This document shows positions 1 to 64,000 of a stretch of DNA of 64,000 bases, piece after piece. Source of the stretch: a virus. Its lineage: Duplodnaviria; Caudoviricetes. Made by a program: the position numbers and the translations under genes. Numbering within the stretch: position 1 is the first letter of the stretch; each line of letters starts with the position of its first letter. The stretch lies in IMG/VR virus record IMGVR_UViG_3300042139_000023; one strand, written 5' to 3'. Under the pieces are notes generated by a model. It ran no database searches and was not told the DNA's origin. It saw nothing but the letters and a program-made list of their open reading frames with translations.

Positions 1-531
1 GGTCTGCTCGGCCGGAGGGGACTCCGGCGTGGCCGACTCGGTCATGGTGACGAGCCTTCCTCCCGCTCCAGCGCGGGTGACGAGGTCAACAGAGAGACCT
101 TGCTGAATGCTGCGCACAATACGCTGTCCAGCGGTCTCCTCGATCTGGCCTGCTGCACGGATCGAGAGACCGATCACGCTGTGCAGCTCCTTGGCGATCG
201 GCTTGGCCTTCTCCGTGAACTGGATTCGGGAGAAGAGCCCGCGTCCTTCCGGTGTCTCTTCGAAGGTCGCGTCGTCGAGAAGGTACCCGGCGATTTTCAG
301 GACGCTTCGCTCGGGGAGGTCCATCTCTTCCGACTCGGAAGGGTGGTCGAAGTAGATGTGGGTCCCGGCAGGAAAGGCGCGAGCGCCGTCCCTCTTGAGC
401 ACTTCGGCGGGGTAGAACCCGCTGGAGCCCTGGACGTCGGCGGCGATGAGGAGTGCCCGCCAGATGCCCTTCTCCGGAGACTGGGCGTCCTCGGAGAGGA
501 TCGCGGTTTCCCGCAGGGTTTCCGTGGACAT
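1..531 (-). CDS. Capsid maturation (prohead) protease, 3' part runs off the window
   Basis: Not in the ORF track. Hand translation from the ATG at 531 (RBS GAGGGG) gives MSTETLRE...GTHIYFDHPS...IGLSIRAAG...SVDLVTRAGAGGRL, motifs typical of actinophage prohead proteases. It lies directly downstream of the portal. Confidence 0.8.
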   Translation of the reverse strand, partial: MSTETLRETAILSEDAQSPEKGIWRALLIAADVQGSSGFYPAEVLKRDGARAFPAGTHIYFDHPSESEEMDLPERSVLKIAGYLLDDATFEETPEGRGLFSRIQFTEKAKPIAKELHSVIGLSIRAAGQIEETAGQRIVRSIQQGLSVDLVTRAGAGGRLVTMTESATPESPPAEQT

Positions 532-608
532 GAGCCCCCTCACTGATCATCGACGAGCACAGCGTAATAGCATCCGAGGCGAAAAGTCTCGGCAGGATGC
601 TATGAAGT

Positions 609-2339
609 TCATTCGTCTCGCAGTTCGTGGTCTGCGTAGGACATCGGTTCCGGCTGCTTCGGCGCGTCAGTTGAACGGGAATTTCCCGCCTTCAGGGGGG
701 CCGGTGCACCAGGCCCACCGGTTCCTTCAGTGCCACTTCCTTCGGAATTACCGGGGGTTTCCGAGGAATTAGGCTCCTCCGTCTTCGGAGGTTCGCCCTG
801 CCCGCTTCCGCCCGCAACGTAGGGCAGATCCTCAACGTCGGGCGCTTCGCGGCCGAAGTCCTCCCACTTGTCGCCCCATGCGTCGACCACCATGGCCCGT
901 GCCTCGTCGGCCGAGAACAGCCCGAGGCGGATCGCCATGTCGAGCGCCTGGAGCCTGCGGTGCACCGGCTCTTCGGAGATCTCCGGCCACCGGAGGCGGA
1001 CCTTCAGACCCAGCGTCTTGAAGATTTCGCGGAACATGTCGTCCATGACCTTCTGCCGGGCCTGCATCACGAGGATCGTGGAAGTGTCCAGCGAGGTGGC
1101 CGCCGCGTTGTTCGCGATCGACGGGTCTTCCAGCAGAGCCGGAAGCGGAACGTCGAGAGCTGCGGCGATCATGGCAGCGAGGGGACGACCGGCGTCGAAG
1201 TCCACCTTCGTATTGCCGCCGACGGCAGACAGATCCTGCCCGGCCCCCAGCACGGCCGAGGCGCCCACGTTCAGCGGCTGACCGGTGGAGGGGTCGGTGC
1301 GCGGCGCCTGGGCCATCGCGGCAGCGGTGCGGCGTACGGACCGGGAACGGTCCGATGTCACCTTCCACGCGAATCGCGCGTACGCCTTGGTGAGCGTGGC
1401 GCAGTTCTCCAGATACTCCTTGTACGCCTTCGTCCACCAGACCGCAGGCAGCACGTCGGGAATGCCCCAGCGCCAGCCGGTGAGCCGGTTGAAGGGAACG
1501 TGCACGAGCACCTTCGTGTGGTCCACCTTGTCGCCAGCGATCTGCGCGGCGCCCCGGTTCCGGCCGAGCGCCCGGATGCCAGCGGGTGTCGGATACCAGA
1601 CGTCCCGGAAGGAGAACCCGGCCCGGGTGGATCCGCCCGACAAGCTGTCCCGGTCGGCCTTCATCCAGGTGCGCCCGCGCGCAGCGGCCTTCGGTGCTGT
1701 GACCGGATTCAGCTCGATGTTCGCTTCGAAGTCCAGCTCCAGATCCCAGTCGTTCCAGGTGCGCCGGATGTAGAGCAGGCGTTCCCGGTTGCCGCGCTGG
1801 CTGACACCCTCCGTGATCTCCTCGAACGGCACGCGCAGGACTTCCTTGGTGCGGCGGTCCACGAGAAAGAAGAGGTTGCCGTCGGTGCCGGAGGTCCGTT
1901 CCAGTTCGAGCTGGGCCAGCGTTCCGGTCAGCACCTCGTTGATGCCCTCGGGAAGTTCCGGCTCCAGGTTCACAGTCCTCGGTCGGCCGGGCCCCTGGAT
2001 GAACTCCTTCGGCACCACGGAGACGCCGGATCCCCAGACGTAGCCGGTGCGCACCCGAAGCCCCCGGCCGACGAGCGGGTTCACCGTGGCCACGGCCCGG
2101 CACAGCTCGCTCGCGTGATGGAGGGAGTCGAGCGTGAAGGAGTTGGCGCTGTCGGAGAGTCCCATCAGCGGGCGCCACCCGATGTCCTCGATCGCGAGCT
2201 GGGCCCGGCCGAATTCACCGGCCTCCCGCATCTCGTCGGAGACCAGACCCATCAGCTCCTCGTTGCGCGCTTCGAGGTTGCTCACGAAGGTCGTGATTTC
2301 CGTGTGAGACATCTCTTCGAGGGGCTTCGGCATCTGCAT
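609..2339 (-). CDS. Portal protein
   Basis: 576 aa ORF between terminase and protease; N-terminal AIEDIGWRPL motif; NPLVGRGLRVRTGYVWG; low-complexity Gly/Pro/Ser C-terminal tail. Confidence 0.85.
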   Translation of the reverse strand: MQMPKPLEEMSHTEITTFVSNLEARNEELMGLVSDEMREAGEFGRAQLAIEDIGWRPLMGLSDSANSFTLDSLHHASELCRAVATVNPLVGRGLRVRTGYVWGSGVSVVPKEFIQGPGRPRTVNLEPELPEGINEVLTGTLAQLELERTSGTDGNLFFLVDRRTKEVLRVPFEEITEGVSQRGNRERLLYIRRTWNDWDLELDFEANIELNPVTAPKAAARGRTWMKADRDSLSGGSTRAGFSFRDVWYPTPAGIRALGRNRGAAQIAGDKVDHTKVLVHVPFNRLTGWRWGIPDVLPAVWWTKAYKEYLENCATLTKAYARFAWKVTSDRSRSVRRTAAAMAQAPRTDPSTGQPLNVGASAVLGAGQDLSAVGGNTKVDFDAGRPLAAMIAAALDVPLPALLEDPSIANNAAATSLDTSTILVMQARQKVMDDMFREIFKTLGLKVRLRWPEISEEPVHRRLQALDMAIRLGLFSADEARAMVVDAWGDKWEDFGREAPDVEDLPYVAGGSGQGEPPKTEEPNSSETPGNSEGSGTEGTGGPGAPAPLKAGNSRSTDAPKQPEPMSYADHELRDE

Positions 2340-2348
2340 GCGATCACC

Positions 2349-2597
2349 TTAACTGCTCGATTGACCTGGCGACCTGCGTCTCGCAGAGGGGTTTCCAGGG
2401 GATTGGCGGACCTTTTCCACGAGAGCGATTGCATTGTCGCAGGAGTCGGCCAGCTTCTTCATTGCGGTCGTTCTGAGCGGTGAATCAGGGCCAGTCATAA
2501 GGAGGTTCGCCAGTTCGACGTACTTCCGGCCGACCGGCCCGGCGTGCTGAGACCGGGCGATGATCCTGCGCCGTGCTGCTTCTGCGTGGTCGTACAT
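2349..2597 (-). CDS. Small helical protein, distant Acb2/Tad1-like hairpin candidate
   Basis: ATG overlaps the upstream TGA (TGATG). MYDH...KYVELANLLMTGPDSPLRTTAMKKLADSCDNAIAL resembles the P-x-S-x-x-R/K-T-x-A-x-x-K-L helical-hairpin pattern. Confidence 0.45.
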   Translation of the reverse strand: MYDHAEAARRRIIARSQHAGPVGRKYVELANLLMTGPDSPLRTTAMKKLADSCDNAIALVEKVRQSPGNPSARRRSPGQSSS

Positions 2598-3040
2598 CAC
2601 ACCGATCCGTTGCCGGGTACCGGATCCTCCGGTGCGATCCGCATGAAGAACGGCAGCACGTAGAAGTGCCCGGGGTAGGAGATCTGCATGACCTGACGGT
2701 TGTAGAGGTCGATGAACTGCTGCTGCTGGGCTCCCGAGAGGTGCTGGTAGTAGAACTTCGCCTGGATCTGCGCAGCGCCGTCGGGCTCGGAACGCGGCGG
2801 GTGCAGGTACGCCTTGTAGTTCTTGTCGGTCGGCCCGACCGACCACCCTTCGGCCACCAGCTTCAGAAACTTGCCTGGGTGCAAGGATCCGCAGAACGAG
2901 CAGTACGGCACCGCCTCCCCGGCGCGGCGCGGTTCCTCCCGCCACTCGTCCTGCCCCTCCGACTTCTCCCAGGGGCCCATCTCCCGCATCCGGCGCGGGC
3001 AGGTCTGGATGTCCACTCGTCCTCCTTGAGTTCCGTGCAC
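2597..3040 (-). CDS. Hypothetical protein with CxxC (YCSFCGSLHP)
   Basis: Protein-like composition; translationally coupled to the downstream gene. Confidence 0.75.
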   Translation of the reverse strand: MHGTQGGRVDIQTCPRRMREMGPWEKSEGQDEWREEPRRAGEAVPYCSFCGSLHPGKFLKLVAEGWSVGPTDKNYKAYLHPPRSEPDGAAQIQAKFYYQHLSGAQQQQFIDLYNRQVMQISYPGHFYVLPFFMRIAPEDPVPGNGSV

Positions 3041-3079
3041 ATGGTGCTCCTGGAACTACAGCTCACTTTGAGGATTCCG

Positions 3080-5449
3080 TCAGTAGGGCGAGATCATCTC
3101 CTCCGCCCAGTACTCGTTGTCCTCGACCAGGGAGCTGGCCATCGCGTCGGCCGTCTCGGTGAGGACGTCGCCCTGGCGCAGACCCTCGGCCACCGGGGCG
3201 ACCGCGTACGCGATGGCGTCGGCGTAGTCGGGAGACTTGCCGTACTCCTTGCGCATGTCCTCCTTGGAGGCGATGAGCAGGCGGCCGTTCTTGATCGAGT
3301 AGAAGACCATCTTCAGGTCGTCTGCGATCAGCTCATCAGGGTCGATGAACTTCACCGAGCCGTTTCGCATCTTCTGGCGAAGCTGCTCGAACCAGTACGC
3401 ACGGGCGTTGTAGAAGCCGTAGACCGAACCGCCGACATCCGCCGGAGGGGCCGCCGATCCGTGCATCTCGTAGACCGTGAACCACGGATCCGGCAGCAGC
3501 GTCGCTCGGGCGTTCAGGGTGTCAACGACACCGGCACCGAGACCGACGGCGTCGACCCGGATCTCCACCCAGGGCGCCTTGCGCTCCTCCTTCAGGCGCT
3601 CAGCGATCTGGAGCACCTTGTGGGCCGAGGACACCGTGTCGGTTCCCGACCAGGACTCCTCGATCTGCGCGGTCACGCCGGAGTACGAAGCGACCACCGT
3701 CTTGTCGGCACCGAAGCGCGCGACGTCGACACCCAGGCGAAGCACCGAGTACAGCGAGGGCTTCGGTGACTCGTCGACCGCGTCGGCCACCAGCGACGGG
3801 GAGAAGAGCGACGACATGCTCTGCTCCGGGAACTTCGCCAGCACCTTCGCGATGTAGCGCGGGTCCTTCTCGCCCCAGTCGTCGAGGCGTTCCTGCACCC
3901 AGTCGCGTGAGACCAGGACTTCGTTCAGGAGCTTGGGCACCGGTTCGCCCGTGAAGTTCGGGGTGCTCGACGCGGGGATCGAGATCCGGTTCCACAGGTG
4001 CGCGGTCTTCTGCTCCATGAAGTTCTTGCCGAAGTCCGTGTTGCGGTCGTCGGGGTTCCCGATGGCCAGAATGCGGCAGCCGACGTTCGTGGTGATGGCC
4101 TCGACGCCGGTCCAGATCTCCTCGGGGATGCCGCATGCCTCATCGAGCAGGGCCAGCACGTACCGGCGGTGGATACCGTGGAAGGAGTGCCGGTCGCCCT
4201 TGGCGGGCTTGCGGCCGAAGCCGACGATCTGCCCGTCGCCCAGCTTCCATTCATCCGCCTGGGTCACGCGGCCCGGCATCGGGTATTCCCCGCGCGAGGC
4301 GTTCGAGTGGTGCTTGCGGATTTCCTCCCAGAGGATCTTGTTGACCTGGGCGTAGGTCGGCGCCGTCGAGACGACGATGGCCTGACCGGGCGGCTTGGTG
4401 GAAACCCACCAGCACGCGAGCACCGAAGCGATCATCGAGTTGTGGGTCGGAATCCCGCGTTCACCGCAGAGGTACAGGTGATCGGGCGAGTCGACCTGGA
4501 TGCACTGCACATCCCGCTCACCGACCGGCTTCACGGAGGTGATCCGCCATCCGTCGTCACCCCACGATCCCTGGGTCAGCAGAAGATGCGACAGGGCGAT
4601 GGCCCGCTGGTTGGCATCCGGCAGCAAGGTCGGTGCGTGAGACCCCATCAGGGCCAGGTGGCGCATCGTGATTCCGTACTGCCGCTCACGCCGGTAGATC
4701 GTCTGGACGCCCGCCTCGCGCATCCGGGCCCGAACCGCAGCGATCTCCTCCGGTTCCCCCTGGCGCGTCTTCCAGAGCAGCGCCGTACGCCCGTGGGGAT
4801 CCAGTCCTCCGCGTTCCGACAGCAGGGCCTGCATCGCCTCGTCGGCCGTCCACGTGAGGCCCCGGGCCAGGATCTCCGGCATTCGCCCGGGAACGACGAC
4901 CGTTCCGGGTCGCAGCTTGGCGATCTGCTTGGTCGTCATGGTCTTCGCCTTGTGCATCCACAGCCCGGTCTCCACCGGTACGCCCGCCCGGTCGGACTTG
5001 AGCTGGATGTCGGCCAGACCCTGAAGGTCGAGCACGGGCCACAGGTGGTCGGCCGAGGCGATGATCTCTTCGCAGGCACCGCCCCTCTCCAGACGGACGA
5101 CGTAACTCTCGGCCCGGTGCTCGCCCGTCACGGCAACCACCTCGACCGGCGAGCCGTCGGAGCCCAGCACCTTCATGCCCTCGGTGATCTCCCCCATCCT
5201 CACCGGGCCGGACGGGGTATGGACCAGTTCGTCCAGACCAAGCGCCTTACCGGTGCCGTGGCAGGAAGCGACCACCGTGCGCTTGTTCCGGATGAGAGAG
5301 GAGCAGATTTCCTGCTGCTTGCTCCACAGATGGACGCCGAGAACATCCCTGGCCCACCCCACGGGATCGTTGACCCATCCGGCCTGCCGCGCCTGATTGC
5401 GGAAGTATGCCTCCGCCTCGGCGGCGATCCGCTCTTCGTGTGAGGACAT
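3080..5449 (-). CDS. terL: Terminase large subunit, intein-containing
   Basis: Walker A SCHGTGK|S, Walker B LLDEACG, nuclease LGVDVARFG and SPDYADA; RBS AAAGGA before the ATG at 5449. Confidence 0.93.
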   Translation of the reverse strand: MSSHEERIAAEAEAYFRNQARQAGWVNDPVGWARDVLGVHLWSKQQEICSSLIRNKRTVVASCHGTGKALGLDELVHTPSGPVRMGEITEGMKVLGSDGSPVEVVAVTGEHRAESYVVRLERGGACEEIIASADHLWPVLDLQGLADIQLKSDRAGVPVETGLWMHKAKTMTTKQIAKLRPGTVVVPGRMPEILARGLTWTADEAMQALLSERGGLDPHGRTALLWKTRQGEPEEIAAVRARMREAGVQTIYRRERQYGITMRHLALMGSHAPTLLPDANQRAIALSHLLLTQGSWGDDGWRITSVKPVGERDVQCIQVDSPDHLYLCGERGIPTHNSMIASVLACWWVSTKPPGQAIVVSTAPTYAQVNKILWEEIRKHHSNASRGEYPMPGRVTQADEWKLGDGQIVGFGRKPAKGDRHSFHGIHRRYVLALLDEACGIPEEIWTGVEAITTNVGCRILAIGNPDDRNTDFGKNFMEQKTAHLWNRISIPASSTPNFTGEPVPKLLNEVLVSRDWVQERLDDWGEKDPRYIAKVLAKFPEQSMSSLFSPSLVADAVDESPKPSLYSVLRLGVDVARFGADKTVVASYSGVTAQIEESWSGTDTVSSAHKVLQIAERLKEERKAPWVEIRVDAVGLGAGVVDTLNARATLLPDPWFTVYEMHGSAAPPADVGGSVYGFYNARAYWFEQLRQKMRNGSVKFIDPDELIADDLKMVFYSIKNGRLLIASKEDMRKEYGKSPDYADAIAYAVAPVAEGLRQGDVLTETADAMASSLVEDNEYWAEEMISPY
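4439..5245 (-). mobile_element. Intein (269 aa), Ala-start class 3 type, in the terminase P-loop
   Basis: Starts ALGLDELVHTPSG after GTGK; block B ASADHLW, block F VQCIQVDSPDHLYL, block G IPTHN followed by Ser. Confidence 0.9.
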
Positions 5450-5620
5450 GCCGTTCCTTTCTGCTGCGACGCGTACAGCATTCCTCACCGGGGAACATTT
5501 TCGGTAACCTTGTGATGCCCCACCCGCGCAGCACTGGGCAGCGTGGACTCCACTTCCTGGGGCTGAGACTCACGGGGGCCCGGCCGATTGGCCGGGTCCC
5601 TTCCTCATGAGGAGGCAAGG

Positions 5621-5788
5621 ATGGCTTCTGAACTGGGACGTGTGGCCTATGAGGCATACGGAGAAAGCGTCGGCTGGACCACGTTCTCGGGCACCCGGAT
5701 GCCGACGTGGGAAGAGCAGAACGAACGGCTCAAGCAGGCATGGAACTCGGCTGCCTCAGCCGTGGAAGCGCGAGTGCGCGAAGAGTAA
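5621..5788 (+). CDS. Small conserved-type phage protein (YEAY...MPTW...AW)
   Basis: RBS AGGAGG; MASELGRVAYEAYGESVGW. Confidence 0.75.
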   Translation: MASELGRVAYEAYGESVGWTTFSGTRMPTWEEQNERLKQAWNSAASAVEARVREE

Positions 5789-5857
5789 CGAGTTCCCTGA
5801 ACTCCCCACCCCCAATCGGACTTTCCTTTTGCGGCACTCTGTGTCATCCTCAAAAAC

Positions 5858-6229
5858 ATGAGGAATATGTACCCGAAACCATGTGGCGTCTGCCAGGGAC
5901 GGGTGCCAGCCGGAGAGGGCAACGTCCAGGGGTCGCACGCATCCGGCTGGACCGTCACGCATGACGTCTGCCCGCGCGGATCGGTCCGTCACGGCCACGC
6001 CCAGGCGTACGCGCGCCGGGTGATGGGCGTGCTGCGCCGCAAGGAGTCCACCGCCACCGACATCTCCGAGGCCCTGGCCGGTCTCGCAGCTCTCATGCGC
6101 ACGGGATGGACCAGCCGTGAAGGGTGCGAGAAGGTCATCCTCCGGGCCCCGGCGTTCAGCGATCTGGACCGCCTGGAGGTCGAGGAGATCCTGAACCGGT
6201 CCCTCTCCGAGGAAGGAACGCGCTGCTAA
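5858..6229 (+). CDS. Hypothetical protein with N-terminal Zn-ribbon-like CxxC
   Basis: MRNMYPKPCGVCQGRVPAGEG...HDVC. Confidence 0.75.
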   Translation: MRNMYPKPCGVCQGRVPAGEGNVQGSHASGWTVTHDVCPRGSVRHGHAQAYARRVMGVLRRKESTATDISEALAGLAALMRTGWTSREGCEKVILRAPAFSDLDRLEVEEILNRSLSEEGTRC

Positions 6230-6417
6230 CCACGCAGCCCAAGAGCATCGAGGAGTTCAGAGAGGGCGGCCTTCCGGTCGCCCTCTTCTGTTTCTTCCCG
6301 AATCGCGTACGACGCCATGTTCAGCATCGCGCGACGACGGCAGGGCTGGCACTGCCCGCAGGGCACGGCGCCGCAGGTTCGGGGAACGGTGATCGTGCTG
6401 ACCGGGGCGATGTCCAT
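6226..6417 (-). CDS. Hypothetical Cys-rich small protein
   Basis: Purine-rich RBS GAAAGAGAG; CGAVPCGQCQPC. Confidence 0.65.
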   Translation of the reverse strand: MDIAPVSTITVPRTCGAVPCGQCQPCRRRAMLNMASYAIREETEEGDRKAALSELLDALGLRG

Positions 6418-6446
6418 AGTTTCTCTCTTTCGTGGAACTTGAATTT

Positions 6447-6457
6447 GGCCTAGGTCA
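6447..6457. promoter_or_regulatory. GGCCTAGGTCA operator-like palindrome (copy 1)
   Basis: Intergenic, between divergent genes. Confidence 0.6.
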
Positions 6458-6509
6458 TGTGGTCTGATGGATACAGCAAGCCCCCACTTCGGAGAGGAAC
6501 CCCGAGCAC

Positions 6510-6941
6510 ATGAACAAGACGAGCATCGCGGCCGGTGCCGCCGCCATCGCGCTGACCGGATCCCTCGCCCTCGCAGGCACCGCCTCCGCCGACTCCTGCA
6601 AGCCCGGCCAGGTGAAGACCGCCTACGGCTGCGGCGACGTGACCGGCGAGATCAAGGGCGAGCAGGGCAAGTCCACCGGCATCCGCTCCTTCGTCACCCC
6701 GGCGGTCGGCGTCGACTTCCGCGACGAGGACGGCAACAAGACCGGCTCCGGCTTCTACCCGGCCAACTCGTTCGAGTACCTGGGCAAGAAGAAGCAGGGC
6801 AAGAACGGCGACGGCGTGCTCATCCTGGTGCGCCAGGAGACCAAGCAGGACAGCCCCACGGTCGTCCAGTCCGGCTACGGCACCCTCTACAAGGGCTGGA
6901 TCCCGGTGAAGTACACCCAGATCCCGTCCATGTTCGACTGA
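6510..6941 (+). CDS. Secreted protein with Sec signal peptide
   Basis: MNKTSIAAGAAAIALTGSLALAGTASA|DSC: AxA cleavage site, paired Cys. Confidence 0.75.
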   Translation: MNKTSIAAGAAAIALTGSLALAGTASADSCKPGQVKTAYGCGDVTGEIKGEQGKSTGIRSFVTPAVGVDFRDEDGNKTGSGFYPANSFEYLGKKKQGKNGDGVLILVRQETKQDSPTVVQSGYGTLYKGWIPVKYTQIPSMFD

Positions 6942-6944
6942 CCC

Positions 6945-7169
6945 GTGCGGGTCACCTGGCTGCCCTCCGCCCGGAAGGCCGTGGAGGAAGCGGATCCCGT
7001 GATCCGAGGCCGGATCGAGTCCGAAGTCCCCGTGATGTTCGCCGACTCGGTTCCGGCCTCGGCCGTCCACCGGTACGTGGACGTGCTCATGGTCGAGCTG
7101 CCCTGCGGGGTCGAGCTGGACTTCGAGCGGACCGGCGACGGCGTGATGATCCTCTACGTGGGCTTCTGA
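6945..7169 (+). CDS. Small protein with weak RelE/ParE-like pattern
   Basis: N-terminus MRVTWLPSARKAV and C-terminus VMILYVGF echo RelE-fold ends. Confidence 0.4.
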   Translation: MRVTWLPSARKAVEEADPVIRGRIESEVPVMFADSVPASAVHRYVDVLMVELPCGVELDFERTGDGVMILYVGF

Positions 7170-7287
7170 ACGACCGGCCGCTTCACCCACGGCTTCACGG
7201 CCGTGCACGACGGCGCCTGGACGGTACCCCACCAGGGGGCGTGATGCCTCCCGCAGATGCACCGCCAGCGCGTCATCGTCCACATCG

Positions 7288-7593
7288 TCACAGCTCCTTC
7301 GCCACGGCCCCGCTCACGAGCGGGGCCACCGGCTTTTCCGGCCAGTGCCAAGTGCCGGGCGTCGGCTGCCCGTTCAGGGCCAGTCCCTCGACGTCGAAGG
7401 CGACGTCCTTGGCGAACTGGAAGCCCTCGGGGTTCATGACCGTGAGGTGCACGATTCCGGCCGACAGATCGACGACCTCGGTGATGGTGGCTGCCCGGCA
7501 CTTCGACGGGTACTGCTGCACTCCGTCCTGCGGCGCCGAGCCCAGCGAGGTGTAGTGCACGGCCCGGCCGACGGAGGCGATGTCCTTGCTCAT
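7288..7593 (-). CDS. Conserved-type phage hypothetical (SVGRAVHY...CRAATIT...GTWHWP)
   Basis: Recognisable motif pattern; overlaps the stop codon of the methyltransferase. Confidence 0.75.
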   Translation of the reverse strand: MSKDIASVGRAVHYTSLGSAPQDGVQQYPSKCRAATITEVVDLSAGIVHLTVMNPEGFQFAKDVAFDVEGLALNGQPTPGTWHWPEKPVAPLVSGAVAKEL

Positions 7594-8150
7594 GAGATCT
7601 CCTGGACGAGGATGTCGCGGGTGTCCCACGGGGTGTGCCGCTTGCGCAGCTTGAAGGTCGCGCCGTCCTCGCGCAGGAAGGGAATCAGCACACGACCCTT
7701 GCGGACTTCGCGGTGGTCGGTGTTCATGTCGTCGCCCATGATCAGGCCCGGGTGCTCGATGAGGTCGAGCGCCAGCAGATACTCCCGCATGGTGGCCGCG
7801 CCGTCGTTGTCGGCGTCCAGGTAGATCACGTCGAACTTCTCGCCGTCGATCTTCAGCTCTTCCATGGTGGCCACGGAGTCCCCGGCGTAGAAGTCACAGA
7901 AGTCCCCAAGTCCCTCGGAGTCCACGGCACGCCGTGCCTCGTGCGGCTCCAGGTCGATCCCGACGTACTTGCTCCCCGGGTGCTCGTTGAGCAGGCGGGC
8001 GAAGGCGAGGGTCGAATGCCCGTCACCCTTCAGGTGGTCGTCGTCGAGATTCCGTAGAACGCCGACTTCCAGAACGCGTAGGGTTTTCTTGCCCGTACGC
8101 TCCATGAAAGCGGGCAGCTCTTCATAGATGATTTCGCCGATGGTCGTCAC
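7590..8150 (-). CDS. Class I SAM-dependent methyltransferase (Methyltransf_24-like); start uncertain
   Basis: VLEVGV motif I, YVGIDL, FYAGDS, FDVIYLDAD, GLIMGDD. Confidence 0.75.
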   Translation of the reverse strand: MTTIGEIIYEELPAFMERTGKKTLRVLEVGVLRNLDDDHLKGDGHSTLAFARLLNEHPGSKYVGIDLEPHEARRAVDSEGLGDFCDFYAGDSVATMEELKIDGEKFDVIYLDADNDGAATMREYLLALDLIEHPGLIMGDDMNTDHREVRKGRVLIPFLREDGATFKLRKRHTPWDTRDILVQEIS

Positions 8151-8189
8151 CAGAAGAGGATACAGCTCAGCCCCGGAGAGGAGAGAGAC

Positions 8190-8444
8190 GTGGTCAGCGA
8201 AACGCCCGAACGTGTGCACAAGGGCTGCCCCACCTGCACCTGCGAGGAGGTGCGTGAACGAACGATCGTGTACCCGCCGAACCTGATCCTCTACGGCGCC
8301 TGTGGGGGTGCTGACGGCTGCGGAAAGGTCAGGTGGCAGTCGGAGACGTGGACACGGCGCAACGGCTCCTGGACGCCCACGAGGAAGACGCACTGTGGCT
8401 GCTGCCGGGAGGGGTGCCACGGCCATACGAGGGAGAACCGGTGA
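8190..8444 (+). CDS. Cys-rich hypothetical protein
   Basis: RBS GGAGAGGAGAGAG; CPTCTC, CGGADGC, CGCC. Confidence 0.65.
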   Translation: MVSETPERVHKGCPTCTCEEVRERTIVYPPNLILYGACGGADGCGKVRWQSETWTRRNGSWTPTRKTHCGCCREGCHGHTRENR

Positions 8445-8689
8445 ACGCCAGATACCGCAAGCGGATGCGTCTGAAGTCGCGGCACTACCGGCAGGGACAC
8501 AACCAGTTCTGCAAGTGCTGGGAGCTGTGGCAGAACGTCGGCCTCGCGCTGAAGAAGCGCATCGAGTCGGGTGGGCCCCTGCCGCGCCGCCGGGTCAGGA
8601 TGAGGACTTCTTCGGAGCCAGCTTCGCCACGTACTGCGGTGAGCACCCCAGTATCGCCGCGACATCCCGGATCGTCATCGTCTTCGTGA
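8441..8689 (+). CDS. Basic hypothetical protein
   Basis: GTGA overlap with the upstream gene; its 3' end overlaps the convergent gene. Confidence 0.5.
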   Translation: MNARYRKRMRLKSRHYRQGHNQFCKCWELWQNVGLALKKRIESGGPLPRRRVRMRTSSEPASPRTAVSTPVSPRHPGSSSSS

Positions 8690-8990
8690 GGGTGCGCGCC
8701 GCGTGACCCATCGCGGCGCCCGCCTCGAACCGTGCATCCCGCAGGGCCGCCTGGGTTCGCTTCACCTCATCGACCAGGCTCTGGAGATTCGGATCGTCGA
8801 GCTTCAGGTCCAGAGTCACCGAGTCCGGCGGCACCCGCAGCGTCCTTTCGGCCGCGTCCTGAAGCATCCGGGCCGTCTGCCGCCAGCTTTTCCCTACGGC
8901 CAGTGCCTGCTTCTCGTCGGGCAGGCCCATCGTGCTCGCCAGCCATCCGGTCTCGCCGCGCTCCATGATCGCCTTGACTACCTGTTTCAT
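8595..8990 (-). CDS. HicB-like antitoxin with C-terminal HTH
   Basis: N-terminal W-x-A...A-x-G-x-S pattern, helical linker, C-terminal MTIRDVAAILGCSPQYVAKL HTH. Confidence 0.6.
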   Translation of the reverse strand: MKQVVKAIMERGETGWLASTMGLPDEKQALAVGKSWRQTARMLQDAAERTLRVPPDSVTLDLKLDDPNLQSLVDEVKRTQAALRDARFEAGAAMGHAARTLTKTMTIRDVAAILGCSPQYVAKLAPKKSSS

Positions 8991-8995
8991 GCCCT

Positions 8996-9340
8996 CTAGT
9001 CAACAGCAGGCGACAATGCTTGTCCATTGGGTTCGCGAACACACTTGCCGCCGCAGGGGCACGAGACAGTCTTCTCGGCGCAGCACCGACAGAAGTACCA
9101 GAACGACTCGGGGCAGTCGTCGTACAAGCCGGTCAGCCCTTCCCAGAAGAACGTGATCCGGCAGGTCTCGCACTCCATGAGATCGCTCGGGCAGGACACC
9201 CCCTTCCGGCGCGGCAGCCAGGCGTTCTTCAGCGACAGGCAGCCCTGGTCATGTTCCAGGATCAGGTCCCGCTGGCCTGTGAACACGCCCCCGCCGTCGG
9301 GGTTCTGGGCCCAGCGCTCCACGTACGGATCGAGGGGCAT
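8996..9340 (-). CDS. Cys-rich hypothetical protein
   Basis: CETC, CRCC, CPCGGKC; coupled to the terS-like gene. Confidence 0.6.
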   Translation of the reverse strand: MPLDPYVERWAQNPDGGGVFTGQRDLILEHDQGCLSLKNAWLPRRKGVSCPSDLMECETCRITFFWEGLTGLYDDCPESFWYFCRCCAEKTVSCPCGGKCVREPNGQALSPAVD

Positions 9341-9918
9341 CAGTCGAACTCCTCCATGACGGGCTCCAGCTCCACCGGTCCGGTGCTGCCTCCGCCCACC
9401 TTGACGATCGCGGCCGAGTTCCTGGCGATGGCGTCGGCGGCCATGGCAGGGAAGACCTCACCCCACATCTGCTCAACAGCCTCGCGGGACTCTTCGGGGA
9501 GCAGGTCGACGACCTTCTCCAGCATGCCGACCCGGATGGCGTCGATCGCCGTGGTGACGAGCTGCGTCTGCGCCTGGGTGAGACGGATCTGCTCGTCGCG
9601 CAGCCGGTCCTTCTTCAGGTCCATCAGCTCGGTGATCTCGCGGACCGTCTCGATGAGGTTCTTCGCGTTGCGCCCCTGGGTGAGGAGGTCGCCGTCCATC
9701 ACCTGCTGCCACAGGGCACCCAGGATCCGTTCCAGGCGGGCGAGCTGGAGCATGCGCATCTGCACGATGGACATGCTCGTGGCCTGGTTCTCCAGGTACG
9801 CGTTCATCCGCTCGTGGACGGCCTCGATCTCCATCCCGGTGCGGGCGGCAATCTGCGCGAGCGTCATGCCCTGCGCGGCGTAGTCCACCATCACCTGGGC
9901 GAGCGAGTCGTGTGCCAT
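9340..9918 (-). CDS. Probable terminase small subunit (HTH plus helical domain)
   Basis: N-terminal HTH GMTLAQIAARTG, then LQLARLERILGALWQQVMDGD; same strand as and upstream of terL. Confidence 0.55.
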   Translation of the reverse strand: MAHDSLAQVMVDYAAQGMTLAQIAARTGMEIEAVHERMNAYLENQATSMSIVQMRMLQLARLERILGALWQQVMDGDLLTQGRNAKNLIETVREITELMDLKKDRLRDEQIRLTQAQTQLVTTAIDAIRVGMLEKVVDLLPEESREAVEQMWGEVFPAMAADAIARNSAAIVKVGGGSTGPVELEPVMEEFD

Positions 9919-10001
9919 CGGGACTCCTCACTACTTCAGTGCCTATTCAGTGCCGATTCGGTGTACCCTGGCCCCAGGAGAAGAGACCCGAGGAGGACCG
10001 T

Positions 10002-10229
10002 ATGACCGAGGATGTCAGGCCCCTGGTGGGGCGCCGGGCAACGATCGCCTTCACCATGCAGGCCACGAACGAACTCGACTGGCTGACCAGCCACCTTCAG
10101 TTCAAGCAGGTCGACGTGGTGAACCGGGCCGTGAACGTGTACGGGCTGGTGGAGCGGAAGGCCGCAGAGGGCAAGAAGATGGCCTTCATCGGCGAGGACG
10201 GCACGGTCGAGATCGTCAGCATCGTCTGA
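10002..10229 (+). CDS. Ribbon-helix-helix-like DNA-binding protein
   Basis: RBS AGGAGG; RATIAFT beta strand followed by two helices (DVVNRAV). Confidence 0.55.
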   Translation: MTEDVRPLVGRRATIAFTMQATNELDWLTSHLQFKQVDVVNRAVNVYGLVERKAAEGKKMAFIGEDGTVEIVSIV

Positions 10230-10368
10230 TAAACGATCGATGAACGCCCAGGTCAGTGCTCGGTTTCCAATGGTCCCAGGATCTTGATCCCTCCCTGGTA
10301 CTGCGGATGCCGGGCCTGGCTCTGGATCTTCTCGAACCAGATCCGCACGGCTTCCTTGCTCACATCCA

Positions 10369-10650
10369 TCACGACGATGATCTCTCGGGTTTCTGCCATG
10401 AATCCAGACCATCACGGCCTTCGCCGGATTCAGGAGAAACGGGTCTGCGCCACGCACGGAAGTTCTTGAGATACACCCATCCGTACGCACCTGCTGAGAC
10501 GAGGAAACCGTATTGCCTCGTACTGATGGCGTACGCGAGCCAGAGCCCCTGCGCACCGAGCCCTACAGCCCAGCCCCAGGGGCTCTTCCTGCCCGCCAGC
10601 CACAGCCCGAAGACGCCCACGGCCGTCAGCACCCAGCTCCACCACTGCAA
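10369..10650 (-). CDS. PnuC-like small membrane protein
   Basis: WLAGRK..WGW..G...Q..W..YA...QYG pattern; three hydrophobic helices. Confidence 0.65.
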   Translation of the reverse strand: MQWWSWVLTAVGVFGLWLAGRKSPWGWAVGLGAQGLWLAYAISTRQYGFLVSAGAYGWVYLKNFRAWRRPVSPESGEGRDGLDSWQKPERSSS

Positions 10651-10729
10651 CGCAACACCCCGTTCTGTTGCCGCGCCGTCCCACGCGCCAACGGAAGTTG
10701 TTCGGTCCGGCCCCGGGAAACCGAACCGG

Positions 10730-11629
10730 TCAGATCGAGATGCCGACCTCGGCCCACGCTTCGCGCACCGCAGGATTCAGGCCGCCGGAGTGCGTCCAGG
10801 TCGCCAGCGCGAGCTGCTTGAAGGTCGAGCGCGGCCCGAGGTCTTCCATAGCCCGGCGCCACATTGCCAGCGGGCGGCCCCAGCTCGGCTCCCCGGTCTT
10901 CTCGCAGAGCAGGGCGAAGGCCCGGTTCGGGATGCCGGAGTTGATGTGCACGCCGCCGTTGTCGGCCCGGATCTTCTTGTACTGGTCCATGTGGCCCGGC
11001 TGCGGGTCCCGGCCCAGGATGTCGTTGTCGTACGCGGTGCCCGGGTGCAGCATGTGCCGGACCGCAGAGGCTCCGTCGACCAGGATCTCCTCACCGATCC
11101 GCCAGTCATGCTGGTCCTGCTTCACCCACTGCTGGACGCAGGCTCCGAAGACGTCGGCCAGGTGCTCGTTCAGCGCGCCGGACTCGCCGGAGTAGATGAG
11201 CCCCGGCCCGAGCGAGACCAGGGCGTGGCCGAACTCGTGGGCCATGATGTCGAGCGCCCGGGTGAAGTCCCCGAAAACGGCACCGTCGCCCTCGCCGAAG
11301 ACGAGGTAGTTGCCGTTGAAGAAGGCGTTCGCGTAGTCGCGGCCGTAGTGCACGACCCCGTCGGGGAACTCGTCGGTGCCCAGGAGCTGGCTGATCAGGT
11401 AGGCGTTGCCCTTGACCCGCTCGGCCGCTTCGTCACCGCCGCCCTGAACGAGCGAGCCGGGGATGGCCACCTTGTTCGACGCGGTGTAGACGCGGATCGG
11501 ACCGGTGGGGGCGACGGCGCTCTGCCGCTCGGCCCGGAGAGTGGTGTCGACCTTGATCCCGGCGTTGAAAGACTTGTCGGTCTCGGCGACTTTCTTCGAC
11601 ATGTGCGGAGGGATGAAAGTGCAGATCAT
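10730..11629 (-). CDS. Protealysin-like M4 (thermolysin family) zinc metalloprotease
   Basis: Short propeptide CTFIPPHM; NAFFNG; HEFGH; GESGALNEHLAD; GGVHINSGIPNRAF. Confidence 0.92.
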   Translation of the reverse strand: MICTFIPPHMSKKVAETDKSFNAGIKVDTTLRAERQSAVAPTGPIRVYTASNKVAIPGSLVQGGGDEAAERVKGNAYLISQLLGTDEFPDGVVHYGRDYANAFFNGNYLVFGEGDGAVFGDFTRALDIMAHEFGHALVSLGPGLIYSGESGALNEHLADVFGACVQQWVKQDQHDWRIGEEILVDGASAVRHMLHPGTAYDNDILGRDPQPGHMDQYKKIRADNGGVHINSGIPNRAFALLCEKTGEPSWGRPLAMWRRAMEDLGPRSTFKQLALATWTHSGGLNPAVREAWAEVGISI

Positions 11630-11688
11630 GACGGCAGTCTACGCACCGCCCCTCACCGGTAGAATCCATCCGGGGAAAGGAGAACTTC

Positions 11689-12141
11689 GTGGCCCTGGAG
11701 AAGTCGTTCCGGGTGAGCACCCGCCATTCCGGCAGCCGCCGGTTCGTGCGCGTCTCCGTGTACTCGGATGCCGAGTCGATGCGCTCGGCGGCCCTGCGGC
11801 ATAGCCAGCGCGAGGGGTACATCCGTGACGACGAATACGCTGCGGCCCACGGTGTCACCCACACCTTCGACGTCCTGCACATCGGCGCCGACGGCAGAGA
11901 GAAACGCAGTCCCACGGCCGCCCACATCCGCATGTACGACGGCGCCCTCGGCACCAGCGTGGTCACCCACGAGGTGGTGCACGCGGCCATGAGTATCTAC
12001 AACCAGGACTGCCTGAAGGACGGCTCGGCCCACGAGGACATGAGCCGTGAGGAGATCCTGGCATACCTGGTCGGCGATCTGGCCGCCCGGATCGTGAACA
12101 AGATCTACGAGTTCGGCTACTACGGGAAGGACGAGACGTGA
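11689..12141 (+). CDS. Small HEXXH putative zinc metalloprotein
   Basis: VVTHEVVHAA plus downstream EEILAYLVG. Confidence 0.6.
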   Translation: MALEKSFRVSTRHSGSRRFVRVSVYSDAESMRSAALRHSQREGYIRDDEYAAAHGVTHTFDVLHIGADGREKRSPTAAHIRMYDGALGTSVVTHEVVHAAMSIYNQDCLKDGSAHEDMSREEILAYLVGDLAARIVNKIYEFGYYGKDET

Positions 12142-12500
12142 TCCTGCTCGACGGGTACTGCCCCACCTGCGGAAACCAGACCCTCTACGCGGAGGAGATG
12201 CGGGTGGTCAACCGCATCATCTGCATGGGCGACGACTGCCCGGACCCGCATTCGGTGCACCGGATTCTCCAGGACGCCCAGACCGACCATGTGGTGCACT
12301 TCTCCGGCGCCGGGTTCACCATCCGGCATCCGCTGCGTGAGCGCATCGACGATGCCCTGATGGACTGCGAGCTGCACCTGGCCCTGATGGGCATGCCGGG
12401 TCCGCCCGAGGGCAGGCCGGGCCGGTTCCGGATGTTCCTGAAGGACGGCCGCTGGGAGATGGAGCGGCTGACCACCGACGAAGAGGCGGACGTCTCATGA
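12138..12500 (+). CDS. Hypothetical protein (CxxC, His/Cys-rich)
   Basis: GTGA coupling; CPTCG...C....CPDP. Confidence 0.75.
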   Translation: MILLDGYCPTCGNQTLYAEEMRVVNRIICMGDDCPDPHSVHRILQDAQTDHVVHFSGAGFTIRHPLRERIDDALMDCELHLALMGMPGPPEGRPGRFRMFLKDGRWEMERLTTDEEADVS

Positions 12501-12826
12501 CCAAGCGCAAGAAGCGCCCGGAGCAGATCCTGGCCCGCCAGATCCAGGCGGCCACCCTGGAGCAGTACATCGAGTGCCTGCGTCAGGCGACGTCCACGCT
12601 GGCCCAGACCCCGCATCGCTGCGGCGACCAGGTGACCCACTGGACCTGCGACCTGAAGCCCGGCCCGCACCCGGGATGGCGGCACATGGATTCCGTGACA
12701 GGCATGTGGTGGACCCAGTCGAGAGTCTTCCCGTTCTCCAGCGCGGTGAAGGGCAAGCCGCAGCCGCCGTCCTTCCGTGGCCCGTCGGCCGATCTCGTCA
12801 TCATCGACGAGGCGGTGAAGCGATGA
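12497..12826 (+). CDS. Hypothetical protein
   Basis: ATGA coupling. Confidence 0.65.
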   Translation: MTKRKKRPEQILARQIQAATLEQYIECLRQATSTLAQTPHRCGDQVTHWTCDLKPGPHPGWRHMDSVTGMWWTQSRVFPFSSAVKGKPQPPSFRGPSADLVIIDEAVKR

Positions 12827-13533
12827 CGCCTGGGCAGCCACAGGACATGAAGCTCTTCGACTCGCGGCTGCTCTCGGCCGCCCTGGACGATGCCGCCTTC
12901 CCGGTCCTCGACGAACTGATGGACTACTTCGCTCCCGAGGCTCCGTTCCTCACCTTCGGGGCGCCCGGTGCGGCCCGAGCCCTGAGCCTGTACGGCCGAA
13001 CCGTCCTGGCCGACCGCGACCCCTTCTACGATCCGTTCCACGGCGCCCGCGAAGAGGGCATCGAGGTCCGTGTGGCCGGTCCCGAGGACCCGATGGTCTT
13101 CCCGCCGCGCCGGTTCGGCATCGTGCATGCCCGCTGGCTCCCCTCGTTCGCCGGAAGCGTCCTGTCGAACATGACGCGGTGGCTGAAGCCCGGCGGTGTG
13201 CTGCTGATCGAGGCGCCCGACGACTACCCGGCCCGCAACCTGCCGCGCGGCCCGTACCAGGCTGTCTCGCAGGCGCTCGCCGACCGGCTGAACCTGGTGT
13301 CCACGGCTCCGCTGCCCGGCCTTCTGGTCCGGCACGGCCTCACTCACATCGGGGTGCGCCACCAGCTCCCGCTGACCTCCGCTTTCCATGTGCTGTTCCA
13401 GCATCTCGTGGAGCGGGGCGCTCCCTGGCCGGAGGTGGAGGCGGCCGACCTCCGCGACTGGCCGCATGACCCGGTGGCCCAGACTCCGGCACTCATGAAT
13501 GTGATGGCATGGGGGCTGAAAACCCAGGAGTAA
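12823..13533 (+). CDS. Class I methyltransferase-fold protein with degenerate motif I
   Basis: FGIVHARW and WLKPGGVLLIE are typical; the motif I position reads FLTFGAPG. Confidence 0.6.
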   Translation: MTPGQPQDMKLFDSRLLSAALDDAAFPVLDELMDYFAPEAPFLTFGAPGAARALSLYGRTVLADRDPFYDPFHGAREEGIEVRVAGPEDPMVFPPRRFGIVHARWLPSFAGSVLSNMTRWLKPGGVLLIEAPDDYPARNLPRGPYQAVSQALADRLNLVSTAPLPGLLVRHGLTHIGVRHQLPLTSAFHVLFQHLVERGAPWPEVEAADLRDWPHDPVAQTPALMNVMAWGLKTQE

Positions 13534-13627
13534 TCTGCGGAAATACGCAGGAAGGTGCGAGGATGTATCCTCACGCCGCTGAACGGACAGATCCGGCAGG
13601 AAGAGCCGGGCGGAGAAGGAGAAGAAC

Positions 13628-14410
13628 GTGCAGAGTGTGCAGCCCCGGGTGTACCTCATCAGTGCCCCGGCACTGGACTACGACGAGATCGAGGAGTACC
13701 TGAACGAGGTCGGCGGCGAGAGCTGGCTCAGGCGGATCGACGAGGACGACGACGCCCAGAACCTCGTCGAGTTCGCGGGGCGCTTCTGTTACCGGAGCTG
13801 GGAACCGGGCCTGAACCCGAACGTGACGAGGATCCGCGAAGGCCAGGGCAAGTACCTGGAGAACATCCTCAGCTCCCGGCACGGCTCGGTCCTGGAGCAC
13901 GCCCAGTTCACCTTCGCCCTGCACAACGTGTCGAGGGTCTTCACGCACGAGCAGGTCCGTCACCGGGTCGGCACGGCGATCTCCCAGGAGTCGCTGCGAT
14001 TCGTACGCCTGACGGATCTGCCGTTCTGGTTCCCGGACTGGACGGACGAGGACGAGGAGCTGAAGAGCCGGGCCGTGAAGCTGCTGGAGCAGATGGAGGA
14101 GTTCCAGGGCTGGATGGCGGAGCGCTTCGGGCTCGACAACCCGGGCGTGCCGTTCTCCGAGAAGAAGGCGAAAACCTCCTTCATGCGCCGGTTCGCCCCG
14201 GAGGGTGTGGCCACCGGCATGGTCTGGAGCGCGAACATCCGCACCCTGCGGCACACCATCGAGTCGCGCACCGCGAAGGGCGCCGAGGAGGAGATCCGGA
14301 TCATCTTCGACCGGATCGGCCGCATCATGCAGCAGGAGTGCCCGCTGCTCTTCAGCGACTACGAGGTGAGCGACGAGGGCGAGTGGGTCCCGGGCTGGAG
14401 GAAGGTGTGA
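13628..14410 (+). CDS. thyX: Flavin-dependent thymidylate synthase
   Basis: HGSVLEH, SRVFTHEQVRHR...SQESLRFV, NIRTLRH, AEEEIR. Confidence 0.95.
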   Translation: MQSVQPRVYLISAPALDYDEIEEYLNEVGGESWLRRIDEDDDAQNLVEFAGRFCYRSWEPGLNPNVTRIREGQGKYLENILSSRHGSVLEHAQFTFALHNVSRVFTHEQVRHRVGTAISQESLRFVRLTDLPFWFPDWTDEDEELKSRAVKLLEQMEEFQGWMAERFGLDNPGVPFSEKKAKTSFMRRFAPEGVATGMVWSANIRTLRHTIESRTAKGAEEEIRIIFDRIGRIMQQECPLLFSDYEVSDEGEWVPGWRKV

Positions 14411-14553
14411 GCCCCTGGTTGCTCCTGCTGCTGGCCTGCCTGATCGGCGCGGCCTCCGGTGTCGTCACCTCGCTGCTGAGCGAGAAGACCATCCGGGCCC
14501 ACGAGCGGGCCCGGTACCGCAAGGAGACCCTGAGCGACCTGGAGGGATCGTGA
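14407..14553 (+). CDS. Small membrane protein
   Basis: GTGA coupling; one hydrophobic helix. Confidence 0.65.
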   Translation: MSPWLLLLLACLIGAASGVVTSLLSEKTIRAHERARYRKETLSDLEGS

Positions 14554-14822
14554 GGAGCTACGACGGCGAAGTGCTCGTGGTGGCCGGTGACGCCCTGCTG
14601 AACGCGAAGGCGCACCTGATCGCCGTGGAGGGTTTCTGGGGCGGCTTCCTGACGATGCGCTCGGTGGCCGGAGCGGAACTGGTGATGGAAGCCGGAATCA
14701 ACCGGCGCTTTCTCACCTTCAACACCGAGGACCCGCACTCCTTCGCTCCGCGCCGCACGAACGAGGAATCCCCTGTTCTGCGGATCACCGGTCTGCGCTC
14801 CGTCCCGCCGGAGCTGAAGTGA
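14550..14822 (+). CDS. DUF4873-like small beta protein (paralog 1)
   Basis: YDGEVLV...FWGGFL. Confidence 0.5.
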   Translation: MRSYDGEVLVVAGDALLNAKAHLIAVEGFWGGFLTMRSVAGAELVMEAGINRRFLTFNTEDPHSFAPRRTNEESPVLRITGLRSVPPELK

Positions 14823-15127
14823 TCCTCGACCGCTACGAGGGCCCGGCGTTCGTGGTGACCGAGGCGCGCACCCTCGACGGCGTCGTGCAGCTCACCTCCT
14901 GGAAGGGGGAGGACATCTGCTACTGGGGCGGCGTGCTGCACCTGATCGCCGTCAGGGACCGGGCCCTGGCCGTCGCTTCGGAGCACACCTTCCTGACGAT
15001 CGGCGGCCCCGAGACCTACGTGACGATCTCCGAGGGCGATCAGGCCGACGGCCCGCTGGCCGTCACCGGGCACGGAGAACCACCGTTCGGGGCGCCGGAC
15101 AGAACCGCAGGACTGTCCTGGGCGTGA
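14819..15127 (+). CDS. DUF4873-like small beta protein (paralog 2)
   Basis: YEGPAFV...YWGGVL. Confidence 0.5.
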   Translation: MILDRYEGPAFVVTEARTLDGVVQLTSWKGEDICYWGGVLHLIAVRDRALAVASEHTFLTIGGPETYVTISEGDQADGPLAVTGHGEPPFGAPDRTAGLSWA

Positions 15128-15181
15128 CGGGGCATGAGCCCGGCACAACCGAAAAGGTGCCTGAAGGTCCGAAGCGCACCG

Positions 15182-15218
15182 GAAAGCGGTCTCCACAGGC
15201 AGGACGGAGGCCGCTTTC
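15182..15218. terminator. Hairpin, possible terminator
   Basis: GAAAGCGGTCTCC / GGAGGCCGCTTTC 13-bp stem with one G-U pair. Confidence 0.55.
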
Positions 15219-15533
15219 GTGTTGCATGATCACACCATGGCGATGGATTTCTACGTGGGCCCAGCGGTGCTCACCCTCGACGGCGAGACCATCGGCGTGA
15301 CGGCATTCATCGACTCCAGCGCGAACCGTGGGCTCTACGTCTGGGGCGGCTTCCTGGACACGCACCGCGAGGAACTGCGCTTCGCGGCGGTCGAGGCCGA
15401 GCGGACCCAGCTCGCCTTACCGGGACGCGGAGGTTCGGACATCGATGTCGTCTACACCTCGGGACACGGCATCGGCTTCATGGGCACCGGTCCTTCTCCG
15501 CTGGAGACCAGCGAACGCTGCGACGGCTCATAG
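15219..15533 (+). CDS. DUF4873-like small beta protein (paralog 3)
   Basis: YVGPAVLTLDG...VWGGFL. Confidence 0.55.
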   Translation: MLHDHTMAMDFYVGPAVLTLDGETIGVTAFIDSSANRGLYVWGGFLDTHREELRFAAVEAERTQLALPGRGGSDIDVVYTSGHGIGFMGTGPSPLETSERCDGS

Positions 15534-15627
15534 GTCGGATCACCGAACTCCAGTGCTACAGAGTTTATTACGCTCTGGGTGTAACGAACTCTGCACCGGA
15601 AGGGCTCTACGCGGGTAGCTCATCGGA

Positions 15628-15834
15628 TCACCGATGGGGCCTCCCGCAGGCGGAGCAGTACAGGTATCCGGCGTACCCGGTGATCGAGCCGTCCCGGGAA
15701 ACGCACACCAGGCCGACGGGATCCCCGTTCAGGCAGAACCACGCCTCACCGCAGTGTCGGCACACGGCACCGTCGTAACTCCCTTCTCTCGCTTCGCTCT
15801 TCTTGCGGAACTCGTTGATGTCGGTGACGTCCAT
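15628..15834 (-). CDS. Small Zn-finger-like protein
   Basis: CRHC...CSAC; ATG at 15834 with GGTGA upstream. Confidence 0.65.
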   Translation of the reverse strand: MDVTDINEFRKKSEAREGSYDGAVCRHCGEAWFCLNGDPVGLVCVSRDGSITGYAGYLYCSACGRPHR

Positions 15835-15985
15835 GCACTCACCATCCCCCACGCGGGGTGACGTACCCAAGGGGAACGGGTAATCGAACTGGCGTTCGGC
15901 CCATATAGGAGTGAGCGGCGGGATTTTTCCAGCGATCCGATTTAGGATCTCGGGTATCCCGGATGGTTTTCCCAAGGAGCGCGCC

Positions 15986-16327
15986 ATGAAGAGGTCCCTG
16001 ATCGCCGTACCGGCCCTGCTGATGGTGCTCGCAGGCTGTTCAGGCGGGGATTCGGACACCCCCGAGCCCGTTCCGACGCTCTCCAGCGACCTGAAGAAGG
16101 CGGCGGACCGCTGGAAGGACATGACCGAGGACGAGCAGGCGGCCGTCTGCGCGGCGGCCTCGGGCCCCCTTCCCGGGGAAGGCGAGATCGGCGGCACCAG
16201 CACCTTCTCCCCCGGCACGGACCCCTCGATCGACTACCGGGCCATGCTGAACGCGATCGAGGCGGCCGGGTACACCCAGCCGGAGGCGACCGCGATGCTC
16301 CCCTACGCGCTGAACGAGTGCCGGTGA
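15986..16327 (+). CDS. Lipoprotein
   Basis: RBS AAGGAG; lipobox LAG|C. Confidence 0.8.
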   Translation: MKRSLIAVPALLMVLAGCSGGDSDTPEPVPTLSSDLKKAADRWKDMTEDEQAAVCAAASGPLPGEGEIGGTSTFSPGTDPSIDYRAMLNAIEAAGYTQPEATAMLPYALNECR

Positions 16328-16432
16328 AACTCTCGCGCGAACAGAAAGCGTGGATCGGGAATGCACTGGTGTGCCCTCGCTGCCTTCGGCTGCGTTCCCC
16401 TATCCACTGGATCCTCGTGAAGCTGGGAATCT

Positions 16433-16639
16433 GTGATGACTACTCCTACTGACTTCTCCGTGTGTCCTCGGTGCGGGGACGAGATCCCGCCGGACAACGA
16501 TGCGACCGGCGAAGGACCCGTGTACTGGACGATCTCCGACGAACCGTTCTGCTCCATGGAATGCGTGATCGCGCGGCACCGCGCATGGCTGAAGGAGAAG
16601 GAACGCGCGGAACCAGAACTGTGGGGACAAAACGGCTGA
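16433..16639 (+). CDS. Small Zn-finger-like protein
   Basis: CPRC...FCSMEC. Confidence 0.7.
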   Translation: MMTTPTDFSVCPRCGDEIPPDNDATGEGPVYWTISDEPFCSMECVIARHRAWLKEKERAEPELWGQNG

Positions 16640-16852
16640 AGGCCAGAAGGCGCTGACGGATGCATGGTCCTAACCTGGGACCCAAATTCAAATTCAATTC
16701 CGCATTTGGTTTTCTACCCTGAGTGAATTTCGACAGAATTTCCCGCGAATTTTTCCGCAGGTTTTCTCGCACCCGCTCCGCTCGCACTCCCGCTCACATT
16801 CCCTTGCATATCCATGTGCATTCATTGTGCATATGTGTGTGCATTGACGTGA

Positions 16853-16907
16853 GATAGATAGCTAGTGAATAGACCCTAGATATCCCTGCATTAGCTAGCT
16901 ATCTATC
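16853..16907. repeat. Perfect 13-bp inverted repeat
   Basis: GATAGATAGCTAG (16853-16865) / CTAGCTATCTATC (16895-16907). Confidence 0.9.
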
Positions 16908-17195
16908 CCCCTGCTTTCCCTTGCTTGCATTGCTGCGCATTCCCCCTGCATTCCATCTGTTGCATTCCCTCCCACATTCCGAGTGCACGTGATGAGAGAC
17001 AGCAGATATCGAGACTCCGAATGCGTCGCTTGCTTTCCCTCGCTTTCCTTTTCCCTTGCCTCCCGCTTTCCTCTCACTGCATAGGTTCATGTGTATGTGT
17101 GTATTGGGTGTGACCAGTACAGACGAGAATGCGAAATAGCGATATCGAGATACCCGCGCATTCCCGTTCCGTGCGCTCCCGCATTCCCCCTGAAT

Positions 17196-17399
17196 TCCCG
17201 CGCGCTCCCGCTCCCGGTCACGTGCTCCCACCTGCACGCATACACACATGATCATGAGCACTGCGCATAGCGAGCGATCACCCGTTCACACGCTCCCGCA
17301 TGGCACCCGTACCCGAGTGCGCCGTACCCGCTCACGTGCTCTCACGACAGGCACCCGAGCACGCGCACCGTGCGCGCATCCCGCGCGCTCCCGCTCCCG
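17196..17399 (+). repeat. 21-bp direct repeat, 2 copies
   Basis: TCCCGCGCGCTCCCGCTCCCG at 17196-17216 and 17379-17399. Confidence 0.9.
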
Positions 17400-17925
17400 C
17401 GCGCACCGCTGCACGCGCGTGCGACGCGCGCACCCTGGCCACCCCTCCCGCTCACATGTGTACTCACGTGCTCATCTGTGCTGATCATTCCCCTCAGCTT
17501 CACATTCTTCCCACACCCTTCCCTTCCCTCTCAAATCAGACATACCTACACACATGTTCCTGATATCCGGGAGCGCGCTAGACGTGCTGCACTCCGGGAG
17601 CATTCCGAGTTTCCGCAGGTCAGCAGCATGATCCCTGCAAACTCCGACATTCGGGACAACGCTGTGACCTGCGGTTTCAACAGTTCGTTGTACCGGTTTC
17701 GAGCGTCAGAAAGCGGAGCGATCCTGACTAAATAAGTAACTAAGAGTGGTTGACCCTCACTTGCTTCTCACCCTCTGTATATGCATTGCAGGTCGCAGCG
17801 CTGACGTGCGCGTACGTGCATGATTCGGACATGTGGGAGTTATGAGCACACATGCCGCCGCCTTCCTCACTCTCGAAACCCTCCCCGCGCTGCCTGTCTC
17901 GCGTAGCTATGTCCGAGTTTGTACA

Positions 17926-17941
17926 TGTGACCTGCGTCACA
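17926..17941. promoter_or_regulatory. CRP-consensus box TGTGA-N6-TCACA (copy 1)
   Basis: TGTGACCTGCGTCACA. Confidence 0.6.
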
Positions 17942-18170
17942 CTTTTATCGATGCTTGCTACACCTACCGATTTGCTCGCTCGTTTGCTCACCGCAAATTC
18001 TTGACCCATCTGTCGTACATGTCCGTTTCGTGTCGTGAAGTCCGGTACGATCTCCATGCCTCTGACCTGCACAAACAGATTCGTTCGTCGCATCGTCGCA
18101 GGTCCAAGAGTTGCGAGAACCTTTTTCGAGAAAATCTTGAAACTCATCGTTTCCGCAGGTCAGAGCCCAA

Positions 18171-18186
18171 TGTGACCTGCGTCACA
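18171..18186. promoter_or_regulatory. CRP-consensus box TGTGA-N6-TCACA (copy 2)
   Basis: Identical 16-mer TGTGACCTGCGTCACA. Confidence 0.6.
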
Positions 18187-19348
18187 GGTTGTAGGTCCTG
18201 AACTCCGGTAGCGCTCTGACCTGCACGTTTCTTGATCACATGACACGCCGTCAGCAACCCCACACTTGCAATGGCAGCCATGTTTCTGCTTGTGTTTGGC
18301 CTGTCGCCACGACGCGGCGCCCGCTCCGGCGGGACGCGGCGCGGGGCGAGTGCAGGGGCCCGGTTCCAACCCGGGCCACACCCGCCCGGGTGTTCCTCCG
18401 CTTCACGTGGGGGGTGACCGGGGAGGGCTCACACGAACTCTGTGACGCATGCGGTTCGCCGTAGCGACGTCGGGAGGGGAAACGGGAGGCACGATCCCCG
18501 GGTGAGGCGGACGGGAGCGAAACGCGCTAGCCGTAATGGCGCGGGAAGCACTCGAATGCGGTTCCTTGTGATCCTCGGAGCCCTTTCGCACACGATCCCC
18601 GGTAACCCGGGAGTGCGGGAGCGGCGCAAACGGCAAGCCACGCGGTCCCCTAGGGGGCGCCGGAAAGCGTGGCCACTCGAACCGGTGGGAGGGGTCACCC
18701 TTTTGCCAGTCGGGAATACGGCGCACGGAGTACGTGACCACTTGCCGGAATGCCTTACAGCCGCAACCTACGCGGACAGGGAATCCGGGAATGTCACAGG
18801 AAACGTGTTAAAGCGTTAGTCCGGTTCCCGCGAGTTGCGGCGCACGCAAGTACGGCCCTCTAGTCCGGGAGGTCAACCACAAGCCACGTGGGGAAACCGG
18901 GGGAATGGTGGGGAAAGCGTGTCGAAATAGTCAGTCCGCAGCAAAACCCGTTTCACCACTGGTTCGAGCCAAACGCACTATGCGGGTACGGCATAGATGA
19001 TCACGCACTCTCCCGGGAGGGGTTCCGGGGGTGACGTGCGACGGTACGGCGGGATACCAGGGGTGTCGGAACCCTTGCCCGTGACGGACGGGAGCGCTTA
19101 GCGCTTCCGTCCCCCGGGGGATTCGGACGCGACACGTTGCGACGCGCCGGTTTCCACACGGAAATACGGGACGCGCTCTGATGTGGCGCCGTTTCCCCCG
19201 GGATGCTCCACACTCACCGTGCGGTGAGCACGAACGGACAACACGGTTTCGGTCCGGTAGGCAGGGAGGCTAGAACTCCCGTGACGCTACGACGGGGAAA
19301 CTCTGTCCGTTCTTCCCTCCGCACGGAGGTTCGGGAAGGATTCCGGCA

Positions 19349-19528
19349 ATGGTGATCAGGCTTGACAACGGCGGAACGGTGACGGTCTCGGAAAGCGGGA
19401 TCACGTACCGCCGGGGGCGCGAGATTCAGTGGCGCCCCCTCCCCGGGACGTACAGCGAATCGGCCGAATGGCTGGACACGTTGGCGAACGGGAATGCGGG
19501 AGTTCTGTTCACGTCGCGTAAGGCGTGA
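19349..19528 (+). CDS. Small hypothetical protein (59 aa, below the track cutoff)
   Basis: Hand translation MVIRLDNGGTVTVSESGITYRRG...; GGAAGGA upstream. Confidence 0.55.
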   Translation: MVIRLDNGGTVTVSESGITYRRGREIQWRPLPGTYSESAEWLDTLANGNAGVLFTSRKA

Positions 19529-19587
19529 ACTGTCGGCAGACGTCGCACACGAGAGATGCGACGCGGACAACGGAAAGCGGGAAGATC

Positions 19588-21339
19588 ATGAACGTTGCGG
19601 GCAAGGTGTTGGCGGTTTCGGGCGACGGTTTCGCTCGGATGTACGGGCAGGGTGAGCGGGGCGCGGGACACGCGGTGTTCATTCCGGCCGGTTGCCAGGG
19701 TGACCCGTTGGGCGGGAGCGGCGCCCGGATCACCCGGGCATGCGGGAGCACGCTCCCGACGGAAAAGGCGGCCGAGAAATTCCAGGGTGACAAGCGGTGC
19801 CCGAAGTGTGTCGAGTGGCTGGCCACGACGGACGGGATCGCTGCGCTCGAATCGGCCCGTGCGGAGCGTCACGCGTGGGAGTTCGGCGCGGACGACATGG
19901 CGGAACTGTTCAGCGTGGCGGAGGTGAACGGAACGGACACCCGGGAGGACTCCGCCACGGTGACCCCGGGCGAGATTGCCAAGGATGCGGCGGCGGCGGG
20001 TGACCCCGTGGGCAAGCGTGCGGCGGCCGTCAAGCGGGAGCGCAAGCGGCTTGCAGACCAGCGGGAAAAGCGGGAGGCCGCTAAGCGGGAGAACTCCGCC
20101 ACGGTGCCCCCGGCGGCGCCGGAGAGTGGCGCGGTCGGAATCACGGGACTGACGCACGCTGAGATGCGGGAGGCCACGGAGCGGTTTTACGCGAACGGTG
20201 GCAAGCCTTCGGCTGAGATCCTGGCACTTCCGGCGCCCGGAATGGTGAGCCTGGCAAGCGGGACGGTTTCCGGGAGTGCGGCCGAAATTCTGGTCTGCAC
20301 GTTCAAGGGTGAGGTTTCCACGGTCAACCCGGAGCGGACGCACGGGAAGTGCCCCGACTGCACCACGTACATTCCGCTTCTGCCCGGGGGCGCGGGAGGC
20401 AAGGAAACCGGCCCGAAGGTTTCCAAGATCAAGTGCGAAGGGACCGGCAAGGCTCCGGCGCCCGGGACGCGCGTGATGCGCGATGACCACACGGTGAGCG
20501 TGGCGGACGACTACGACGGCAAGCACTCCGGCAAGTGCCCGGAGTGCGCCCGGGTGATCGCTGTCAGCCGTGAGGGCGGCATGCGCAAGCACAACGGTTT
20601 GGAAGTGCGGGAGGACTCCGGCCCGGACGCGGACAAGATCGGCAAGCACAACGTGGGCGGGGTCGCGACTCCGGCCGGTAAGGGCCTGTCGTCCAAGTCG
20701 ATTGACACCGTGGAACACGGGAGCGTGCCCGGTGACCCTGCCTCCGCTGACAAGCGGCGCGCGGCGGAGATCGAAGAGCGGGGCGCGGACGCGCGGGAGT
20801 TCAAGGGCGGCGCGGACACGGGCGCCACGGTGCGCAAGGGTGCGCGGCTCGCACTGTCCCGGGGTCACGGTTCGGTGGACGGGAGCGCGACGACCGGGAG
20901 TCAGAACATGGCGCCCGTGCAGCCCAAGGGATGGGTGGGGGTGGCCGGTACCGGCTCCCTGCCCGCGATGGTCCGGCCCGGGATTGACCCGGAGGTGACC
21001 GGCCGTGAGTGCGTCGTCTGCGGGGAACTCCCGGAGATTGCGCACGCGGGCAAGTCGAAGGGTTGGCGGCGGCGCCACTCGTCGAAGGTGGGCGCGGTGC
21101 TGCGGGACCGTAAGGCGCAGCGGGAGGCCAAGCGCGCGGCGCAGATCGAAAGCGGGGAGATCGTTCCCGCCCCGGTCAAGCGGGAGGCTCGTAAGGCGGC
21201 GTCGGTCGGATCGTTCAGTGAGGGCAACGTGAACGGGACCGTGACGCACGCGCCCCGCCCGGAGTTCGCCCCGAAGGGGACGCGCAAGCCTGCCCCGAAC
21301 GGTCAGAAGCATACCCGCCGGAGCGGTCGCGCAGAGTAG
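19588..21339 (+). CDS. Large multi-zinc-ribbon protein
   Basis: RBS GGAAAGCGGGAAG; CPKC, CPDC, CPEC and CVVC motifs; basic C-terminus. Confidence 0.75.
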   Translation: MNVAGKVLAVSGDGFARMYGQGERGAGHAVFIPAGCQGDPLGGSGARITRACGSTLPTEKAAEKFQGDKRCPKCVEWLATTDGIAALESARAERHAWEFGADDMAELFSVAEVNGTDTREDSATVTPGEIAKDAAAAGDPVGKRAAAVKRERKRLADQREKREAAKRENSATVPPAAPESGAVGITGLTHAEMREATERFYANGGKPSAEILALPAPGMVSLASGTVSGSAAEILVCTFKGEVSTVNPERTHGKCPDCTTYIPLLPGGAGGKETGPKVSKIKCEGTGKAPAPGTRVMRDDHTVSVADDYDGKHSGKCPECARVIAVSREGGMRKHNGLEVREDSGPDADKIGKHNVGGVATPAGKGLSSKSIDTVEHGSVPGDPASADKRRAAEIEERGADAREFKGGADTGATVRKGARLALSRGHGSVDGSATTGSQNMAPVQPKGWVGVAGTGSLPAMVRPGIDPEVTGRECVVCGELPEIAHAGKSKGWRRRHSSKVGAVLRDRKAQREAKRAAQIESGEIVPAPVKREARKAASVGSFSEGNVNGTVTHAPRPEFAPKGTRKPAPNGQKHTRRSGRAE

Positions 21340-21418
21340 TCCGCAACGGTCCGGAAGTCGAAGAGCGAAACGGGCCCCGGGAGATCCCCGGGGCCCATCG
21401 GAAAGGGGAACACGGGAC

Positions 21419-22087
21419 ATGAGCACGATCACGGTTGCGCAGGGTATCGAGGACGCGCGGGAGCGCGTGACGCCGTTCTTCGAGGGACTGCGGGAGGACA
21501 TGACGGCCCACTTCTGGGAGACGTTCGGCGCGGCGGCGGCGGCCTACCGGGGCGCACGGTCGGAGGGTCCGGCGGCGGACCGGTTCGCGGGAGTGGTCGG
21601 CGAACTGATCCGGGACGCAAAGGGGACCGCGAGTGACCCCGTGCTGCGCCGTGGCGCCCCGCTCCCGGCCGAGTACGGCGCCCCCGCGCGGGAGGTCCGG
21701 GAGATCCCTCCCATGCCCCCACGTGCCCCGTGGGCGACCATGCCGACCGACGGGAGCGGGAGGCTCACCCTGCCGGAACGGATCCTGTACAGCGTGATCG
21801 GTGGCGCGTGCGCGGCGGTCCTGCTGATCCTCGGATTCCTGGTCTCGGGTGTCGGGAGTTCCCCGGACGCTCCGGCCACGGACACGCGCAACGCGGGGCA
21901 GGTGGTCACGGACGCCGACCTGATCACGCAGGGTGGCTACTGGTCATGGGAGGTCGCGGAGTCGTGCGGGATGCGCGTTCCGGCCGAGTGTGACAAGACA
22001 CTCCGGGAGGTCAACGCGGCGGCGGAGCGCTACGGCGTGCGGGTGTGGGAGGACGGAACGATCTCCCCGCTGGGACGTCAGTACTGA
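21419..22087 (+). CDS. Membrane-anchored hypothetical protein
   Basis: Single TM segment ILYSVIGGACAAVLLILGFLV. Confidence 0.75.
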   Translation: MSTITVAQGIEDARERVTPFFEGLREDMTAHFWETFGAAAAAYRGARSEGPAADRFAGVVGELIRDAKGTASDPVLRRGAPLPAEYGAPAREVREIPPMPPRAPWATMPTDGSGRLTLPERILYSVIGGACAAVLLILGFLVSGVGSSPDAPATDTRNAGQVVTDADLITQGGYWSWEVAESCGMRVPAECDKTLREVNAAAERYGVRVWEDGTISPLGRQY

Positions 22088-22185
22088 TCACGGCCGTGCG
22101 GTCCGGTCGGACTCCGCCCCGGCGGGGTTCCGGCCGAATCGTCCGGGAGTGAGGGACGAGACATCGGAACGGAGAGGATTTGATC

Positions 22186-22584
22186 ATGGGTGCTGTCACG
22201 CTGGCCAAGCTGGGGGACGACGTCCGGGAGGACTTCCCGGGGGTCGGGATGAACTCCGGCGCGGGAGCGGTTCAGTTCATCGGCGACATGCCCGCGCGTA
22301 AGGTCGACGGCCCGCTGTTGCTGGTCGCGGGCATGCGCGTGAACCTGCCGGAGTCGGTCAAGGTGCCCGGCCCCCGGCGCGTCAAGGCGGTTGCCGTGGC
22401 GATCGAGCGCGACGGATTCCGGGACGCGGACGAGACCGTGCCCAGCTACCGGGGCGTGGTGATCACCGAGGATGGGGACGAGTACCCGACCGGCCCGCGC
22501 GGTGACATGGAATCCGTGCGCCTGGCGTGGCTGCGCCTGGCCGTGGAGTCGGGGACGTTCCGCCGCATCGCCCGGATGAGCTAA
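22186..22584 (+). CDS. Hypothetical protein
   Basis: RBS GGAGAGG. Confidence 0.75.
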   Translation: MGAVTLAKLGDDVREDFPGVGMNSGAGAVQFIGDMPARKVDGPLLLVAGMRVNLPESVKVPGPRRVKAVAVAIERDGFRDADETVPSYRGVVITEDGDEYPTGPRGDMESVRLAWLRLAVESGTFRRIARMS

Positions 22585-22596
22585 CATCCGGGACGT

Positions 22597-22607
22597 GGCC
22601 TAGGTCA
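22597..22607. promoter_or_regulatory. GGCCTAGGTCA operator-like palindrome (copy 2)
   Basis: Intergenic. Confidence 0.6.
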
Positions 22608-22638
22608 GACAGGAACATCGGAAGGGAGAAACGGGATC

Positions 22639-23022
22639 ATGCAGGAATCCATGACGCGCGGTGAGTGGTGGGACGAGTCGGCCCCGTACGGGCCGAACGG
22701 GTACACGTACGGGCGCGGTGAGCGGGTGGCGAACGCTCAGGTTGCCCGGGAGATCACGTTCGACATGCAGCCGGGTGACCCGAACTGTGTCGCGCGGGGT
22801 GTCGCCGAGATGACCGACGGCCGCGTGTACATGTTCACGGTCGTGCGGGAGGAGTTCGCCCGGCACTGCAAGGCGGACGGCCGCACGCGGCGCCGGTTCG
22901 CGGCCCTGTCGCGTCAGCCGTTCCGGGAGGCCGCTTCCGAACTGATGGCATGGGAGGTCGCCGGGCACCGCATCCGCCCGGCGGACGTGCCGGAGTACGT
23001 GAGGCAGATCAACGCGCTCTGA
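22639..23022 (+). CDS. Hypothetical protein
   Basis: RBS GAAGGGAGA. Confidence 0.8.
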   Translation: MQESMTRGEWWDESAPYGPNGYTYGRGERVANAQVAREITFDMQPGDPNCVARGVAEMTDGRVYMFTVVREEFARHCKADGRTRRRFAALSRQPFREAASELMAWEVAGHRIRPADVPEYVRQINAL

Positions 23023-23029
23023 CGTCGGG

Positions 23030-23083
23030 GAGACGCCCTAGGCGAACCGGTCCGGGAACGGACCGGGGCGCCGGGAGTGCCGC
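23030..23083 (+). ncRNA. Intergenic structured element, family 2 (copy a)
   Basis: GAGACGCCCTA-[stem-loop]-GGGAGTGCCGC. Confidence 0.5.
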
Positions 23084-23146
23084 CCGGCACTGCGGGCCCG
23101 GTCACATCGGATCGGGCCCATTGGTTCGGAAAGAGAGAAGATCAAC

Positions 23147-23554
23147 ATGCGTGCAGCATTCGCGGGAATCCTCGCCGGTCTCGTCGCCCTGTTCTCGCTG
23201 AGCGGGAGTGCGGAAGCGGCCCCCGCCCGCCCGTCGGTGAAGGTGGTCAAGTCGGTCTGCGAGACCGGCCACCGGGGCATGCCGGAGTACGACCGTAAGT
23301 GCCTGAAGACCGGGACGATCCTGGACGGGGTCAACCTGTGGTTCCGGTACATCGAGGGCGGCGCGGTGAGCAAGGCCGACCGCAAGGCGTTCTGCAAGGA
23401 CGCGACCAGCACGGGCCACACCCGCGCCGGGATCATCGACGGCCTGTTCGATGTCGCGTACGACAACTACCGGAACCACAAGCTGATGCTCTCGGTGGCC
23501 GGGACCGTCGGCGTGATGGACTGCCAGCAGCTCGGGGTCAAGATCAAGAAGTAG
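23147..23554 (+). CDS. Secreted protein with Sec signal peptide
   Basis: MRAAFAGILAGLVALFSLSGSAEA|A; four Cys. Confidence 0.75.
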   Translation: MRAAFAGILAGLVALFSLSGSAEAAPARPSVKVVKSVCETGHRGMPEYDRKCLKTGTILDGVNLWFRYIEGGAVSKADRKAFCKDATSTGHTRAGIIDGLFDVAYDNYRNHKLMLSVAGTVGVMDCQQLGVKIKK

Positions 23555-23574
23555 TCCGGCCGGACCGGCGGACG

Positions 23575-23604
23575 GGAGCGCGCGGGAGGGGGCCCGCGCG
23601 TTCC
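23575..23604 (+). ncRNA. GGAG...UUCC hairpin, family 1 (copy A)
   Basis: GGAGCGCGCGGG-loop-CCCGCGCGTTCC. Confidence 0.6.
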
Positions 23605-23645
23605 AGCCTGCTTGTCCAGTGGGAACCGAGGAGAGGGAGAAGATC

Positions 23646-23963
23646 ATGGCAAAACTTTCGGCGGCCGGGCGACTCGTGCTGTTCCTGGTCGACAGTCCGC
23701 ACGCGCACGTCAGCTACTCGCTGGGGGGCGGGTTCCGTCCGTCCGTCATCGCGTCCATGGAGCGGGGCCACGGGACGAAATCGAACCCGCGTGCCGACAC
23801 GGTTCTGAAGCTGATCGACGTCGGCGTACTGGCGGGGGCGGAGTTCGCCGATCTGACGCTGACCGACCGGGGCCGGACGATCCTCGCCGAACAGGTGGCG
23901 GCCGGGTGGGAGCTGGTCACCGGGACCGGTCACAAGCCGTACGTGCAGCGCAAGGACGCGTGA
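23646..23963 (+). CDS. Possible winged-helix-like protein
   Basis: TVLKLIDVGVL...LTLTDRGR pattern. Confidence 0.5.
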   Translation: MAKLSAAGRLVLFLVDSPHAHVSYSLGGGFRPSVIASMERGHGTKSNPRADTVLKLIDVGVLAGAEFADLTLTDRGRTILAEQVAAGWELVTGTGHKPYVQRKDA

Positions 23964-24049
23964 CCGGATGACGGGAGCGCCCGGGGTATCGGCCCCGGGC
24001 GCTGACGCCACCTTGTCACGGACCGAACCGAGGAAAGGGAGAAACGGGA

Positions 24050-24586
24050 ATGATCAAGCCGTACGGAATCAAGGTCACCGCGTACCGGGAGGGTTCGGAC
24101 TCCGGCATGTATCACGTGCGGGAGTTCGACGCGCCGGGACGTGCGGAAGCGGTCGCGGCCGTGCGTTCGTGGCTGCTGGTCGAGGGGTACGACGTCGACC
24201 GGTCCAAGATCGAAGTGGTGGCGGACGGGATGAGCCTCGCCGCTCACATGTCCCGGGAGCTGGTGAACCTGGGCGCCCGCATGTCCCTGCGCCACAGCGT
24301 GAGCATGGACGGCCCGCGTACCTGGGTGGACGGGAACGGCGAGCGGGGCGCGGCCGTGAAGCTGTGGGCGGCGAACGGGCGCGGCGTGTCGGTCTCGTCG
24401 AAGCTGGACGAGAACGGGTTCATTCACTCGGAGTTCGCGGCGATCCGGGAGGACGCGACCGACCGGCACGGGTGGGTGTTCGACGACACGGCACAGCACT
24501 ACCCGGAGCGCACGACGGTCGGGGACGGGTTCGACGGTGACGTGTCGGAGATGCTGACGCGGATCGTCGATCTGCCCCGGAAGTAA
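24050..24586 (+). CDS. Hypothetical protein
   Basis: RBS GAAAGGGAGA. Confidence 0.8.
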   Translation: MIKPYGIKVTAYREGSDSGMYHVREFDAPGRAEAVAAVRSWLLVEGYDVDRSKIEVVADGMSLAAHMSRELVNLGARMSLRHSVSMDGPRTWVDGNGERGAAVKLWAANGRGVSVSSKLDENGFIHSEFAAIREDATDRHGWVFDDTAQHYPERTTVGDGFDGDVSEMLTRIVDLPRK

Positions 24587-24612
24587 CGAACGGGTCACGA
24601 TGTAGGCGGACG

Positions 24613-24639
24613 GGAGCGCCCGGATCCTCCGGGCGTTCC
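24613..24639 (+). ncRNA. GGAG...UUCC hairpin, family 1 (copy B)
   Basis: GGAGCGCCCGGA-tcc-TCCGGGCGTTCC. Confidence 0.6.
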
Positions 24640-24661
24640 AGCCGGTCTATGATCGGGCAAC

Positions 24662-24671
24662 GGCCTAGGCC
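24662..24671. promoter_or_regulatory. GGCCTAGGCC palindrome (copy 3)
   Basis: Intergenic, downstream of TATGAT. Confidence 0.6.
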
Positions 24672-24704
24672 GAACGGGAACGACGAACGGAAAGAGAGAA
24701 GATC

Positions 24705-25082
24705 ATGGCTGCTGACCCTTACAACACGGGCCTTCAGAGCTGGCAGACGTTCATCACGGTCCTGCGGGCCGGGAAGGCGCTGAACGGCGGCGGGCACCGG
24801 CCGCGCGGCGCGGGTGCGGTGGACGTCATCCCGTCGGACGCGCCCGACGGGGGCGCCGGGAGCCGCACGGGTTCGTGGCTGGGCTCGGAGTGGGACGAGT
24901 CGGTCTCGCGCGCCGACAAGATCATCTACTTCTACAACACGCCGATCGCGTACACGATCCCGATGTTCGGGTGGGTCGTGCCGAACGTGAACCACACGGC
25001 CACCACGACCGGCGCGCAGAACCGCATCCGGGAGGCGCTGAAGTCGCGCGGGATCTCGTACGCGGAGACGCCGGGCCACTGA
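24705..25082 (+). CDS. Conserved-type phage protein (YNTPIAY...TT..QN..REAL)
   Basis: Recognisable Y-x-TPIA...S/T-x-TT pattern. Confidence 0.8.
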   Translation: MAADPYNTGLQSWQTFITVLRAGKALNGGGHRPRGAGAVDVIPSDAPDGGAGSRTGSWLGSEWDESVSRADKIIYFYNTPIAYTIPMFGWVVPNVNHTATTTGAQNRIREALKSRGISYAETPGH

Positions 25083-25106
25083 ACGACGGGCGCGCGGTCG
25101 CGTTCG

Positions 25107-25138
25107 GGAGCGTGCGGGGATCCGTCCCCGCCCGTTCC
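25107..25138 (+). ncRNA. GGAG...UUCC hairpin, family 1 (copy C)
   Basis: GGAGCG-t-GCGGGGA / TCCCCGC-c-CGTTCC. Confidence 0.6.
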
Positions 25139-25171
25139 AGTGCACGACCGGACGACGGAAAGAGGGAAGAC

Positions 25172-25507
25172 ATGGCGACGTACGAATACCTGAAGCCCGG
25201 CGAGGCGCTGGCCAGGGCGCACGAGAGCGCGCGGGACTTCGAGAAGATCATCGGGCTGCGCGGGATGGACGCCGAGAACATCCGGCCCCGGATCGAGCGG
25301 ACGCGGGCCGGGTACATGCACCCGCCGTTCGACACGTGGCGCGCGTACGGGAGCCGCGACCAGATGCGGGAGATCGTCAAGGTCGAGAGGACCGGCGGCG
25401 ACGCGGACCCCGGGACGATCACGGTCACGTTCAAGGGCGACGACGGCACGGAGGAGTCGACCTACCTGCACAGGTTCGACCTGCTCTGTGTCGAACGCCC
25501 CATCTGA
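25172..25507 (+). CDS. Hypothetical protein
   Basis: RBS GAAAGAGGGAAG. Confidence 0.8.
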   Translation: MATYEYLKPGEALARAHESARDFEKIIGLRGMDAENIRPRIERTRAGYMHPPFDTWRAYGSRDQMREIVKVERTGGDADPGTITVTFKGDDGTEESTYLHRFDLLCVERPI

Positions 25508-25521
25508 CGCGGTCGCGTTCG

Positions 25522-25549
25522 GGAGTGCCGGGAGGGGGCCCGGCATTCC
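25522..25549 (+). ncRNA. GGAG...UUCC hairpin, family 1 (copy D)
   Basis: GGAGTGCCGGG / CCCGGCATTCC. Confidence 0.6.
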
Positions 25550-25582
25550 AGTGCACAACCGACGGAAGGGAGAAACGGCAGC

Positions 25583-26023
25583 ATGGACACGACACAGCAG
25601 AAGATCGACGACATCCGGCGGGGTTCGCTGCTCCAGACGGCGGGCGGTTTCGTGATCGCCGATCTGGACGGATGGACGGCCGGGAGCGGTGACGGCCGGG
25701 TCGAGCCGCAACAGTTCCTGTACGACACGGACGGGCGGCGCCACTTCCCCAACCCCACGGACGGGACGCTGACGGTCGGGATCGCCACGTTCCGCACGCA
25801 GGAGTACGGCAAGGTGCCCGGGAAGGACACGCAGGGTCACGCGCTGCTCAACATGGTGCCGGGCGAGCCTCCGGCCGGTCTGTGCCCCGCGTCCCGGAAC
25901 CTCGGGAACAAGCTGTCGGTCTGGTCGTCGGGGACAGCGCTCACGGGTGTCACGTGCCGGGCATGCCGGAAGATGATCGGTCTCGTCAACACGGGTGCGC
26001 CCCGGCAGAGCAACGGGATCTGA
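25583..26023 (+). CDS. Hypothetical protein with C-terminal zinc-finger-like CRAC
   Basis: HALL...LC...VTCRACRK. Confidence 0.75.
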   Translation: MDTTQQKIDDIRRGSLLQTAGGFVIADLDGWTAGSGDGRVEPQQFLYDTDGRRHFPNPTDGTLTVGIATFRTQEYGKVPGKDTQGHALLNMVPGEPPAGLCPASRNLGNKLSVWSSGTALTGVTCRACRKMIGLVNTGAPRQSNGI

Positions 26024-26025
26024 TC

Positions 26026-26298
26026 ATGGACGAGTTCGCCTACCACTCCCCCGGCGCGAAAGCGGGGGTCCTGCACATGCGGGAACTGACGGACGACGTC
26101 TTGCGCACGATCGCCCGGGACGGGGACCACGTGACCCCGGAGTTCCGGGAGGTCTACGCGTTCATGGAGACGGTCAAGGACGGCGACCGCCCGACGAATG
26201 CCGATTGGGTCACCGGGAGGGCGATCGACGAACTGTTCGACCGGAACGTGATCGACGGTGAGCAGTGGGACCACATGCGGCGGGAGGCGGGGCTGTGA
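26026..26298 (+). CDS. Hypothetical protein
   Basis: Coupled ORF. Confidence 0.75.
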   Translation: MDEFAYHSPGAKAGVLHMRELTDDVLRTIARDGDHVTPEFREVYAFMETVKDGDRPTNADWVTGRAIDELFDRNVIDGEQWDHMRREAGL

Positions 26299-26576
26299 AG
26301 CTGATCGCCGTTGACCCATGGGACTGCGGGTGTACGGAGTGCATCACGGGCGAGTACGTGCCCCTGCGGTACGCCACGGACGAACAGGTGGCCGACCTGA
26401 TCATGGGGAGGCTGCGCAACAACCTGAACTCCGGTACCCAACTGGAGATCCACACCACGTACGCGACGGAGAACGGGAAGCTGGTTCTTCACGACGTCAC
26501 GGTGACGTACGAGCACCACGACGGAGAGACGCGGGAGTGGTCACCGGACCCGTACCGGATGGGTCTCGCCGCGTAG
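26295..26576 (+). CDS. Hypothetical protein (DCGCTEC)
   Basis: GTGA coupling. Confidence 0.75.
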   Translation: MKLIAVDPWDCGCTECITGEYVPLRYATDEQVADLIMGRLRNNLNSGTQLEIHTTYATENGKLVLHDVTVTYEHHDGETREWSPDPYRMGLAA

Positions 26577-26643
26577 CAACGCACGGAAGTCAAGGACGGA
26601 CGCCGGGCCCACACGGGCCCGGCCGGAAGGGAGAAACGAGATC

Positions 26644-27267
26644 ATGGCGCGCACCCTGGAAGGGTTTCACGACCTGCTGGCCGACCTGTTGATCAACACC
26701 CGCCGGAAGCACGACGGGCGCCCCGGACCGGGACAGCTCGGTTACCTGGGCGACGAGTCGGCCGACGCGGTGACCATGTGGCGGCACATGGCGCACCTGG
26801 CGCACTCGTACGCGAACGGGGCCGAGGTGCGCGGGATCCGGCCGACGTGGTCGGACCTGTGGGAGGACGGCATGGACCGGGAGAAGTTCCTGGCCCTGAT
26901 CGCCGACCGGTCCCGCATCCTGCGCGCCGTGAAGAGCGGGGGCGACATGGACACGATGCTCGTGGACGACTCCGTGCGGTACTGGGAGTTCACCCTGGCC
27001 CTGTCCACGGTGACGGACGACGAGAACGCCGAGTCGGCCCGGCAGAACGGGAACCGGGAGGCCGCGCGCCGGATCATGCTGGAAACGGAGATCGACCTGG
27101 CCGTGATCCGGGCGTACACGGACGTCGACATTGCGACCCTGCGGCGCACGCTGCGGGAGTGCAAGGGTGAGCGCCCCATGTCGCCGGGCGTGGACGGCAA
27201 CGGCGCCCGGAAGTGGGAGCCGCACCCGCTGTTCGACCTGATCACGGCCAACCGGCCGACGGTCTGA
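26644..27267 (+). CDS. Hypothetical protein
   Basis: RBS GAAGGGAGA. Confidence 0.8.
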   Translation: MARTLEGFHDLLADLLINTRRKHDGRPGPGQLGYLGDESADAVTMWRHMAHLAHSYANGAEVRGIRPTWSDLWEDGMDREKFLALIADRSRILRAVKSGGDMDTMLVDDSVRYWEFTLALSTVTDDENAESARQNGNREAARRIMLETEIDLAVIRAYTDVDIATLRRTLRECKGERPMSPGVDGNGARKWEPHPLFDLITANRPTV

Positions 27268-27353
27268 CATCACGGAGCGCCGCTGTTCGGGCGGGCGCGG
27301 GGCCACGGTCCCGCATCCGTCCGTGTGGTGACGGTTCACGGGAAGGGGAAGAG

Positions 27354-27659
27354 ATGCGAGCGACGACGACGGAACTCCTCCGGGCGTTCATCCAGCCGGG
27401 AGACGAGATCGCCGACAGCCGGGCCGACGTGCACGACGTGTTCAAGGTCATGCACTCCGGCTACGGGTACGCGGGAGTGCTGCTGACGCAGCGCCCGACG
27501 GGCGGCACGGGCATGTCGTACAGCGTGTGGAACGTCGGAGCGGGCGGCAGGATCACGGCCACGATGACATCCCGGGACTTCCCGGCGGTGAGCGCCGCGT
27601 TCCTGGCGCGCGTGGCGGAGAAGGTCCGGGAGGACGGCATGGGAGAGGTGACGGTGTGA
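27354..27659 (+). CDS. Hypothetical protein
   Basis: RBS GGAAGGGGAAG. Confidence 0.75.
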   Translation: MRATTTELLRAFIQPGDEIADSRADVHDVFKVMHSGYGYAGVLLTQRPTGGTGMSYSVWNVGAGGRITATMTSRDFPAVSAAFLARVAEKVREDGMGEVTV

Positions 27660-28114
27660 AGAACACGTACCTGTACCGGCTTCCGGCCGGTAAGCGGTGG
27701 CTGTGGACGGCGGGACGCGCGGGCGCGGCCGACCTGTTCCTGAACCCGGAGACGGGCGACGGGACGGATCCGGACTGGCAGGGGTACATCGGCCTGTCGA
27801 ATCACCTCGGGCACATGCAAGAGCTGTTGCACAAGGCGATCGAGGACGAGCCGCGCGTGTGCATCGGAAAGCACTACATGATCCCGGGCTCGTTCTGTGA
27901 AGTCTCGCAGGCCCGGGAGGCGGAAGCGAGCGAGACGGTACGACTGGTCACCATGTGGACGTGGGATGCGCCGGTTCTGGAAGGGACCACGCTGTCACGG
28001 CTGCGCATGACCCTGAACCGGCCGACGGACGCGGAAGGGATGAGCAGCCGGGCCGACCGCATGGCCTTCCTGGAGGAGAACAAGGGGCACCGGATCGTGC
28101 CGGTGTGGATGTGA
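27656..28114 (+). CDS. Hypothetical protein
   Basis: GTGA coupling, GAGGTGA RBS. Confidence 0.75.
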   Translation: MKNTYLYRLPAGKRWLWTAGRAGAADLFLNPETGDGTDPDWQGYIGLSNHLGHMQELLHKAIEDEPRVCIGKHYMIPGSFCEVSQAREAEASETVRLVTMWTWDAPVLEGTTLSRLRMTLNRPTDAEGMSSRADRMAFLEENKGHRIVPVWM

Positions 28115-28200
28115 CGGAGCGCAGTGCTTCGGGCCTGCACGGGAGTGATTCCGTGCGGGTCCGTGGTGCCGGGCGGTCCGGCCGGAAGGGAGATTGAACC

Positions 28201-28692
28201 ATGGGCAAGACGCTGGATGAGTTGCTGCACGGGCCGAGCGCGCTCCCCGTGCTGGTCAAGGCCGACGGGACGTTCGAGACGGCGGTGTACCCGCCCGCGA
28301 CTCTCGCCGACTACGCGCCGGAGTCGATCGACGTCGACTATGAAGGCTCGTTCGAGGACGGGCAGATTCTCGACCACCACGAGCGGGACGCGATCGAGTC
28401 CGTCAAGGACGGGTGGACCGTGCTGACGGGATGGTCGGCCGATCCGTCCCTGTTCATCATGCGCAACGACCAGTACATCGGCGGGGCCCTGGCCGAGCAC
28501 ATCGCCGGGACGCCCGGACTGTGGGCGATCGTCTCCGTGGAGATGCACCCGCCCACGTGCGGCGCCGGGAAGGACGGGATGCCGTGCCCGGAGTGGGACG
28601 AGCACGAGACGTGCGAGCACGCCGAGGGCGGCGAGTCCGACGGTGTCGGGTGGGCGCTGGTTCACCGGGAGCCGCAGGGCGAGAACGCCTGA
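28201..28692 (+). CDS. Acidic hypothetical protein
   Basis: RBS GAAGGGAGA; D/E-rich. Confidence 0.8.
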   Translation: MGKTLDELLHGPSALPVLVKADGTFETAVYPPATLADYAPESIDVDYEGSFEDGQILDHHERDAIESVKDGWTVLTGWSADPSLFIMRNDQYIGGALAEHIAGTPGLWAIVSVEMHPPTCGAGKDGMPCPEWDEHETCEHAEGGESDGVGWALVHREPQGENA

Positions 28693-28707
28693 CCGGAGGG
28701 GACGGAA

Positions 28708-29337
28708 GTGCTGTACGCGATCTACGTTCCGACCGCCCGCACCCCGACGTCCGGTCTGGAAGTCGAGCGCCTGCCCTCACGGGAGCAGGCGGGGCGGTGC
28801 CTGCTGGAACGTAACCTCTTGGGCGCCGGGCGGACCTGGTTCCTGGGAGATGAGCCCTCCCGGTACGGAGCGTACCGGCCGGTGCGGGAGTGGGCCGACG
28901 CGGACGAGACCGGCTACATGCGGGTCTTCCTGCGCAAGGCCACGGAGCCGGTTCCCCGGCCGCTGGACACGCCTCATGAGGAGTGGCTGGTCAACCCGGG
29001 AGGCAAGCGCGGGGTCGTGGTCCGACTCCCGTGGGAGGCGGCCGACGGGGAAGTGGTCCGGCTGCTCAAGGACGGGTTGCGGGTGCTGCCGTCCGGTACG
29101 GCCCCGGCTCCGGCCCCTCGGAGCCGGACGGTCACGGCACCCACGCCGCTGGTCGTGGCACCCCGACCGGTCTGCGGGAGTTGCTTTCAGGTCAAGCATC
29201 CTACGGCCGGGTGCGGTTGCCCGGATACGGGCGCGGCCCTGGTGATGGAGATGCAGCGGCCGACCCGGGACGGATGGGAGGAATGCCCGGGGTGCGGCAA
29301 GGCGGTATCCGCGTACGCGCGGTGTGGTTGTTCGTGA
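28708..29337 (+). CDS. Hypothetical protein with C-terminal Zn-ribbons
   Basis: CGSC...CGC, CPGC...CGC. Confidence 0.75.
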   Translation: MLYAIYVPTARTPTSGLEVERLPSREQAGRCLLERNLLGAGRTWFLGDEPSRYGAYRPVREWADADETGYMRVFLRKATEPVPRPLDTPHEEWLVNPGGKRGVVVRLPWEAADGEVVRLLKDGLRVLPSGTAPAPAPRSRTVTAPTPLVVAPRPVCGSCFQVKHPTAGCGCPDTGAALVMEMQRPTRDGWEECPGCGKAVSAYARCGCS

Positions 29338-29363
29338 TCAGATCAGGCAAGGGAGAGGGACGT

Positions 29364-29630
29364 ATGAGCAGCGGAAGCGGACCCCGGGAGATCGTCGTGC
29401 GGCGTAAGCAGCACGCATCGCATGGCGTGCCGACGATGGGCTTCGGCGCCCGGGACATGCAGACGGGTGCGCACATCTGGCTTCCGTCCCCGATCAAGGA
29501 CGGTGACCGGTTCACGGAGGGCCGGGAGTCGGCGGAGATCGTCGCCCGGAAGCTGCTGCCGGACGGCGCGCGGCTGCTGTGGGACCGGGACACCCCGGAG
29601 ACGTACGTCTTCACGGTGGCCGGTGCATGA
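29364..29630 (+). CDS. Hypothetical protein
   Basis: RBS AAGGGAGAGGG. Confidence 0.7.
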   Translation: MSSGSGPREIVVRRKQHASHGVPTMGFGARDMQTGAHIWLPSPIKDGDRFTEGRESAEIVARKLLPDGARLLWDRDTPETYVFTVAGA

Positions 29631-29737
29631 TCTTCGGTCTCGTGTTCGTCCTGTACTTCGGGTGTGGGCTGGCCTGCATGGGCCTGCGGTACCTGTGGGC
29701 GGGACTGCGCAAGATCAGAGACGGCAAGGCTGGGTGA
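29627..29737 (+). CDS. 36-aa membrane peptide
   Basis: ATGA coupling; hydrophobic N-terminus, basic tail. Confidence 0.55.
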   Translation: MIFGLVFVLYFGCGLACMGLRYLWAGLRKIRDGKAG

Positions 29738-29750
29738 TCTGAGGCATTCG

Positions 29751-29791
29751 GGAGGATTCGGGGCCGGGTTCGGCCCGGTTCCGAGTCTTCC
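29751..29791 (+). ncRNA. GGAG...UUCC hairpin, family 1 (copy E)
   Basis: 18-bp stem with four G-U pairs and no mismatches. Confidence 0.65.
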
Positions 29792-29818
29792 AGTGTGTTC
29801 CTGATCGGTCGAATGGTC

Positions 29819-30244
29819 ATGAACCGGACGGAAAGGATGGAAGCGGTGGAAGCTGCGCGAATGAAGTTCACGGCGGCGTTCGTCGAGGAAGTGGCGGCCC
29901 GGGTCGAGAAGATCACGGGTGGCATGTTCAAGCTGGGACCGGTCGGCTCGCACCCGGAGCACGGGACGTCGTACGCCGACGCGCGGGATGACCGGGTGTG
30001 GTACGGCCCGCAGGGTGCCCGGCAGGCGTGCGCGTTCTACACGGCCGCCGCCATGCGGTACCTGCACCTGATGGGCATCGAGCCCGACGGGGACGACGGT
30101 GAGTTCCTGCTGGCCGTGCAGGTGGCGTACTCCCGCTACGGGGCCACGGCCCGGGAGCGTGTCGACTACCACGAGTGGGAGATGCGGGGCGGTGACCGGG
30201 CGCAGGAACTGATCAACGCCGCCGAGGGCGACGCGCGCAACTGA
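29819..30244 (+). CDS. Hypothetical protein
   Basis: In-frame ORF in the co-oriented gene array; start uncertain. Confidence 0.75.
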   Translation: MNRTERMEAVEAARMKFTAAFVEEVAARVEKITGGMFKLGPVGSHPEHGTSYADARDDRVWYGPQGARQACAFYTAAAMRYLHLMGIEPDGDDGEFLLAVQVAYSRYGATARERVDYHEWEMRGGDRAQELINAAEGDARN

Positions 30245-30277
30245 CCAGCGGTACACGACGGAAGGGAAGAACGGGAC

Positions 30278-30796
30278 ATGACGAACCTGATCACGCTGGA
30301 GAACGGCAACCAGGTCGAGCCGGGATGCTGGTTCGACGGGGCGCACGGGTGGACGAACTCATACCGGGTCGTCGACCTGGCCGTGCACCACGGGATGGAG
30401 CTGGACGCCGAGGATGCGGCGGTCGTCGAGTGGTACCGCAGCTCCGGCGACTCCGACGCGGACGCCTCGGACGACGAGCTGAGCAAGCTGGAAGCGATGA
30501 CCGGTCAGGGCGGCCTCTCCGACAAGGCGACGGACTACCTGATGGAGCAGCTTCCCGAGGGCTGGACGCTGCGCTGGGACGACGGCCTGACCTGCCTGCG
30601 GGACTGGGAGGACTGCGCGGCCGACGGCAACGGGTGCGAGGTCGACGTGGACACGGCCGGGAACATCGTGCTGGTCAAACGGTGTGCCGATCACAACCCC
30701 TGCGAGGGTCACGTCGACACGGACGACGCGCTGACCTCCGGCGTGGGCATTGGTGAGGCCGTCTACTGCGACGGGTCGTGCGTCCCGCAGAGCTGA
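30278..30796 (+). CDS. Highly acidic hypothetical protein
   Basis: RBS GAAGGGAAG; GCWFDG motif; D/E-rich. Confidence 0.8.
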   Translation: MTNLITLENGNQVEPGCWFDGAHGWTNSYRVVDLAVHHGMELDAEDAAVVEWYRSSGDSDADASDDELSKLEAMTGQGGLSDKATDYLMEQLPEGWTLRWDDGLTCLRDWEDCAADGNGCEVDVDTAGNIVLVKRCADHNPCEGHVDTDDALTSGVGIGEAVYCDGSCVPQS

Positions 30797-30869
30797 CCAT
30801 CCGCGCGCTTCGGGCGGGCATCCGGGAGACCGGGTGCCCCACCGTGGACCACGGAAGGGAGATCGGGAA

Positions 30870-31397
30870 GTGATCGAGATCAAGGACAAGAACACGTATC
30901 CGCTGAGCCTGTGGCGCGAAGCGCTGGAGGTGGCGGAGGTCGCCGAGTTCTGCCCCATCGACACCCGGGAGCACAACGGCGGGGAGCTGGGGGCGCTCGG
31001 GGCGTGGCTCTGTGACGAGCTGTACGGCAAGCCCGTGAATCCGAACAACGTGCGGGAGGACACGGGCGAGATCGTCACCGAGAACATCATCGACGGCGCG
31101 CTCTCGGTGCTCGACCAGGAGGACCGGGAAGCGCTCACTCCGGCCGACCTGCGCAGGGTCATCGAGTCCTACCGAGGCGAGACCTTCGACGACTTCGAAG
31201 AGCTGGCCCGGGACTACGCCGAGACCGACTACATCGGCCCGGACGACGAGAACCCGGCGCTCACGGAGTGGGAGGGGTTCAACTCCCCCGAGGACTTCGA
31301 ACGCTGGTACACGAAGTACGGCACGGGAGAGGGCGAGGTCTGCGGGGAGATCCGTGCGGGCGGGACCCTGATCTGGTTCGACAAGTTCAAGTGGTGA
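30870..31397 (+). CDS. ArdA-like acidic antirestriction (DNA mimic) candidate
   Basis: IESYRGETFDDFEELARDYAETDY resembles the ArdA C-terminal Y-x-G...E..A...E repeat; acidic. Confidence 0.5.
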   Translation: MIEIKDKNTYPLSLWREALEVAEVAEFCPIDTREHNGGELGALGAWLCDELYGKPVNPNNVREDTGEIVTENIIDGALSVLDQEDREALTPADLRRVIESYRGETFDDFEELARDYAETDYIGPDDENPALTEWEGFNSPEDFERWYTKYGTGEGEVCGEIRAGGTLIWFDKFKW

Positions 31398-31406
31398 GGT
31401 GACGGG

Positions 31407-31646
31407 ATGCGCGGATCGTACGACGACATGGCGGACTGGCAGTACCGGGAGCAGAACCCGGGGTACGAGCGGGAGGTCGGCCTGACGGCCTCCGACCTGG
31501 AGGACTGCGACCCGGAGATCGCCGTTCTGGTGGCGGAGAAGTACGCCCACGACAACGGCAAGCGCCGGGAGGGCAACCTGCGCACGCGCATCGCCACGCT
31601 GGAGGCGGCGCTGGAAGACGCCGGGGTGGAGATCCCGGAGGGCTGA
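31407..31646 (+). CDS. Hypothetical protein, coiled C-terminus
   Basis: GAGGTGA RBS. Confidence 0.7.
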   Translation: MRGSYDDMADWQYREQNPGYEREVGLTASDLEDCDPEIAVLVAEKYAHDNGKRREGNLRTRIATLEAALEDAGVEIPEG

Positions 31647-31737
31647 TCACCATGTGATTCAGGGGCGCACGGGAGGGGGCCCGTGCACGCCTGTGTCCCA
31701 CGGTGGGGCGCAAGGACGTGACGGAGAGGGAGAAGAC

Positions 31738-32280
31738 GTGAGGAAGCTGAAGGACGTTCTGGGCAGGGCACTCGGGCGCAGCGAACACGCGCCGGAGCCG
31801 GGCGTGATCGGGTCCATCGAGGGCACGGAGGCGGGCAACCTGGCCATCCGGATCGGCCGGTGGCTGCGGTCCGGCGGGTGGGAGCAGAAGGAGTACGTCG
31901 TCCTCACCTCGGAGGAGAGGGACGAGCTGATCGGCGTGCTGGAGTCCCACCAGGGTTACCGCACGGTCAAGTGCGGCGACATCGTCGGCGTGGGCTCCAT
32001 CGTCCTGGCCGTGCAGTACGCGAACGGCGCGGGCGGCGGGGAGCGGCGCATCGGCACGGCCCTGGCGTGGACCGACCACAAGCGGGAGTACGTGGTCTAC
32101 ACCATCGACCCGTACGGCGAGGTGAGCAACGGGACGTACACCTTCGACGAGCAGCGGGCGCTGAACGCGTACATCGCCCGGTCGAACGACCACCTGTTCC
32201 GCCACTTCAACGCCAAGCCCCCGGCCATCACGTACGCCCACGTGGCGGAGCGGGACGTCCTGAAGGGGGACAAGGCGTGA
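31738..32280 (+). CDS. Hypothetical protein
   Basis: RBS GAGAGGGAGAAG. Confidence 0.75.
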   Translation: MRKLKDVLGRALGRSEHAPEPGVIGSIEGTEAGNLAIRIGRWLRSGGWEQKEYVVLTSEERDELIGVLESHQGYRTVKCGDIVGVGSIVLAVQYANGAGGGERRIGTALAWTDHKREYVVYTIDPYGEVSNGTYTFDEQRALNAYIARSNDHLFRHFNAKPPAITYAHVAERDVLKGDKA

Positions 32281-32852
32281 GCAGCGGACTGACGGGCCTG
32301 CGGGTCAAGGTCGGGCTGGCCGAGCGGCCGGTCTACGGTGTCGCCCGGGTCCGGTACAACGAGGGCCACACGCACGCCGGGAAGTACGAGATCGAGACGG
32401 CCGACGGGACGTCTTTCCTCGCCCCGTTCGACACGTGCAGGCCCGGCGACAACTGGGACGTCACGCCGGAAGAGGGGCGGTTCACGGGAGCGGAGATCTT
32501 CCGGCCGAACTTCCTGGACGGCACCGGCAAGGAGTTCCTGAGCCGGAGCCCCGGAGTCATCGTGCCCGGGAGCATGGCGCAGATGTGGAAGCTGCTCGAC
32601 CCGGTCCGCAAGGGCTGGACGGTCGAGTGGTTCGGCCGTGGCGCCAACGAGTTCCGGGGCACGCTCACGGTCGCCGAGCGGGAAGAGGCGGCGTTCCGGC
32701 TGACCGGGAAGTACCCGTTCCACTACGTGTGGCCGCAGGTGGGAGAGGAGTTCGAGGTCGACGGCAACACGCTGCACGAGGTGCGGGTGCCGCCGAAGAG
32801 GACCGGGAAGCACCCGTCCCGGTCCCTGTCGCTCACGTTCCACCGGCCCTGA
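32277..32852 (+). CDS. Hypothetical protein
   Basis: GTGA coupling. Confidence 0.75.
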   Translation: MSSGLTGLRVKVGLAERPVYGVARVRYNEGHTHAGKYEIETADGTSFLAPFDTCRPGDNWDVTPEEGRFTGAEIFRPNFLDGTGKEFLSRSPGVIVPGSMAQMWKLLDPVRKGWTVEWFGRGANEFRGTLTVAEREEAAFRLTGKYPFHYVWPQVGEEFEVDGNTLHEVRVPPKRTGKHPSRSLSLTFHRP

Positions 32853-32869
32853 CGGAAAGAGGGAAGAGC

Positions 32870-33148
32870 ATGGAAAGCGGAAGCAGCCGATACCCGGCGA
32901 TGTCGTACGACAAGCTGAACGAGGGGTGGGAGGTCCGGGCGGAGCCGATCACGCAGATCCGCATCGCCTCGGAGCTGGCCCCCTGCGTGAACGCCGGGAT
33001 GGCCGTGCGCGGCGGCCCGCTGCGGGCGCAGCTCCCCGACGGTTCGTCCGGCCGGGAGATCGGCGCCGTGTCGATCGTGTGGAGTCAGACCGAGCAGGAC
33101 GACGGCAGTCGTACGGTGCTCGGGTGGTACGAGTCCGGGCGGAACTGA
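32870..33148 (+). CDS. Hypothetical protein
   Basis: RBS GAAAGAGGGAAG. Confidence 0.75.
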   Translation: MESGSSRYPAMSYDKLNEGWEVRAEPITQIRIASELAPCVNAGMAVRGGPLRAQLPDGSSGREIGAVSIVWSQTEQDDGSRTVLGWYESGRN

Positions 33149-33179
33149 CACCCGGGTGGCGGCCCGTGCACGGTGCCGC

Positions 33180-33195
33180 TAGTCTGGCCTAGGCC
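33180..33195 (+). promoter_or_regulatory. -10-like TAGTCT abutting the GGCCTAGGCC palindrome (copy 4)
   Basis: TAGTCT 33180-33185, palindrome 33186-33195. Confidence 0.6.
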
Positions 33196-33282
33196 GACGG
33201 GTTCGGGAGCGGCCGGTCCTGCGGGATCGGCCGCTGACGTGCCGTGTCGGACGGCGGAGTTGAATCGGAGAGGGAGAAGAGC

Positions 33283-33633
33283 ATGGGGACGTACGTCACC
33301 GACGGTGAGAACGAGATCGGCGTTGCCCTGACGGACTCGTGGGCGGCCGTGTGGACCGTCGACACGCAGTACATCGAGGTCATCCGGCGCGACTTCTGGG
33401 ACGAGCACAGCGAGGCGATCAAGGCGGCGGCCAAGCGGGGCCGCGACTTCACCGACGAGGACGGCCACAACGGCACCGTCGCGGTGATCAGCACGGACGG
33501 CGACCTGGACGACGAGGGCTTCCCGAAGGAGTTCGACGACGCCTCGGAGTACGTCGCCGACGAGCTGTCCTCGTGGACCAGGTCGGACGGTGGCGCGTAC
33601 GAGCGGGCCACCGTTCAGGGCTACAGCTACTGA
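33283..33633 (+). CDS. Highly acidic small protein (DNA-mimic candidate)
   Basis: About 27 D/E versus 9 K/R in 116 aa (hand count). Confidence 0.75.
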   Translation: MGTYVTDGENEIGVALTDSWAAVWTVDTQYIEVIRRDFWDEHSEAIKAAAKRGRDFTDEDGHNGTVAVISTDGDLDDEGFPKEFDDASEYVADELSSWTRSDGGAYERATVQGYSY

Positions 33634-33646
33634 CGGGAGCGGCGGG

Positions 33647-34099
33647 ATGCACGGGGAGCTGATCAGGTACACGTGGGCACCGAACCCCGGGATGGCCTGG
33701 GGTCTGGTCCATCTGTCGCAGGGCAGGGACGGCGACATGATCGGCGCCTTCGTGTACGAGGACCGCGATGCGGCCCTGAAGGGCGACAAGCGGGCCGGAT
33801 CCACGCTGTACCGGGTGGTGCGGCAGATCCGGCCCGCCGACCAGAGCACCGGAACCCCGGACGCCGGGGCCTACGCCTTCGTGTGCAGCTCAGCCACGGA
33901 GTACACCATCTGGACGAAGCCCACGGTGAACGACGTGGGCGGGAGCGAGTACGACGGGGTGTGGTCCTTCCGGGACGCACCGGCCGCCGTGGAACGCACC
34001 GGATGGGCGAACAAGGAGAACGCACGGTACGAGGGACCGGATAACCCCCGGTTCGCAACGTTCCTGCTCACGTGGGACGTGACGGAAGAGGAGAAGTGA
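33647..34099 (+). CDS. Hypothetical protein
   Basis: Co-oriented ORF; start uncertain. Confidence 0.7.
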   Translation: MHGELIRYTWAPNPGMAWGLVHLSQGRDGDMIGAFVYEDRDAALKGDKRAGSTLYRVVRQIRPADQSTGTPDAGAYAFVCSSATEYTIWTKPTVNDVGGSEYDGVWSFRDAPAAVERTGWANKENARYEGPDNPRFATFLLTWDVTEEEK

Positions 34100-34100
34100 C

Positions 34101-34661
34101 GTGGCTCAGACACTGCGCGGGATTCAGATGTTCGACCGGGGCGACCGGGTCGAGATCGGGGAGGGCGAACTGGCCACAGTCGAGCACGACATGGGCGGCG
34201 AGGTCGTCCATGTGCACCCGGACGGGAGCCGGAGCCGGTACCCGCACGACGCCATGCCGGTCGCCCGGGAGGGCGTGAAGCTGACCCGGCAGACCGAGAA
34301 CGGCGAAGAGGTTCAGGTCGAGATCTACTCGAACGGCTCCACGCACACGCTGTACGAGTGCTGCGGATACGACGAGTGCCGGGAGCTGATCCTGGTCAAG
34401 GGTCTCGGGATCGACCGGGCGGAGGCGTTCGCCGGGGACCGGTTCGTGGTCGAGGTCGAGGGTGAGCCGGTACGGATCACGGTCAAGCCGCTCGACGATC
34501 CGTCCTCGTGCATCTGGTGCTACGGGTGCGGCGACTTCCTCGCGCACGGCGAGGGCTGCGAGTGCGAAGACCGGGGCCACAACCCCGAGGCCGACCGGGA
34601 GCCGATGCGCCCGCTGGTCGTGGAGAAGGACGGGCGACTGGAACTGACGCCCTTCAACTGA
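34101..34661 (+). CDS. Hypothetical protein with SH3-like N-terminus and Cys cluster
   Basis: FDRGDRVEI...; CIWCYGC...CEC. Confidence 0.7.
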   Translation: MAQTLRGIQMFDRGDRVEIGEGELATVEHDMGGEVVHVHPDGSRSRYPHDAMPVAREGVKLTRQTENGEEVQVEIYSNGSTHTLYECCGYDECRELILVKGLGIDRAEAFAGDRFVVEVEGEPVRITVKPLDDPSSCIWCYGCGDFLAHGEGCECEDRGHNPEADREPMRPLVVEKDGRLELTPFN

Positions 34662-34664
34662 GCG

Positions 34665-34713
34665 GAGACGCCCTAGGGTTCCCGGCCGCGCGCCGGGGGC
34701 CCGGGAGTGTCGC
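34665..34713 (+). ncRNA. Intergenic structured element, family 2 (copy b)
   Basis: GAGACGCCCTA-GGGTTCCCGGC/GCCGGGGGCCC-GGGAGTGTCGC. Confidence 0.55.
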
Positions 34714-34749
34714 TGATCGGGCGATGCCGGAACGGAGAAGGAGAACGGG

Positions 34750-35340
34750 ATGACCGAGATGGACGTGCTGGAGACGGCGGGCCGCTACCGGGTGCGCCTG
34801 GTGGTTCAGCAGGACTCGCAGGACTGCAACCCCCGGACCGAACAGGACTGCAACCTGACGAACGTGATCACCCCGAAGGGTCAGCGGTACATCGACGTCG
34901 ACAAGGACGGCGGGCCGTTGGCGGAGGGGTGGGAGCGGATCGAGGACCGGTACGTGGACGCGGTCCCCGTCTTCACCCGGTGGGCCAAGATCTTCCACGG
35001 TGCCACGGTCGTCGAGGACCGGCCGCACGACGGTGCCTGGTCGATCTGGTACGTGATGCCGGAGAAGCTGGCCGAGACCACGTGGACCGCCGAGAAGGTC
35101 ATCGAGTCGGAGCAGACCGAGTACCGGCGATGGGCCGAGGGTGAGGTGTACGGCCACATCGTCGAGAAGGACGTGACCCGCATCCCCCGGGACGCCGAGG
35201 ATCGAGACGACCCGGAGCTGGACGACGAGACGCGCGAGTGGGAAGAGGTCGACTCGTGCTGGGGCTACATCGGCCGGGAGTACGCCGAGGAGGCGGCCCG
35301 CGAGGGGTTCGCCCCGTACGCCGAGGAGGCCGGGAAGTGA
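34750..35340 (+). CDS. Acidic conserved-type phage protein (W.EGEVYG...DSCWGY.G)
   Basis: Recognisable motif pattern; RBS GAGAAGGAG. Confidence 0.8.
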   Translation: MTEMDVLETAGRYRVRLVVQQDSQDCNPRTEQDCNLTNVITPKGQRYIDVDKDGGPLAEGWERIEDRYVDAVPVFTRWAKIFHGATVVEDRPHDGAWSIWYVMPEKLAETTWTAEKVIESEQTEYRRWAEGEVYGHIVEKDVTRIPRDAEDRDDPELDDETREWEEVDSCWGYIGREYAEEAAREGFAPYAEEAGK

Positions 35341-35645
35341 AGCGGGAGACACGAGAGATCGCCCCGATGACGGTGACCCGGATCGTCCGGGGCAGGCCGC
35401 CGGGGCACATCGGACCGTACTGGTTCGGCTTCGACATCAAGGTGACCGGCCCGGCGGACGGAGCGTACGTGAGCGCCCGCGCCCGCGCCCTGGCCATGAC
35501 CGACGCGCAAGCCCTGTGCAACGAGGTGAACGCGCCGGGCCTGGTGCTCCAGTTCGAGCGGGCCGGTAACTGGGACGACCCGAGACAGTACGAGTGCACG
35601 ATCAGCTTCGGTACGAGCCTTTCCGTGGAGGAGGACCCGCTGTGA
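35337..35645 (+). CDS. Hypothetical protein
   Basis: GTGA coupling. Confidence 0.7.
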   Translation: MKRETREIAPMTVTRIVRGRPPGHIGPYWFGFDIKVTGPADGAYVSARARALAMTDAQALCNEVNAPGLVLQFERAGNWDDPRQYECTISFGTSLSVEEDPL

Positions 35646-35968
35646 GCGGTGACAACGTGTGGACCCTGCCCGACGGGACGGAGCTGGTCTACCAGGACGG
35701 CGATCACGTCACGATCGACATCGACCCCGGTTCACCGTCGGCCCTGAGCCTGCCGTTCCTGAGCGGCTACGTGCGGGGGTACGACGCCGTGATCGAGGAC
35801 GGCGGCCCGGCGAAGGTGGCGTACACGCTGTACAACGTCGGGAACAACCCGCTGGTCGGCGTGCGGGAGGACCGGCTGAAGAAGACGGTCAGCCGGTTCG
35901 GCATCGGCCACGGCCGGGGTGCGCACGGGGACGGCAAGGCGTGCCACCTGTGCGGTGCGAATCTCTGA
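35642..35968 (+). CDS. Hypothetical protein
   Basis: GTGA coupling, GGAGGAGG RBS. Confidence 0.75.
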   Translation: MSGDNVWTLPDGTELVYQDGDHVTIDIDPGSPSALSLPFLSGYVRGYDAVIEDGGPAKVAYTLYNVGNNPLVGVREDRLKKTVSRFGIGHGRGAHGDGKACHLCGANL

Positions 35969-35972
35969 GCGG

Positions 35973-36020
35973 GAGGCGCCCTAGGGTGACCGGCTGCGGC
36001 CGGTCACCCGGGAGTGCCGC
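35973..36020 (+). ncRNA. Intergenic structured element, family 2 (copy c)
   Basis: GAGGCGCCCTA-GGGTGACCGGC-tgcg-GCCGGTCACCC-GGGAGTGCCGC. Confidence 0.55.
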
Positions 36021-36047
36021 TCGATCGAGCGGACGGAGAGGGAGAAG

Positions 36048-36395
36048 ATGCTGACGAGTGAGGGTCTGGCCAAGGGACGCGCCTGGGTGGCGACGCCGGA
36101 GGAGTACGAGGAGGCGGCGCAGCCGCACGTCCGGCAGCGCAACGAGCGCCGCCTGCGGGGCTTCAACTTCGAGATCATGATCGGTGGCCTATGCCGGGAC
36201 GGGGACTTCTCGTACCCCTACCCGGGCTACTACGGCACGACGGCCCCGGTCGTGGGCCTGCGCCGGGACCAGGCCGAGCACCTGACGGCCGAGCTGCTGA
36301 AGAAGCTGGCCCCTGGCGGCGAACTGCCGACCGACGCGGCCGAGCTGTTGGACTTCGTGTCCACTGTGCTCCGCAACGGCTCCGCCCCTGCCTGA
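36048..36395 (+). CDS. Hypothetical protein
   Basis: RBS GAGAGGGAGAAG. Confidence 0.8.
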   Translation: MLTSEGLAKGRAWVATPEEYEEAAQPHVRQRNERRLRGFNFEIMIGGLCRDGDFSYPYPGYYGTTAPVVGLRRDQAEHLTAELLKKLAPGGELPTDAAELLDFVSTVLRNGSAPA

Positions 36396-36398
36396 CGG

Positions 36399-36446
36399 GA
36401 GGCGCCCCAGGGTTTCCGGCTGCGACCGGAGGCCCGAGAGCGCCGC
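36399..36446 (+). ncRNA. Intergenic structured element, family 2 (copy d)
   Basis: GAGGCGCCCCA-GGGTTTCCGG..CCGGAGGCCC-GAGAGCGCCGC. Confidence 0.55.
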
Positions 36447-36620
36447 CCACGGGTGGCGCAAGTCGGAAGGGAGGTGAGTCGGATGAGCAACGACGACGAG
36501 TGGGAGAAGGCGGGCCGGGAGGCCGAGGAGATCCTGCGGAGGCTGAAGGGCTGACCCGCAGGCAGAAGCGCAGCACACCACGTGAGCACAGAGAACTGCA
36601 TCCGCGAGAAGGAGAAGAAC

Positions 36621-36749
36621 GTGACGCAGGAGACGCCCCAGACCCCGCCGGACATGATCAACGTCCCCGTCCCGGCCGACACGCCGCCGCCGGAGGCCAT
36701 CTCGGTCACCCCGGAGAACGCGCAGCAGATGGACGCCGACAAGAAGTAG
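36621..36749 (+). CDS. 42-aa Pro-rich peptide
   Basis: RBS GAAGGAGAAG; MTQETPQTPPDMINVPVPADTPPPEAISVTPENAQQMDADKK. Confidence 0.55.
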   Translation: MTQETPQTPPDMINVPVPADTPPPEAISVTPENAQQMDADKK

Positions 36750-36810
36750 CGGGCCGACGGCGCCGCTCGGGGCGGCCGGGAGACCGGCCGCCCTCCCGGA
36801 AGGGGGAGAC

Positions 36811-37179
36811 ATGCACGAACAGGATGTGTGGCGGGTGCGGTTCACCCGGGAGCACGGGGAGCTGTGGTCGCAGACCCTGGAAGGGCTGATGACCTTCCGG
36901 TACGGGTCCAGCGGGACGTGGGCGGCGCATGCGGCCCTGATCCACTGGACCCGGGCGTGCGGGGTGCCGGGCAGTGCCGACAACTACCCGATGCGGTACC
37001 TGGCCGAAGCCATCCGCATGAAGGACGGTGAGGAGATCGTTGCCGGGAAGGCGACCGCCGTCCGGGACTCCCTGAACGGGAAGTTCCTCAACGAGAACCA
37101 GGTCGACATTCTCCAGTTCACGCCGGAGGGGACGCTGATCCACACCCGGGAGAGCTGGACCGTAGCCGAAAGGCACTGA
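36811..37179 (+). CDS. Hypothetical protein
   Basis: RBS GAAGGGGGAG. Confidence 0.8.
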   Translation: MHEQDVWRVRFTREHGELWSQTLEGLMTFRYGSSGTWAAHAALIHWTRACGVPGSADNYPMRYLAEAIRMKDGEEIVAGKATAVRDSLNGKFLNENQVDILQFTPEGTLIHTRESWTVAERH

Positions 37180-37195
37180 AGGAAGGGAGTGGGGC

Positions 37196-37420
37196 ATGGC
37201 TCTCACGCTCACGAAGGAACCGACGCCGGAGATCACCGGCCCGATCACGATCAGCGCCGAGTGGAACCACTCGTGCACGTCGCAGTGCCCGAACCCGTGC
37301 CCGGCGTCGTCCCGGTTGACGCAGCCGGGCGTCACGGCCCGCATCCCGCAGCAGCCGGGGCCGCAGTCGCCCCCGCCGAAGACGCCGAAGGTCCCGCAGC
37401 AGCCGGGCCCCCGGGACTGA
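37196..37420 (+). CDS. Pro/Gln-rich small protein with PQQPGP x2
   Basis: RBS GAAGGAAGGGAG. Confidence 0.6.
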   Translation: MALTLTKEPTPEITGPITISAEWNHSCTSQCPNPCPASSRLTQPGVTARIPQQPGPQSPPPKTPKVPQQPGPRD

Positions 37421-37447
37421 GACCCGAACGAGGAGAGGGAGAAGATC

Positions 37448-37891
37448 ATGGGCGAGTGGACGATGCACGGCCAGGTGTGGGCCGACGACGGCGACGTGGG
37501 CGGGGACACGCAGATCGGGAAGGCGGCAAGCGTCCGGTTCGTGAACCCGGACTGCCCCGGCGCCCGGGTCACGGTGTACGCCTACGCCTCCGCTCCCGAG
37601 CGCTCGATCGAGGCCAAGGTCGGTTCGATCGAGGTGTTCATGGGCTACGACGCCGACCTGGGCAACCTCGGGATCGAGTCGCAGGTCTGGTTCGAGATCG
37701 ACGACGACGCCGAGGGCGACGCCGACGAGTGGGACCCGACCTGGTCGGAGATCAGGTACGAGTCGCTGGACTCGTACATCGCCCCCGGGCCGGACGAGAA
37801 GCGGGTGGCCGTGGCCGAGGCGGCGGCGCTCGCCTGGGTCCGGGCGTACGACCCCAAGAAATTCATCAACTGGGACGGCAAGCGGTTCTGA
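37448..37891 (+). CDS. Acidic hypothetical protein
   Basis: RBS GAGAGGGAGAAG; D/E-rich. Confidence 0.8.
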   Translation: MGEWTMHGQVWADDGDVGGDTQIGKAASVRFVNPDCPGARVTVYAYASAPERSIEAKVGSIEVFMGYDADLGNLGIESQVWFEIDDDAEGDADEWDPTWSEIRYESLDSYIAPGPDEKRVAVAEAAALAWVRAYDPKKFINWDGKRF

Positions 37892-37966
37892 GCCGGTGCG
37901 TTCGGGGCGGCGGGAGCTGTGGGTTCCCGCCGCCCAGTGCACATCGGACGGAAGGAGAGGGAGAGC

Positions 37967-38938
37967 GTGAAGAGGTTCGAGGACGCCGAGAAGGTCACCC
38001 CGCAGCAGCTCAAGGGCATGACCCCGACACAGGTGGACGAGCTGTTCGCCGTCGCCTGGGATCACCGGTACGAGCTGGTGGAAGAGGTGTACGCCGCCTG
38101 GAACGAGGTGCACTACGCCGTCGGTGACCGCCGGGTCAGCACGCAGACGTGGCGCCTGGGTCATCAGGAGGTGCAGGACAAGGCCGCCGGGACCGAGCGG
38201 GGCCGCAAGGCGCTCGACCGGGTGAACCGGGCGAAGGGTTCGGTCGCCGAGCTGGACGGCACCGTGCTGGCCAAGCTGGAAGCCGAGTTCGACAGCCGGG
38301 GCGGATGGTCCCGGGCCTACCTGGTCACCGATGGCCACGTGCACAGCTCGATGCACTGCTCGTCGTGCAACCGGGGCGAGTTCCCGACCCGCTTCTTCTG
38401 GATGATCGACTACTCCGGGAAGAGCATGGCGGAGATCGTCGAGGCCGCTGGGGAACGGGCCTGCACCATCTGCTACCCGGATGCGCCGGTCGCCCGCAAG
38501 GACAAGGGTGAGACGGTGAACGTACCGAAGTCGGTGATGCTGACTTCCGAGGAGATCCAACGCGACGAGGCCAGGGATGCGGAGGCCAAGCGCCGGGCGG
38601 AGAAGAAGGCCAAAGCCGCGCTGAACGCCATCACGCAGCCCGACGGCACTCCCCTGCGGGACGAGGTGGACCGGGACGGCAGGCAGAAGGGCTCGGTCGT
38701 GAAGACCGTGCGCACGGCCCGGACCGAGCTGAAGCGGCAGTGCTGGTACGCGTACGCCTGGGGCGACGACGACGGCGCTCACGAGCGGAACATCCAGCAC
38801 CTGGGCAGGGCCGTGGCCTGGAAGGAGAACGGCCTGGCGATCGGGGACGAGCCGACCGCCGAACAGATCGAAGCGGTGATCAAGCCGCTGCGGGACAAGG
38901 CCGTGAAGGAAGTCGACAAGGCCCGAGCAGAGGGCTGA
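37967..38938 (+). CDS. Conserved-type actinophage protein with Zn-binding HVHSSMHCSSC...CTICYP
   Basis: GGWSRAYLV..GHVHSS..C..C...CxxCYP motif family; function unknown. Confidence 0.8.
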   Translation: MKRFEDAEKVTPQQLKGMTPTQVDELFAVAWDHRYELVEEVYAAWNEVHYAVGDRRVSTQTWRLGHQEVQDKAAGTERGRKALDRVNRAKGSVAELDGTVLAKLEAEFDSRGGWSRAYLVTDGHVHSSMHCSSCNRGEFPTRFFWMIDYSGKSMAEIVEAAGERACTICYPDAPVARKDKGETVNVPKSVMLTSEEIQRDEARDAEAKRRAEKKAKAALNAITQPDGTPLRDEVDRDGRQKGSVVKTVRTARTELKRQCWYAYAWGDDDGAHERNIQHLGRAVAWKENGLAIGDEPTAEQIEAVIKPLRDKAVKEVDKARAEG

Positions 38939-38952
38939 AGGGGAGCGAGAAG

Positions 38953-39489
38953 ATGAACGAGACCACCATCCGCATCATCCACTGGATCTGGGGCGAGCCG
39001 AAGCTGGCCGACTTCCTGCGCGGCATCGCCGAGGGGGAGAAGATCCCGCCGCATGACGAGGCGTTCGAGTACGGGGACGACCAGCTCGCCTGCTGGATCT
39101 CCGACCTCGTCTTCCCGGAGGACCGCAGCCGGGGGATCAAGGCGTGGATCGACCTGGGCGGCAGCGACGAGCGGGCCGACGCCCTGTACGAGGCGCTGAC
39201 CGAGGGCCGCAAGACGCCCGCCGGGCGCCTGAAGTGGCTCGACGAGATGGACATCGGCCTGATCCGGGACGCCCTGCTGGGGCACAAGGGAGGATCGGAC
39301 ATCTACGTCCACTCCCTGGTCAAGCCGTACCACCCGAACAACACCTACCGGGTGCACGACTTCGGGACGGTCTACGAGCGGGGATGGACGTCGGCCTCCG
39401 GCGCCTGGGGGCTGGCCGAGAAGGACCGGCAGGTCTGCCCCAACCCGACGGTCTCACCGTGCGGGTGCACGGTGGTGCAGCGTGGCTGA
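38953..39489 (+). CDS. Hypothetical protein
   Basis: RBS AAGGGGAG. Confidence 0.75.
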   Translation: MNETTIRIIHWIWGEPKLADFLRGIAEGEKIPPHDEAFEYGDDQLACWISDLVFPEDRSRGIKAWIDLGGSDERADALYEALTEGRKTPAGRLKWLDEMDIGLIRDALLGHKGGSDIYVHSLVKPYHPNNTYRVHDFGTVYERGWTSASGAWGLAEKDRQVCPNPTVSPCGCTVVQRG

Positions 39490-39826
39490 ACTGGCCTGCA
39501 CCTGCGGTCCCGGCGATTCGGTCGCCGGGACCCGGCGGGAGATCGTCGAGCAGCGGCTGGCCGGACTCTTCAATCTCACGGTTCCCGAGGTTCATGCTCT
39601 GCTGGATCTGCTGGACCGCGCGAACGAGGCTGCACTGGACATCCCGGATGATGAACGGGACCCGGAGGGCGGGGAGACCGAACGCCAGATGGCCCGGGAA
39701 TCCGGCCGCACCGAGGGCTGGATCAAGAACTTCCTGAGCGCCTGGGAGTTCACGTCCACCGCACTGGACCAGGAACTGCACGAGAAGCACGGCCCGTGGG
39801 GCGGGCTCTTCGGCAAACAGTCCTGA
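39482..39826 (+). CDS. Hypothetical protein
   Basis: Overlap-coupled. Confidence 0.75.
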   Translation: MAELACTCGPGDSVAGTRREIVEQRLAGLFNLTVPEVHALLDLLDRANEAALDIPDDERDPEGGETERQMARESGRTEGWIKNFLSAWEFTSTALDQELHEKHGPWGGLFGKQS

Positions 39827-39842
39827 ACAACTGGAACTTCAC

Positions 39843-39853
39843 GGCCTAGGTCA
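39843..39853. promoter_or_regulatory. GGCCTAGGTCA palindrome (copy 5)
   Basis: Intergenic, followed by TAGTAT. Confidence 0.6.
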
Positions 39854-39902
39854 GTAGTATTCGAGGGCCCCGGGAGAACCGGGGCCCGGGAGGAGAGACG
39901 GG

Positions 39903-40250
39903 ATGCAGCAGATGGACGAGTACCGGCGTACGGCGGAGTTCGTGGACGTGGTGGCCGGTGAGCCGGGCCAGGTGCACACGGTGTACCGCTTCCCGAACAC
40001 GGAGCACGGTCACGGCCGGGCGGTCGAGTACCGCAACGCCTACAACGAGTCCCTGCGCGAGGCGATGGAGATCCCGAAGGCCGATCTGGAACTGGAGCGT
40101 CCCGACTGGGGCCAGCGCCGGGAGGAGTACGACCGGGCGGAGAAGGTCGAGCTGTACCGGTACAACCAGGCGGGCCTGTCGTACGTGCACCCGCCCAAGC
40201 TGATCGGGCCGAACGACCCGATGCCGACCGACTACCCGCACGAGTTCTGA
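39903..40250 (+). CDS. Hypothetical protein
   Basis: RBS GAGGAGAG. Confidence 0.8.
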   Translation: MQQMDEYRRTAEFVDVVAGEPGQVHTVYRFPNTEHGHGRAVEYRNAYNESLREAMEIPKADLELERPDWGQRREEYDRAEKVELYRYNQAGLSYVHPPKLIGPNDPMPTDYPHEF

Positions 40251-40261
40251 GGAGATCCGGG

Positions 40262-40573
40262 ATGGCTGCTGGACTGACCCGCGAGACCACGCACTACATC
40301 GTCCATTCCACGGTCGTCGACCCGGGACCGAACTCCACCTTCGGCACCTCTCCCCCGTACTCGGGTGAGCGGGCGCTGGAGCGGGCCGTCAAGGCGGCCC
40401 ATCAGGAGTTGCGGGGGCGGCGCCGGGCGTTCGTGACGGCCCGAGACGACGCAAGCCGGATCCTCGCCGTGATCCCGGTCGTGGACTACCCGGTTTTCGG
40501 GGACACGCACGTCCCCGAGCATGCGCAGGACGCCATCACGGCCCTCTTCGAGGGGCTGGACTGGACGATCTGA
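40262..40573 (+). CDS. Hypothetical protein
   Basis: RBS GAGGAG. Confidence 0.75.
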   Translation: MAAGLTRETTHYIVHSTVVDPGPNSTFGTSPPYSGERALERAVKAAHQELRGRRRAFVTARDDASRILAVIPVVDYPVFGDTHVPEHAQDAITALFEGLDWTI

Positions 40574-40660
40574 CCCGGACGAAACCGGGCCCCTGGGAAG
40601 GGCTCCCGGTAGGCGGAACAGGACCGCCCTGACGAGTCCCGTCAGCACGGAGAGGAGAAG

Positions 40661-40981
40661 GTGAACGTGAATGCCGAGCTGCCCAAGTCGATCGAGACGG
40701 TGACTCTCGCCGACATGCCGGTGGGGATGACCGCCTACACCGTCCCCTGGGCCATGTATGCGGACCAGGACAGGAAGTTGTGGCTCGACCCCAACTTCAC
40801 CTTCGAGAGGAAGTCGGGTGGCACCGTTCAGATGCGGGTCACGCGCCTTGACGAGGGCTTCCGGGTGGGCTACGTGCCCGGGGAGACGTACGAACCCGGG
40901 AACGGTCGAGCCTCCGATAAGGACGGCCTGCCCGTCGTCGCACTGACCGGGGCACCCGAAGCCGACGACACGAACGCCTGA
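40661..40981 (+). CDS. Hypothetical protein
   Basis: RBS GAGAGGAGAAG. Confidence 0.8.
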   Translation: MNVNAELPKSIETVTLADMPVGMTAYTVPWAMYADQDRKLWLDPNFTFERKSGGTVQMRVTRLDEGFRVGYVPGETYEPGNGRASDKDGLPVVALTGAPEADDTNA

Positions 40982-41005
40982 CCCACGAACGGATCGGAGA
41001 AGAAC

Positions 41006-41359
41006 ATGCCGGTGAGCTACGCCTTCAAGAAGGACGACGGGACCGACCAGGACCCGGCCACCGACCTGAGTCCGGCACAGCAGGCGTTCCTGGCCCTGAG
41101 CGAGATGGGGATCGGGATCCCCCGGCTGGACCGCAGCACCCTGGACGAATTCGTACGCCGCGCCGACCTGTTGCAGGCGTACGTCGGCATCGTGTGGCGC
41201 AACGGTGACGGGACGCCCCGGATCTTCACCCGAGCCGACTTCGTCGAGCTGCTGCCCGGTGCCCGTACCAACTGGACGGCCCGTAGCAAGCGGGACTTCG
41301 ACCAGGCCATGAAGAAGGAGATCGACGCGTACTGGAGCAGCGTCGACAGCCGGAAGTGA
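41006..41359 (+). CDS. Hypothetical protein, paralog of 49815..50150
   Basis: GIPRLDRSTLDEFVRRADL. Confidence 0.8.
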   Translation: MPVSYAFKKDDGTDQDPATDLSPAQQAFLALSEMGIGIPRLDRSTLDEFVRRADLLQAYVGIVWRNGDGTPRIFTRADFVELLPGARTNWTARSKRDFDQAMKKEIDAYWSSVDSRK

Positions 41360-41368
41360 GGGACGCCC

Positions 41369-41671
41369 ATGGTGGCGGACGAGAAGGGTGACGAGTACGA
41401 GGAGACGGCGATCGGCTATGCCATCGGTGTCCTCACGTACATGCAGAACGGCGGGAAGCTGTCGAGCATCGAGGCGACCGCCTCGGAGATCGTCCGGCTG
41501 GCCGGTCGGGAGCTGGCACAGAAGATGCCCGGCCCGGAGAAGGCCCGGGTGCTGATGGAGTCGGTCGAGGAGATGCGGCTCCGGCACAACAACCTGAACG
41601 CCGACGCGGTGTTCGAGGACATGATGGCGCAGGCGAGGAATGCCGGGCGCCTTCGGAGTGAGGGGAAGTAG
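41369..41671 (+). CDS. Hypothetical protein
   Basis: Co-oriented ORF. Confidence 0.75.
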   Translation: MVADEKGDEYEETAIGYAIGVLTYMQNGGKLSSIEATASEIVRLAGRELAQKMPGPEKARVLMESVEEMRLRHNNLNADAVFEDMMAQARNAGRLRSEGK

Positions 41672-41674
41672 AAC

Positions 41675-42121
41675 GTGGACAGCTTCATCAACGTGGCCGC
41701 CGCCGTGGTGACGACGCACGAGAGCGGGATGTACCGGAAGGGCGCCAACGCCGCCGCCGATCACGTGGTCGAGGCGATCGGGAAGTACGGCAAGTGGGTG
41801 GTGCTCGCCGCCGCCGAGCTGCACGAGAACTGGCCCGACGCGTTCGAGAACATCCCGGCCGACAAGGTCATGGAGTTCCTGGAGGAGAACTACCTGCACG
41901 CCGGGGCCACCATCGCCCACGCGCTGGAGACCTACGCCAAGGACGCCGGGGACCACACCGAGCTGGGCCGCCTGTACAACGCGCTCGACAAGGCGGGCGG
42001 CGTGGACCGGTTCGACTGGGGCTCGTACGCCGACGACGGCATGACCCCGACGATCGGCCTGCACTTCGTGCAGATGCCCACTCCGGCCGATGAGAACTCC
42101 GTCTTCATCTTCGGGAGCTGA
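41675..42121 (+). CDS. ArdA C-terminal-like antirestriction candidate
   Basis: FLEENY...ALETYAKD...RFDWGSYADD resembles ArdA F-E-E-x-Y...YFDYE-x-YARD. Confidence 0.45.
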   Translation: MDSFINVAAAVVTTHESGMYRKGANAAADHVVEAIGKYGKWVVLAAAELHENWPDAFENIPADKVMEFLEENYLHAGATIAHALETYAKDAGDHTELGRLYNALDKAGGVDRFDWGSYADDGMTPTIGLHFVQMPTPADENSVFIFGS

Positions 42122-42124
42122 GCC

Positions 42125-42442
42125 GTGCCGTGGCAGTCCGACCGGGGCGCGGTCCGGGAAGCCCTCATCGAAGCGAAGAAGATCAACGGCGTCGACCTGG
42201 GTCCTGCGACGCTCACGGAACAGGCCGGGGCGAGTGACAGCAACACCTGGTTCTGCCTCACGGGAACGTGGCGCCTGTACGCCCGCTTCCTGGCATCCGT
42301 GGCGGCGATCGATCCGCAGACCTCGGACATTCTGGACTTCAACATGAACCCCCGGGAGGCCGGGGACGGGGTGATGCACTTCTTCTTCATGGGGTGCGAG
42401 CTGGTCGACATCAGAAAGGGGAACGGTGCGAGGAGCGAGTGA
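42125..42442 (+). CDS. Hypothetical protein
   Basis: Co-oriented ORF. Confidence 0.7.
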   Translation: MPWQSDRGAVREALIEAKKINGVDLGPATLTEQAGASDSNTWFCLTGTWRLYARFLASVAAIDPQTSDILDFNMNPREAGDGVMHFFFMGCELVDIRKGNGARSE

Positions 42443-42842
42443 CCTGCTCGACTGGTGGACGGTTCCGGGTGCCCGCTGGGGAGTCCGGAACATCGACTTC
42501 AAGATCGAGCTGAAGCGGGACGGGGTGGCCAGCCCGGTCCTGCTGGAGGGGTACAGCGAGGAAGACCTGGCCGCGTTCGACGGCGGGGACTGGCAGTTCG
42601 TCATCGTCCGGGTGGTGCCGGTGGACCGGGACCTGACGGACCTGGTCAGCGCCGAGCGGTTCATCCGGGGTGTGGACTGGGGCGACCTGCCCCAGGGCCG
42701 CATCGACCGGGAGGACGTGACCGACGCGCAGGCGAAGGAGCTGGCCATCGAGTCGGTCCGGGCGCTGCGCAGCTTCGGAGTCACCGTCGAGACGGAACGG
42801 GACAGCGAGTTCGCCATCCCGCGCATCACGGCACCGTTCTGA
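42426..42842 (+). CDS. Acidic hypothetical protein
   Basis: Co-oriented ORF; start uncertain. Confidence 0.7.
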   Translation: MRGASDLLDWWTVPGARWGVRNIDFKIELKRDGVASPVLLEGYSEEDLAAFDGGDWQFVIVRVVPVDRDLTDLVSAERFIRGVDWGDLPQGRIDREDVTDAQAKELAIESVRALRSFGVTVETERDSEFAIPRITAPF

Positions 42843-42917
42843 ACGAGCCCTGCGGAGCCCTCGCTGAGGGCCCCGTGGAGTCCGGGTCAGCCGGTGGAAA
42901 CGGAAGGGAGAAGAGGG

Positions 42918-43139
42918 ATGTTCACACTGGTGCTGTGCTTCCCGAGGCAGGGGAAGCGCCCGCAGTCGCAGAACACGGTGACCGGGGGCCACGTGCCGCA
43001 GATCGGTTCGACGATCAACACGACCGGGATGCGCTCCGGCTGCTGGCGAGTAACCAGCGTCGGGCAGGACGCCAGCGAGGAGACCTTCAGCAGCACGGTC
43101 TACGTCTACCTGGCCGACACCTACGAGGAGAACGACTGA
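42918..43139 (+). CDS. Hypothetical protein
   Basis: RBS GAAGGGAGAAG. Confidence 0.7.
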   Translation: MFTLVLCFPRQGKRPQSQNTVTGGHVPQIGSTINTTGMRSGCWRVTSVGQDASEETFSSTVYVYLADTYEEND

Positions 43140-43483
43140 TGGGCCACCACATCAAGGTCGAGCGGTACGGCCTGGACCACAAGCTGGAGAGCAGCGAGGA
43201 GTTCAACGCGCCCTCGTGGGAGGGCATCTGGCAGGCCGTCGAGGGCGAGATGGAGCGCACCGGCAAGACGCCGAGCGGGATGGAGGGCTGGGAAGAGGGC
43301 GGCTGTGTCCTGGACCCGGACCACGACTGCGACGCCGAGCCCAGCAAGTGCCAGGAGAACTTGAAGGAGGCGATCCGGGACTGGATCAAGTCGGCCTGGG
43401 AGCACAGCGAACTCCAGACCGGCAGCTTCCACTTCGGCGGCGCGGACTGGTCGTCGGTCACCTTCGGATGGGACGGGAAGTAG
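43139..43483 (+). CDS. Acidic hypothetical protein
   Basis: TGATG coupling. Confidence 0.75.
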   Translation: MGHHIKVERYGLDHKLESSEEFNAPSWEGIWQAVEGEMERTGKTPSGMEGWEEGGCVLDPDHDCDAEPSKCQENLKEAIRDWIKSAWEHSELQTGSFHFGGADWSSVTFGWDGK

Positions 43484-43486
43484 ATC

Positions 43487-43807
43487 ATGAGCAACGAGGA
43501 CAAGCTGCGCGTCAAGGAAACGCCGACCCGGGTGGAAGGCCAGCCCGTGATCAAGGGCAGCTTCCTGGGGTGGCAGCCGGACCTGGTCCTGGCGAAGACG
43601 CCGGGCTACTTCGCCTTCGTCGTCACGTACGACACGAGCCCCGAGCGCAACGGTGACCCGGACGCCTACAGCGTCCACCTGATGCGGGCCACCTCGCTCG
43701 ACGGCCGGTGGCTGCGCATCGACAGCCGCCGGAATCTGTTCTGGAGCGAGGCCGAGTCCGCGTTCAACGAGCACGACAAGCTGGCCATCCGGCCGGGGAG
43801 GATCTGA
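43487..43807 (+). CDS. Hypothetical protein
   Basis: Co-oriented ORF. Confidence 0.75.
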   Translation: MSNEDKLRVKETPTRVEGQPVIKGSFLGWQPDLVLAKTPGYFAFVVTYDTSPERNGDPDAYSVHLMRATSLDGRWLRIDSRRNLFWSEAESAFNEHDKLAIRPGRI

Positions 43808-43809
43808 AC

Positions 43810-44139
43810 ATGGCAGGCATCCGCATCGCCGAGCGTGACGGCACGAACGTCCTGCACCCGACGGTCTGGGTCGACCCGGACGAGGTGCCGGTCATCTTCG
43901 TGATCGTGAAGAGCGGGGCAATGGCGCTCGCTCACCCCGACTACATCGGCTCGACGCTGTACGACATCGAGCAGGGTGACCTCTCGATCGAGGAGGCGTG
44001 GGACTTCATCCAGGTGAAGACCCCGAAGATGCCGTTCCCGCAGCACTGCCACATCCGCAGGCTGACCGGGACCGGTGGCGGCGCCGAGATCGTCGTCAAG
44101 GGCCAGGTCGTGCACCGGATCGCGGGGGTGAACGAGTGA
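43810..44139 (+). CDS. Hypothetical protein
   Basis: GGGGAGG RBS. Confidence 0.75.
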   Translation: MAGIRIAERDGTNVLHPTVWVDPDEVPVIFVIVKSGAMALAHPDYIGSTLYDIEQGDLSIEEAWDFIQVKTPKMPFPQHCHIRRLTGTGGGAEIVVKGQVVHRIAGVNE

Positions 44140-44441
44140 GCCCCTTCGAGAGGCCCAAGGAGATCGGGGAGCGACCCGGGCCGGGCGAGCTGGACCTGAA
44201 GTGGACCTACCTCAACTGGACGAAGTCGTACTACTTCGACATGTGGCGGTCGGAGGGTCTGGACACCCTCAACTTCACGGACCCGCGCATGAACCCCCAG
44301 CCGCGCGAGCTGGAGGGCGGGTCGCTCGACATGATCCTCACCCGGCAGAGAATGGTCGAACTGCGGGACACGCTCACGTACCTGATCGACAACTGGGGCC
44401 AACCGTGGGCGCGCGAGTCCCACCCGGAGCAGCCGGAGTGA
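44136..44441 (+). CDS. Hypothetical protein
   Basis: GTGA coupling. Confidence 0.7.
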   Translation: MSPFERPKEIGERPGPGELDLKWTYLNWTKSYYFDMWRSEGLDTLNFTDPRMNPQPRELEGGSLDMILTRQRMVELRDTLTYLIDNWGQPWARESHPEQPE

Positions 44442-44788
44442 GCGTCAAGATCAAGGACGCCATCGGACTGGGATGTGCGGTCGCCACGGTGGCCATCTGG
44501 GTCGCCGTGGCGTGCTCCGGAGGGGACGACGAGCCTCGCCTTCCTCCGGTGGGCGACACCTCGATCTCGGCTCCTGTCGAGACCGAGGTGGTGCGGGATC
44601 CTCTTCAGGACCAGTTCGACACCGCCTGGAGCGGGCTGGACGACGAGACCAGGGCTTCGTACTGCTGGGCCCTGGAGTCGATGACCCCGAGGGAGCTGGC
44701 CGAGTTCAGCGCCGAGCTGACCGGCCAGAACACGGACGACTGGGAAAAGGTCGCCGTCATGATCAACGAGAAGTGCTCGGGAGAGTGA
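44438..44788 (+). CDS. Lipoprotein-like protein, paralog of 15986..16327
   Basis: VAVA|CSGGD; AWSGLDDETRASYC. Confidence 0.7.
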   Translation: MSVKIKDAIGLGCAVATVAIWVAVACSGGDDEPRLPPVGDTSISAPVETEVVRDPLQDQFDTAWSGLDDETRASYCWALESMTPRELAEFSAELTGQNTDDWEKVAVMINEKCSGE

Positions 44789-44795
44789 GAAGAAG

Positions 44796-45131
44796 ATGGC
44801 CAAGCTGATCGAAATCCCCAACGTCACCTGCGGGAACGGCCTGCACATGCAGGCGCCCGTCCCGGAGCCGGTGTTCCACTTCACGCAGAACGACGGCTTC
44901 CACGGGATCATCTACCTGGACGCCGTGAAGGCGTGGGCGCGGGCCATGCGGGAGGACGGGGTGCCCCTGCGGGAGATGGCCCACGACCTCTACGTCCTGC
45001 TGCCGGGCAGCCGGGAGCTGATCCGCTGCACGCTGGTCGTGGCGGACGGCGAGGACGGGCCGGAGATGGAGGTCGAGGCCCTGCGCCCGACGGTCCTGGA
45101 GTCCAACACCCTGTTCACCTGCCCCATCTGA
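44796..45131 (+). CDS. Hypothetical protein
   Basis: Co-oriented ORF. Confidence 0.75.
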   Translation: MAKLIEIPNVTCGNGLHMQAPVPEPVFHFTQNDGFHGIIYLDAVKAWARAMREDGVPLREMAHDLYVLLPGSRELIRCTLVVADGEDGPEMEVEALRPTVLESNTLFTCPI

Positions 45132-45206
45132 GCCGGTCGACTTCCGGGGAGCACGGGCTGCGGCCCGTGCCCCTCGGTGGACCATCGGAACGGAGAGTGA
45201 GAAGAG

Positions 45207-45524
45207 ATGCGGTATCGAGTGTGGACCTTCCAGGACGGCCAGCCGCCGTCCCTTCCCCGCCAGGAGGGCGGCCGACCGGCGTTTCCGGGCAGCTACCCGA
45301 ATGCGCAAGGGACGGCTGGCCGGGCTTCGCAGTCCGAGGAGGTCGACGGCCTGACGCAGGCGGTCGACCGGATCATGAGTCTGATGCGCAGCAACAGCCT
45401 GAACGACGAGGCCGAGGAGACGATCGTCCGGGGCCGGGCCACCGAGGCTCTGCGGGACCGGGGTGCCTATCGTACGGCGCTTCCGGCGCGGGGCCGCTGG
45501 GTTCTGGCCGAGAAGATCAAGTAG
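45207..45524 (+). CDS. Hypothetical protein
   Basis: CATCGGAA plus purine-rich RBS. Confidence 0.75.
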   Translation: MRYRVWTFQDGQPPSLPRQEGGRPAFPGSYPNAQGTAGRASQSEEVDGLTQAVDRIMSLMRSNSLNDEAEETIVRGRATEALRDRGAYRTALPARGRWVLAEKIK

Positions 45525-45542
45525 GAGAGGGAGAGGAAGCAC

Positions 45543-46028
45543 ATGCGATACGGGCTGACGGTAAACAAGGGCCGCGTGATGGCGGCCGACCGGGCGGAAA
45601 CGAAGTCGATGATCATCGGCGTGCTGCTGGCCGCCGGGTTCAGCGAGCCGGTCTCCGTGCAGGCGAAGGCTGACGAGGTGCTGGACCGGGCCGACAAGCT
45701 GCCCTCGGACGAGGTGCAGGGCGTCAAGCTGAACGCCCTGGGTGAGCTGCTGGTCTGGCGGGAGCGGGGCCGTGAGGTCCCGGGCCGGGCCTATCACGTG
45801 AAGACCGGGGACCTCGGGCCGTCCTTCCGGGCCACCAGTGAGGCACCCCTGGTGGCCTACCTGATGGGCATCCTGGTCGGCAGCGAGGGCATCGGCCTGG
45901 AGCGGGCGGGAGCGCTCGCCGAGGGTGTGGCGCACTGCCTCTCGGAGGGCGGCAGCTACCCGGACCGGATCATCACGGAGCTGAAGGACGGCTCCGACCT
46001 GCTCGCCTGGTGGGAGGACGAAGCGTGA
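45543..46028 (+). CDS. Hypothetical protein
   Basis: RBS GGAGAGGGAGAGG. Confidence 0.8.
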   Translation: MRYGLTVNKGRVMAADRAETKSMIIGVLLAAGFSEPVSVQAKADEVLDRADKLPSDEVQGVKLNALGELLVWRERGREVPGRAYHVKTGDLGPSFRATSEAPLVAYLMGILVGSEGIGLERAGALAEGVAHCLSEGGSYPDRIITELKDGSDLLAWWEDEA

Positions 46029-46384
46029 CGCACAACTGGAGCTGGACCCTTCGGGTCAAGCAGGGCGACCCGGGATACCGGGTGCACAGCATCGAGGCCC
46101 TGATGGCGGCCGTGGCTGGTGCCCTGATGGCGGAGGGCACCGACTCCCGGATGGCCGACACGTTCGCGCGGTCGGTCCGGGAGCGGGCGCTGGAGCAGTG
46201 CGAGCGGCGCCGCATGAACCACTCGACGCCGCCTCTGGAGTACCAGCAGATCCTCACCGTCACGAAGGTGCTCCACATCGTCTCGGACGACCTCCCGGAG
46301 GATCCGGACCGGTACTGCGAGGGCCGGACCGAGTCCGGCAGCCGCTGCCCGAAGCACCTCAACCACCTCGGGGAGTGTCGGTGA
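46025..46384 (+). CDS. Hypothetical protein with C-terminal Cys/His finger
   Basis: YCEGR...RCPKHLNHLGEC. Confidence 0.75.
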   Translation: MTHNWSWTLRVKQGDPGYRVHSIEALMAAVAGALMAEGTDSRMADTFARSVRERALEQCERRRMNHSTPPLEYQQILTVTKVLHIVSDDLPEDPDRYCEGRTESGSRCPKHLNHLGECR

Positions 46385-46423
46385 GCCGATCCGGCCGCAC
46401 CTGGCCGGATACTGGGGGCCCGC

Positions 46424-46462
46424 TTGACGGCGGGCCCCTTCGCTGTACGATGGCCTAGGTCA
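46424..46462 (+). promoter_or_regulatory. Sigma70-type promoter TTGACG-N16-TACGAT abutting GGCCTAGGTCA (copy 6)
   Basis: -35 at 46424-46429, -10 at 46446-46451, palindrome at 46452-46462. Confidence 0.6.
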
Positions 46463-46477
46463 AGGAAAGGGAGAAGC

Positions 46478-46954
46478 GTGAAGGCCAGTGAATTCCCGGA
46501 TGCGCTCCGGGAGTTGAAGATCGAAGGCGCCACCGTGGGACCCGTGGTGAACAAGGACGGCGAGCCTGCCCCGGCAGGGTCCGGTGTGCAGCACGGCTTC
46601 CTGGTGACGGGCCAGCACGGCGCCCGCATCGCCTTCCAGGTGGCCACCCAGGAGGACGGCCTGCTGGCAGGTACGGGACCTTCGGTCGCCTACCCGTCCG
46701 CTGTCCCCATCGCTCCGGACCGGCTCGTCTGCGCCGAAGTCGAAGCGTCCATCGCCCACTGGATCGGCAAGAACCTGGGCGAACACATCAGCGAGATGGT
46801 CAGGTACAGCGAGACCCGGGACAAGGGCATCCGTTACGGCCTGCGCATCGACCTGTACAGCGGGGGCCGGGTATTCATCCAGGCCCTGTGGATCCTGGAG
46901 CCCGGAGAAGAGCCGAACCGGGACAACAAGTACCGCATGCGCGAAGCGGTCTGA
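46478..46954 (+). CDS. Hypothetical protein
   Basis: RBS GAAAGGGAGAAG; weak internal duplication (HGFLV..GARIAFQV / YGLRI..GGRVFIQA). Confidence 0.8.
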   Translation: MKASEFPDALRELKIEGATVGPVVNKDGEPAPAGSGVQHGFLVTGQHGARIAFQVATQEDGLLAGTGPSVAYPSAVPIAPDRLVCAEVEASIAHWIGKNLGEHISEMVRYSETRDKGIRYGLRIDLYSGGRVFIQALWILEPGEEPNRDNKYRMREAV

Positions 46955-46969
46955 AGAAGGAGAAGACGG

Positions 46970-47347
46970 GTGGCACGAGACGTCACGGTCCACATCGGGA
47001 CCAGCGAGAACGGCGCCGGAGTGAAGCGACCGGCAGCCTGGGTGGAAACGGCCCTGCTGCTGGAGCCCGAGCCCCACGACCTGATGAACGGGGTCGGGAG
47101 CCGGTTCCTGCGGCACGAGATCAGCGAGGACGACGAGCTGGTGGGCGACCGCCCGAAGGATCTGCCGGAGTCCATGACGCAGCGGGAGATCCTGAAGACC
47201 TACCGGGACGAGCTGCGCCACTACGGCGAAGAGGTCATGGGCATGTGGGGCAACGAGATGGGGACCGCCCGCCGTGCCGCCTGCGAGAAGTGGATCTACG
47301 AGGTCGTCCTGGCCGCCTTCCCCGCGATGAAGGGGTACGAGCTGTGA
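46970..47347 (+). CDS. Hypothetical protein
   Basis: RBS GAAGGAGAAG. Confidence 0.8.
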   Translation: MARDVTVHIGTSENGAGVKRPAAWVETALLLEPEPHDLMNGVGSRFLRHEISEDDELVGDRPKDLPESMTQREILKTYRDELRHYGEEVMGMWGNEMGTARRAACEKWIYEVVLAAFPAMKGYEL

Positions 47348-47703
47348 GCGCCCCGTCCGCAGCGGCCGTGAGCCGCTTTCTGGGAGAGCGGTTCAACCGG
47401 TCCGAGCGCACCCACCGGGGACCGACTGGGATCACTGCCGGGTTCACGGTCAAGCGCGGGCTCGGTCACGGCCTGCGTGAAGTGGACTGGGTGGTCGTCG
47501 AGTTCGAGCCCGGCTACCACACGGTGGCCCGGTATGGCTTCGGGCGGGACGCCGAGGCCCTGCTGAAGTACACGCAGCGGGTGCTCGGCGACTACGAGCG
47601 GAACCTGAAGACCAGGTACAACGTCGCCCGCAACGACGAGGACGGCGAGGACCAGTGGAACTGCCTGCTGGTGCGGACGAAGACGGAACAGGAGAAGGGC
47701 TGA
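47344..47703 (+). CDS. Hypothetical protein
   Basis: GTGA coupling. Confidence 0.75.
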   Translation: MSAPSAAAVSRFLGERFNRSERTHRGPTGITAGFTVKRGLGHGLREVDWVVVEFEPGYHTVARYGFGRDAEALLKYTQRVLGDYERNLKTRYNVARNDEDGEDQWNCLLVRTKTEQEKG

Positions 47704-48011
47704 TGACACAGACCCACATCGGCCGACTGGCCACCGAGTTGAAGCAGGCCGCCGCCACGCTGGAGCAGTTCGAGGACTTCCGCTCCCCCGTCAACCAGGA
47801 GGTCATCTCGGCCGTCTGGTGGGCCGCCAACAACTACTCGGACCGGATCGTCCGGGTCGCGGTCCGCGAGGAGCACGGCACCTTCTACCGGGGCCGGATC
47901 ACCGAGGTCGGCACCAAGGGAGGCTGGGAGGTGCTGGCCGACGACGGCGAGCTGGTCCCCAACGTGACGGCCGACATGTTCGTCTCCGTCATGCTGGTGC
48001 AGCAGCCGTGA
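47703..48011 (+). CDS. Hypothetical protein with SH3-like C-terminus
   Basis: TGATG coupling. Confidence 0.75.
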   Translation: MTQTHIGRLATELKQAAATLEQFEDFRSPVNQEVISAVWWAANNYSDRIVRVAVREEHGTFYRGRITEVGTKGGWEVLADDGELVPNVTADMFVSVMLVQQP

Positions 48012-48150
48012 ACGACGAGAGGATGCCCGAAAGGGATCCCACCGACCGCAGCAAACCGCCGAGGAGGCGCGTGATGGGCAACAGCGACGAAACCAAGCAC
48101 ACCCGCCCGCTGGAGAAGCGCAAGGACGGATCCAAGCCGCACCCGCAGTC

Positions 48151-48378
48151 GTGAACTCCGCCGACAAGGCGAAGGAGTTCGATGCGCTGTGGCGAGGATC
48201 CATCGCCCGAGCTGGGCGAAGACCGGACTGGAACGACCTGAGCCTGATCGAGCAGCAGGCGATGTCGTCGACCTTCCGGGCGGAGATGGACCGGTACGGG
48301 GACGAAGATCCCACCGCCGCGAACCGGACGGGGACCGGGCTGTACGCCTCGCCGACGAGTTCGAGGCATCCTGGCTGA
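48151..48378 (+). CDS. Hypothetical protein
   Basis: Co-oriented ORF. Confidence 0.55.
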   Translation: MNSADKAKEFDALWRGSIARAGRRPDWNDLSLIEQQAMSSTFRAEMDRYGDEDPTAANRTGTGLYASPTSSRHPG

Positions 48379-48489
48379 CCTCCTGGCTGAACGCCGGGAG
48401 CCGCACGACCACCACTTCGGGCCGCCTGGCGGCCCGCTGGGGTGATGACTATCGCAACGCACGAGACCGGGAACAAGGAGAAGATCACG

Positions 48490-49032
48490 ATGGGTGCACG
48501 CATCATCACTCCGCTCAAGGGAGTGCGGAAGACCTCGGCGTGGCCGTACACGGAGATGCCGGAGAGCAAGAAGCCGCGCGTCCGTAAGGACGGCTGGGTC
48601 CTGGCGATGTCGATCGAGCCCGAGCTGAGCGGTCTGGTCACCTTCTACCCGGCCGGGACCGACTTCCCGGTCCCGATGGAGGACCGCACCAGCAAGCGCC
48701 AGATCCTGCACATCGACAACGGCTCGATCTGGGGCAAGAAGATCACCACCCGCCCCTTCTACCAGGTCGACACCAAGGAGCAGTGCGAGCGGTTCGCAAC
48801 CACGTTCTGCTCGCTCGGCTACACCACGAACGAGAAGCTGCTTCCGCACCAGGGCGGCGCCTTCTGGGGATTCAACTGGTCCTCGCTCACGGTCGCCACG
48901 GTGCACATCGCCTCGCAGGTCGCCGACCACTACTTCAACGACCGGTACGACGAGGCGTGGACCGTCGGCAAGGCGTTCGGCGACCAGATCCACGCCGCCG
49001 AGAACGCTTACTGGGAAGCCCAGGGGAAGTGA
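48490..49032 (+). CDS. Hypothetical protein
   Basis: RBS AAGGAGAAG. Confidence 0.8.
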   Translation: MGARIITPLKGVRKTSAWPYTEMPESKKPRVRKDGWVLAMSIEPELSGLVTFYPAGTDFPVPMEDRTSKRQILHIDNGSIWGKKITTRPFYQVDTKEQCERFATTFCSLGYTTNEKLLPHQGGAFWGFNWSSLTVATVHIASQVADHYFNDRYDEAWTVGKAFGDQIHAAENAYWEAQGK

Positions 49033-49352
49033 GCACCGAACGGAGCGCCGTCACACTGGACGGCGGAACGGTGATCGGCGAGATGGAGCCCTGGGACTCC
49101 GACCCCGCCCTCTTCGGCGGATGGCTGGCCGAAGGCTCGGGGGTCTCCTCGCTCGTGGCCGAAGGGATGGATCACGACCGCACGAAGCTGGAGATCGTCC
49201 GGCTGTTCCTGGTGCGCGAGATCAAGGTTCAGGAAAGGGCCGACCAGTCCAGTTCCGAGGGCGTGGAGCGCAACCGGCTGATCCAGGAGGGCTTCCGCAT
49301 GCAGAAGGCCCTCACGTCCAAGATCCTCCGAGAGCAAGGGGAGGTGGCTTGA
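49029..49352 (+). CDS. Hypothetical protein
   Basis: GTGA coupling. Confidence 0.7.
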   Translation: MSTERSAVTLDGGTVIGEMEPWDSDPALFGGWLAEGSGVSSLVAEGMDHDRTKLEIVRLFLVREIKVQERADQSSSEGVERNRLIQEGFRMQKALTSKILREQGEVA

Positions 49353-49732
49353 TGATGGTCGGCGACCCCGGGACGGTGCAGCTCCCGTCATCGGGGGTGA
49401 ACGTCGGCCGGGTCGAACAGTGGGACGGTGACTCGACCACCTGGGACGGCTGGGCCGACATCCCCGGTGCGGCAACCGAGGAACTGGTCTGCAACGGCGG
49501 CAGCCGCAACTGGTGCATCTACATGGTGGTCAAGCGCTACCAGAAGCACCTGATCGACGAGCTGGCCGGGGCCACGTACTGGAGCGAGAACCCGCAGAAC
49601 GACCGGGACTTCACGGAGAAGGCCCGGATGATCAGCGAGTGCTTCGACGTGATGCGCAACGCGCTGCACGAGCACTACCAGGAGATCCGCAGGGAGCAGG
49701 CTCGGGTTCGCCGGGAACTGCATCGGAGCTGA
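49352..49732 (+). CDS. Hypothetical protein
   Basis: TGATG coupling, GGAGGTG RBS. Confidence 0.75.
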   Translation: MMVGDPGTVQLPSSGVNVGRVEQWDGDSTTWDGWADIPGAATEELVCNGGSRNWCIYMVVKRYQKHLIDELAGATYWSENPQNDRDFTEKARMISECFDVMRNALHEHYQEIRREQARVRRELHRS

Positions 49733-49814
49733 ACGGCTTCGGCTCGGCGGTGCACGGGCTCTGGTCCGTGCACCTGCCGTACTGCCGCCGGGCAGGACAT
49801 CGGAAGGGGAAGAG

Positions 49815-50150
49815 ATGCGAGCGTACTTCGAGACGGCCAGCGGCGAGACGGTTCCGCTGCCGGACCCGATGAGCCCCGAGCAGTCGGCCATCGTGTACCT
49901 CACGGGAGGGACCGGCATCCGCCGGATCGACAACGAGACGATCGACGAGTTCGTGCGCCGGGCCGACCTGTACGACACGTACATCGGCGGGATCGACCTG
50001 CGGGACATCGAGACCGGCAAGAGGGTTCCGATCACCCGGCAGATCATCACCGAGGCGATGGCCGGTCACCCGGCGCTCTGGACGAACGCCGGGCTCGTCA
50101 CGCCCGAGGCGTTCGACCGCATGATCCGCGTCGCCAAGTCGGCGCTGTAG
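49815..50150 (+). CDS. Hypothetical protein, paralog of 41006..41359
   Basis: GIRRIDNETIDEFVRRADL. Confidence 0.8.
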   Translation: MRAYFETASGETVPLPDPMSPEQSAIVYLTGGTGIRRIDNETIDEFVRRADLYDTYIGGIDLRDIETGKRVPITRQIITEAMAGHPALWTNAGLVTPEAFDRMIRVAKSAL

Positions 50151-50169
50151 ACCGGAGAGGAGAAGAACG

Positions 50170-50595
50170 ATGGGTGAGCCCGTGAACAAGGACGGCTGGG
50201 GCCAGGTGACGATCTTGTCACCGGGGGCGTTCGCCGATCCCCGCGAGATGAACGCGGTGATCCGTGAGCTGTTCTGCCACGACAGCGTTCTGGAGTACCA
50301 GCGCAGGGTCGCCGAGGCGGCCATGAGGGAGGCCGTGGCGGGCTGGCGCAGGGCGATGGCCAAGAAGGGCCTGAGTGCCGACAGTGACGCCGGTAAGGCG
50401 ATCCTGGAGGCCGTCAACTCGGTGCTGGACAGCTTCGACCCGGAGAGCGATGAGTGGGATGGCTTCTTCCCGCCGGTCATGCTCTGCACCGAGCACGACA
50501 GCCCCGTCAAGCCGAAGCACGGCAAGGGCATCGTCTTTACGGCCTGCCCCGGCGTCCCGTGGTGCCGGGCGCACGAGGGGGTGCGGGTCCAGTGA
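50170..50595 (+). CDS. Hypothetical protein
   Basis: RBS GAGAGGAGAAG. Confidence 0.75.
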   Translation: MGEPVNKDGWGQVTILSPGAFADPREMNAVIRELFCHDSVLEYQRRVAEAAMREAVAGWRRAMAKKGLSADSDAGKAILEAVNSVLDSFDPESDEWDGFFPPVMLCTEHDSPVKPKHGKGIVFTACPGVPWCRAHEGVRVQ

Positions 50596-50918
50596 GCTAC
50601 GGATGTCGTGGCTGCGACGGAACGTGCTGCACGGGCGTCGGGAGCGACCCCTGCACCTGTCCGCCGCCGCCCGTGCAGGAAGAGCAGCCGCTGTACCCCC
50701 GGCGGGCGCCGGGAGCGCACGGCAAGCACTGCACCTGGCCGGAGTGCGACGGTTCATGCCTGATCACGGTGACCGTCGAATGGCGGGCGCTGGAGTCGTT
50801 CTACGAGGCGGCCCGCTTCGGCCGGGCAATGAACCCCAGCACGGCGGGCGAGCGGACCGGGCTGGAGCTGATGCAGCAGATCATCGAGCAGGGCAAGAAG
50901 GGTGTGGGACGTGGCTGA
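50592..50918 (+). CDS. Cys-rich small protein
   Basis: GCRGCDGTCC...CTC...HCTWPEC...C. Confidence 0.65.
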   Translation: MSYGCRGCDGTCCTGVGSDPCTCPPPPVQEEQPLYPRRAPGAHGKHCTWPECDGSCLITVTVEWRALESFYEAARFGRAMNPSTAGERTGLELMQQIIEQGKKGVGRG

Positions 50919-51011
50919 GGTGATCCGGGCGTTCGCCGGGGTCGTGGCACTGATCGCCATGAAGAAGACCGAGATCGACCGCCGGAAGGCGGCCGGAAAG
51001 GGGAAGCGAGC

Positions 51012-51308
51012 ATGACCACCCAGAGCGAGAAGCTGGACATGCGGAAGATCCACCTGCTGGCGGCGGCCAAGGAACTGGCCGACCTGCTCTACAAGTGGAA
51101 CGTCATCGACGAGTACGACCTGGTCATCCAGGACGGCCGCAACGGCGGCACCCCGTACCACCACGTGAACGAGGCGCTGGTGGCAGTGCTGAAGAAGCTC
51201 GGCACGGAGAACAAGGACGGCTTCTACGAGGGCCTGACCTCGGGCATGGACCCGCAGGAGGCGCTGGACAACGCCATCGCCTACGAGCACCGCTACGACG
51301 AGATCTGA
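51012..51308 (+). CDS. Hypothetical protein
   Basis: RBS GAAAGGGGAAG. Confidence 0.8.
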   Translation: MTTQSEKLDMRKIHLLAAAKELADLLYKWNVIDEYDLVIQDGRNGGTPYHHVNEALVAVLKKLGTENKDGFYEGLTSGMDPQEALDNAIAYEHRYDEI

Positions 51309-51338
51309 CCGGAAGACGCGGAGAGGGAGAAGAAGAGC

Positions 51339-52169
51339 ATGGGCGAGATCAGCAAGTACGAGGGCAGCGGTTCCGGTGCGGAGCTGAGCAAGCGGGACGG
51401 CCTGCCGGACCAGACGTTCTCCGGGAAGGGGAAGCACTCCGGCCCGGTCCTGCTGGACATCGAGGGCGACTCGATCAACGGCACCGTGACGGTGGGAGAC
51501 GTCGACTTCGCTTCGGTCCGGGTCTTCACCCGCTCCACGGTGCAGTCGGTGATCGACGCCGTCCGCAGGACGGAGATCCACCTGTCCGGCAGCACCCTGA
51601 CGGTGAAGGTGCCGAAGTTCCAGGTCCCCCCGACGGTGATCCAGGGTGGCGGCAGCCGGATGGTCTTCTCCGGGAACGTCTCCTTCGTGTCGGTCGGCAG
51701 GGGAACCACGGTGATCGGCGGCTCCAGCTCCGGCGAGGACGTGGTCCGGGTCGAGGTCACGCTGCCCCGGAACTCGGGCGTCCGGGCCGACCTGGGATCC
51801 GGCCTGCTCGATGTACACGGCGACCTCGTCGGGATCGACGGCGACCTCTCTTCCGGATCGATCGCGGTTCACGGTTCGGTCGGCAAGGCCCGCGCCGAAC
51901 TCTCCTCCGGCTCGTTCCAGATCGGTCGGGTGACCGAGGGGATCGAGGCCACCGCGTCCTCCGGCAGCCTGAACGTCGGCGAGTACACCGGATCCCACGC
52001 CAAGCTGCGGATCTCCTCCGGCAGCATGAACCTGAACGTCGGCCGGGCCGCCAGTGGAACCATCGACGTCCGGGTGTCCTCCGGATCGGCCAACATCGGC
52101 GGGACGCGCGGGCGCAGCGACCTGGACATCAGGACGAAGAAGTCCTCCGGCAGCATCAACCTCTACTGA
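51339..52169 (+). CDS. DUF4097-like beta-solenoid repeat protein
   Basis: Periodic SSGS repeats (ADLGSG, DLSSGS, ELSSGS, TASSGS, RISSGS, RVSSGS, KKSSGS). Confidence 0.8.
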   Translation: MGEISKYEGSGSGAELSKRDGLPDQTFSGKGKHSGPVLLDIEGDSINGTVTVGDVDFASVRVFTRSTVQSVIDAVRRTEIHLSGSTLTVKVPKFQVPPTVIQGGGSRMVFSGNVSFVSVGRGTTVIGGSSSGEDVVRVEVTLPRNSGVRADLGSGLLDVHGDLVGIDGDLSSGSIAVHGSVGKARAELSSGSFQIGRVTEGIEATASSGSLNVGEYTGSHAKLRISSGSMNLNVGRAASGTIDVRVSSGSANIGGTRGRSDLDIRTKKSSGSINLY

Positions 52170-52170
52170 C

Positions 52171-52653
52171 ATGCTGGACGCCGAACTCGTCCACGAGACA
52201 GGGCATTTCAGCTACGCTGATGCCGAGCACCTGGCGGACCTGTGGAACCGGGCCTACCCGGTGATGCGACAGATCGCCACGCTCTACATCGAAGGCATGC
52301 GGGCCTACATCGAGCGGGAGGGCTGGGTCATCGATCCGGCCCACCGGCACGCCGAAGTACTCCAGGCGTACACCACCCCGGAGAAGAAGGCCCGCCGCAA
52401 GCTGAAGCTGGCGGAGGAGCTGCGCCGGGACCTCGGCCAGCTCGACCGTGGGACGCACAAGCTGTGCACCCGCAGCCCCGGCGGCTTCACGGTGACGGGC
52501 GCCTACATGGCGGTCCGGAACCTGCTCAACATCAGCTCCCTCAGCAGTGAGGGACTGGCCTCGGTCTTCCGGCTGGCCGCCGAGCTGGCCGAGGCCGAGG
52601 AACGAGTCAACGAGGCCCGCAAGAAGTGGCACCAGGAACAGGAGAAGAAGTGA
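52171..52653 (+). CDS. Hypothetical helical protein
   Basis: Co-oriented ORF. Confidence 0.75.
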   Translation: MLDAELVHETGHFSYADAEHLADLWNRAYPVMRQIATLYIEGMRAYIEREGWVIDPAHRHAEVLQAYTTPEKKARRKLKLAEELRRDLGQLDRGTHKLCTRSPGGFTVTGAYMAVRNLLNISSLSSEGLASVFRLAAELAEAEERVNEARKKWHQEQEKK

Positions 52654-52892
52654 ACGCAGAGACCGAAGTCCCCGTCGCCGAGAACATCGCCGTGGGGCTG
52701 GCGATCGTCTTCCAGGGCCTCCCGCAGAGCACCATCACGTGGACGTCCGAGCTGATGGTGCGCACCTGGCACGAGGCGCCGGACCGCTCCGACGACCGGC
52801 TCTTCGAGGAGCTGGACAAAGAGGTCCGGGCGGGCAACGAGGACGCCATCCGCATGGTCGTCGCCGCCGCCAGGCGCGGCCTCAAGGTCTGA
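52650..52892 (+). CDS. Hypothetical protein
   Basis: GTGA coupling. Confidence 0.75.
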   Translation: MNAETEVPVAENIAVGLAIVFQGLPQSTITWTSELMVRTWHEAPDRSDDRLFEELDKEVRAGNEDAIRMVVAAARRGLKV

Positions 52893-52936
52893 TCTACCAC
52901 ACCACGAGAACACCGGAAACAGGAGAAGAACTCATC

Positions 52937-53158
52937 ATGGAACTGCCCAACCGCGCCGCCGTGCGCAGCCAGATCAGCTCGAAGTTCCCGGGCCTGCCCA
53001 ACGACACCCTGGACTGGGTGGCGGGCATGCTCTCGGACAAGATCGAGGCCGACTGGGAGACCGCTGACGCCGAGTTCCACCGCGAGATGGAGCGCGCGAT
53101 CCGGGCCGGTGAGGAGCACGCGATCCTCGTGGCCCTCGCCGCGCTGAAGGCCGTCTGA
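52937..53158 (+). CDS. Hypothetical protein
   Basis: RBS AGGAGAAG. Confidence 0.75.
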   Translation: MELPNRAAVRSQISSKFPGLPNDTLDWVAGMLSDKIEADWETADAEFHREMERAIRAGEEHAILVALAALKAV

Positions 53159-53173
53159 CCCACGGGTCACAGT

Positions 53174-53205
53174 GAAGGGGCTCCGGTTGCGACCGGAGCC
53201 CCTTC
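53174..53205 (+). terminator. 14-bp perfect hairpin with TGCG loop, probable terminator
   Basis: GAAGGGGCTCCGGT-tgcg-ACCGGAGCCCCTTC. Confidence 0.65.
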
Positions 53206-53218
53206 TGCGTATCGTCTT

Positions 53219-53229
53219 TGACCTAGGCC
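53219..53229. promoter_or_regulatory. TGACCTAGGCC palindrome, reverse orientation (copy 7)
   Basis: Intergenic. Confidence 0.6.
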
Positions 53230-53249
53230 ATTCGGAGAGGGAGAGAGAC

Positions 53250-53564
53250 ATGAGGGAAGCGCCGCAGCACAAGGAGCACTCGGCCAGGATCGTGATGAAG
53301 GAGAACCTGGAGTCCTTCGTCACGGGAGTCATGGGCAAGGACTTCCGCCTCAAGACGGGTGACGGAGACCAGGAGCTGGGGGCGCGGATCGCCTTCGACT
53401 TCCGTCTGTGCACGCCGGACATCGGTGGCGCCATGGAGATCTCCGACTGGCTGGAGAGCGACGGACCGCAGCCCAGCAACGAGACGGTCCTGAACAACCT
53501 GGTCGTCACCGGCCGCATGGAAGGCGGCATCTACGTCGTCATAGCCCCGGCGAGCGAGTGGTGA
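53250..53564 (+). CDS. Hypothetical protein
   Basis: RBS GAGAGGGAGAG. Confidence 0.75.
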   Translation: MREAPQHKEHSARIVMKENLESFVTGVMGKDFRLKTGDGDQELGARIAFDFRLCTPDIGGAMEISDWLESDGPQPSNETVLNNLVVTGRMEGGIYVVIAPASEW

Positions 53565-53845
53565 GCGAGGACGAATTCGAGGCCCTGGCCGACGAGTTAC
53601 GGGCCTCCTGGAACGAGGACCGAGTTCGCTGGGACGGCATCCGCGAGGAACTGACGGAGAAGCTGCTCTGCCTGCGCTGGGACGGCGATCACCGCCTCCT
53701 CCTGGAGCAGCACACCAGCAAGCAGGCGGCGCTGATCGCCACCACGTACGGCCGCAGGCAGGACGACCGGATCCGGTACGCCGTGATCCTGGAGCGCAGC
53801 CTGGGGTCGGGCCGCATGGAGACGAAGAGGATGGAGCCCTCGTGA
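53561..53845 (+). CDS. Hypothetical protein
   Basis: GTGA coupling. Confidence 0.7.
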   Translation: MSEDEFEALADELRASWNEDRVRWDGIREELTEKLLCLRWDGDHRLLLEQHTSKQAALIATTYGRRQDDRIRYAVILERSLGSGRMETKRMEPS

Positions 53846-54162
53846 ACCACCCCGACAACGCGGCGATCGACGTACCGGCACAGGACGGGACGCTGCTGCA
53901 CATCACCCTTCACCGGGAGTCCGACACCGGACGATTCACGTACTCCAGCCTGGTCGACGTGCAGCGGCACACGCCGCACGGCCTGCGGCCAGTCGCCTCG
54001 TACCGGATGGGCCCGATGGTGAGGGCGCCCCGGAACAAGGGCTTCGGTCTTCACGCCGAGGACCCGGGCCTGACGATCGAGGGTCACTGGATGATCGTGA
54101 TCGGCGACTGGATGGAGATGCTGAGCGAGGCCAGCGTCGACACATGGAAGGTGGATGCCTGA
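53842..54162 (+). CDS. Hypothetical protein
   Basis: GTGA coupling. Confidence 0.75.
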   Translation: MNHPDNAAIDVPAQDGTLLHITLHRESDTGRFTYSSLVDVQRHTPHGLRPVASYRMGPMVRAPRNKGFGLHAEDPGLTIEGHWMIVIGDWMEMLSEASVDTWKVDA

Positions 54163-54362
54163 TGGCGGAAGTTCGGATTGAGTTCGAGGACGGCGAGGCA
54201 TACGAGACCGGCGGCCCCCCGGAGCACCTGGGGACCGCCTTCGGGTACGGCAGCCTGGAGGGGTACCGGTTCGGTGAAGACGGCATGATCGTGCTGGACT
54301 TCGGCGCCGGGAGGCTCCGGAAGATCCCGGCCCGGCGTCTCCTGCGCATCACGGAGAAGTGA
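54162..54362 (+). CDS. Hypothetical protein
   Basis: TGATG coupling. Confidence 0.7.
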   Translation: MAEVRIEFEDGEAYETGGPPEHLGTAFGYGSLEGYRFGEDGMIVLDFGAGRLRKIPARRLLRITEK

Positions 54363-54363
54363 C

Positions 54364-54825
54364 ATGCCGCTGATCTGGACGCAGGGAGATCTGCTGGAAT
54401 CCCGGGCACAGGGACTGGTCAACCCGGTCAACTGTGTCGGCGTGCCGGGCGCCGGGCTGGCCCGGCAGTTCCGGGACCGCTGGCCCGTGCAGGTCGACGA
54501 GTACGTGACCTTCTGCCGCGAGGGCCGGATGAAGCCCGGCCTGGTGCACGATGCCGTCCTGCCGGACGGCCGCCGGATTCTGAGCGTCGCCACTAAGCGG
54601 CACTGGCGGGACAACTCCCGGATCGAGGACGTGGATCTCGGCCTCTCGGGTCTGGCCACGTACCTGGACACCACGGGCCTGATCTCGGTCGCACTGCCCG
54701 CACTCGGTTGCGGGCTCGGCGGCCTGCCGAAGGCGCTGGTGGCCAGCCGGGTGAAGTTCTGGCTGGCCGACAACTTCTCCGTGGTCTACGCCTACGGACT
54801 CGATGCGCCGGAGGCGACGGTATGA
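54364..54825 (+). CDS. Macro domain ADP-ribosylhydrolase, DarG/Poa1-like
   Basis: GDLL, LVNPVNCVGVPGAGLARQF, ATKRHWRDNS, ALPALGCGLGGL. Confidence 0.88.
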   Translation: MPLIWTQGDLLESRAQGLVNPVNCVGVPGAGLARQFRDRWPVQVDEYVTFCREGRMKPGLVHDAVLPDGRRILSVATKRHWRDNSRIEDVDLGLSGLATYLDTTGLISVALPALGCGLGGLPKALVASRVKFWLADNFSVVYAYGLDAPEATV

Positions 54826-55019
54826 GCAAGGAGATCATCCGGGTCACCGTCGTCTTCGAGTACGAGGTCGACCCGGACCTGTACCCCGGGGCGAACACGC
54901 CTGGGGAGCGGGCGGAGATCGACCGGGAGAACTTCGCCAAGAACCCCGACCTGGTGGTGGAAACGCTCGCCGACAAGGGAGCGAAGTCCGTCACCCTCGG
55001 GTCTTTCACGATCAACTGA
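54822..55019 (+). CDS. Hypothetical protein
   Basis: ATGA coupling. Confidence 0.7.
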   Translation: MSKEIIRVTVVFEYEVDPDLYPGANTPGERAEIDRENFAKNPDLVVETLADKGAKSVTLGSFTIN

Positions 55020-55039
55020 TCATCGGAACTGGAGAAGAC

Positions 55040-55645
55040 ATGGCGATGACCCGCGAAGAAGAGACGGCGCTGGCGAAGGAGATGGCCGAGGAGGTCGGTC
55101 TGAACCTTCCGTACGCCGCCCAGGTGGGCTTCGAGTACGACGTGAAGGCCGCCCGGCGGAAGGCGGAGGAGCTGCGGGACCTGGCCCGCAAGCGGGAGCA
55201 GGAGTCACGTGATTCCTTCGACCGGTGCGACACCGACGGTTCCCTTTCGCAGTGGGCGAGCGGGATCAACGCCGACAAGTACCGGATCCAGGCCGACATC
55301 GCCGAGAACGGCGGCATGTGGGTCTTCGCGGCCCTCTTCGACCTGGAGGGCAACCTGATCCCGGCGCGGGAGATGTACGGCCAGTACGGGTCCTTCTGGT
55401 CCCTGCTGGACGCCGACGGGAACCGCACGGGCGAGACCTTCAACGAGTCGAAGGCTCAGAACGACAAGGTGAAGATCCGCAACGACGCCCGGAAGGGCTA
55501 CTACGTCGGTTCGGTGCTGGCTCCGGCCCGGGTCGTGACGCGCGGGCAGTCCGTCACCTCGGTCGCCTGCTACGTCGACCGCAACGACGGCGGCTGGGAC
55601 CCGAACGTTCTGGTGATCGACAACGGGAAGGACGAGCAGGAGTGA
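55040..55645 (+). CDS. Conserved-type actinophage protein (SFDRCDTDG.LSQWA)
   Basis: Recognisable motif; CATCGGAA upstream. Confidence 0.8.
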   Translation: MAMTREEETALAKEMAEEVGLNLPYAAQVGFEYDVKAARRKAEELRDLARKREQESRDSFDRCDTDGSLSQWASGINADKYRIQADIAENGGMWVFAALFDLEGNLIPAREMYGQYGSFWSLLDADGNRTGETFNESKAQNDKVKIRNDARKGYYVGSVLAPARVVTRGQSVTSVACYVDRNDGGWDPNVLVIDNGKDEQE

Positions 55646-55962
55646 AGCTGGTCAGCAACACACCCCGCATGGAGCTGCTGCGGATCGAGCTGACGACCGG
55701 CCAGTGCCCGCCGCAGTCCTGCCTGGAGTGGGACGAGTTCCTTCACCTGTACGCCCTGCTGCGGCGGCTCCCCGGAGCCGCCCCGGCGGTGCGCTCGGAG
55801 GTGCTGACGAAGCTGCTCGGCCGGGGTTTCGAGCACCGGTACGCCACGAACTTGATGGGCCTGGCCACGGCGGGAGTTCAGCCGTTGGCGATGCTGGTCC
55901 GACAGGCGGCGCTCCACTCGGAGATCCGGCCGCTTCGAGAAGAGGAGAAGGTGGACAAGTGA
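55642..55962 (+). CDS. Hypothetical protein
   Basis: GTGA coupling. Confidence 0.7.
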   Translation: MKLVSNTPRMELLRIELTTGQCPPQSCLEWDEFLHLYALLRRLPGAAPAVRSEVLTKLLGRGFEHRYATNLMGLATAGVQPLAMLVRQAALHSEIRPLREEEKVDK

Positions 55963-56348
55963 GCGACGACCCTGACAGCAAGAACCCGGACTTCTGGCCG
56001 GGCAAGGACATTCAGGCTGCGGTCCGGCGCATGCAGCTCTGGCTGGAGCAGTACCCGGACGACGTGAGCGTGGCGAGCCAGATCGGAAGCTCGCAGGAGT
56101 TCGTCTCCCCGGGCTGGCCGTACCGGATGTACGCCGTGGACCGCCGGGACCTGGAAGCCGTGCTGAAGCTCGTGCAGAACCTGCCGAACTTCCAGATCTA
56201 CACGGCCGACGCGTCCACGGTGTGCGAGGCGTGCGACACGAACATCACCTGGGGGGACCAGGATCCCCGGCTGTACTCACTGGTCGAGGCGGCGGCGGCG
56301 CACGTATGTGACCCGGTGGAGAAGGCGAAGATCAGCGGAACTGCATGA
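55959..56348 (+). CDS. Hypothetical protein (CEAC)
   Basis: GTGA coupling. Confidence 0.75.
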   Translation: MSDDPDSKNPDFWPGKDIQAAVRRMQLWLEQYPDDVSVASQIGSSQEFVSPGWPYRMYAVDRRDLEAVLKLVQNLPNFQIYTADASTVCEACDTNITWGDQDPRLYSLVEAAAAHVCDPVEKAKISGTA

Positions 56349-56414
56349 GGTGCTTCGGTGGGGCCCGGTTGCGGCCGGGCCTTCGCCGTGGGACCTCACG
56401 GAACTGGAGGAGAA

Positions 56415-56690
56415 ATGCACCACAGCGAGATCGATCACAAGGCCAAGGTGACGGATGCCCTGGCGGACCTGGACGAGGACGACCGGTACGGGTACCGGCC
56501 GGTGCTGATGGAGAGCTTCGTCATGGTCGACGGCACCGACGTTCTGGTTCCGGCGGAGGACTCGCCGGAGGGAATGATCGTGGCCCTCACCGAGACGCAG
56601 GCGGTTCAGGCCCTGCTGTGCCTGGCCGAGCAGATCGGTGACATCGTGGCCGTGAAGCTCATCCAGGAACAGATGGCAAAGCCCAAGTAG
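56415..56690 (+). CDS. Acidic hypothetical protein
   Basis: RBS GGAGGAG. Confidence 0.75.
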   Translation: MHHSEIDHKAKVTDALADLDEDDRYGYRPVLMESFVMVDGTDVLVPAEDSPEGMIVALTETQAVQALLCLAEQIGDIVAVKLIQEQMAKPK

Positions 56691-56710
56691 CCAGGGCGAG
56701 TTCGATCAGA

Positions 56711-56727
56711 TAGTGTGGCCTAGGTCA
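56711..56727 (+). promoter_or_regulatory. -10-like TAGTGT abutting GGCCTAGGTCA (copy 8)
   Basis: TAGCCA-N17-TAGTGT, then the palindrome at 56717-56727. Confidence 0.6.
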
Positions 56728-56885
56728 GGGAAGGAGGAAAGACATGGCGGAGAAGCTGCCCCAGCGCGAGCCGGGCAAGGCCCTCAAGGAGGCGCGCGAG
56801 CGCGAGGAGGGCCAGCGCTGAACACCGAGGGGCGCCCACGGGCGCCCCTTCTGGCGTCACAGAAACCGGAACAGGAGAAGGATTC

Positions 56886-57320
56886 ATGGAGTTCCACGAG
56901 CGTTTTGCCACGGCTGCGGCCGACACCGACTACTCGCGCTACCCGCAGCTCCAGGCCCTGAGCAAGTACGACATCATCGCCACGGCCGAAGCCCTGCGCC
57001 TCACGGCCATCCGTCTCGGCACGCACGTCAAGGGCTGGGGCATGCTCGATGAGCTGATCCTGGACGAGCCGACCGTCACCACGGCCCTGCTGGCGCAGAA
57101 GCAGCGCTGGGACGACGAAGGACACCTGGTCTCCACTGAGTTCGAGGAGTACTGGGACGCGACCGACACCCACAACTTCCCCTCCTCGCTGCTGGAGGAG
57201 ATGAAGCGCCACCTGGTCCGCCAGTTCCTGGAGGGCAAGAAAGCGGAGCACGTCGCGGTCGACAACCCGTACGGCATCTGGCTGTTCGACAAGGCCGTCC
57301 TGGAGGGAATCTTCCAGTGA
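56886..57320 (+). CDS. Hypothetical protein
   Basis: RBS AGGAGAAGG. Confidence 0.8.
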   Translation: MEFHERFATAAADTDYSRYPQLQALSKYDIIATAEALRLTAIRLGTHVKGWGMLDELILDEPTVTTALLAQKQRWDDEGHLVSTEFEEYWDATDTHNFPSSLLEEMKRHLVRQFLEGKKAEHVAVDNPYGIWLFDKAVLEGIFQ

Positions 57321-57604
57321 TCGACCTCTTCGACAATCTGCCGATCGGGCAGAAGCTCGAACTGTTTCCCGACATCTGGGGCGCCTTCGCCGTCATCACT
57401 GTACGGCCGCGTCCGGACGGTGGCCGGAAGCCGGAGATGCCCCTGCTGTCCCGTGGCCACTTCTTCATGGACCACCAGCAAGAGGTCTGGACTGTCCTTC
57501 AGGCTGCCGTTCTGGCCGAGGTGGATCAAGGCAGTGGAGACGAGCTGCCGTACCGTTACGCGTACGAGTACGTGGTCGTGAACGGCAAGCGTCAGCTCGA
57601 CTGA
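57317..57604 (+). CDS. Hypothetical protein
   Basis: GTGA coupling. Confidence 0.75.
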   Translation: MIDLFDNLPIGQKLELFPDIWGAFAVITVRPRPDGGRKPEMPLLSRGHFFMDHQQEVWTVLQAAVLAEVDQGSGDELPYRYAYEYVVVNGKRQLD

Positions 57605-57613
57605 GCCACCCGG

Positions 57614-57640
57614 GGGGCGGCCCCGGATCGGGGTCGCCCC
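57614..57640 (+). terminator. Hairpin, possible terminator
   Basis: GGGGCGGCCCC / GGGGTCGCCCC stem with one G-U pair. Confidence 0.55.
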
Positions 57641-57658
57641 TTCGCCGTGTTTCCAGCC

Positions 57659-57669
57659 TGACCTAGGCC
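57659..57669. promoter_or_regulatory. TGACCTAGGCC palindrome, reverse orientation (copy 9)
   Basis: Intergenic, upstream of TAGACT. Confidence 0.6.
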
Positions 57670-57706
57670 GGTTGATGATAGACTCCCGTGCGCGGAAGGA
57701 GAGGAA

Positions 57707-58201
57707 ATGGCAAACGACTTGGTCAAGTTCCCGGAGGCCGGGGACCACTGGGAGGAAGTGCCGGGACCCGGCATGTACGTGCTGGCGATTCTCCCCCGGA
57801 AGGCCGAGCCCGATCAGTGTGCCGTGGGTGCCGCCATTCTCATGCTGCGCCCCCAGGGGCGTCTGCTCACCCCGGTCGACCCGCTGTGGCCGACGGAGGA
57901 GAGCCGGAACTACGACGCCAGCCTCCTGGAGGAAGCGGCCCAGCTCTTCGAGGAGAAGGGGGAGCGGGTCAAAGCCGCAACGATACGGGCCCAGTTCCCC
58001 GCCACGGATCTGTCGGTCGAGGTCGTTCAGGCGACGCACATGGGATCGACGGCGCGAACCCTGCGCAGCACGAAGACCGGCGAGTACTGGCAGGCACGGT
58101 GGGAAGACCTCACACCGTCCGGGATCCTGCACCTGCACCAGATTCACACCTGTTTCGTACGGCCGCCCGTACTGATCACGTTCCTGGGGGACGAGGACTG
58201 A
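57707..58201 (+). CDS. Hypothetical protein
   Basis: RBS GAAGGAGAGG. Confidence 0.75.
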   Translation: MANDLVKFPEAGDHWEEVPGPGMYVLAILPRKAEPDQCAVGAAILMLRPQGRLLTPVDPLWPTEESRNYDASLLEEAAQLFEEKGERVKAATIRAQFPATDLSVEVVQATHMGSTARTLRSTKTGEYWQARWEDLTPSGILHLHQIHTCFVRPPVLITFLGDED

Positions 58202-58554
58202 TGAAGCTGTTCGGCAAGGAAGTTCCCGGCCCGAAGCCCCGCCTCTCCGGCGAGACGCAGCCGGTGTACGACGCCGGAGCCAAGAACGCCTTCGTCGCCG
58301 TACTCCAGCGGGCGCTCGACGTACAGATCCCGGGACGCCTGGGAGCCAGCAGCTACACCGACCCGGCGACCGCACTGGAGAACGCCGTCCAGGTCGCTTC
58401 GTCGTACTGCAACGACGAACTCCTCTCCCGGATGAACAACTTCCGGGACGCCGTCCTCGACGCCTCCCGGGGCGAAGGCGGAGAGCAGGAAGTCAACAGG
58501 GCCCGGGAGATCTTCACCAAGGGATGCCGGGAAGCACTCGGCAACGACCAGTAG
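58201..58554 (+). CDS. Hypothetical helical protein
   Basis: TGATG coupling. Confidence 0.75.
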   Translation: MKLFGKEVPGPKPRLSGETQPVYDAGAKNAFVAVLQRALDVQIPGRLGASSYTDPATALENAVQVASSYCNDELLSRMNNFRDAVLDASRGEGGEQEVNRAREIFTKGCREALGNDQ

Positions 58555-58575
58555 GACCGGAAAGGGAGAAGAACA

Positions 58576-59091
58576 GTGCGACTCATGCACCAGCACGACC
58601 TGGGCGGCCCCGGCCGCGTGATCGTCATGGCCGGAGACCTCCCCGTCACCATCACGGTCGACGAGCGGGCCGAGTACCGATCGGTCGATGTCATGGCCGA
58701 CCGGGGGCTGGCCGCCTGGGCGGGGCCCATCGGCCCGGGAGGGGTCTCCTTCGGCGTCGAGGTCGGCAGGCCCAGCCTGATCAACACTCTGCGCGACAAG
58801 CTGGGTCTGCGCATGGGGACCTCGGTCTCCGGCGGGGGCTCGGTCGTGTCGTCCGGGCGGGACTCGATCGCGGCCGGAGGGAGCATCGTCAACTGCGCCA
58901 CCGGCCGGGGTGCGAAGGTAACAGTGGACGGCGTGGAGCAGAGGCTGCCGGAGATCGGCGTGCACCTGACCGCTCCCCCGCTGTGCACCTTCGAGATCCG
59001 CTCGCACGGCGGCATCACGGTGCTTCACGGCGACACCGAGTTGACCGTCCAGGCGGCCGAGGAGCGGGGCCTGCTGGCGGTGGCCCGATGA
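58576..59091 (+). CDS. Beta-rich protein resembling the DUF4097 N-terminal region
   Basis: Gly/Ser-rich SVSGGGSVVSSG...VTVDG, as in 51339..52169. Confidence 0.6.
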   Translation: MRLMHQHDLGGPGRVIVMAGDLPVTITVDERAEYRSVDVMADRGLAAWAGPIGPGGVSFGVEVGRPSLINTLRDKLGLRMGTSVSGGGSVVSSGRDSIAAGGSIVNCATGRGAKVTVDGVEQRLPEIGVHLTAPPLCTFEIRSHGGITVLHGDTELTVQAAEERGLLAVAR

Positions 59092-59306
59092 TCTCGGCGG
59101 TCGGCGACTTCCTGGTGGAGCGCTTCCCGGGCGTCGGCCCGAACCGCAAGGTGGCACGGATCGTCAGCGACCAGCCGGAGGAGGGGCGCCTGCGGGTGTC
59201 CCGGACCGTCCAGGCGGGCGGCAGGCGCTACACCGTGGCCTTCCATTTCCCGCCGGGCATCCGGCAGGGCCGGGCCATCGCGTGGCCGAAGGAGAGGGAG
59301 AGCTGA
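59088..59306 (+). CDS. Hypothetical protein
   Basis: ATGA coupling. Confidence 0.65.
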   Translation: MISAVGDFLVERFPGVGPNRKVARIVSDQPEEGRLRVSRTVQAGGRRYTVAFHFPPGIRQGRAIAWPKERES

Positions 59307-59734
59307 TGGGTCTGCGGCAAGAGGCGGAAGCGCTGTTCTTCGGGACCGGAGTCCAGGAGCTGTACCCGCACTGGCAGTCGGAGTACTCGCCGGGCCCGCA
59401 GTTCCAGCCGCACGGCGAGTGGGCGCGCGGTGAAGCACCCGACATCTGGGCCTACAAGATCCGGATCACCGATCCTCTCAACTGTGAACGCCTGATGGAT
59501 CGGATCATCACGTACTCGATCCTCTACAGCACCGCCGAGATGATCAGCGGGGACAAGGTCGACACCGAGAAACCGTTCCACCCGGTGGACGCCGAGACCG
59601 TTCGGGCCTGCGAGATGTGGGTCTACTCGGACGAACTCGGCATGTTCGACCCCCACACGCTGGACCAGGTTCTCCAGGTGGCCGTGTTCGGCGGCCTGCT
59701 GCACCCCCACTTCGAGCCCCGCAACCGGGGCTGA
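59306..59734 (+). CDS. Hypothetical protein
   Basis: TGATG coupling. Confidence 0.8.
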   Translation: MGLRQEAEALFFGTGVQELYPHWQSEYSPGPQFQPHGEWARGEAPDIWAYKIRITDPLNCERLMDRIITYSILYSTAEMISGDKVDTEKPFHPVDAETVRACEMWVYSDELGMFDPHTLDQVLQVAVFGGLLHPHFEPRNRG

Positions 59735-59752
59735 CGGAAAGCGAGAAGAGAC

Positions 59753-60082
59753 GTGAAGCACGAGTTCGCCATCGACTACGCCGGGCTCACCCCGCAGCAG
59801 AAGATCCTGATCCTGGAGGAGATGGGCTTCAAGGAGATCCCGCCTCCCGAGCATGGCACGAACTGTCTGTCCCGGCAGGGCAGCGGCATGCGGTGCGACT
59901 GCCTTCAGGGTGTGACGACCTGGGGAGCGCCGCTCGACGTGAAGAAGTACCTGGGCGAGACGCACGAGGAGCGCGCGGAGTTCGCTGCCCGGCGCCAGAT
60001 GTACCTGAACGACGGCGAGGGTGAGAACCCCGGACCGTGGTGGGCCCACCTGGAGAAGAACGCCCCCCGCAACCGGCACTGA
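59753..60082 (+). CDS. Hypothetical protein
   Basis: Purine-rich RBS. Confidence 0.75.
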   Translation: MKHEFAIDYAGLTPQQKILILEEMGFKEIPPPEHGTNCLSRQGSGMRCDCLQGVTTWGAPLDVKKYLGETHEERAEFAARRQMYLNDGEGENPGPWWAHLEKNAPRNRH

Positions 60083-60092
60083 GGGAGTAGCC

Positions 60093-60431
60093 GTGACCGA
60101 CATCCGGGACATCTACACAGGCCGCCCGATCCGGAACGACCTTCTGGACAACGGCCATGCGCCGAAGTGCACCTGGGCTCCCGAGCAGGGAACGCTGTTC
60201 CCCAAGGGGATGCTCCCCAGCGGCTGGCCGGGTGACCGGCAGGGGCACGAGGCGGCACACGCCCTGTCGGCCCTGCTCGGGTCCGAGGGTATCCGGACCG
60301 ACATCGTGTTCTACCCGAACGGGCAGGTCGACCTGTACTGCCCCGGCGGGAAGCTGGAACTGTCCATGGGTGAGGCCATGAAGCTGGCCCGCCTGCTGGA
60401 CAGGGAGAAGCCGGACCGGCGTCCGGCCTGA
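60093..60431 (+). CDS. Hypothetical protein
   Basis: RBS GAGGGAG. Confidence 0.7.
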   Translation: MTDIRDIYTGRPIRNDLLDNGHAPKCTWAPEQGTLFPKGMLPSGWPGDRQGHEAAHALSALLGSEGIRTDIVFYPNGQVDLYCPGGKLELSMGEAMKLARLLDREKPDRRPA

Positions 60432-60446
60432 CGGAGAGGGAGAAGC

Positions 60447-60749
60447 ATGGCGAAGATCGACGTGAACGAGGTCCAGGGCCTGTTCCGGGTCGGCCTGGCG
60501 GCCGACCAGAAGGGCAACGAGGTCTACGTGCTGGAGATCCTGGGGATCCCGGTTCTGTACGCCGACGCCCACGAGTTCGAGGCTGGACACCAGGACGCCG
60601 AGGACTGGCAGGAGACCTTCGAGACGCGGCTGGCCCGGATGCTGGCCAAGGTGCTGACGGAGGGCTACGACCACGACTTCGTGAAGTGGCGCACCGAGTC
60701 CCCGACCGGCCGCGAGGTGTACCGCCTCGGCCCGTTCGGAGGTGAGTGA
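60447..60749 (+). CDS. Tandem paralog 1 of 3
   Basis: LFRVG...VYVLEILGIP...FETRLARML. Confidence 0.8.
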   Translation: MAKIDVNEVQGLFRVGLAADQKGNEVYVLEILGIPVLYADAHEFEAGHQDAEDWQETFETRLARMLAKVLTEGYDHDFVKWRTESPTGREVYRLGPFGGE

Positions 60750-61021
60750 TGGACGCCATCCGGGTCGGGAAGACCGAGGAGTCCGGCCAGCCTCTGATCG
60801 TCGTCGAACTGTTCGGCGTTCCGCTGGCCAGCTCGACTCACAAGGTCGCCGAGTACGACGCGGATCCGGAAGGGTTCACGAAGTGGTGGCGGGAGTACTT
60901 CGCCCGTCAGATCGTCAGCATGCTGGCGGAGGAACTGCACCAGGAGCGGCGGGTCACCGGCTGGCTGATGGCCACCCGGCTGTCACCGGTACCTCCGGGT
61001 CTGCCGGTGGAGGAGGCGTGA
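60746..61021 (+). CDS. Tandem paralog 2 of 3
   Basis: IRVG...LIVVELFGVP...FARQIVSML. Confidence 0.8.
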   Translation: MMDAIRVGKTEESGQPLIVVELFGVPLASSTHKVAEYDADPEGFTKWWREYFARQIVSMLAEELHQERRVTGWLMATRLSPVPPGLPVEEA

Positions 61022-61299
61022 ACTCCGGACTGTTCGAAGCGGGGGTCGTCGAGCTGCCGAACGGCGGGCGCATCACCGTCGTGGAGTTCATGGGGCAGCC
61101 GATCGCCGAGGGCCCGGCCGAGGCACTGGACGGCGAGGGGGCGGTCGAGGAGATCCAGGAAGCCTTCTGCGCCGCTCTCGTCGCCACCCTGTCCCTGGTG
61201 ATGGGGAGCCAGGAGTTCGGCCGGTACGCGCCCAGGGAGTGGACGTACTGGCATCCGATGGCCCCGCCCCTGGCGAGGCTTCCGAAGGGAGAAGAGTGA
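61018..61299 (+). CDS. Tandem paralog 3 of 3
   Basis: LFEAG...ITVVEFMGQP...FCAALVATL. Confidence 0.75.
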   Translation: MNSGLFEAGVVELPNGGRITVVEFMGQPIAEGPAEALDGEGAVEEIQEAFCAALVATLSLVMGSQEFGRYAPREWTYWHPMAPPLARLPKGEE

Positions 61300-61547
61300 T
61301 GAAGGGCATGGACGGGCTGATCGTCACGGCGGTCAACCGGATGCACGAGGACGAGCTGGAGATGCGGCGCCGCTGGGCCGAGCGCATCCGGGAGGAGTTC
61401 GGGAAGTACCACGAGCACTCCGGCGGCGGTGAGTGCGGCGCCTGCGGGGCGATCCAGGGGGCGAACTGGATGGACCCGGACTACGTCAAGGACGGCCCGG
61501 TCGCGGAGCCGTTCGGGACCTGGAAGGACCGCCAGCCCCAGGTGTGA
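61296..61547 (+). CDS. Hypothetical protein (CGAC)
   Basis: GTGA coupling. Confidence 0.75.
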   Translation: MMKGMDGLIVTAVNRMHEDELEMRRRWAERIREEFGKYHEHSGGGECGACGAIQGANWMDPDYVKDGPVAEPFGTWKDRQPQV

Positions 61548-61635
61548 CTGACCCGAGGCCGAAACGCCGCACCCAGCGGCGTCGCGCAGTGAGACTGCGC
61601 CTGACGATGGCCGTCAGTGGAGGGAGGGGAGAGTA

Positions 61636-61842
61636 GTGAGGAAGCGGGATTCGACGGCCGACGAGGTCTACGACTGGGCGGTGAAGCAGAAGCTGCCCGC
61701 GCCGGACGCATTCGCCATGCGGTACTGGGATCTCGCCGGGGCGACGGTCAGGCTGGGTCTGGCTGCCAGGCTCTGGCGACGGCAGGTCAGGAACGGCACC
61801 ACGGGATTCCCACTGGTGGACGGGGATCGAACGGACGCGTAA
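61636..61842 (+). CDS. Hypothetical protein
   Basis: RBS GGAGGGGGAG. Confidence 0.65.
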   Translation: MRKRDSTADEVYDWAVKQKLPAPDAFAMRYWDLAGATVRLGLAARLWRRQVRNGTTGFPLVDGDRTDA

Positions 61843-61890
61843 GCAGTCCGGAAGACAGGCGAAGCGGTTCGGAAGGGATGAGGAAGAGGC

Positions 61891-62367
61891 ATGGAATTCG
61901 TGGAACCGAAGCGCGGTGACCGGATCGCCAGCGGCGGCCGGATCACGACGATCGACAGCTTCAGCGAGGACGACGGGACGTTCCTGCGCAGCGGGCAGTG
62001 GGTCGACATCTCGGACTTCGAGAAGAACGAGGACGGAGTGTGGGTTCGCACCCATTCGCCCCGTACGTACGAGATCGGTGAGCCGTACAAAGTCAGCTCC
62101 CTGCGCAAGGGTGTCGCCGTCGTCCGGCCCGCCGTATTCGCCGGAGGAGTGAGCGGCAAGGACAAGGTGGTCACCACCTCGCCGTGCTGCCAGCTCTACA
62201 TGCGGCGCCTGGACTTCGGCGACCTCACGTCCGACCTGGCGGCCCGGCAGGGGGGCTGGTCGGAGCAGTGCAACTCCTGCAAGGCGTACTACAAGGTCAT
62301 GCTCATGTTCACCGGCAGCCCCCGGCTCGGCCTGTACGGCGTGCGCTGGGAATCCCTGGGGTTCTGA
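61891..62367 (+). CDS. Hypothetical protein (CC...CNSC)
   Basis: RBS GAGGAAGAGG. Confidence 0.75.
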   Translation: MEFVEPKRGDRIASGGRITTIDSFSEDDGTFLRSGQWVDISDFEKNEDGVWVRTHSPRTYEIGEPYKVSSLRKGVAVVRPAVFAGGVSGKDKVVTTSPCCQLYMRRLDFGDLTSDLAARQGGWSEQCNSCKAYYKVMLMFTGSPRLGLYGVRWESLGF

Positions 62368-62370
62368 ACC

Positions 62371-62856
62371 ATGGCAAACATGAACAACGTCACGGACTCC
62401 ACGCGCATCCGGGAAGCGGAGCGTCTGGGTGAAAAGCTCCTCCCCGACATGTCGTTCGAGGATCGCCTGAAGGTAGCCGAGGTCGCCCTGTCGAACTACG
62501 GGCGCGTGGCCCAGACCTACCCGGTGGATCACGAGCGGGTGCGTACGGACATCTCGCGCGAGCTGCGAATGCTGGCCAACGGTGGCGAGCGATGGGCGGG
62601 CCGGGCGCTGCTCGTCTACGTCTGCAAGGTCTGCTTCGACAGCCGGGCTGAAATGTACGAACCGGTCGGGCACCGTGCGGTGTGCGGGGTGACCAGTCTC
62701 CACGAGCCGATTCAGGGCCTGATGTACCACCGGGCCGCCCGGGTGCAGTACTACGGCGGGTCGTGGGATCTGAACGTGTACATCGCCGAGTGCGGCATCA
62801 CCAACCTGGTCAACGGCAGCAGGGGTTCGGTCCCCTGTCCCGAGTGCTTCCGATAG
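62371..62856 (+). CDS. Hypothetical protein with Zn-binding Cys pairs
   Basis: CKVC...C...H; C...CPEC. Confidence 0.75.
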   Translation: MANMNNVTDSTRIREAERLGEKLLPDMSFEDRLKVAEVALSNYGRVAQTYPVDHERVRTDISRELRMLANGGERWAGRALLVYVCKVCFDSRAEMYEPVGHRAVCGVTSLHEPIQGLMYHRAARVQYYGGSWDLNVYIAECGITNLVNGSRGSVPCPECFR

Positions 62857-62868
62857 GGGTGAATCGAC

Positions 62869-63402
62869 ATGAAGCCGACAGAACTGCAAGAAGCGGAGAT
62901 CTTCGACGTTGACGGCACGCTGTGCAACGTCACCAGCGTCCGCCACTACGTCACGCCGCCGAACCGGGACTTCCACTCCTTCCACATGGCTTCCGCCTTC
63001 TGCCCGCCGCACGAGGAGGTGGTCGAGCGGGTGCACGAGGCCAAGGCCAAGGGGCGAGCCGCCATCGTGGTGACCGCCCGCATGGCCCGGTACCGGACCC
63101 TCACCCGGAAGTGGCTTCAGAGCTGCGGGATCCCGTTCGACAGCCTCTGGATGCGAGCGAACGACGACTTCCGCAAGGACGCGATCGTGAAGCGGGAGAT
63201 CCTGGCCAAGATCCGAGCCAACGGATTCGTCGTGATGAAGGCGCACGACGACAACCCGGCCGTGATCGAGGTGTGGGAAGACGAGGGAATCGAGACCCAG
63301 ATCGTGCCCGGATGGGACGATCAGTTCACCGGCCTCCTGCTGCCGCAGGACGGCCTGACCGTGGTCCGTGAGACGGGCCACGCCGGAGAGGGGAAGCAGT
63401 GA
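62869..63402 (+). CDS. HAD phosphatase, PNKP (T4 PseT C-terminal)-like
   Basis: FDVDGTL, VVTAR, LWMRANDDFRKDAIVKREI, AHDDNPAV. Confidence 0.88.
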   Translation: MKPTELQEAEIFDVDGTLCNVTSVRHYVTPPNRDFHSFHMASAFCPPHEEVVERVHEAKAKGRAAIVVTARMARYRTLTRKWLQSCGIPFDSLWMRANDDFRKDAIVKREILAKIRANGFVVMKAHDDNPAVIEVWEDEGIETQIVPGWDDQFTGLLLPQDGLTVVRETGHAGEGKQ

Positions 63403-63671
63403 GTATCAGGATCAAGCCGCTCGGGAAGCGGCCCGACTACTTCGACGGCGAGTACGAGGCGACCGAGATCCGCCACGAGCCCACCGGGTGGGACACCTGG
63501 CCGACGGGACCCGTCTTCCCGGAAGGGCACATCTTCCAGGACAAGGACGGCAACGTCTACGAGGTCGTCGTTCCGCGCACCGTGCAGGAGCAGCGCATGG
63601 GCGACCCCTCCAGCGTCCGGTACATCCACGTGTACACCTGCCGCCCGGCCGACCCGAGGGACGCCGCCTGA
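63399..63671 (+). CDS. Hypothetical protein
   Basis: GTGA coupling. Confidence 0.7.
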   Translation: MSIRIKPLGKRPDYFDGEYEATEIRHEPTGWDTWPTGPVFPEGHIFQDKDGNVYEVVVPRTVQEQRMGDPSSVRYIHVYTCRPADPRDAA

Positions 63672-64000
63672 TGCTCTCGATCAAAGACGTCCTGACCCTC
63701 ATGGCCGAGGGAAAGCCGCTTCCGCAGCAGCAGTTCCCGGAGATCACCCAGAAGCAGATCGACGACCTTCAGGAGTTCGAGCCTGTCCTGCTGAACCGGC
63801 TGATCGAGTCGGAGGAGGGTGGCGAGGAGTCCGTCGACACCGTCCTGGCGGAGCTTCAGGAGAAGGTGGGTCAGCACGGCTGGTACCCGGTGGTCGCCGT
63901 GCTCTGCGTGGCGTTCTCCCGCCGGTACCACGAGGACATGGTCCCGGTGAACCTCCAGCTCTCCGACGACACGGTGGGCCTGCTGAAGATGCTCCCCATC
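63671..64000 (+). CDS. Hypothetical protein, partial (runs off the window)
   Basis: TGATG coupling; open to the window end: MLSIKDVLTLMAEGKPLPQQQ... Confidence 0.7.
   Translation, partial: MLSIKDVLTLMAEGKPLPQQQFPEITQKQIDDLQEFEPVLLNRLIESEEGGEESVDTVLAELQEKVGQHGWYPVVAVLCVAFSRRYHEDMVPVNLQLSDDTVGLLKMLPI

What the first reader, a model, noticed from the sequence alone, without database searches (positions are those of the whole stretch)
16787..40000. Polarised CGGGAG hexamer that flips strand at ~17.5 kb and decays with distance, a Chi-like or entry-guiding signal
Seen (approximate hand counts): CTCCCG occurs about 9 times on + between 16787 and 17450. From 17568 onward the complement CGGGAG takes over. 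Density is about 8 per kb at 18.4-25.5 kb, about 3 per kb at 30-40 kb, about 1.5 per kb at 40-50 kb and under 1 per kb at 50-64 kb and 1-16 kb. Random expectation at ~68% GC is about 0.7 per kb. The reverse complement is scarce in the enriched zone, and many copies lie inside ORFs (Arg-Glu as CGG GAG, Gly-Ser as GGG AGC). If the flip point is a genome end, both ends carry the motif in the same orientation relative to the terminus. Known: Chi and KOPS are polar motifs read by end-processing or translocating enzymes; I know of no Chi equivalent for actinobacterial AdnAB. Inference: the phage loads its first-entering DNA with oriented sites that attenuate a host end-resection nuclease, recruit a protective or translocating protein, or orient replication. 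An mRNA-level role (SD-like GGGAG) is the alternative.
Basis: partly seen in the sequence, partly recalled or inferred. Interest (0 to 1): 0.85.

Follow-up and report, generated by a model that had tools for sequence, protein, structure and literature searches.

The report
Polar CGGGAG gradient at phage genome end
A family of very large Streptomyces phages writes one six-letter DNA word, always on the same strand, hundreds of times into the 20-45 kb next to one physical end of the genome and removes it from that strand everywhere else; this looks like a directional DNA signal whose reader is unknown.

Summary
The window is a cluster-BM-type Streptomyces phage. Its 1.04-kb terminal repeat maps to 16673-17712.

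- **Enrichment.** CGGGAG (core CGGGA, then G or C) stands 111:10 (+:-) in 18.3-38 kb, 12 times the rest of the genome, and decays with distance from the terminus.
- **Not a codon artefact.** Codon-preserving shuffles give 42 against 82 observed. Arg-Glu is spelled CGGGAG in 55 of 72 cases, against 22 of 146 elsewhere.
- **Purge elsewhere.** Outside the array the same strand is depleted about 5-fold in genes of both orientations. The other strand is neutral. That points to a DNA-level signal read in one direction, not an mRNA signal.
- **Conservation.** The pattern recurs in four sequenced BM phages and five metagenomic relatives, down to 52% terminase identity.
- **Host.** Streptomyces chromosomes show no skew or excess of the word, so a host Chi or KOPS is not supported.
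- **TraB/FtsK-like pump.** The phage's own pump is an unlikely reader. Its DNA-reading domain differs in one relative that keeps the word.

The scan has noted short word arrays beside TraB-like genes in other actinophages, but not a graded array anchored at a terminus.

The parts
16673..17712 (.). Equivalent of the 1,038-bp direct terminal repeat. The physical genome ends of relatives map to its two borders.
   Evidence: BLAST against both ends of Streptomyces phage Frankenweenie. Repeat length and read-pile-up ends are published for Frankenweenie, Satis and JustBecause.
16787..17450 (-). Nine CGGGAG on the minus strand in non-coding, pyrimidine-rich repeat DNA. A BM-specific reverse cluster.
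   Evidence: There are 3-10 copies in the BM phages. No such cluster is seen in G065, G066 or G068.
17568..17600 (+). Two forward CGGGAG just inside the inner border of the repeat.
   Evidence: One or two forward copies lie at the same place (903-923 bp from the end) in all four BM genomes.
17713..19348 (.). Non-coding, low-GC leader. An operator-like repeat zone (17.7-18.3 kb) comes first, then eight forward CGGGAG (18471-19089).
   Evidence: Partly conserved in G065.
18401..26000 (+). Peak of the array: 59 forward against 5 reverse copies, 7.8 per kb.
   Evidence: In the first 6.5 kb of genes, observed over codon-shuffle expectation is 3.0.
26001..38000 (+). Shoulder of the array: 52 forward against 5 reverse copies, 4.3 per kb.
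38001..56000 (+). Decaying tail of the array, 1-1.7 per kb, at about codon-shuffle expectation.
19349..64000 (+). Uninterrupted array of small plus-strand genes that carries the word on its sense strand. It runs on to about 68.5 kb in window coordinates. The 19 tested by Pfam have no family.
   Evidence: Own gene calls, which agree with the Frankenweenie annotation. Pfam gave no credible family for 19 of these proteins.
1..16672 (+). Part of the rest of the genome, where plus-strand CGGGAG is purged: 3 copies in 16.7 kb against 11 of the complement.
   Evidence: The same holds in complete relatives.

Best explanation
CGGGAS (CGGGA followed by G or C) is a selected, strand-polar DNA word. It marks the quarter of the genome next to one physical terminus in a family of large prolate Streptomyces siphoviruses.

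Shown here:
- Codon choice and even dipeptide choice are bent to write the word.
- Density falls steadily with distance from the terminus, inside a single co-oriented gene array.
- Elsewhere in the genome the same DNA strand is purged of the word whichever way the genes run.
- The other orientation is neutral everywhere.
- The word itself is unchanged across very distant relatives.

Inferred: only one orientation is ever read. The only genome-wide one-way process established for phages with defined ends is the packaging/ejection axis.

By analogy with lambda, P22, SPP1 and T7, packaging would start at the end near the terminase gene. That would make the array end the last packaged and the first ejected.

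Favoured mechanism: the word is read by the DNA motor on this axis. That could be the terminase nearing the end of its run, with the word acting as a cumulative brake or as priming for termination before the exact cut at the repeat. Equally, it could be a motor or polymerase that runs inward along the first-ejected DNA and is loaded or paced by the word. In either case stray copies elsewhere are costly false signals, which explains the purge. The reader protein is not identified.
For: Selection at the nucleotide level:
- 82 observed against 41.7 in the shuffle (z 9.5).
- Arg-Glu dipeptides are 1.9 times expectation and are spelled CGGGAG in 55 of 72 cases, against 22 of 146 elsewhere.
- One-substitution neighbours are not enriched, and synonymous alternatives are depleted: CGCGAG 0.6x, CAGGAG 0.3x, AGGAG 0.6x.

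Terminus anchoring: the repeat maps to 16673-17712, and ends are published for relatives.

Gradient: observed/expected falls 3.0, 1.9, 1.4, 1.5, 1.7, 1.3, 1.1, 0.75 in successive 6-8 kb bins of one co-oriented gene array.

One-orientation reading:
- Right of about 48 kb in four complete BM genomes, top-strand copies are depleted in plus-strand genes (8-12 against 41-49, z about -6).
- They are also depleted in minus-strand genes (4-7 against 20-24, z -3.2 to -4.6).
- Bottom-strand copies are at expectation.
- In minus-strand genes, my sum of the block counts over six lineages gives about 43 top-strand copies against 111 expected, and 150 against 160 for the other strand.
- An unbiased Fisher scan of all 5- to 7-mers for DNA-strand polarity returns only CGGGA-family words at the top (p 1e-19 to 1e-21).

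Conservation:
- Copies are kept in 62% of cases against 35% for average hexamers (window against Satis).
- Density is kept in DNA that cannot be aligned.
- The same word array is found in G065, G066, G067 and G068, where terminase identity falls to 52% and only 50 of 285 genes are shared. G064, an 80-kb fragment without the array region, shows only the same-strand purge.

Other points:
- Terminase, portal and other core proteins are the parts conserved across all of these genomes.
- Copies are spaced as a Poisson process and spread evenly along genes.
- T5, T7 and SPO1 show nothing comparable: best non-homopolymer words reach z 7-11 against 25-32 here.
Against: - No sequence-reading step by a terminase is known that uses hundreds of hexamers over 45 kb. 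The precedents (lambda cosQ, pac sites) are one or a few sites.
- The direction of packaging and the end that enters first are inferred by analogy, not shown.
- The array always coincides with the sense strand of the early gene array. A reader on rightward transcription complexes therefore cannot be excluded.
- Intergenic copies often sit at the 5' foot of hairpins whose 3' arm pairs through G-U. That looks like an RNA feature.
- The same-strand purge is weaker in G065 and absent in the minus-strand genes of G067.
- Gene calls are my own simple caller, not curated annotation.
Confidence: 0.4

Rival explanations
1. Chi-like attenuator. The word stops or switches a helicase-nuclease that enters at the exposed first-injected end. 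The enzyme could be host AdnAB, or the phage's own conserved UvrD-type helicase together with its Cas4/RecB-family nuclease.
For: - The geometry fits: dense words just inside the terminus, all in the orientation met by an enzyme moving inward.
- A density that decays with distance is what falling penetration probability would select.
- In cluster BM the repeat also carries an inward-pointing cluster for the other end.
- A UvrD-like helicase and a Cas4-family nuclease are among the 28 proteins with matches in all four large relatives.
- SPO1's terminal region is enriched in AGCGG, which I recall as the B. subtilis Chi.
Against: - The host chromosome lacks both Chi hallmarks. Observed/expected is 0.85-0.91, and leading against lagging strand counts are 263:237 and 287:274.
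- It does not explain the 5-fold purge of the same orientation over the other 140 kb.
- The reverse cluster in the repeat is not seen in G065, G066 or G068, and the array starts only 2-6 kb behind the leader in G066 and G068.
Confidence: 0.2
2. Signal at the level of transcription or RNA. The word acts in the nascent early RNA or on the non-template strand. It could be a processivity, anti-termination or pacing mark for rightward-moving RNA polymerase (perhaps T7-like entry driven by transcription). Or it could be a target for an RNA-binding factor or nuclease that sets early transcripts apart.
For: - The array is always on the sense strand of the long early gene array, in all nine genomes.
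- Non-coding DNA of the zone carries about twice the coding density. Intergenic copies are often at the 5' base of hairpins with G-U pairs, which only make sense in RNA.
- Every minus-strand block lies downstream of a converging plus-strand array, so a purge of top-strand words could guard against antisense read-through.
Against: - Minus-strand genes purge the antisense word as strongly as far plus-strand genes purge the sense word, yet do not purge their own sense word. That is a DNA-strand rule, not an mRNA rule.
- Copies are uniform along genes.
- The classical SD word AGGAG is depleted in the zone, and real ribosome-binding sites read AGGGAG.
- The gradient runs inside a single transcription direction.
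Confidence: 0.17
3. Loading or orienting word (a KOPS/SRS/clt analogue) for the phage's own TraB/FtsK-like DNA translocase.
For: - All BM phages encode a 433-aa homologue of pIJ101-type Tra proteins: PHROG 17958 E 8e-42, 27-38% identity to small Streptomyces plasmids.
- Its C-terminal winged helix is about 85% conserved where the motor is about 40%.
- TraB reads direct 8-bp repeats (PMC4447253).
- Purge of one orientation is typical of KOPS.
Against: - G066 keeps the identical word array, but its TraB-like protein (686 aa, membrane anchor) has an unrelated C-terminal helix-turn-helix.
- No TraB-like gene was found in G067, which is 88% complete.
- Woodruffvirus phages with FtsK-like genes have no such array.
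- The non-permissive orientation is not purged inside the array.
- The gene lies about 100 kb from the array.
Confidence: 0.06
4. Site for a strand-specific nick or base modification, or a decoy or orientation trick against an orientation-sensitive host defence (type III, type ISP or BREX-like). The word is a 6-bp asymmetric site with A at position 5.
For: - The form of the word resembles type III and BREX sites (from my own knowledge).
- T5 carries nicks at fixed sites in one strand only (from my own knowledge).
- CGGGAG runs below its Markov expectation in all five other phage genomes where that could be computed, and GGAG-containing words are several-fold below host density in most Streptomyces phages tested.
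- Three conserved glycosyltransferases and a methyltransferase are in the core set.
Against: - Avoidance of collision-type restriction predicts one orientation over the whole genome and no enrichment. Here the two arms are opposed and one is enriched 12-fold.
- The zero count in TP1604 and Xkcd426 is a purge of the 4-mer GGAG, not of CGGGAG.
- No read-level data on nicks or modification could be had.
Confidence: 0.1
5. Compositional or codon-usage by-product of a horizontally acquired, Arg-Glu-rich early region.
For: Zone proteins are somewhat richer in Arg, Glu and Gly, and the third-codon-position GC skew is positive in the first 12 kb.
Against: - The shuffle controls.
- The specificity against one-substitution neighbours.
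- The density in non-coding DNA (9.9 per kb).
- Maintenance in non-homologous genes of distant relatives.
- The strand-specific purge elsewhere.
Confidence: 0.02

Closest known systems
Chi sites (RecBCD/AddAB) and their loading into phage or terminal DNA
   Same: A short polar word, read from one side only. Many dispersed copies with random spacing. It sits where a DNA end is exposed.
   Different: There is no excess or replication-oriented skew in the host chromosome. There is a steep gradient from one terminus. The same orientation is purged from the rest of the genome. No reader is known (no Chi is known for AdnAB, from my own knowledge).
KOPS / SRS (FtsK, SpoIIIE) and clt / TraB recognition repeats of Streptomyces plasmids
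   Same: A G-rich 6-8 bp polar word. One orientation is counter-selected. The phage does encode a Tra/TraB homologue with a winged-helix C-terminus.
   Different: The host chromosome is not polar for the word. The array spans 20-45 kb at a terminus, not about 0.5 kb beside the gene. The word stays the same where the translocase's DNA-reading domain is replaced (G066).
Polar packaging signals read by a translocating terminase (lambda cosQ/cosB, pac sites, P1 pac hexamers)
   Same: Cis-acting, dependent on orientation, located at the genome end and read by a one-way motor. False copies would be harmful.
   Different: Those are one or a few sites within a few hundred bp. Here there are more than 100 hexamers in a graded field written through coding sequence.
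Strand-biased type III sites in T7 (EcoP15I) and other restriction-site avoidance
   Same: Orientation-specific depletion of a short asymmetric word in a phage genome.
   Different: T7 has a single orientation and no enrichment. Here the two arms are opposed and one is enriched 12-fold.
Stoperators of cluster A mycobacteriophages; T4 RegB GGAG sites in early mRNAs
   Same: Many dispersed asymmetric sites, co-oriented with transcription, that distinguish gene classes.
   Different: Stoperators are 13-bp intergenic repressor sites that follow the direction of transcription. RegB sites lie in ribosome-binding sites. Here the rule follows the DNA strand, most copies are inside genes, and spacing is random.

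Membership tests
Chi (host helicase-nuclease regulatory sequence) | Over-represented in the host genome | tested here: not met
   Observed/expected is 0.85 and 0.91 (maximal-order Markov) in 2 x 400 kb of two complete Streptomyces chromosomes. The word ranks 2283 of 2376 and 2093 of 2386 hexamers.
Chi (host helicase-nuclease regulatory sequence) | Skewed to the leading strand of the host chromosome | tested here: not met
   Leading against lagging strand: 263:237 and 287:274, on both sides of dnaA.
Chi (host helicase-nuclease regulatory sequence) | Active orientation faces an enzyme entering from the DNA end | tested here: inconclusive
   All array copies share one orientation relative to the near terminus. 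Which strand a reader would use is unknown.
Chi (host helicase-nuclease regulatory sequence) | Attenuates AdnAB/RecBCD-type nuclease in vitro | not testable with these tools
   This needs a biochemical test.
KOPS/SRS-type translocase guide | Polarity on the host chromosome converging on the terminus | tested here: not met
   No skew in either replichore of two Streptomyces genomes.
KOPS/SRS-type translocase guide | Non-permissive orientation counter-selected on both arms | tested here: inconclusive
   The far arm is purged 5-fold. Inside the array the reverse orientation is not purged: 7 against 5.8, and in Satis 12 against 4.5.
clt / TraB recognition repeats | Word co-varies with, or is tied to, the translocase's C-terminal DNA-reading domain | tested here: not met
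   The winged helix is conserved within BM, G064 and G065. It is replaced by an unrelated one in G066, which keeps the CGGGAG/CGGGAC array.
clt / TraB recognition repeats | Short cluster of direct repeats next to the tra gene | tested here: not met
   The array is 20-45 kb long and about 100 kb from the gene.
Terminase cos/pac-type signal | Polar cis-site at the packaging terminus | tested here: met
   The array starts 0.9-1.8 kb from the mapped end and has a single orientation.
Terminase cos/pac-type signal | Bound or sensed by terminase; required for correct termination | not testable with these tools
Terminase is conserved at 50-81% across all carriers.
Restriction-site avoidance with orientation bias (type III-like) | One orientation genome-wide and no local excess | tested here: not met
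   The two arms have opposite orientations and the left arm has a 12-fold excess.
SD-like or early-mRNA signal | Follows the mRNA sense strand and sits near starts | tested here: not met
   The purge follows the DNA strand in minus-strand genes. Copies are uniform along genes. Ribosome-binding sites read AGGGAG, and AGGAG is at 0.6x.

The most novel reading that the evidence does not exclude
The graded field of one polar hexamer is a positional code. A DNA motor (the terminase, or an entry-side motor) reads cumulative word density to sense how near it is to the genome end, or how fast to go. This would be a distance-to-terminus gradient written through about 100 genes, and a kind of cis-signal not described for any virus.
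Probability: 0.25. Interest if true: 0.92.

Novelty: new variant of a known kind. Interest (0 to 1): 0.78.

Why it matters
Polar DNA words such as Chi and KOPS are among the few cases where a short sequence steers a DNA motor. All known examples come from cellular chromosomes or from single phage sites.

Here a whole phage family has rewritten the codons, and even the amino acids, of dozens of genes to build a one-strand gradient from a genome end. It has also cleansed that strand elsewhere. That implies strong, continuing selection by an unidentified reader.

It would also explain why the early proteins of these phages are so rich in Arg-Glu. The system can be worked on directly, because Satis, Kela, JustBecause and Frankenweenie are cultured on laboratory Streptomyces strains.

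Tried and rejected
1. **Host Chi or KOPS.** No skew and no excess in two complete Streptomyces chromosomes.
2. **TraB/FtsK-like protein as reader.** It looked attractive. It was then undercut by G066's unrelated C-terminal domain with the same word, and by Woodruffvirus phages that have FtsK-like genes but no array.
3. **CGGGAG as a general restriction target.** The zero counts in TP1604 and Xkcd426 turned out to be a total purge of the 4-mer GGAG/CTCC.
4. **Type III or ISP orientation avoidance.** The two arms are opposed and one is enriched.
5. **Replication strand asymmetry.** Third-position GC skew follows gene sense, not the DNA strand.
6. **SD-like reading.** Rejected.
7. **Function of zone proteins.** No credible Pfam or PHROG family for the 19 early-array proteins tested. 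The only hit was a weak sub-threshold MrpH_C match (E 0.0055).
8. **Sigma-70-type promoter scan of the leader.** No hit.
9. **Public reads.** Only assembled contigs are held, so ends, nicks and strand could not be read. A soil RNA library holds a few 170-290-nt pieces of the region, which is not evidence of transcription.
10. **Literature.** No paper mentions this word in phages.
11. **T5, T7 and SPO1.** Scanned for comparable local polar words. Nothing of similar strength.
12. **Periodicity or pairing of copies.** Spacing is Poisson-like.

Full report
**What the DNA is.** The window is the reverse complement of bases 5235-69234 of a 168-kb IMG/VR viral contig that is 89% complete. It is about 87% identical to Streptomyces phage Frankenweenie and about 75-80% identical to Kela, JustBecause and Satis. 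These are the cluster BM prolate siphoviruses, with genomes of 184-200 kb. Their physical ends were fixed from read pile-ups, and they carry direct terminal repeats of 1,038-1,049 bp (PMC10652959 and PMC6687918). Aligning both ends of Frankenweenie to the window places the repeat at 16673-17712. The contig is therefore an assembly through a collapsed repeat. In window orientation the linear genome begins at 16673.

To the right of the repeat lie a 1.6-kb non-coding leader of low GC and then an unbroken array of about 128 small plus-strand genes, running to about 68.5 kb. The 19 of these proteins that I scanned have no credible Pfam family.

| Region | CGGGAG on + | CTCCCG on + | Forward per kb |
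|---|---|---|---|
| 18.4-26 kb | 59 | 5 | 7.8 |
| 26-38 kb | 52 | 5 | 4.3 |
| 38-50 kb | 20 | 4 | 1.7 |
| 50-64 kb | 15 | 8 | 1.1 |
| 1-16.7 kb | 3 | 11 | 0.18 |

- Nine CTCCCG lie at 16787-17445, and the first forward copies are at 17568 and 17595.
- Against the rest of the contig the zone is enriched 12-fold (111 against 8.3).
- The word is sharply defined. CGGGAG is at 12.6x, CGGGAC 5.9x and TGGGAG 5.5x. CGCGAG, CAGGAG, CTGGAG and the classical SD word AGGAG are at 0.3-0.6x. The core is CGGGA, followed by G or C.

**It is not a codon or dipeptide artefact.**
- Shuffling synonymous codons within the zone gives 41.7 +/- 4.3 against 82 coding copies.
- Recoding the same proteins with the codon usage of the rest of the genome gives 24.4.
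- Arg-Glu dipeptides are 1.9 times their expectation. They are spelled CGGGAG in 55 of 72 cases. Elsewhere the figure is 22 of 146, with CGCGAG preferred.
- Non-coding DNA of the zone carries 9.9 copies per kb.
- Copies are spread evenly along genes and spaced as a Poisson process, with a median gap of 120-150 bp.
- Measured against local shuffles, the excess falls steadily with distance from the end inside one co-oriented gene array: 3.0, 1.9, 1.4, 1.5, 1.7, 1.3, 1.1, 0.75.

**The key new result is a strand-specific purge elsewhere.** In the rest of the contig, plus-strand CGGGAG is depleted in plus-strand genes (9 against 43) and also in minus-strand genes (7 against 16). The complement is at expectation.

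I fetched the four complete BM genomes and ran the same gene caller and shuffle on them. Right of about 48 kb:
- Top-strand copies are 8-12 against 41-49 in plus-strand genes.
- Top-strand copies are 4-7 against 20-24 in minus-strand genes.
- This holds in every gene block.
- Bottom-strand copies sit at expectation.

A Fisher scan of all 5- to 7-mers asked for polarity that follows the DNA strand rather than gene sense. Only CGGGA-family words came out on top (p 1e-19 to 1e-21, against 1e-4 for the next unrelated words). Third-position GC skew shows no general strand asymmetry. So only one orientation of this one word matters. It is favoured near one terminus and disfavoured everywhere else. 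This argues for a DNA-level signal read in one direction rather than an mRNA signal.

**Conservation.**
- All four BM phages show 14-33 forward copies per 5 kb over the first 20 kb, a decay to about 45 kb, and then 0-2 per 5 kb for 140 kb.
- Window copies are retained more often than average hexamers: 79% against 61% (Frankenweenie), 64% against 47% (Kela) and 62% against 35% (Satis).
- Satis keeps 86 copies in the zone, although only 23 are shared with the window and only 44% of the zone aligns.
- Metagenomic relatives found through the terminase and the TraB-like gene carry the same array. It lies on the sense strand of their early gene array, behind a low-GC leader. These are G065 (260 kb), G068 (199 kb), G067 (167 kb) and G066 (153 kb; terminase 52% identical; only 50 of 285 proteins shared).
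- An unbiased scan for locally concentrated hexamers puts CGGGAG first in G068 (z 23), and GTCCCG and CTCCCG first in G066 (z 16).
- The purge in minus-strand genes recurs in G064, G066 and G068. It is weak in G065 and absent in G067.
- The reverse cluster inside the repeat is peculiar to cluster BM.

**Who reads it? Host readers.** Two complete Streptomyces chromosomes were sampled at 400 kb each, on both sides of dnaA. They show no replication-oriented skew (263:237 and 287:274) and no excess (observed/expected 0.85-0.91). The hallmarks of a host Chi or KOPS are therefore absent. Other Streptomyces phages have no such array. Neither do T5, T7 or SPO1.

**Who reads it? The phage's own TraB-like pump.** The phages encode a 433-aa homologue of the Tra/TraB DNA pumps of pIJ101-type plasmids. 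Its winged-helix C-terminus is far better conserved than its motor. TraB reads direct 8-bp repeats (PMC4447253). This was my leading idea until G066. Its TraB-like protein has a membrane anchor and an unrelated C-terminal helix-turn-helix, yet its word array is the same. A reader that is unchanged over this depth of divergence is more likely a core phage machine or a conserved host enzyme. Twenty-eight proteins have matches in all four large relatives. They include terminase, portal, capsid and tail proteins, a RepB-type primase-helicase, a UvrD-type helicase, an SNF2 helicase, a Cas4/RecB-family nuclease, three glycosyltransferases, an endolysin and an O-methyltransferase.

**Most likely mechanism.**
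- Shown: the word is a selected, DNA-level, single-orientation signal. It is graded from one physical end and purged elsewhere.
- Inferred: The one genome-wide one-way process established for such phages is the packaging/ejection axis.
- Inferred by analogy: the terminase gene lies near the opposite end. In lambda, P22, SPP1 and T7, packaging starts near the terminase genes. If that holds here, the array end is last packaged and first ejected. This also fits its load of small genes pointing inward.
- Favoured (about 0.4): the word acts on a motor on this axis. Either it brakes or primes the terminase as it nears the exact cut, or it loads or paces a motor or polymerase running inward along the first-ejected DNA. 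Stray copies elsewhere would be costly false signals.

**Rivals.**
- A Chi-like attenuator of an end-entering helicase-nuclease (0.2). It fits the gradient and the BM repeat cluster. It does not fit the purge or the host statistics.
- A transcription- or RNA-level mark on rightward complexes (0.17). It fits the constant sense orientation and the intergenic hairpins with G-U pairs. It needs pervasive rightward read-through to explain the purge in minus-strand genes.
- Nick, modification or defence-related sites (0.1).
- TraB guidance (0.06).
- Compositional artefact (0.02).

**Novelty.** I found no description of this word, or of any terminus-anchored graded polar word field, in phages. The closest known things are Chi, KOPS/SRS/clt and polar cos/pac signals. 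It shares polarity and motor logic with them. It differs in scale, in gradient, in the genome-wide purge of the same strand, and in having no identified reader.

Noticed in passing
L177-L183 (Streptomyces phages TP1604, 57 kb, and Xkcd426, 64 kb): The tetranucleotide GGAG/CTCC is completely absent from both strands of both genomes. Streptomyces DNA carries about 15 per kb. This looks like a total 4-mer purge, which must also reshape ribosome-binding sites. Mischief19, phiC31 and Sebastisaurus strongly deplete GGAGG.
   Followed up: partly
L305 (Bacillus phage SPO1, first 13 kb): AGCGG is locally enriched in the terminal region: 29 forward and 17 reverse, against 6.3 expected from the rest of the genome. 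GAGCGG is also enriched: 15 against 0.9. From my own knowledge, AGCGG is the B. subtilis Chi word.
   Followed up: no
L168:838-2139 (-) = G000:C1 about 145.9-147.2 kb; Frankenweenie gene 156: A lytic 185-200 kb phage encodes a homologue of pIJ101-type conjugative Tra/TraB pumps. Between BM subgroups the motor domain is about 40% identical, while the C-terminal winged helix is about 85% identical with an invariant TGCG..QA..FLRSF stretch.
   Followed up: partly
window 23555-36450, intergenic spacers: Hairpins recur directly after stop codons. Their 5' foot is (C)GGGAG and their 3' foot is TTCC(AG), so they pair through G-U. They look like RNA processing or stability elements between early genes.
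   Followed up: no
window 17926-17941 and 18171-18186: Two identical perfect palindromes, TGTGACCTGCGTCACA, lie 245 bp apart in the leader among repeats of TTTCCGCAGGTCAG. This is probably the operator and promoter zone of the early array.
   Followed up: no
window 19349-64000, gene starts: Ribosome-binding sites follow an unusually long purine consensus, GGAAGGGAGAA(N4-8)ATG. It uses AGGGAG, not the polar word CGGGAG.
   Followed up: no
L167:5351-7186 (Frankenweenie gene 79): The conserved Cas4/RecB-family exonuclease gene carries a LAGLIDADG domain insert (an intein or intron-encoded endonuclease).
   Followed up: no
window 17321-17601: A soil metatranscriptome library holds a 280-nt contig that spans the strand-flip point inside the terminal repeat. 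DNA carry-over cannot be excluded.
   Followed up: no
Streptomyces and Actinoplanes phage genomes L173-L203: GC-rich palindromes (GCCGGC, CCGCGG, GGCGCC, CTCGAG, GAGCTC, CTGCAG) are reduced to 0-4 copies where 25-255 are expected. This is classical restriction-site avoidance on a very large scale.
   Followed up: no
This does not affect any count reported.
   Followed up: no

Follow-up and report, generated by a model that had tools for sequence, protein, structure and literature searches.

The hexamer CGGGAG shows a strong strand polarity in the window analyzed here, a 64,000-nt stretch of viral DNA (IMGVR_UViG_3300042139_000023; Duplodnaviria; Caudoviricetes), and in related phages. This polarity belongs to the DNA itself. 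Copies of the word form a decaying gradient, their orientation flips inside the terminal repeat, the arrangement is conserved across phages, and the recognition profile is sharp. The phenomenon, which an initial annotation had described from hand counts, is real and is stronger than first noted.

Genome organization and the terminal repeat

The window is related to the BM-cluster Streptomyces phages Frankenweenie, Kela, and Satis, and blastn comparison with both ends of Frankenweenie places within it a direct terminal repeat (DTR) of 1,040 bp, present as a single collapsed copy in the assembly. The Frankenweenie DTR is 1,038 bp long, and published BM-cluster DTRs are ~1.04 kb (PMC6687918, PMC10652959). 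Both boundaries of the DTR are taken as physical genome ends by homology to the Frankenweenie termini. The features of the window are as follows.

1-16,672, no strand assigned: end of the late/replication part, with terminase, portal, ThyX, and methyltransferase (gene names after the Frankenweenie annotation)
16,673-17,712, no strand assigned: the DTR (blastn against both Frankenweenie ends)
16,787-17,450, minus strand: array of nine CGGGAG copies (CTCCCG on the plus strand) within pyrimidine-rich sequence that contains numerous YTCCC variants (exact counts)
17,451-17,567, no strand assigned: polarity switch, an AT-richer, motif-free stretch ~0.8 to 0.9 kb from the outer DTR boundary (sequence)
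17,568-17,600, plus strand: two CGGGAG copies (17568 and 17595) within the DTR, 895 and 922 bp from its outer boundary (exact counts)
17,713-18,400, plus strand: motif-free noncoding stretch with TTGAC-type hexamers and GACCTGC/GCAGGTC inverted repeats (sequence)
18,471-19,094, plus strand: noncoding leader array of ~620 bp with eight CGGGAG copies and many GGGAA/GGGAG variants, the densest stretch (counts)
19,349-64,000, plus strand: early arm of ~115 small co-oriented genes, running past the window to ~68.5 kb (gene calls)

No genes were called between 16.33 and 19.35 kb. The motif-free stretch at 17,713-18,400 is presumably the early promoter/operator region; a scan of this region for the sigma-70 consensus and a comparison with Rfam gave no match.

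Orientation and density of CGGGAG

On the plus strand, CTCCCG is found at positions 16787, 17060, 17176, 17205, 17211, 17293, 17388, 17394, and 17445, and this array shares its polarity with the late/replication part. Since the DTR spans 16,673-17,712, all nine of these copies and the first two CGGGAG copies lie inside it. From 17568 to 40000, the plus strand carries 116 copies of CGGGAG and 10 of CTCCCG. These exact counts agree with the initial annotation, which had reported about nine CTCCCG copies between 16787 and 17450, a takeover by CGGGAG from 17568, and a scarcity of the reverse complement in the enriched zone. The hand-counted densities and their decay with distance also agree with the exact values, which for plus-strand CGGGAG are 7.9 per kb at 18.4 to 25.5 kb, 5.1 at 25.5 to 30 kb, 3.5 at 30 to 40 kb, 1.7 at 40 to 50 kb, and 1.07 at 50 to 64 kb. 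At 1-16,672, plus-strand copies are purged to 0.19 per kb, and those on the minus strand stand at ~0.7 per kb. The gradient in the early arm is present in both coding and intergenic DNA, copies are evenly spaced (median, 78 bp), and the orientation bias is ~10-fold in each of the two arms.

The initial annotation had suggested that the flip point might be a genome end, in which case both ends would carry the motif in the same orientation. The flip at 17,451-17,567 sits inside the DTR rather than at a terminus, so that premise fails; the expectation drawn from it is nevertheless close, as the majority of copies face inward when seen from the two physical ends.

Excess over coding expectation

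Codon or dipeptide usage had been named as the explanation that could make the enrichment disappear. Synonymous codons were therefore shuffled within each gene, a control that preserves the protein sequence and the codon usage of each gene. The enrichment survives it: between 19.3 and 30 kb, 58 copies of CGGGAG are observed and 23.6 +/- 3.1 are expected (z = 11), and between 30 and 40 kb, the corresponding values are 21 and 14.9. Beyond 40 kb, counts match expectation. Across the early arm, CGGGAG is ~2-fold enriched over the shuffles. The excess is present in all three reading frames, including xxC GGG AGx (12 observed versus 1.4 expected at 19.3 to 25.6 kb). Among 5-mers in the early arm, CGGGA ranks at the top (180 versus 102; z = 13.6).

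The word that is recognized is slightly degenerate: GGGA is strict, with a preference for C on its 5' side and for G or C on its 3' side. GGAG without a preceding G is not polar in BM phages. When all 4,096 hexamers are ranked in Satis and Kela, CGGGAG comes first in polar depletion outside the early arm and first or second in enrichment within it. The recognition profile is sharp and protein-like.

Purging from one DNA strand outside the early arm

Outside the early arm, CGGGAG is depleted 4- to 5-fold from one DNA strand, independently of gene direction. Plus-strand CGGGA occurs 55 times in plus-strand genes (125 expected) and 35 times in minus-strand genes (70 expected; z = -6.5), where the copy removed is the antisense one and sense copies are neutral. 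The opposite orientation is neutral to slightly enriched (100 versus 80.5; 83 versus 70.3). The purge is seen in every 10-kb bin and recurs in the complete genome of Satis, whose late part has 12 copies versus 65. As the purge follows the same strand whatever the orientation of the genes, the signal operates on DNA and not on mRNA, in keeping with the polar DNA word first proposed. With all motif positions masked, the GC skew at four-fold sites keeps the sign of the motif in both arms, which fits replication inward from the repeats.

Conservation across phages

The same gradient is found in Frankenweenie, Kela, Satis, and phage X, a more distant metagenomic phage, which extends the polarity noted in the window to its relatives. 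The word is kept across phages with little DNA similarity in this region, and phage X has the same gradient and purge despite different proteins, which suggests a reader that is host encoded or deeply conserved. Motif totals are constant (277 to 296) while individual sites turn over; together with the even spacing, this amounts to selection on density.

Equivalents of the DTR array, with 3 to 10 copies at ~0.5 to 0.8 kb from the end, occur in Satis, Kela, and Frankenweenie. In Satis, the cumulative count (forward minus reverse) is lowest within the DTR, at 767 bp from the end. In Kela, the cluster of reverse copies extends to 737 bp and the first forward copy lies at 905 bp; two outlying reverse copies shift the formal cumulative minimum to 1,847 bp. 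Inward copies lie near 900 bp in all three genomes (902 and 910 in Satis, 905 in Kela, and 895 and 922 in the window). Thus, the flip at ~0.8 to 0.9 kb inside the DTR, with one or two inward copies at ~900 bp, is conserved in Satis, Kela, and the window. Satis as a whole carries 156 forward and 143 reverse copies in two inverted arms. There are two switch points, one in the DTR and one where the early arm ends distally, and they delimit unequal arms of ~45 and ~140 kb, only one of which has the steep gradient.

A Chi-like explanation

Chi and KOPS are polar words that tell tracking enzymes their direction on a chromosome. Our tentative explanation, to which we give somewhat less than an even chance, is that CGGGAG is a Chi-like, end-oriented signal that promotes recombination between terminal repeats and is recognized by a putative reader. 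The signal would be 5'-CTCCCG-3' on the strand whose 3' end lies at the nearby terminus, active in one orientation, and the reader would be a helicase-nuclease entering the linear genome at its ends, either the host AdnAB or a phage exonuclease/helicase set. Active copies would face inward from both physical ends. An enzyme coming from the late end would encounter the nine-copy array within the terminal repeat; one coming from the early end would pass that array in its silent orientation, then find two active copies at the repeat's inner edge, and then a very dense backup array formed by the copies of the 1-kb leader and early arm. Recognition would replace degradation with a 3' tail ending inside or just past the terminal repeat. 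This tail may then invade the repeat of another genome copy, yielding concatemers and priming replication rightward across the early arm and leftward across the remainder. Both the identity of the reader and the recombination outcome are what we infer from the arrangement. By analogy, the early arm would probably enter the cell first, and the densest array adjoins the end bearing the early genes.

The idea has precedent because terminally clustered Chi sites in a single orientation have been documented in phages, including P1, where they lie in the terminal repeats (PMC12315714). The lambdoid phage LLS has 20 versus 3 Chi sites and the Pseudomonas phage MD8 has 32 versus 0, clustered at the last-packaged end (PMC12315714). 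The polarity of CGGGAG, which tracks the DNA strand and the genome ends, is likewise oriented relative to a double-strand end. These two points sustain the Chi-like reading of the initial annotation; the host chromosome and the purge do not. Known Chi words are overrepresented and skewed in their hosts, whereas in 340 kb around dnaA of Streptomyces cavernae, one species and not the isolation host, CGGGAG shows no excess over synonymous shuffles. It occurs there at ~0.55 per kb per strand with a leading-to-lagging ratio of 223:171, a skew of 1.3:1, so the polarity that had been looked for in a host chromosome is not matched. The 4- to 5-fold purge is not predicted either, as silent Chi copies should be cost-free. 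Moreover, the known Chi words are G rich, but RecBCD/AddAB geometry would put the pyrimidine-rich CTCCCG on the recognized strand. A density of 8 to 15 per kb over tens of kilobases is also far above any known Chi arrangement.

To our knowledge, the host has neither RecBCD nor a known Chi, and we know of no Chi for AdnAB. A bolder proposal, which we consider rather unlikely, is that CGGGAG/CTCCCG is the missing actinobacterial Chi equivalent, read in one orientation by AdnAB or a phage counterpart, and that these phage genomes are built around it, with dense inward arrays at the ends, by which resection would be diverted into recombination between terminal repeats and into replication priming, and with outward copies actively removed. 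The phage family is an unusually clean candidate for the polar word of an AdnAB-type end-processing enzyme. If the word is Chi-like, it would open a direct route to studying actinobacterial recombination as well as the entry survival and concatemer formation of large linear phage genomes.

Alternative readers of the word

The word may instead guide or brake the DNA-packaging motor, a reading that we regard as improbable. Terminase would load on the co-directional array of the terminal repeat, the late region would be cleared of head-on copies, and head-on density would rise over the last quarter of the genome, so that the motor is slowed or steadied as the head fills and makes an efficient, exact terminal cut. 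A genome-wide process with a single direction fits selection on one orientation, which is enriched in the last-packaged quarter and purged elsewhere while the other is neutral. Density climbs toward the terminal repeat, the array lies within the DTR, where terminase must act, the even spacing and selection on density fit, and skew in the host is not needed. In lambda, the polar cosQ element is required for termination at cos, and slower translocation assists the process. However, the direction of packaging is one that we infer, and we know of no packaging motor that reads a short word across tens of kilobases. The slight enrichment of the opposite orientation in the late part and the motif-independent GC skew also suggest two arms rather than one direction. 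Were a packaging or translocating motor the reader, phages would provide their first example of a sequence code for such a motor on a genome scale.

Less probable still is a KOPS/SRS/TRS-like word that guides a translocase. Here the reader would be an FtsK/TraB-family ATPase of the phage, which has a winged helix at its C terminus, or the host FtsK, and DNA pumping would be oriented to the junction of genome units, for example, in concatemer handling or in transfer across hyphal cross-walls. The logic of KOPS is matched in that the permissive orientation is enriched and the other depleted, independently of genes, in two arms with two switch points. All BM phages examined encode the ATPase. In its AlphaFold model (pLDDT 92.8), the fold resembles FtsK motor structures (E ~1e-13) and closes with a winged helix, which is the best conserved part (79% versus ~50% amino acid identity to Kela, with many synonymous changes), and homologues in Streptomyces genomes combine FtsK_SpoIIIE and wHTH (MarR/IclR-type) domains in a TraB-like architecture. 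TraB proteins read 8-bp direct repeats via their C terminus (PMC4447253). The winged helix does not covary with the word, however: that of phage X is clearly different, and its CGGGAG gradient and purge are the same. Two other Streptomyces phages with TraB-like genes have no DNA-level polar word, and the unpolarized S. cavernae chromosome (340 kb) argues against the host FtsK. Density is highest at the DTR, from which the arrows of the G-rich strand diverge, and lowest at the distal end of the early arm, on which they converge; this is the opposite of KOPS, which converge on dif with rising density. In addition, a long distance separates the translocase gene from the early end.

That the phage evades a host restriction system (Type III or Type ISP-like) which recognizes CGGGAG and depends on its orientation is similarly doubtful. 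A uniform orientation in each arm would avoid local cleavage-competent inverted pairs, and the early-arm array would be an uncleavable decoy for the enzyme. Type III sites have adenine on one strand only, as does CGGGAG, with a single adenine, and in T7, where every EcoP15I site faces the same way, such a bias is described as a defense against Type III enzymes. Restriction pressure is heavy: Satis coding sequence has zero CCGCGG, GCCGGC, CTCGAG, CAGCTG, CTGCAG, and GAGCTC, and two other Streptomyces phages strongly avoid GGAG-containing words. But the arms are mutually inverted, which leaves ~150 x 100 inverted pairs per molecule and convergent pairs at each concatemer junction, and evasion predicts one orientation genome-wide with no enrichment, unlike the ~2-fold enrichment of the early arm. 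TP1604 avoids GGAG itself and not CGGGAG, and the lack of polarity of GGAG without a preceding G in BM phages also counts against this reading.

We give equally little weight to the word as a replication-arm marker, a priming or fork signal for the phage replisome, or as a by-product of strand-asymmetric, context-dependent mutation. The two arms of opposite polarity, switching in the DTR and at the far early-arm end, the masked four-fold GC skew of the same sign, and the primase/helicase and Pol I encoded by the phage would all be accommodated. A sharp six-base profile that survives control for per-gene codon usage is, however, unlike mutational bias, the arms are very unequal, and the steep gradient is confined to one of them. 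A primer templated on the word would start with a pyrimidine, which is unusual.

Action in mRNA, proposed in the initial annotation as a Shine-Dalgarno-like GGGAG and conceivable either as ribosome recruitment or pausing in early transcripts or as a RegB-like endoribonuclease mark (T4 RegB cleaves GGAG in early mRNAs), is already largely refuted and very unlikely: although all early-arm copies are sense, the highest density is reached in the untranslated leader, and early-gene ribosome sites are often GAAGGGAGAAACGGGA before ATG (GGGAG in 25 of 73 upstream regions), the purge tracks the DNA strand rather than the sense strand, ribosome-binding positions account for only 5 of 133 copies, no gene is there to transcribe the DTR array, which occupies the opposite strand, and the method does pick up sense-linked words, such as GTTCA in Mischief19.

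Comparison with known systems

The terminal Chi clusters of LLS, MD8, and P1 share with this arrangement a short asymmetric word in near-single orientation, concentrated by the last-packaged end, which the early end probably is, in or near the terminal repeats and thinning with distance. The proposed role is also alike, with an end-entering helicase-nuclease starting recombination and replication. They differ in that the word there is an octamer at ~0.5 per kb and here a hexamer at 8 to 15 per kb, with the relation of the G-rich strand to the nearby end reversed, the silent orientation actively purged over ~135 kb, and no matching overrepresentation in the host chromosome (S. cavernae).

KOPS, SRS, and TraB repeats resemble it in having a G-rich polar word and two arms with switch points, together with the FtsK/TraB-fold motor that the phage is predicted to encode; those words have eight bases versus six here, and the density here is far higher. 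As in the EcoP15I strand bias of T7, one orientation of an asymmetric hexamer with adenine on a single strand is nearly eliminated over a large stretch, but here there are two arms of opposite orientation, and one arm shows strong enrichment and not just tolerance. Lambda cosQ and pac-site repeats are likewise orientation-dependent elements by terminal cut sites, with a repeat array in the terminal region. Those are single sites or small local arrays, whereas the word described here forms a 45-kb gradient and is purged genome-wide.

Enrichment of CGGGAG and definition of the word

One hexamer, CGGGAG (reverse complement, CTCCCG), underlies a genome-wide, conserved, bipolar architecture, which confirms and extends the polarised pattern, with its strand flip at ~17.5 kb and decay with distance, described in the initial annotation. 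An exact recount of both strands showed the hand counts made there to be accurate: CTCCCG occurs nine times within 16,787 to 17,445, CGGGAG starts at 17,568, and from that point to 40,000 there are 116 copies of CGGGAG versus 10 of CTCCCG. The density of CGGGAG in successive zones is 7.9, 5.1, 3.5, 1.7, 1.07, and 0.19 per kb, and a scan of the whole 168-kb assembly near-identical to the window confined the enrichment to this zone. A large excess persisted when synonymous codons were shuffled within each gene, a control that preserves the protein sequence.

CGGGAG counts by zone, observed and expected under synonymous shuffles
19.3 to 25.6 kb: observed, 40; expected, 14.9 ± 2.8
25.6 to 30 kb: observed, 17; expected, 9.0 ± 1.9
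30 to 40 kb: observed, 21; expected, 15.1 ± 2.4
Beyond 40 kb: observed as expected

The excess is found in all reading frames, and the word is as dense in intergenic as in coding DNA. Codon usage is shifted in the CGGGAG-rich arm, where CGG makes up 55% of Arg codons (versus 34% elsewhere) and G3 exceeds C3, but this shift covers only part of the excess, and an artefact of codon or dipeptide usage was rejected.

Under a maximal-order Markov model, the excess begins at the tetramer GGGA (216 versus 140 expected, with TCCC at only 41), which is preceded by C in 66% and followed by G in 47% of cases. In a variant table pooling three genomes, any single-base change at positions 2 to 5 abolishes the effect, CGGGAC behaves much like CGGGAG, and CGGGAT, CGGGAA, and NGGGAG have partial effects. 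The strict hexamer was thus refined to CGGGA(G/C), with ratios that are most extreme, in either direction, for CGGGAG itself. So sharp a profile looks like that of a protein recognition site, unlike compositional drift. Tandem or dimeric sites were rejected, as short-range clustering is absent; the spacing of copies (median, 78 bp) is slightly more even than random.

Polarity of the DNA strand

The polarity of CGGGAG belongs to the DNA strand and not to the transcripts. In region B, the ~135 kb that remain outside the early arm of co-oriented small genes (arm A), plus-strand CGGGA is depleted both in plus-strand genes (55 versus 125 expected; z = −7.5) and in minus-strand genes, where it is antisense to the message (35 versus 70; z = −6.5), with the opposite orientation at expectation in both gene sets. 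This purge has the same sign in each 10-kb bin. The complete Satis genome, which matches only ~9% of this region by megablast, reproduces the strand polarity: the observed/expected ratio falls along the initial 40 kb (2.1, 1.7, 1.7, and 1.35), is ~1 at 40 to 50 kb, and is 0 to 0.8 in all bins between 50 and 186 kb, for genes on either strand. In an unbiased scan over all 4,096 hexamers, CGGGAG ranks first for polar depletion and second for enrichment in Satis, and first for both in Kela.

CGGGAG in two complete BM-cluster genomes, observed versus expected
Satis: region B, early-sense strand, 12 versus 65.1; other strand, 100 versus 80.5; arm A, 105 versus 58
Kela: region B, early-sense strand, 15 versus 61.0; other strand, 83 versus 70.3; arm A, 118 versus 68

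As a control of the method, GTTCA, the top "polar" word of the unrelated phage Mischief19, tracks the sense strand in both gene orientations, indicating that the test separates DNA-level from transcript-level signals. In Mischief19 itself, GTTCA (also GGGTTC) is enriched ~2-fold on the sense strand of genes of both orientations and is a transcript-level word.

Genome ends and two arms of opposite polarity

The window shares 89 to 91% DNA identity with Streptomyces phage Frankenweenie, and Kela, JustBecause, and Satis are more distant relatives. BM-cluster siphoviruses have prolate heads and genomes of 184 to 200 kb with defined ends and a direct terminal repeat (DTR) of ~1.04 kb (PMC6687918; PMC10652959). 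The window is oriented as the reverse complement of the BM records, and the junction of both ends lies within it: blastn places base 1 of Frankenweenie at 17,712 and its last base at 16,673, and one collapsed DTR copy therefore occupies 16,673 to 17,712. Our own gene caller, based on coding potential, calls no gene between 16.33 and 19.35 kb and places ~115 small genes, all on the plus strand, from 19.35 kb to 68.5 kb. This block, arm A, corresponds to the right arm that is annotated as "hypothetical protein" in the relatives and, by analogy, is probably transcribed early, packaged last, and injected first. Since the 168-kb assembly is short for this range, may be incomplete, and has 40 differences from the window, statements about whole genomes are made mainly from the complete Satis and Kela records. 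Of these 40 differences, 24 fall within 19,468 to 19,563, where the first small ORF ends, a local patch of hypervariability that separates two near-identical isolates.

Several other elements were found in the window. A ThyX-like thymidylate synthase (13628 to 14410, plus strand) is 67 to 73% identical to the ThyX encoded by the chromosomes of Streptomyces, Actinomadura, and related actinomycetes, which suggests acquisition from a host. Between 16.3 and 19.6 kb there were no Rfam matches, tRNAs, or consensus promoters, and terminator-like matches were no commoner than in shuffled sequence. GACCTGC/GCAGGTC occurs in several copies at 17600 to 18230, in DNA that separates the terminal repeat from the leader and lacks the motif; these are arranged as inverted-repeat pairs (e.g., 18060 to 18076 with 18149 to 18165) that look like operator sites among early promoters. 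GC-rich intergenic hairpins recur at 23573 to 23610, 24611 to 24645, and 25520 to 25560; with one or two CGGGAG copies at the start and TTCCAG at the end, they are terminator-like elements common to early genes.

The cumulative curve of forward minus reverse copies has its minimum in the terminal 1 to 2 kb and its maximum at 40 to 45 kb, close to where the early arm stops, and then declines steadily; the genes of Satis turn at ~47 to 48 kb. Strand totals are nearly equal (156 versus 143 and 168 versus 136). These opposite slopes indicate that the genome consists of two arms of opposite CGGGAG polarity. In Satis the minimum lies at 767 bp, inside the DTR, while the formal minimum of Kela, at 1,847 bp, is due to two outlying reverse copies, the reverse cluster ending at 737 bp. 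Thus, the strand switch of the initial annotation stands, but the flip point, which it took as a possible genome end, lies inside the DTR.

Relative to the physical ends, the majority of copies are oriented inward. Starting at the late end, one passes two outward copies, next a nine-copy inward array within the DTR, and then region B, with ~0.7 copies per kb and a bias of ~8:1. From the early end, the nine DTR copies point outward and are followed by two inward copies at 895 and 922 bp, still in the DTR, and, further in, by eight copies in a 620-bp leader and the gradient of arm A. Inward copies near 900 bp are also present in Satis (902 and 910) and Kela (905). Fixed functional positions were mostly rejected, the conservation of sites being modestly above that of same-phase control 5-mers (158 versus 133, 95 versus 80, and 46 versus 38). 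Together with almost identical motif totals over the homologous 33 kb in four phages (283, 277, 296, and 292), this indicates that selection acts mainly on density and orientation.

A proposed Chi-like signal, the best-supported explanation

Our tentative interpretation is that CGGGAG may be a Chi-like signal for terminal-repeat recombination. A 2025 study reports 20 Chi sites in the active orientation versus 3 in the other in the lambdoid phage LLS and 32 versus 0 in Pseudomonas phage MD8; both phages have their sites concentrated at the end that is packaged last and to which RecBCD has access. P1 has Chi clusters in or near the terminal repeats, where RecBCD/RecA-dependent recombination starts the cycle (PMC12315714). 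Like the sites in these clusters, the BM copies keep to one orientation, gather near the terminus, thin out with distance, and are associated with a terminal repeat. A Chi-like signal would explain the flip inside the DTR, because each type of end would meet active copies while still in the repeat. Recognition would leave a 3′ tail that could invade the repeat of a sister genome, joining genome units and priming forks that run to the right in arm A and to the left in region B, the directions suggested by GC skew with the motif masked. The early end has only two active copies in its repeat. If it is the first to enter, as assumed, it would lie open at a time when no phage protein has yet been made, which would account for a dense array in the leader and the early arm as a back-up.

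Against a Chi-like signal stand the extreme density of the word, its pyrimidine-rich sequence on the 3′-ending strand, the purge of the silent orientation, which is outside the predictions of Chi biology, and the host chromosome. Over 340 kb around dnaA in one Streptomyces genome, CGGGAG occurs at 0.55 per kb per strand with no excess over synonymous shuffles, and its leading:lagging ratio (223:171) is little above the GC-skew prediction. Near the origin of this one species, therefore, it is not a strongly skewed word of the kind that Chi and KOPS are in Escherichia coli. Polarity in related phages, the other comparison raised by the initial annotation, was found in Satis, Kela, and the metagenomic phage X described below.

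Other candidate readers

It is unlikely that the word guides or brakes the packaging motor; such a role accounts for the purge and for the rise in density toward the last-packaged end, but it is without precedent. A KOPS-like guide for a translocase has a candidate reader, since all BM phages examined carry a gene for an FtsK/TraB-like protein. In the 168-kb assembly, this gene lies outside the window:

G000:C1:145866-147164 (L111:2867-4165), minus strand, FtsK/TraB-like translocase of 433 aa (P0001)

The model of this protein (pLDDT, 92.8) matches FtsK motor structures (E ~1e-13) and has a predicted C-terminal three-helix winged helix, and Pfam weakly identifies FtsK_SpoIIIE and an IclR-type HTH. 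Identity to the Kela protein is 46% overall and 79% in the winged helix, where 21 synonymous differences in 76 codons indicate purifying selection and not recent exchange; across the cluster, the winged helix is far better conserved than the motor. More distant homologues in Streptomyces genomes join FtsK_SpoIIIE to wHTH domains (MarR/IclR-type), an architecture resembling that of conjugative TraB, whose C terminus reads 8-bp direct repeats (PMC4447253).

Because the conserved winged helix and the TraB-like architecture made the translocase an attractive reader, co-variation was sought in three metagenomic relatives with a clearly different winged helix. Over 21 kb per variant phage, the count was 10 versus 16 expected, with BM controls at 7 versus 24.7; no relative of the variant translocase protein was found in IMG/VR. 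Phage X (79 kb examined, record 3,690 to 82,943, of the 125-kb Logan contig SRR22742194_31184) has 63.5% GC, differs in gene order, and encodes a variant of the TraB-like winged helix. Its small-gene arm has the same plus-strand CGGGAG gradient (13, 17, and 8 per 5 kb versus 3, 3, and 2), and beyond this arm the count is 17 versus 30.9 expected, with the other strand at 22 versus 22.5. The gradient and purge in phage X indicate that the phenomenon reaches beyond the named BM cluster. Co-variation was thus negative, which argues against the translocase as the specificity determinant; that the word is unchanged although the reading head differs points to a reader that is host encoded or more deeply conserved. 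The logic of enrichment and purge fits a KOPS-like guide, but, having failed the co-variation and host-skew tests, this role is improbable. A link between TraB-like genes and polar words in general was unsupported, the top word of Mischief19 being sense linked and the top words of TP1604 having no clear DNA-level polarity.

We also doubt that the pattern combines a decoy with escape from restriction that depends on site orientation. Having two arms inverted relative to each other does not serve evasion of such an enzyme (Type III or ISP), and Type III evasion is disfavoured for this reason. A conventional enzyme cutting CGGGAG would have led to clearance of both strands, as classical palindromic sites are completely eliminated in BM phages; in these phages, GGAG without a preceding G is not polar. 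The count of CGGGAG in TP1604 is zero because that phage lacks any GGAG, and its absence there was rejected as a sign of a restriction target.

Avoidance of other words was also observed. The coding sequence of Satis contains none of the palindromic hexamers CCGCGG, GCCGGC, CTCGAG, CAGCTG, CTGCAG, and GAGCTC (60 to 187 expected each), which is classical restriction-site avoidance, and the genome of the window has symmetric depletion of CCGCG/CGCGG, GGAC/GTCC, and G-runs. Among other Streptomyces phages, TP1604 (NC_028818; 57 kb, 69% GC) has zero GGAG/CTCC anywhere versus 438 expected in coding sequence, and Mischief19 (MK686071) has zero CGGA/TCCG in called genes versus 600 expected. These are cases of complete avoidance of an asymmetric 4-mer, the Shine-Dalgarno core included.

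We consider a replication-arm signal or mutational by-product an improbable origin of the word. GC skew at four-fold-degenerate sites, with every motif position masked, has the same sign as the motif in region B, where the plus strand is C-rich by 0.025 to 0.036 in three genomes independently of the genes. In arm A the plus strand is G-rich (+0.08 to +0.09 versus a sense-linked baseline of −0.06 to −0.09).

Reading at the mRNA level, the SD-like alternative of the initial annotation, is contradicted by the gene-orientation test, which excludes it as a general explanation, and by the 5 of 133 copies at ribosome-binding positions, and is very improbable. Early ribosome sites often have GAAGGGAGAAACGGGA ahead of the start codon, and many early genes (starts within 19300 to 52000) share GAAGGGAGAAACGGGA-N-CATG at the start, which is a GGGAG ribosome site plus CGGGA directly ahead of the start codon. 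The remaining probability lies with something else.

Comparison with known polar words

To our knowledge, the host of the BM phages has neither RecBCD nor a known Chi. CGGGAG is a concrete candidate Chi-like signal of actinobacteria; should that prove wrong, it is a candidate sequence code for a phage DNA motor. Among known polar words it resembles Chi and KOPS, and it is also similar to the Chi clusters newly reported in phages, but it differs from them in word length, density, host, the lack of a matching host skew, and active purge.

What the first reader, a model, noticed from the sequence alone, without database searches (positions are those of the whole stretch)
23030..36446. Family 2 repeated RNA element: conserved flanks around a covarying stem, right after stop codons
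Seen: four copies (23030, 34665, 35973, 36399) of GAGRCGCCCYA-[10-11 bp stem-loop of different sequence]-GRGAGYGYCGC. Inner stems differ but stay paired, using G-U. Flanks can form an outer helix with compensatory changes (GGCGC/GTGCC, GACGC/GTGTC, GGCGC/GCGCC); copy a has one A-C mismatch. Two loops are UGCG. Each copy begins within about 10 nt of a stop codon. Inference: an undescribed cis-acting RNA motif, such as an antitermination, processing or protein-binding element.
Basis: partly seen in the sequence, partly recalled or inferred. Interest (0 to 1): 0.7.

Follow-up and report, generated by a model that had tools for sequence, protein, structure and literature searches.

The report
Conserved two-state hairpin between phage genes
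Four gaps between early genes of a large soil Streptomyces phage hold the same undescribed folded RNA element, a long hairpin whose lower half can re-pair into a second small hairpin, and it most likely marks where the shared message is cut or stabilised.

Summary
The four copies sit exactly where stated. They are the only ones in the 168-kb genome, all on the coding strand, each 3-7 nt after a TGA stop codon (4 exact matches against 0.02 expected).

Each copy folds into one long hairpin of about 22 bp: a sequence-conserved lower stem with near-invariant bulged A/U, and a variable upper stem around an invariant CCGG/CCGG core. A covariance model finds 3-5 copies at matching positions in at least 10 related large Streptomyces phages (cluster BM isolates, IMG/VR and soil contigs). 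It found none in the bacterial loci that matched the flank pattern, and Rfam has no match. Pairing holds in 94-96% of cells, nine pairs show compensatory changes, and G-U outnumbers A-C 118 to 16, so the element acts as RNA on the + strand.

New here: the conserved 3' flank has a second, covarying partner downstream. This hairpin, P3, starts exactly after the bulged A and ends at the ribosome-binding site. It excludes the lower stem.

Function is not shown. My best guess (0.4) is an RNase III-type processing site between cistrons, where a cut frees P3 as a 5' cap for the downstream gene. The rivals are a phage protein operator, a ribosome-driven switch and a plain stabiliser hairpin. This scan noted the element only in this same genome, not on other DNA.

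The parts
23024..23088 (+). Copy a: long hairpin (lower stem P1 plus upper stem P2). The 5' flank is at 23030-23042 and the 3' flank at 23071-23083. The upstream TGA is at 23020-23022.
   Evidence: Sequence. Fold -48.3 kcal/mol, z -5.1. Model R1 scores 61.7 bits.
23077..23090 (+). Copy a: alternative hairpin P3 (GTGCC/GGCAC), which reuses the 3' strand of P1. A further hairpin follows at 23094-23119, then the purine-rich ribosome-binding site and the ATG at 23147.
34659..34719 (+). Copy b: long hairpin. The 5' flank is at 34665-34677 and the 3' flank at 34701-34713. The TGA at 34659-34661 lies in the base of the stem.
   Evidence: -39.7 kcal/mol. R1 scores 78.8 bits.
34707..34727 (+). Copy b: alternative hairpin P3 (GTGTCGC/GCGATGC), followed by the ribosome-binding site and the ATG at 34750.
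35967..36026 (+). Copy c: long hairpin. The 5' flank is at 35973-35985 and the 3' flank at 36008-36020. The upstream TGA is at 35966-35968.
   Evidence: -47.2 kcal/mol, z -5.8. R1 scores 79 bits.
36014..36034 (+). Copy c: alternative hairpin P3 (8 pairs with one bulged G), directly followed by the ribosome-binding site and the ATG at 36048.
36397..36448 (+). Copy d: long hairpin. The 5' flank is at 36399-36411 (CCCCAGG variant) and the 3' flank at 36434-36446 (GAGAGCGCC variant). The upstream TGA is at 36393-36395.
   Evidence: -37.5 kcal/mol. R1 scores 74.8 bits.
36440..36459 (+). Copy d: alternative hairpin P3 (8 pairs, loop CACG), then the ribosome-binding site and the start of a 23-codon gene at 36483.
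36048..36395 (+). 115-codon gene of unknown function, bracketed by copies c and d. It is absent from two relatives, which carry a single c/d hybrid element in its place.

Best explanation
SHOWN: Family 2 is a conserved, strand-specific structured RNA element in the polycistronic early-gene arm of a group of large Streptomyces phages. Its ground state is one hairpin of about 22 bp. The lower stem (P1) has a conserved sequence and near-invariant bulged A, U/A and A. The upper stem (P2) varies but covaries around a fixed CCGG/CCGG core. The 3' strand of P1 (GYGYCGC) can pair instead with a downstream segment to form a small hairpin, P3. P3 begins exactly at the G after the bulged A and ends 0-12 nt before the purine-rich ribosome-binding site of the next gene. 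INFERRED: the long hairpin is a processing site between cistrons for a double-strand-specific endonuclease, most simply the host RNase III. The irregular, conserved centre of the two-turn helix would be the cut site. The cut would leave the upstream cistron ending in the stable P2 hairpin. It would also free the 3' flank, which snaps into P3, so the downstream cistron starts with a protective 5' hairpin directly before its ribosome-binding site. The element would then uncouple the stability and translation of neighbouring early genes, as T7 RNase III sites and engineered ribozyme or RNase III insulators do.
For: Structure: 34 distinct copies show 94.3% of cells paired, 9 pairs with compensatory change and 0/500 shuffles reaching this; slid controls give 36-49% (the same on a second alignment). 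Strand: G-U 118 against A-C 16, and + strand hits score 50-79 bits against 16-33 for the - strand. P3: 8 pairs, 98.4% paired, 3 pairs with changes on both sides. Without fitting to a model, 21 of 28 distinct copies have a perfect stem of at least 5 bp anchored at that G, against 15% of random positions and 17% of GYGYCG control sites. Balance of the two states: the long hairpin is favoured by a median of 3 kcal/mol, and P3 takes over as soon as the 5' flank is made unavailable. Fit to RNase III: the consensus helix has 22 pairs, the length of the idealised E. coli RNase III substrate, and bulges or loops at the target site give single-strand cuts and stable 3' ends (review PMC3867540). The centre of the helix is the conserved bulged region, and P3 starts at its 3' edge. 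Selection: the flanks stay nearly invariant in distant relatives (G001, G005) whose neighbouring coding sequence barely aligns. Context: all copies lie in gaps of a one-directional array of small genes. A hammerhead core can be read in another gap of the same array, so cutting between cistrons occurs there. Other readings fit worse: no sigma-70-type promoter or U-tract terminator at the sites, and no phage RNase III, dsRBD, RegB, sigma factor or T7-type polymerase was found. Host Streptomyces RNase III (rnc/absB) is established knowledge.
Against: No RNA ends were mapped. The only RNA data are low-depth metatranscriptome contigs, which cannot show ends, and one of them spans copy a uncut. RNase III needs little sequence, so the strong conservation of the lower stem and its bulges across paralogues points more to a sequence-specific partner. 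In E. coli, G-C pairs at certain proximal-box positions block RNase III and this helix is very G+C-rich; the rules for the Streptomyces enzyme are unknown to me. Many other gaps in the arm hold long hairpins without these flanks, so what is specific to Family 2 remains open. The P3 alignment was fitted to the model's structure, which inflates pair counts. Covariation in P1 is modest: two pairs, with 8 mismatches of 34 at one of them.
Confidence: 0.4

Rival explanations
1. The element is an operator for a sequence-specific RNA-binding protein or endonuclease, probably phage-encoded. The protein reads the conserved lower stem with its bulged A/U/A and perhaps the CCGG box. Binding or cutting would set the translation or stability of the adjoining genes. 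P3 is the state adopted when the protein is absent, or after the cut.
For: The unpaired or bulged positions and the lower-stem sequence are nearly invariant in 34 copies, while the upper stem and loop vary. This is the usual signature of protein contact. The CCGG/CCGG core is invariant in 32 of 34 copies; the one full replacement is another self-complementary tetramer, TCGA/TCGA. There are only 3-5 copies per genome, and no comparable hit in five Streptomyces genomes (one at 34.6 bits; only 150 of 25,000-37,000 first-look candidates scored per genome) or in the first 100 of the bacterial loci that matched the flank pattern.
Against: No candidate protein was identified. The flanking genes have no Pfam family, and no dsRBD or RegB-like gene was found. 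These negatives are weak, because most genes of the phage are of unknown function.
Confidence: 0.2
2. The element is a switch driven by translation termination. A ribosome stopping at the TGA 3-7 nt upstream covers the 5' flank and melts P1. The 3' flank then flips into P3. The fate of the downstream cistron (re-initiation, stability, or exposure of the long helix to nucleases) would thus report whether the upstream gene is being translated.
For: The stop codon lies 0-7 nt from the first paired base in all copies, in distant relatives too. P1 and P3 exclude each other and differ by only about 3 kcal/mol. Forcing the first 16 nt unpaired makes P3 form in 8 of the 10 copies tested. Both helices keep their pairing through change.
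Against: The ribosome-binding site is unpaired in both states, so no direct translational gate is visible. Neither hairpin is followed by a U-tract. Starting right after the stop codon is common to most hairpins of the arm, so it is not specific evidence.
Confidence: 0.15
3. The elements are ordinary tail-less hairpins that end or stabilise transcripts, of the kind reported after stop codons in high-G+C actinobacteria. The shared flanks would reflect common descent and gene conversion among copies, not a specific function.
For: Long G+C-rich hairpins fill most gaps of 45 nt or more in this arm. The c/d hybrids in two relatives show that the copies do recombine with each other.
Against: The flanks are the best-conserved blocks in relatives whose adjoining genes have diverged strongly, while the upper stem changes freely. 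There is no U-tract. This reading does not explain why the second partner, P3, covaries.
Confidence: 0.15
4. The element is a DNA-level site: a promoter, an operator or a recombination site. The 5' flank holds the palindrome CCCTAGGG, and CCTAGG is otherwise the core of a separate intergenic motif in this phage.
For: CTAG is about 12-fold under-represented (42 in 168 kb), and 12 of the 13 CCTAGG in the window are intergenic. Recombination between copies c and d removed a gene in two relatives.
Against: The G-U to A-C asymmetry (118:16) and the compensatory changes among paralogues within one genome are not expected for a double-stranded DNA site. Copy d lacks CTAG. No sigma-70-like promoter was found. 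The copies sit at orthologous places with no sign of mobility.
Confidence: 0.05

Closest known systems
RNase III processing sites of the phage T7 early region (R0.3 to R1.3); the sites in early mRNAs of Bacillus phage SP82 are similar. This rests on established knowledge plus the review PMC3867540.
   Same: Hairpins of about two helical turns between cistrons of a polycistronic early mRNA. There are several copies per genome with related sequence. An irregular centre lies between an upper and a lower stem. The proposed outcome is a stable 3' hairpin on the upstream product.
   Different: There is no sequence relationship. The helix is very G+C-rich. Cleavage is untested. The T7 sites are not known to me to have a built-in alternative hairpin that forms at the new 5' end.
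Extended start-associated sequences (ESAS with SAS) of Cluster K mycobacteriophages (PMC3203893).
   Same: Both occur in actinobacteriophages. Imperfect conserved inverted repeats flank a variable middle, just upstream of translation starts with a conserved purine-rich initiation region. They are confined to the non-structural arm, in one orientation, and are conserved at orthologous genes. Function is unknown.
   Different: The ESAS arms are 17 bp with a 4-13 bp spacer and no inner covarying stem. The SAS 13-mer is absent here (2 hits with 2 mismatches each, at chance level). No alternative pairing is described for ESAS. The sequences are unrelated.
Phage lambda cIII mRNA and N-leader. These have alternative mRNA structures whose balance or cleavage depends on RNase III (recalled, established literature).
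   Same: Two mutually exclusive folds near a translation start, with RNase III as the proposed reader.
   Different: In lambda the alternative folds hide or expose the ribosome-binding site. Here the site is open in both folds.
Self-cleaving ribozymes between phage genes. A type II hammerhead core can be read at about 40577-40650 in this same arm.
   Same: The same genomic niche (a gap between two small early genes) and the same presumed result, cutting the shared message.
   Different: Family 2 has too few conserved unpaired positions for a catalytic core, and it matches no ribozyme family in Rfam.
Integron attC sites.
   Same: The layout is alike: conserved imperfect inverted ends, a variable but paired middle, extrahelical bases, a position right after the stop codon of a cassette gene, and gene loss between two sites.
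   Different: The defining RYYYAAC / GTTRRRY cores are absent. The copies sit at fixed orthologous places. The G-U pattern points to RNA. No integron integrase is known in these phages.

Membership tests
Any Rfam family (release 15) | Covariance-model score at or above the gathering threshold | tested here: not met
   The whole window gives no match at gathering score. Positions 19000-58000 at E<=1 give only an unrelated weak psbNH hit elsewhere.
RNase III substrate | Double helix of about 20-22 bp (two A-form turns), often with an irregular target site | tested here: met
   The consensus has 22 pairs with single-base bulges at the centre. The length criterion comes from PMC3867540.
RNase III substrate | Cleavage by RNase III in vitro, or rnc-dependent ends in vivo | not testable with these tools
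   Only assembled metatranscriptome contigs at depth 2-5 were available, and they cannot show ends.
RNase III substrate | No inhibitory (antideterminant) base pairs in the proximal box | tested here: inconclusive
   The E. coli rules disfavour G-C at some box positions, and the helix is G+C-rich. The cut site and the Streptomyces rules are unknown.
Intrinsic (factor-independent) terminator | G+C-rich hairpin followed by a U-tract | tested here: not met
   The scan of 22500-37500 finds no terminator-like site at the elements. The sequences after both hairpins have no T run.
Sigma-70-type promoter | -35 and -10 hexamers at 16-18 nt spacing | tested here: not met
   No promoter-like sites in 22500-37500. 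The phage shows no sigma factor or single-subunit polymerase gene.
Cluster K SAS/ESAS | 13-mer GGGATAGGAGCCC at the start codon, with 17-bp inverted repeats 4-13 bp apart upstream | tested here: not met
   The 13-mer is at chance level in the window. Here the arms are 22-28 nt apart and enclose a stem.
Bacterial SECIS or stop-codon read-through stimulator | Open reading frame continuing in frame past the UGA through the hairpin | tested here: not met
   Read: in copies b and c an in-frame stop follows the TGA within seven codons (the fifth following codon, TAG, in b; the sixth, TGA, in c).
Integron attC | Inverse core RYYYAAC and core GTTRRRY at the two ends | tested here: not met
   The flanks are GAGRCGCCCYAGG and CCGRGAGYGYCGC. 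No GTT core is present.
Kink-turn | Three-base bulge followed by tandem sheared G-A, A-G pairs | tested here: not met
   Read from the alignment: the 5' strand has UAGG, not NNNGA, at the irregular centre. The 3' strand's GGGAG resembles the non-bulged strand only.

The most novel reading that the evidence does not exclude
The element is a bistable RNA device read by the translation machinery or by an unknown phage protein. A ribosome stopping at the adjacent stop codon, or a sequence-specific factor on the conserved bulged lower stem, flips the 3' flank between the long hairpin and P3. This would couple the cleavage, stability or re-initiation of the next early gene to the expression of the previous one. 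That would be a natural termination-sensing insulator between cistrons, a class not described so far.
Probability: 0.2. Interest if true: 0.75.

Novelty: new variant of a known kind. Interest (0 to 1): 0.55.

Why it matters
Structured RNA signals of actinobacteriophages are almost unmapped, and the 180-260 kb Streptomyces phages of this group consist mostly of genes of unknown function. A conserved element with clear covariation gives a concrete handle on how their long early operons are expressed. The element has a fixed place between stop codon and ribosome-binding site and a built-in alternative fold. If it is a processing site that also creates a protective 5' hairpin, it is a compact natural cistron insulator that could be used in Streptomyces engineering. 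If it is read by a phage protein or by the terminating ribosome, it would be a new regulatory mechanism. Either way it is a candidate new RNA family that can be tested directly with cultivable phages (Satis, JustBecause, Kela, Frankenweenie) on S. lividans or S. scabiei.

Tried and rejected
**RNA evidence**
- Public runs were found, and four RNA or RNA-labelled runs were laid on 20000-39900.
- They gave only contigs at depth 2-5, some ending inside hairpin loops. Nothing can be said about ends, cuts or expression.

**Pattern scans of public collections**
- Hits were mostly chance matches. The covariance model separated the real copies.
- The model search of five Streptomyces genomes scored only 150 of 25,000-37,000 candidates each.

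**Negative searches**
- Rfam, at gathering score and at E<=1.
- The promoter and terminator scan.
- Pfam on nine neighbouring proteins.
- Phage-encoded RNase III, dsRBD, RegB, sigma-70 and T7-type polymerase. The RegB and T7-polymerase controls rang nowhere, so those two negatives say little.
- The first 50 kb of the Frankenweenie annotation listed no RNA-related function; the rest was not read.

**Readings considered and dropped**
- SECIS or read-through: in-frame stops follow the TGA.
- Kink-turn: the bulged strand is wrong.
- CRISPR-repeat mimic: the stems vary between copies, which a repeat mimic would not allow.
- attC: the core sites are missing.
- MITE-like mobile element: the copies sit at fixed orthologous places.
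- Small ORF started by the internal GGGAGG: no start codon is conserved.
- Cluster K SAS motif.
- Sense CGGGAG enrichment in the early arm as a signal of its own: it is largely explained by CGG-GAG codon pairs, so it was not used as evidence.


Full report
**What the window is.** The window is the minus strand of a 168-kb virus record. Positions 34000-37500 are 89% identical to Streptomyces phage Frankenweenie and 78-87% identical to JustBecause, Kela and Satis, which are cluster BM phages of 184-200 kb. From about 19.3 kb onward the + strand carries a one-directional array of small genes, nearly all annotated as hypothetical in the relatives. No phage sigma factor or single-subunit RNA polymerase was found, although the polymerase control rang nowhere. 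The array is therefore presumably read by the host polymerase as long multi-gene messages.

**The observation.** The 13-mer occurs 4 times exactly on the + strand and never on the - strand, against 0.023 expected. The paired arrangement of 5' block, 22-28 nt, then 3' block occurs only these four times in the whole genome, even with two mismatches per block. Each copy lies in a gap between genes, 3-7 nt after a TGA. Each folds into a single long hairpin of -37 to -48 kcal/mol, with 0-2 of 200 shuffles folding as well.

**Relatives.**
- A covariance model built from the four copies finds 3-4 strong + strand hits (52-79 bits) in each of the four isolates, all in the annotated gaps that correspond to copies a-d.
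- It finds 3-5 hits in IMG/VR phage contigs of 187-260 kb, and more on soil metagenome contigs.
- One hundred prokaryote loci that matched the flank pattern contain no true copy.
- Five Streptomyces genomes gave one weak hit of 34.6 bits.
- Rfam has nothing at gathering score or at E<=1. The genome announcements do not mention the element.

**Structure.**
- In 34 distinct copies, 94.3% of cells in the 22-pair helix are standard pairs and 9 pairs carry compensatory changes. No shuffle of 500 reaches any measure except one (2 of 500 for the count of pairs with a two-sided change), and sliding the partner by 1-3 columns drops pairing to 36-49%.
- Variation is concentrated in four pairs of the upper stem and in the closing pair.
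- The lower stem (GRCGC with GYGYC, GGG with CYC), the CCC/GGG step and a CCGG/CCGG box in the upper stem hardly change.
- The unpaired A before the lower stem, the U/A at CCCUAGG and the A in GGGAG are nearly invariant.
- G-U pairs number 118 and A-C only 16. Reverse-strand model scores are 30-50 bits lower. Selection therefore acts on the + strand as a single strand, which is the mRNA.
- In alignments with the distant relatives G001 and G005, the two flanks are the best-conserved blocks while the neighbouring coding sequence is barely alignable.

**A second partner for the 3' flank.**
- Reading past the element shows that GYGYCGC, the 3' strand of the lower stem, can also pair with a segment 4-13 nt further on.
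- This hairpin, P3, starts exactly at the G after the bulged A. It ends 0-12 nt before a purine-rich ribosome-binding site and the start codon.
- Without any model fitting, 21 of 28 distinct copies have a perfect stem of at least 5 bp anchored at that G, against 15% of random positions and 17% of GYGYCG control sites. The copy-c group has the same stem with one bulge.
- On an alignment made with a second model, P3 has 8 pairs, 98.4% paired, and 3 pairs with changes on both sides. That alignment is fitted to the structure, so the counts lean towards it.
- The two Y positions of the flank covary with both partners.
- P1 and P3 exclude each other. The long hairpin is favoured by a median of 3 kcal/mol (range -10 to +1.7). 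P3 forms in most copies as soon as the first 16 nt are made unavailable. The ribosome-binding site is open in both states.

**What it most likely does.**
- There is no U-tract after either hairpin and no promoter-like site, so a classical terminator or promoter is unlikely.
- A 22-pair helix is the length of the idealised RNase III substrate. Bulges at the target site give single-strand cuts and stable 3' ends (PMC3867540).
- Here the centre of the helix is the conserved bulged region, and P3 begins at its 3' edge. A cut there would leave the upstream cistron ending in the P2 hairpin. It would also let the released 3' flank fold into P3 at the very 5' end of the downstream cistron, just before its ribosome-binding site.
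- The phage shows no RNase III or dsRBD gene. Streptomyces has RNase III (established knowledge).
- Another gap of the same array (40574-40660) contains the ordered hammerhead core (GAA, stem, UA, stem, CUGACGA) when read by eye, although Rfam does not report it. Cutting between cistrons therefore seems to occur in this arm.
- I put this processing model at 0.4. The structure is shown; the cut, the enzyme and the role of P3 are inferred.

**Rivals.**
- The near-invariance of the lower stem and its bulges is more than RNase III should need. It fits a sequence-specific protein, perhaps one of the many unknown phage proteins (0.2).
- The tight spacing to the stop codon and the near-equal energies fit a switch thrown by the terminating ribosome (0.15). 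However, most hairpins of the arm also start right after a stop, and no gate on the ribosome-binding site is visible.
- Plain stabiliser or tail-less terminator hairpins kept alike by gene conversion (0.15) do not explain the conservation pattern or P3.
- A DNA-level site (0.05) conflicts with the G-U asymmetry. Even so, the 5' flank contains CCTAGG in a genome where CTAG is about 12-fold depleted and CCTAGG is almost purely intergenic.

**Comparison with known systems.**
- The closest functional analogues are the T7 and SP82 early RNase III sites, and the lambda cIII and N-leader alternative folds.
- The closest analogue in actinobacteriophages is the Cluster K ESAS/SAS arrangement (PMC3203893). 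It shares niche, orientation, conserved arms and unknown function, but differs in sequence and layout, and its SAS motif is absent here.
- Membership in any Rfam family, and identity as an intrinsic terminator, sigma-70 promoter, SECIS, kink-turn or attC site, was tested and not met.
- I file it as a new variant of a known kind: structured elements between phage cistrons that process or stabilise the message. The unusual feature is the built-in second fold.
- An earlier first-stage note on an overlapping window of this same genome described three of the copies, a second small hairpin and a possible RNase III role. A look-up by sequence found nothing on other DNA.

Noticed in passing
L004:14897-14981 (Kela) and L160:1477-1559 (IMG/VR contig G003), compared with window 35967-36476: Two relatives carry one hybrid element, with the 5' part of copy c and the P3 and leader of copy d. 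They lack the 115-codon gene that lies between c and d in the window. Recombination between the two elements has evidently removed, or elsewhere inserted, that gene. In Kela the annotated small ORF 303 starts inside the hairpin.
   Followed up: partly
window about 15800-55000, + strand: The hexamer CGGGAG occurs 7-38 times per 5 kb in the early arm, but about once per 5 kb on this strand elsewhere in the genome. 70 of 138 copies are CGG-GAG codon pairs, about 1.4-fold over codon-usage expectation. 30 are intergenic, roughly 6-fold over composition, and many of the intergenic ones sit at the 5' foot of hairpins of Families 1 and 2.
   Followed up: partly
window 21340-49814, gaps between + strand genes: Nearly every gap of 45 nt or more in the arm holds a long G+C-rich hairpin starting 0-9 nt after the stop codon. 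Several share a different conserved core, UUCGGGAGYG ...
   Followed up: no
window, 14-31 nt upstream of many start codons (for example 22639, 25583, 26644, 28201, 36048): A loosely conserved, extended purine-rich leader of the type CGGAAGGGAGAA precedes many genes of the arm (18 + strand hits against 2 on the - strand, 12 of them within 35 nt of a called start). It recalls the start-associated sequences of Cluster K mycobacteriophages.
   Followed up: partly
window 40574-40660: The gap reads as a type II hammerhead: stem II strand, GAA, stem III, UA cleavage site, stem I, CUGACGA, stem II strand (sequence). Rfam does not report it, even at E<=1.
   Followed up: partly
window 6449, 22599, 24664, 33188, 39845, 46454, 56719, 57662 (and 53222 in a coding region): CTAG is about 12-fold under-represented in the genome (42 in 168 kb). 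13 of the 22 CTAG in the window are CCTAGG, and 12 of those are intergenic. Nine form a palindromic motif GGCCTAGGYC(A), eight of them intergenic and 24-95 nt upstream of start codons, which may be an operator or promoter element. Three lie in the 5' flank of Family 2.
   Followed up: no
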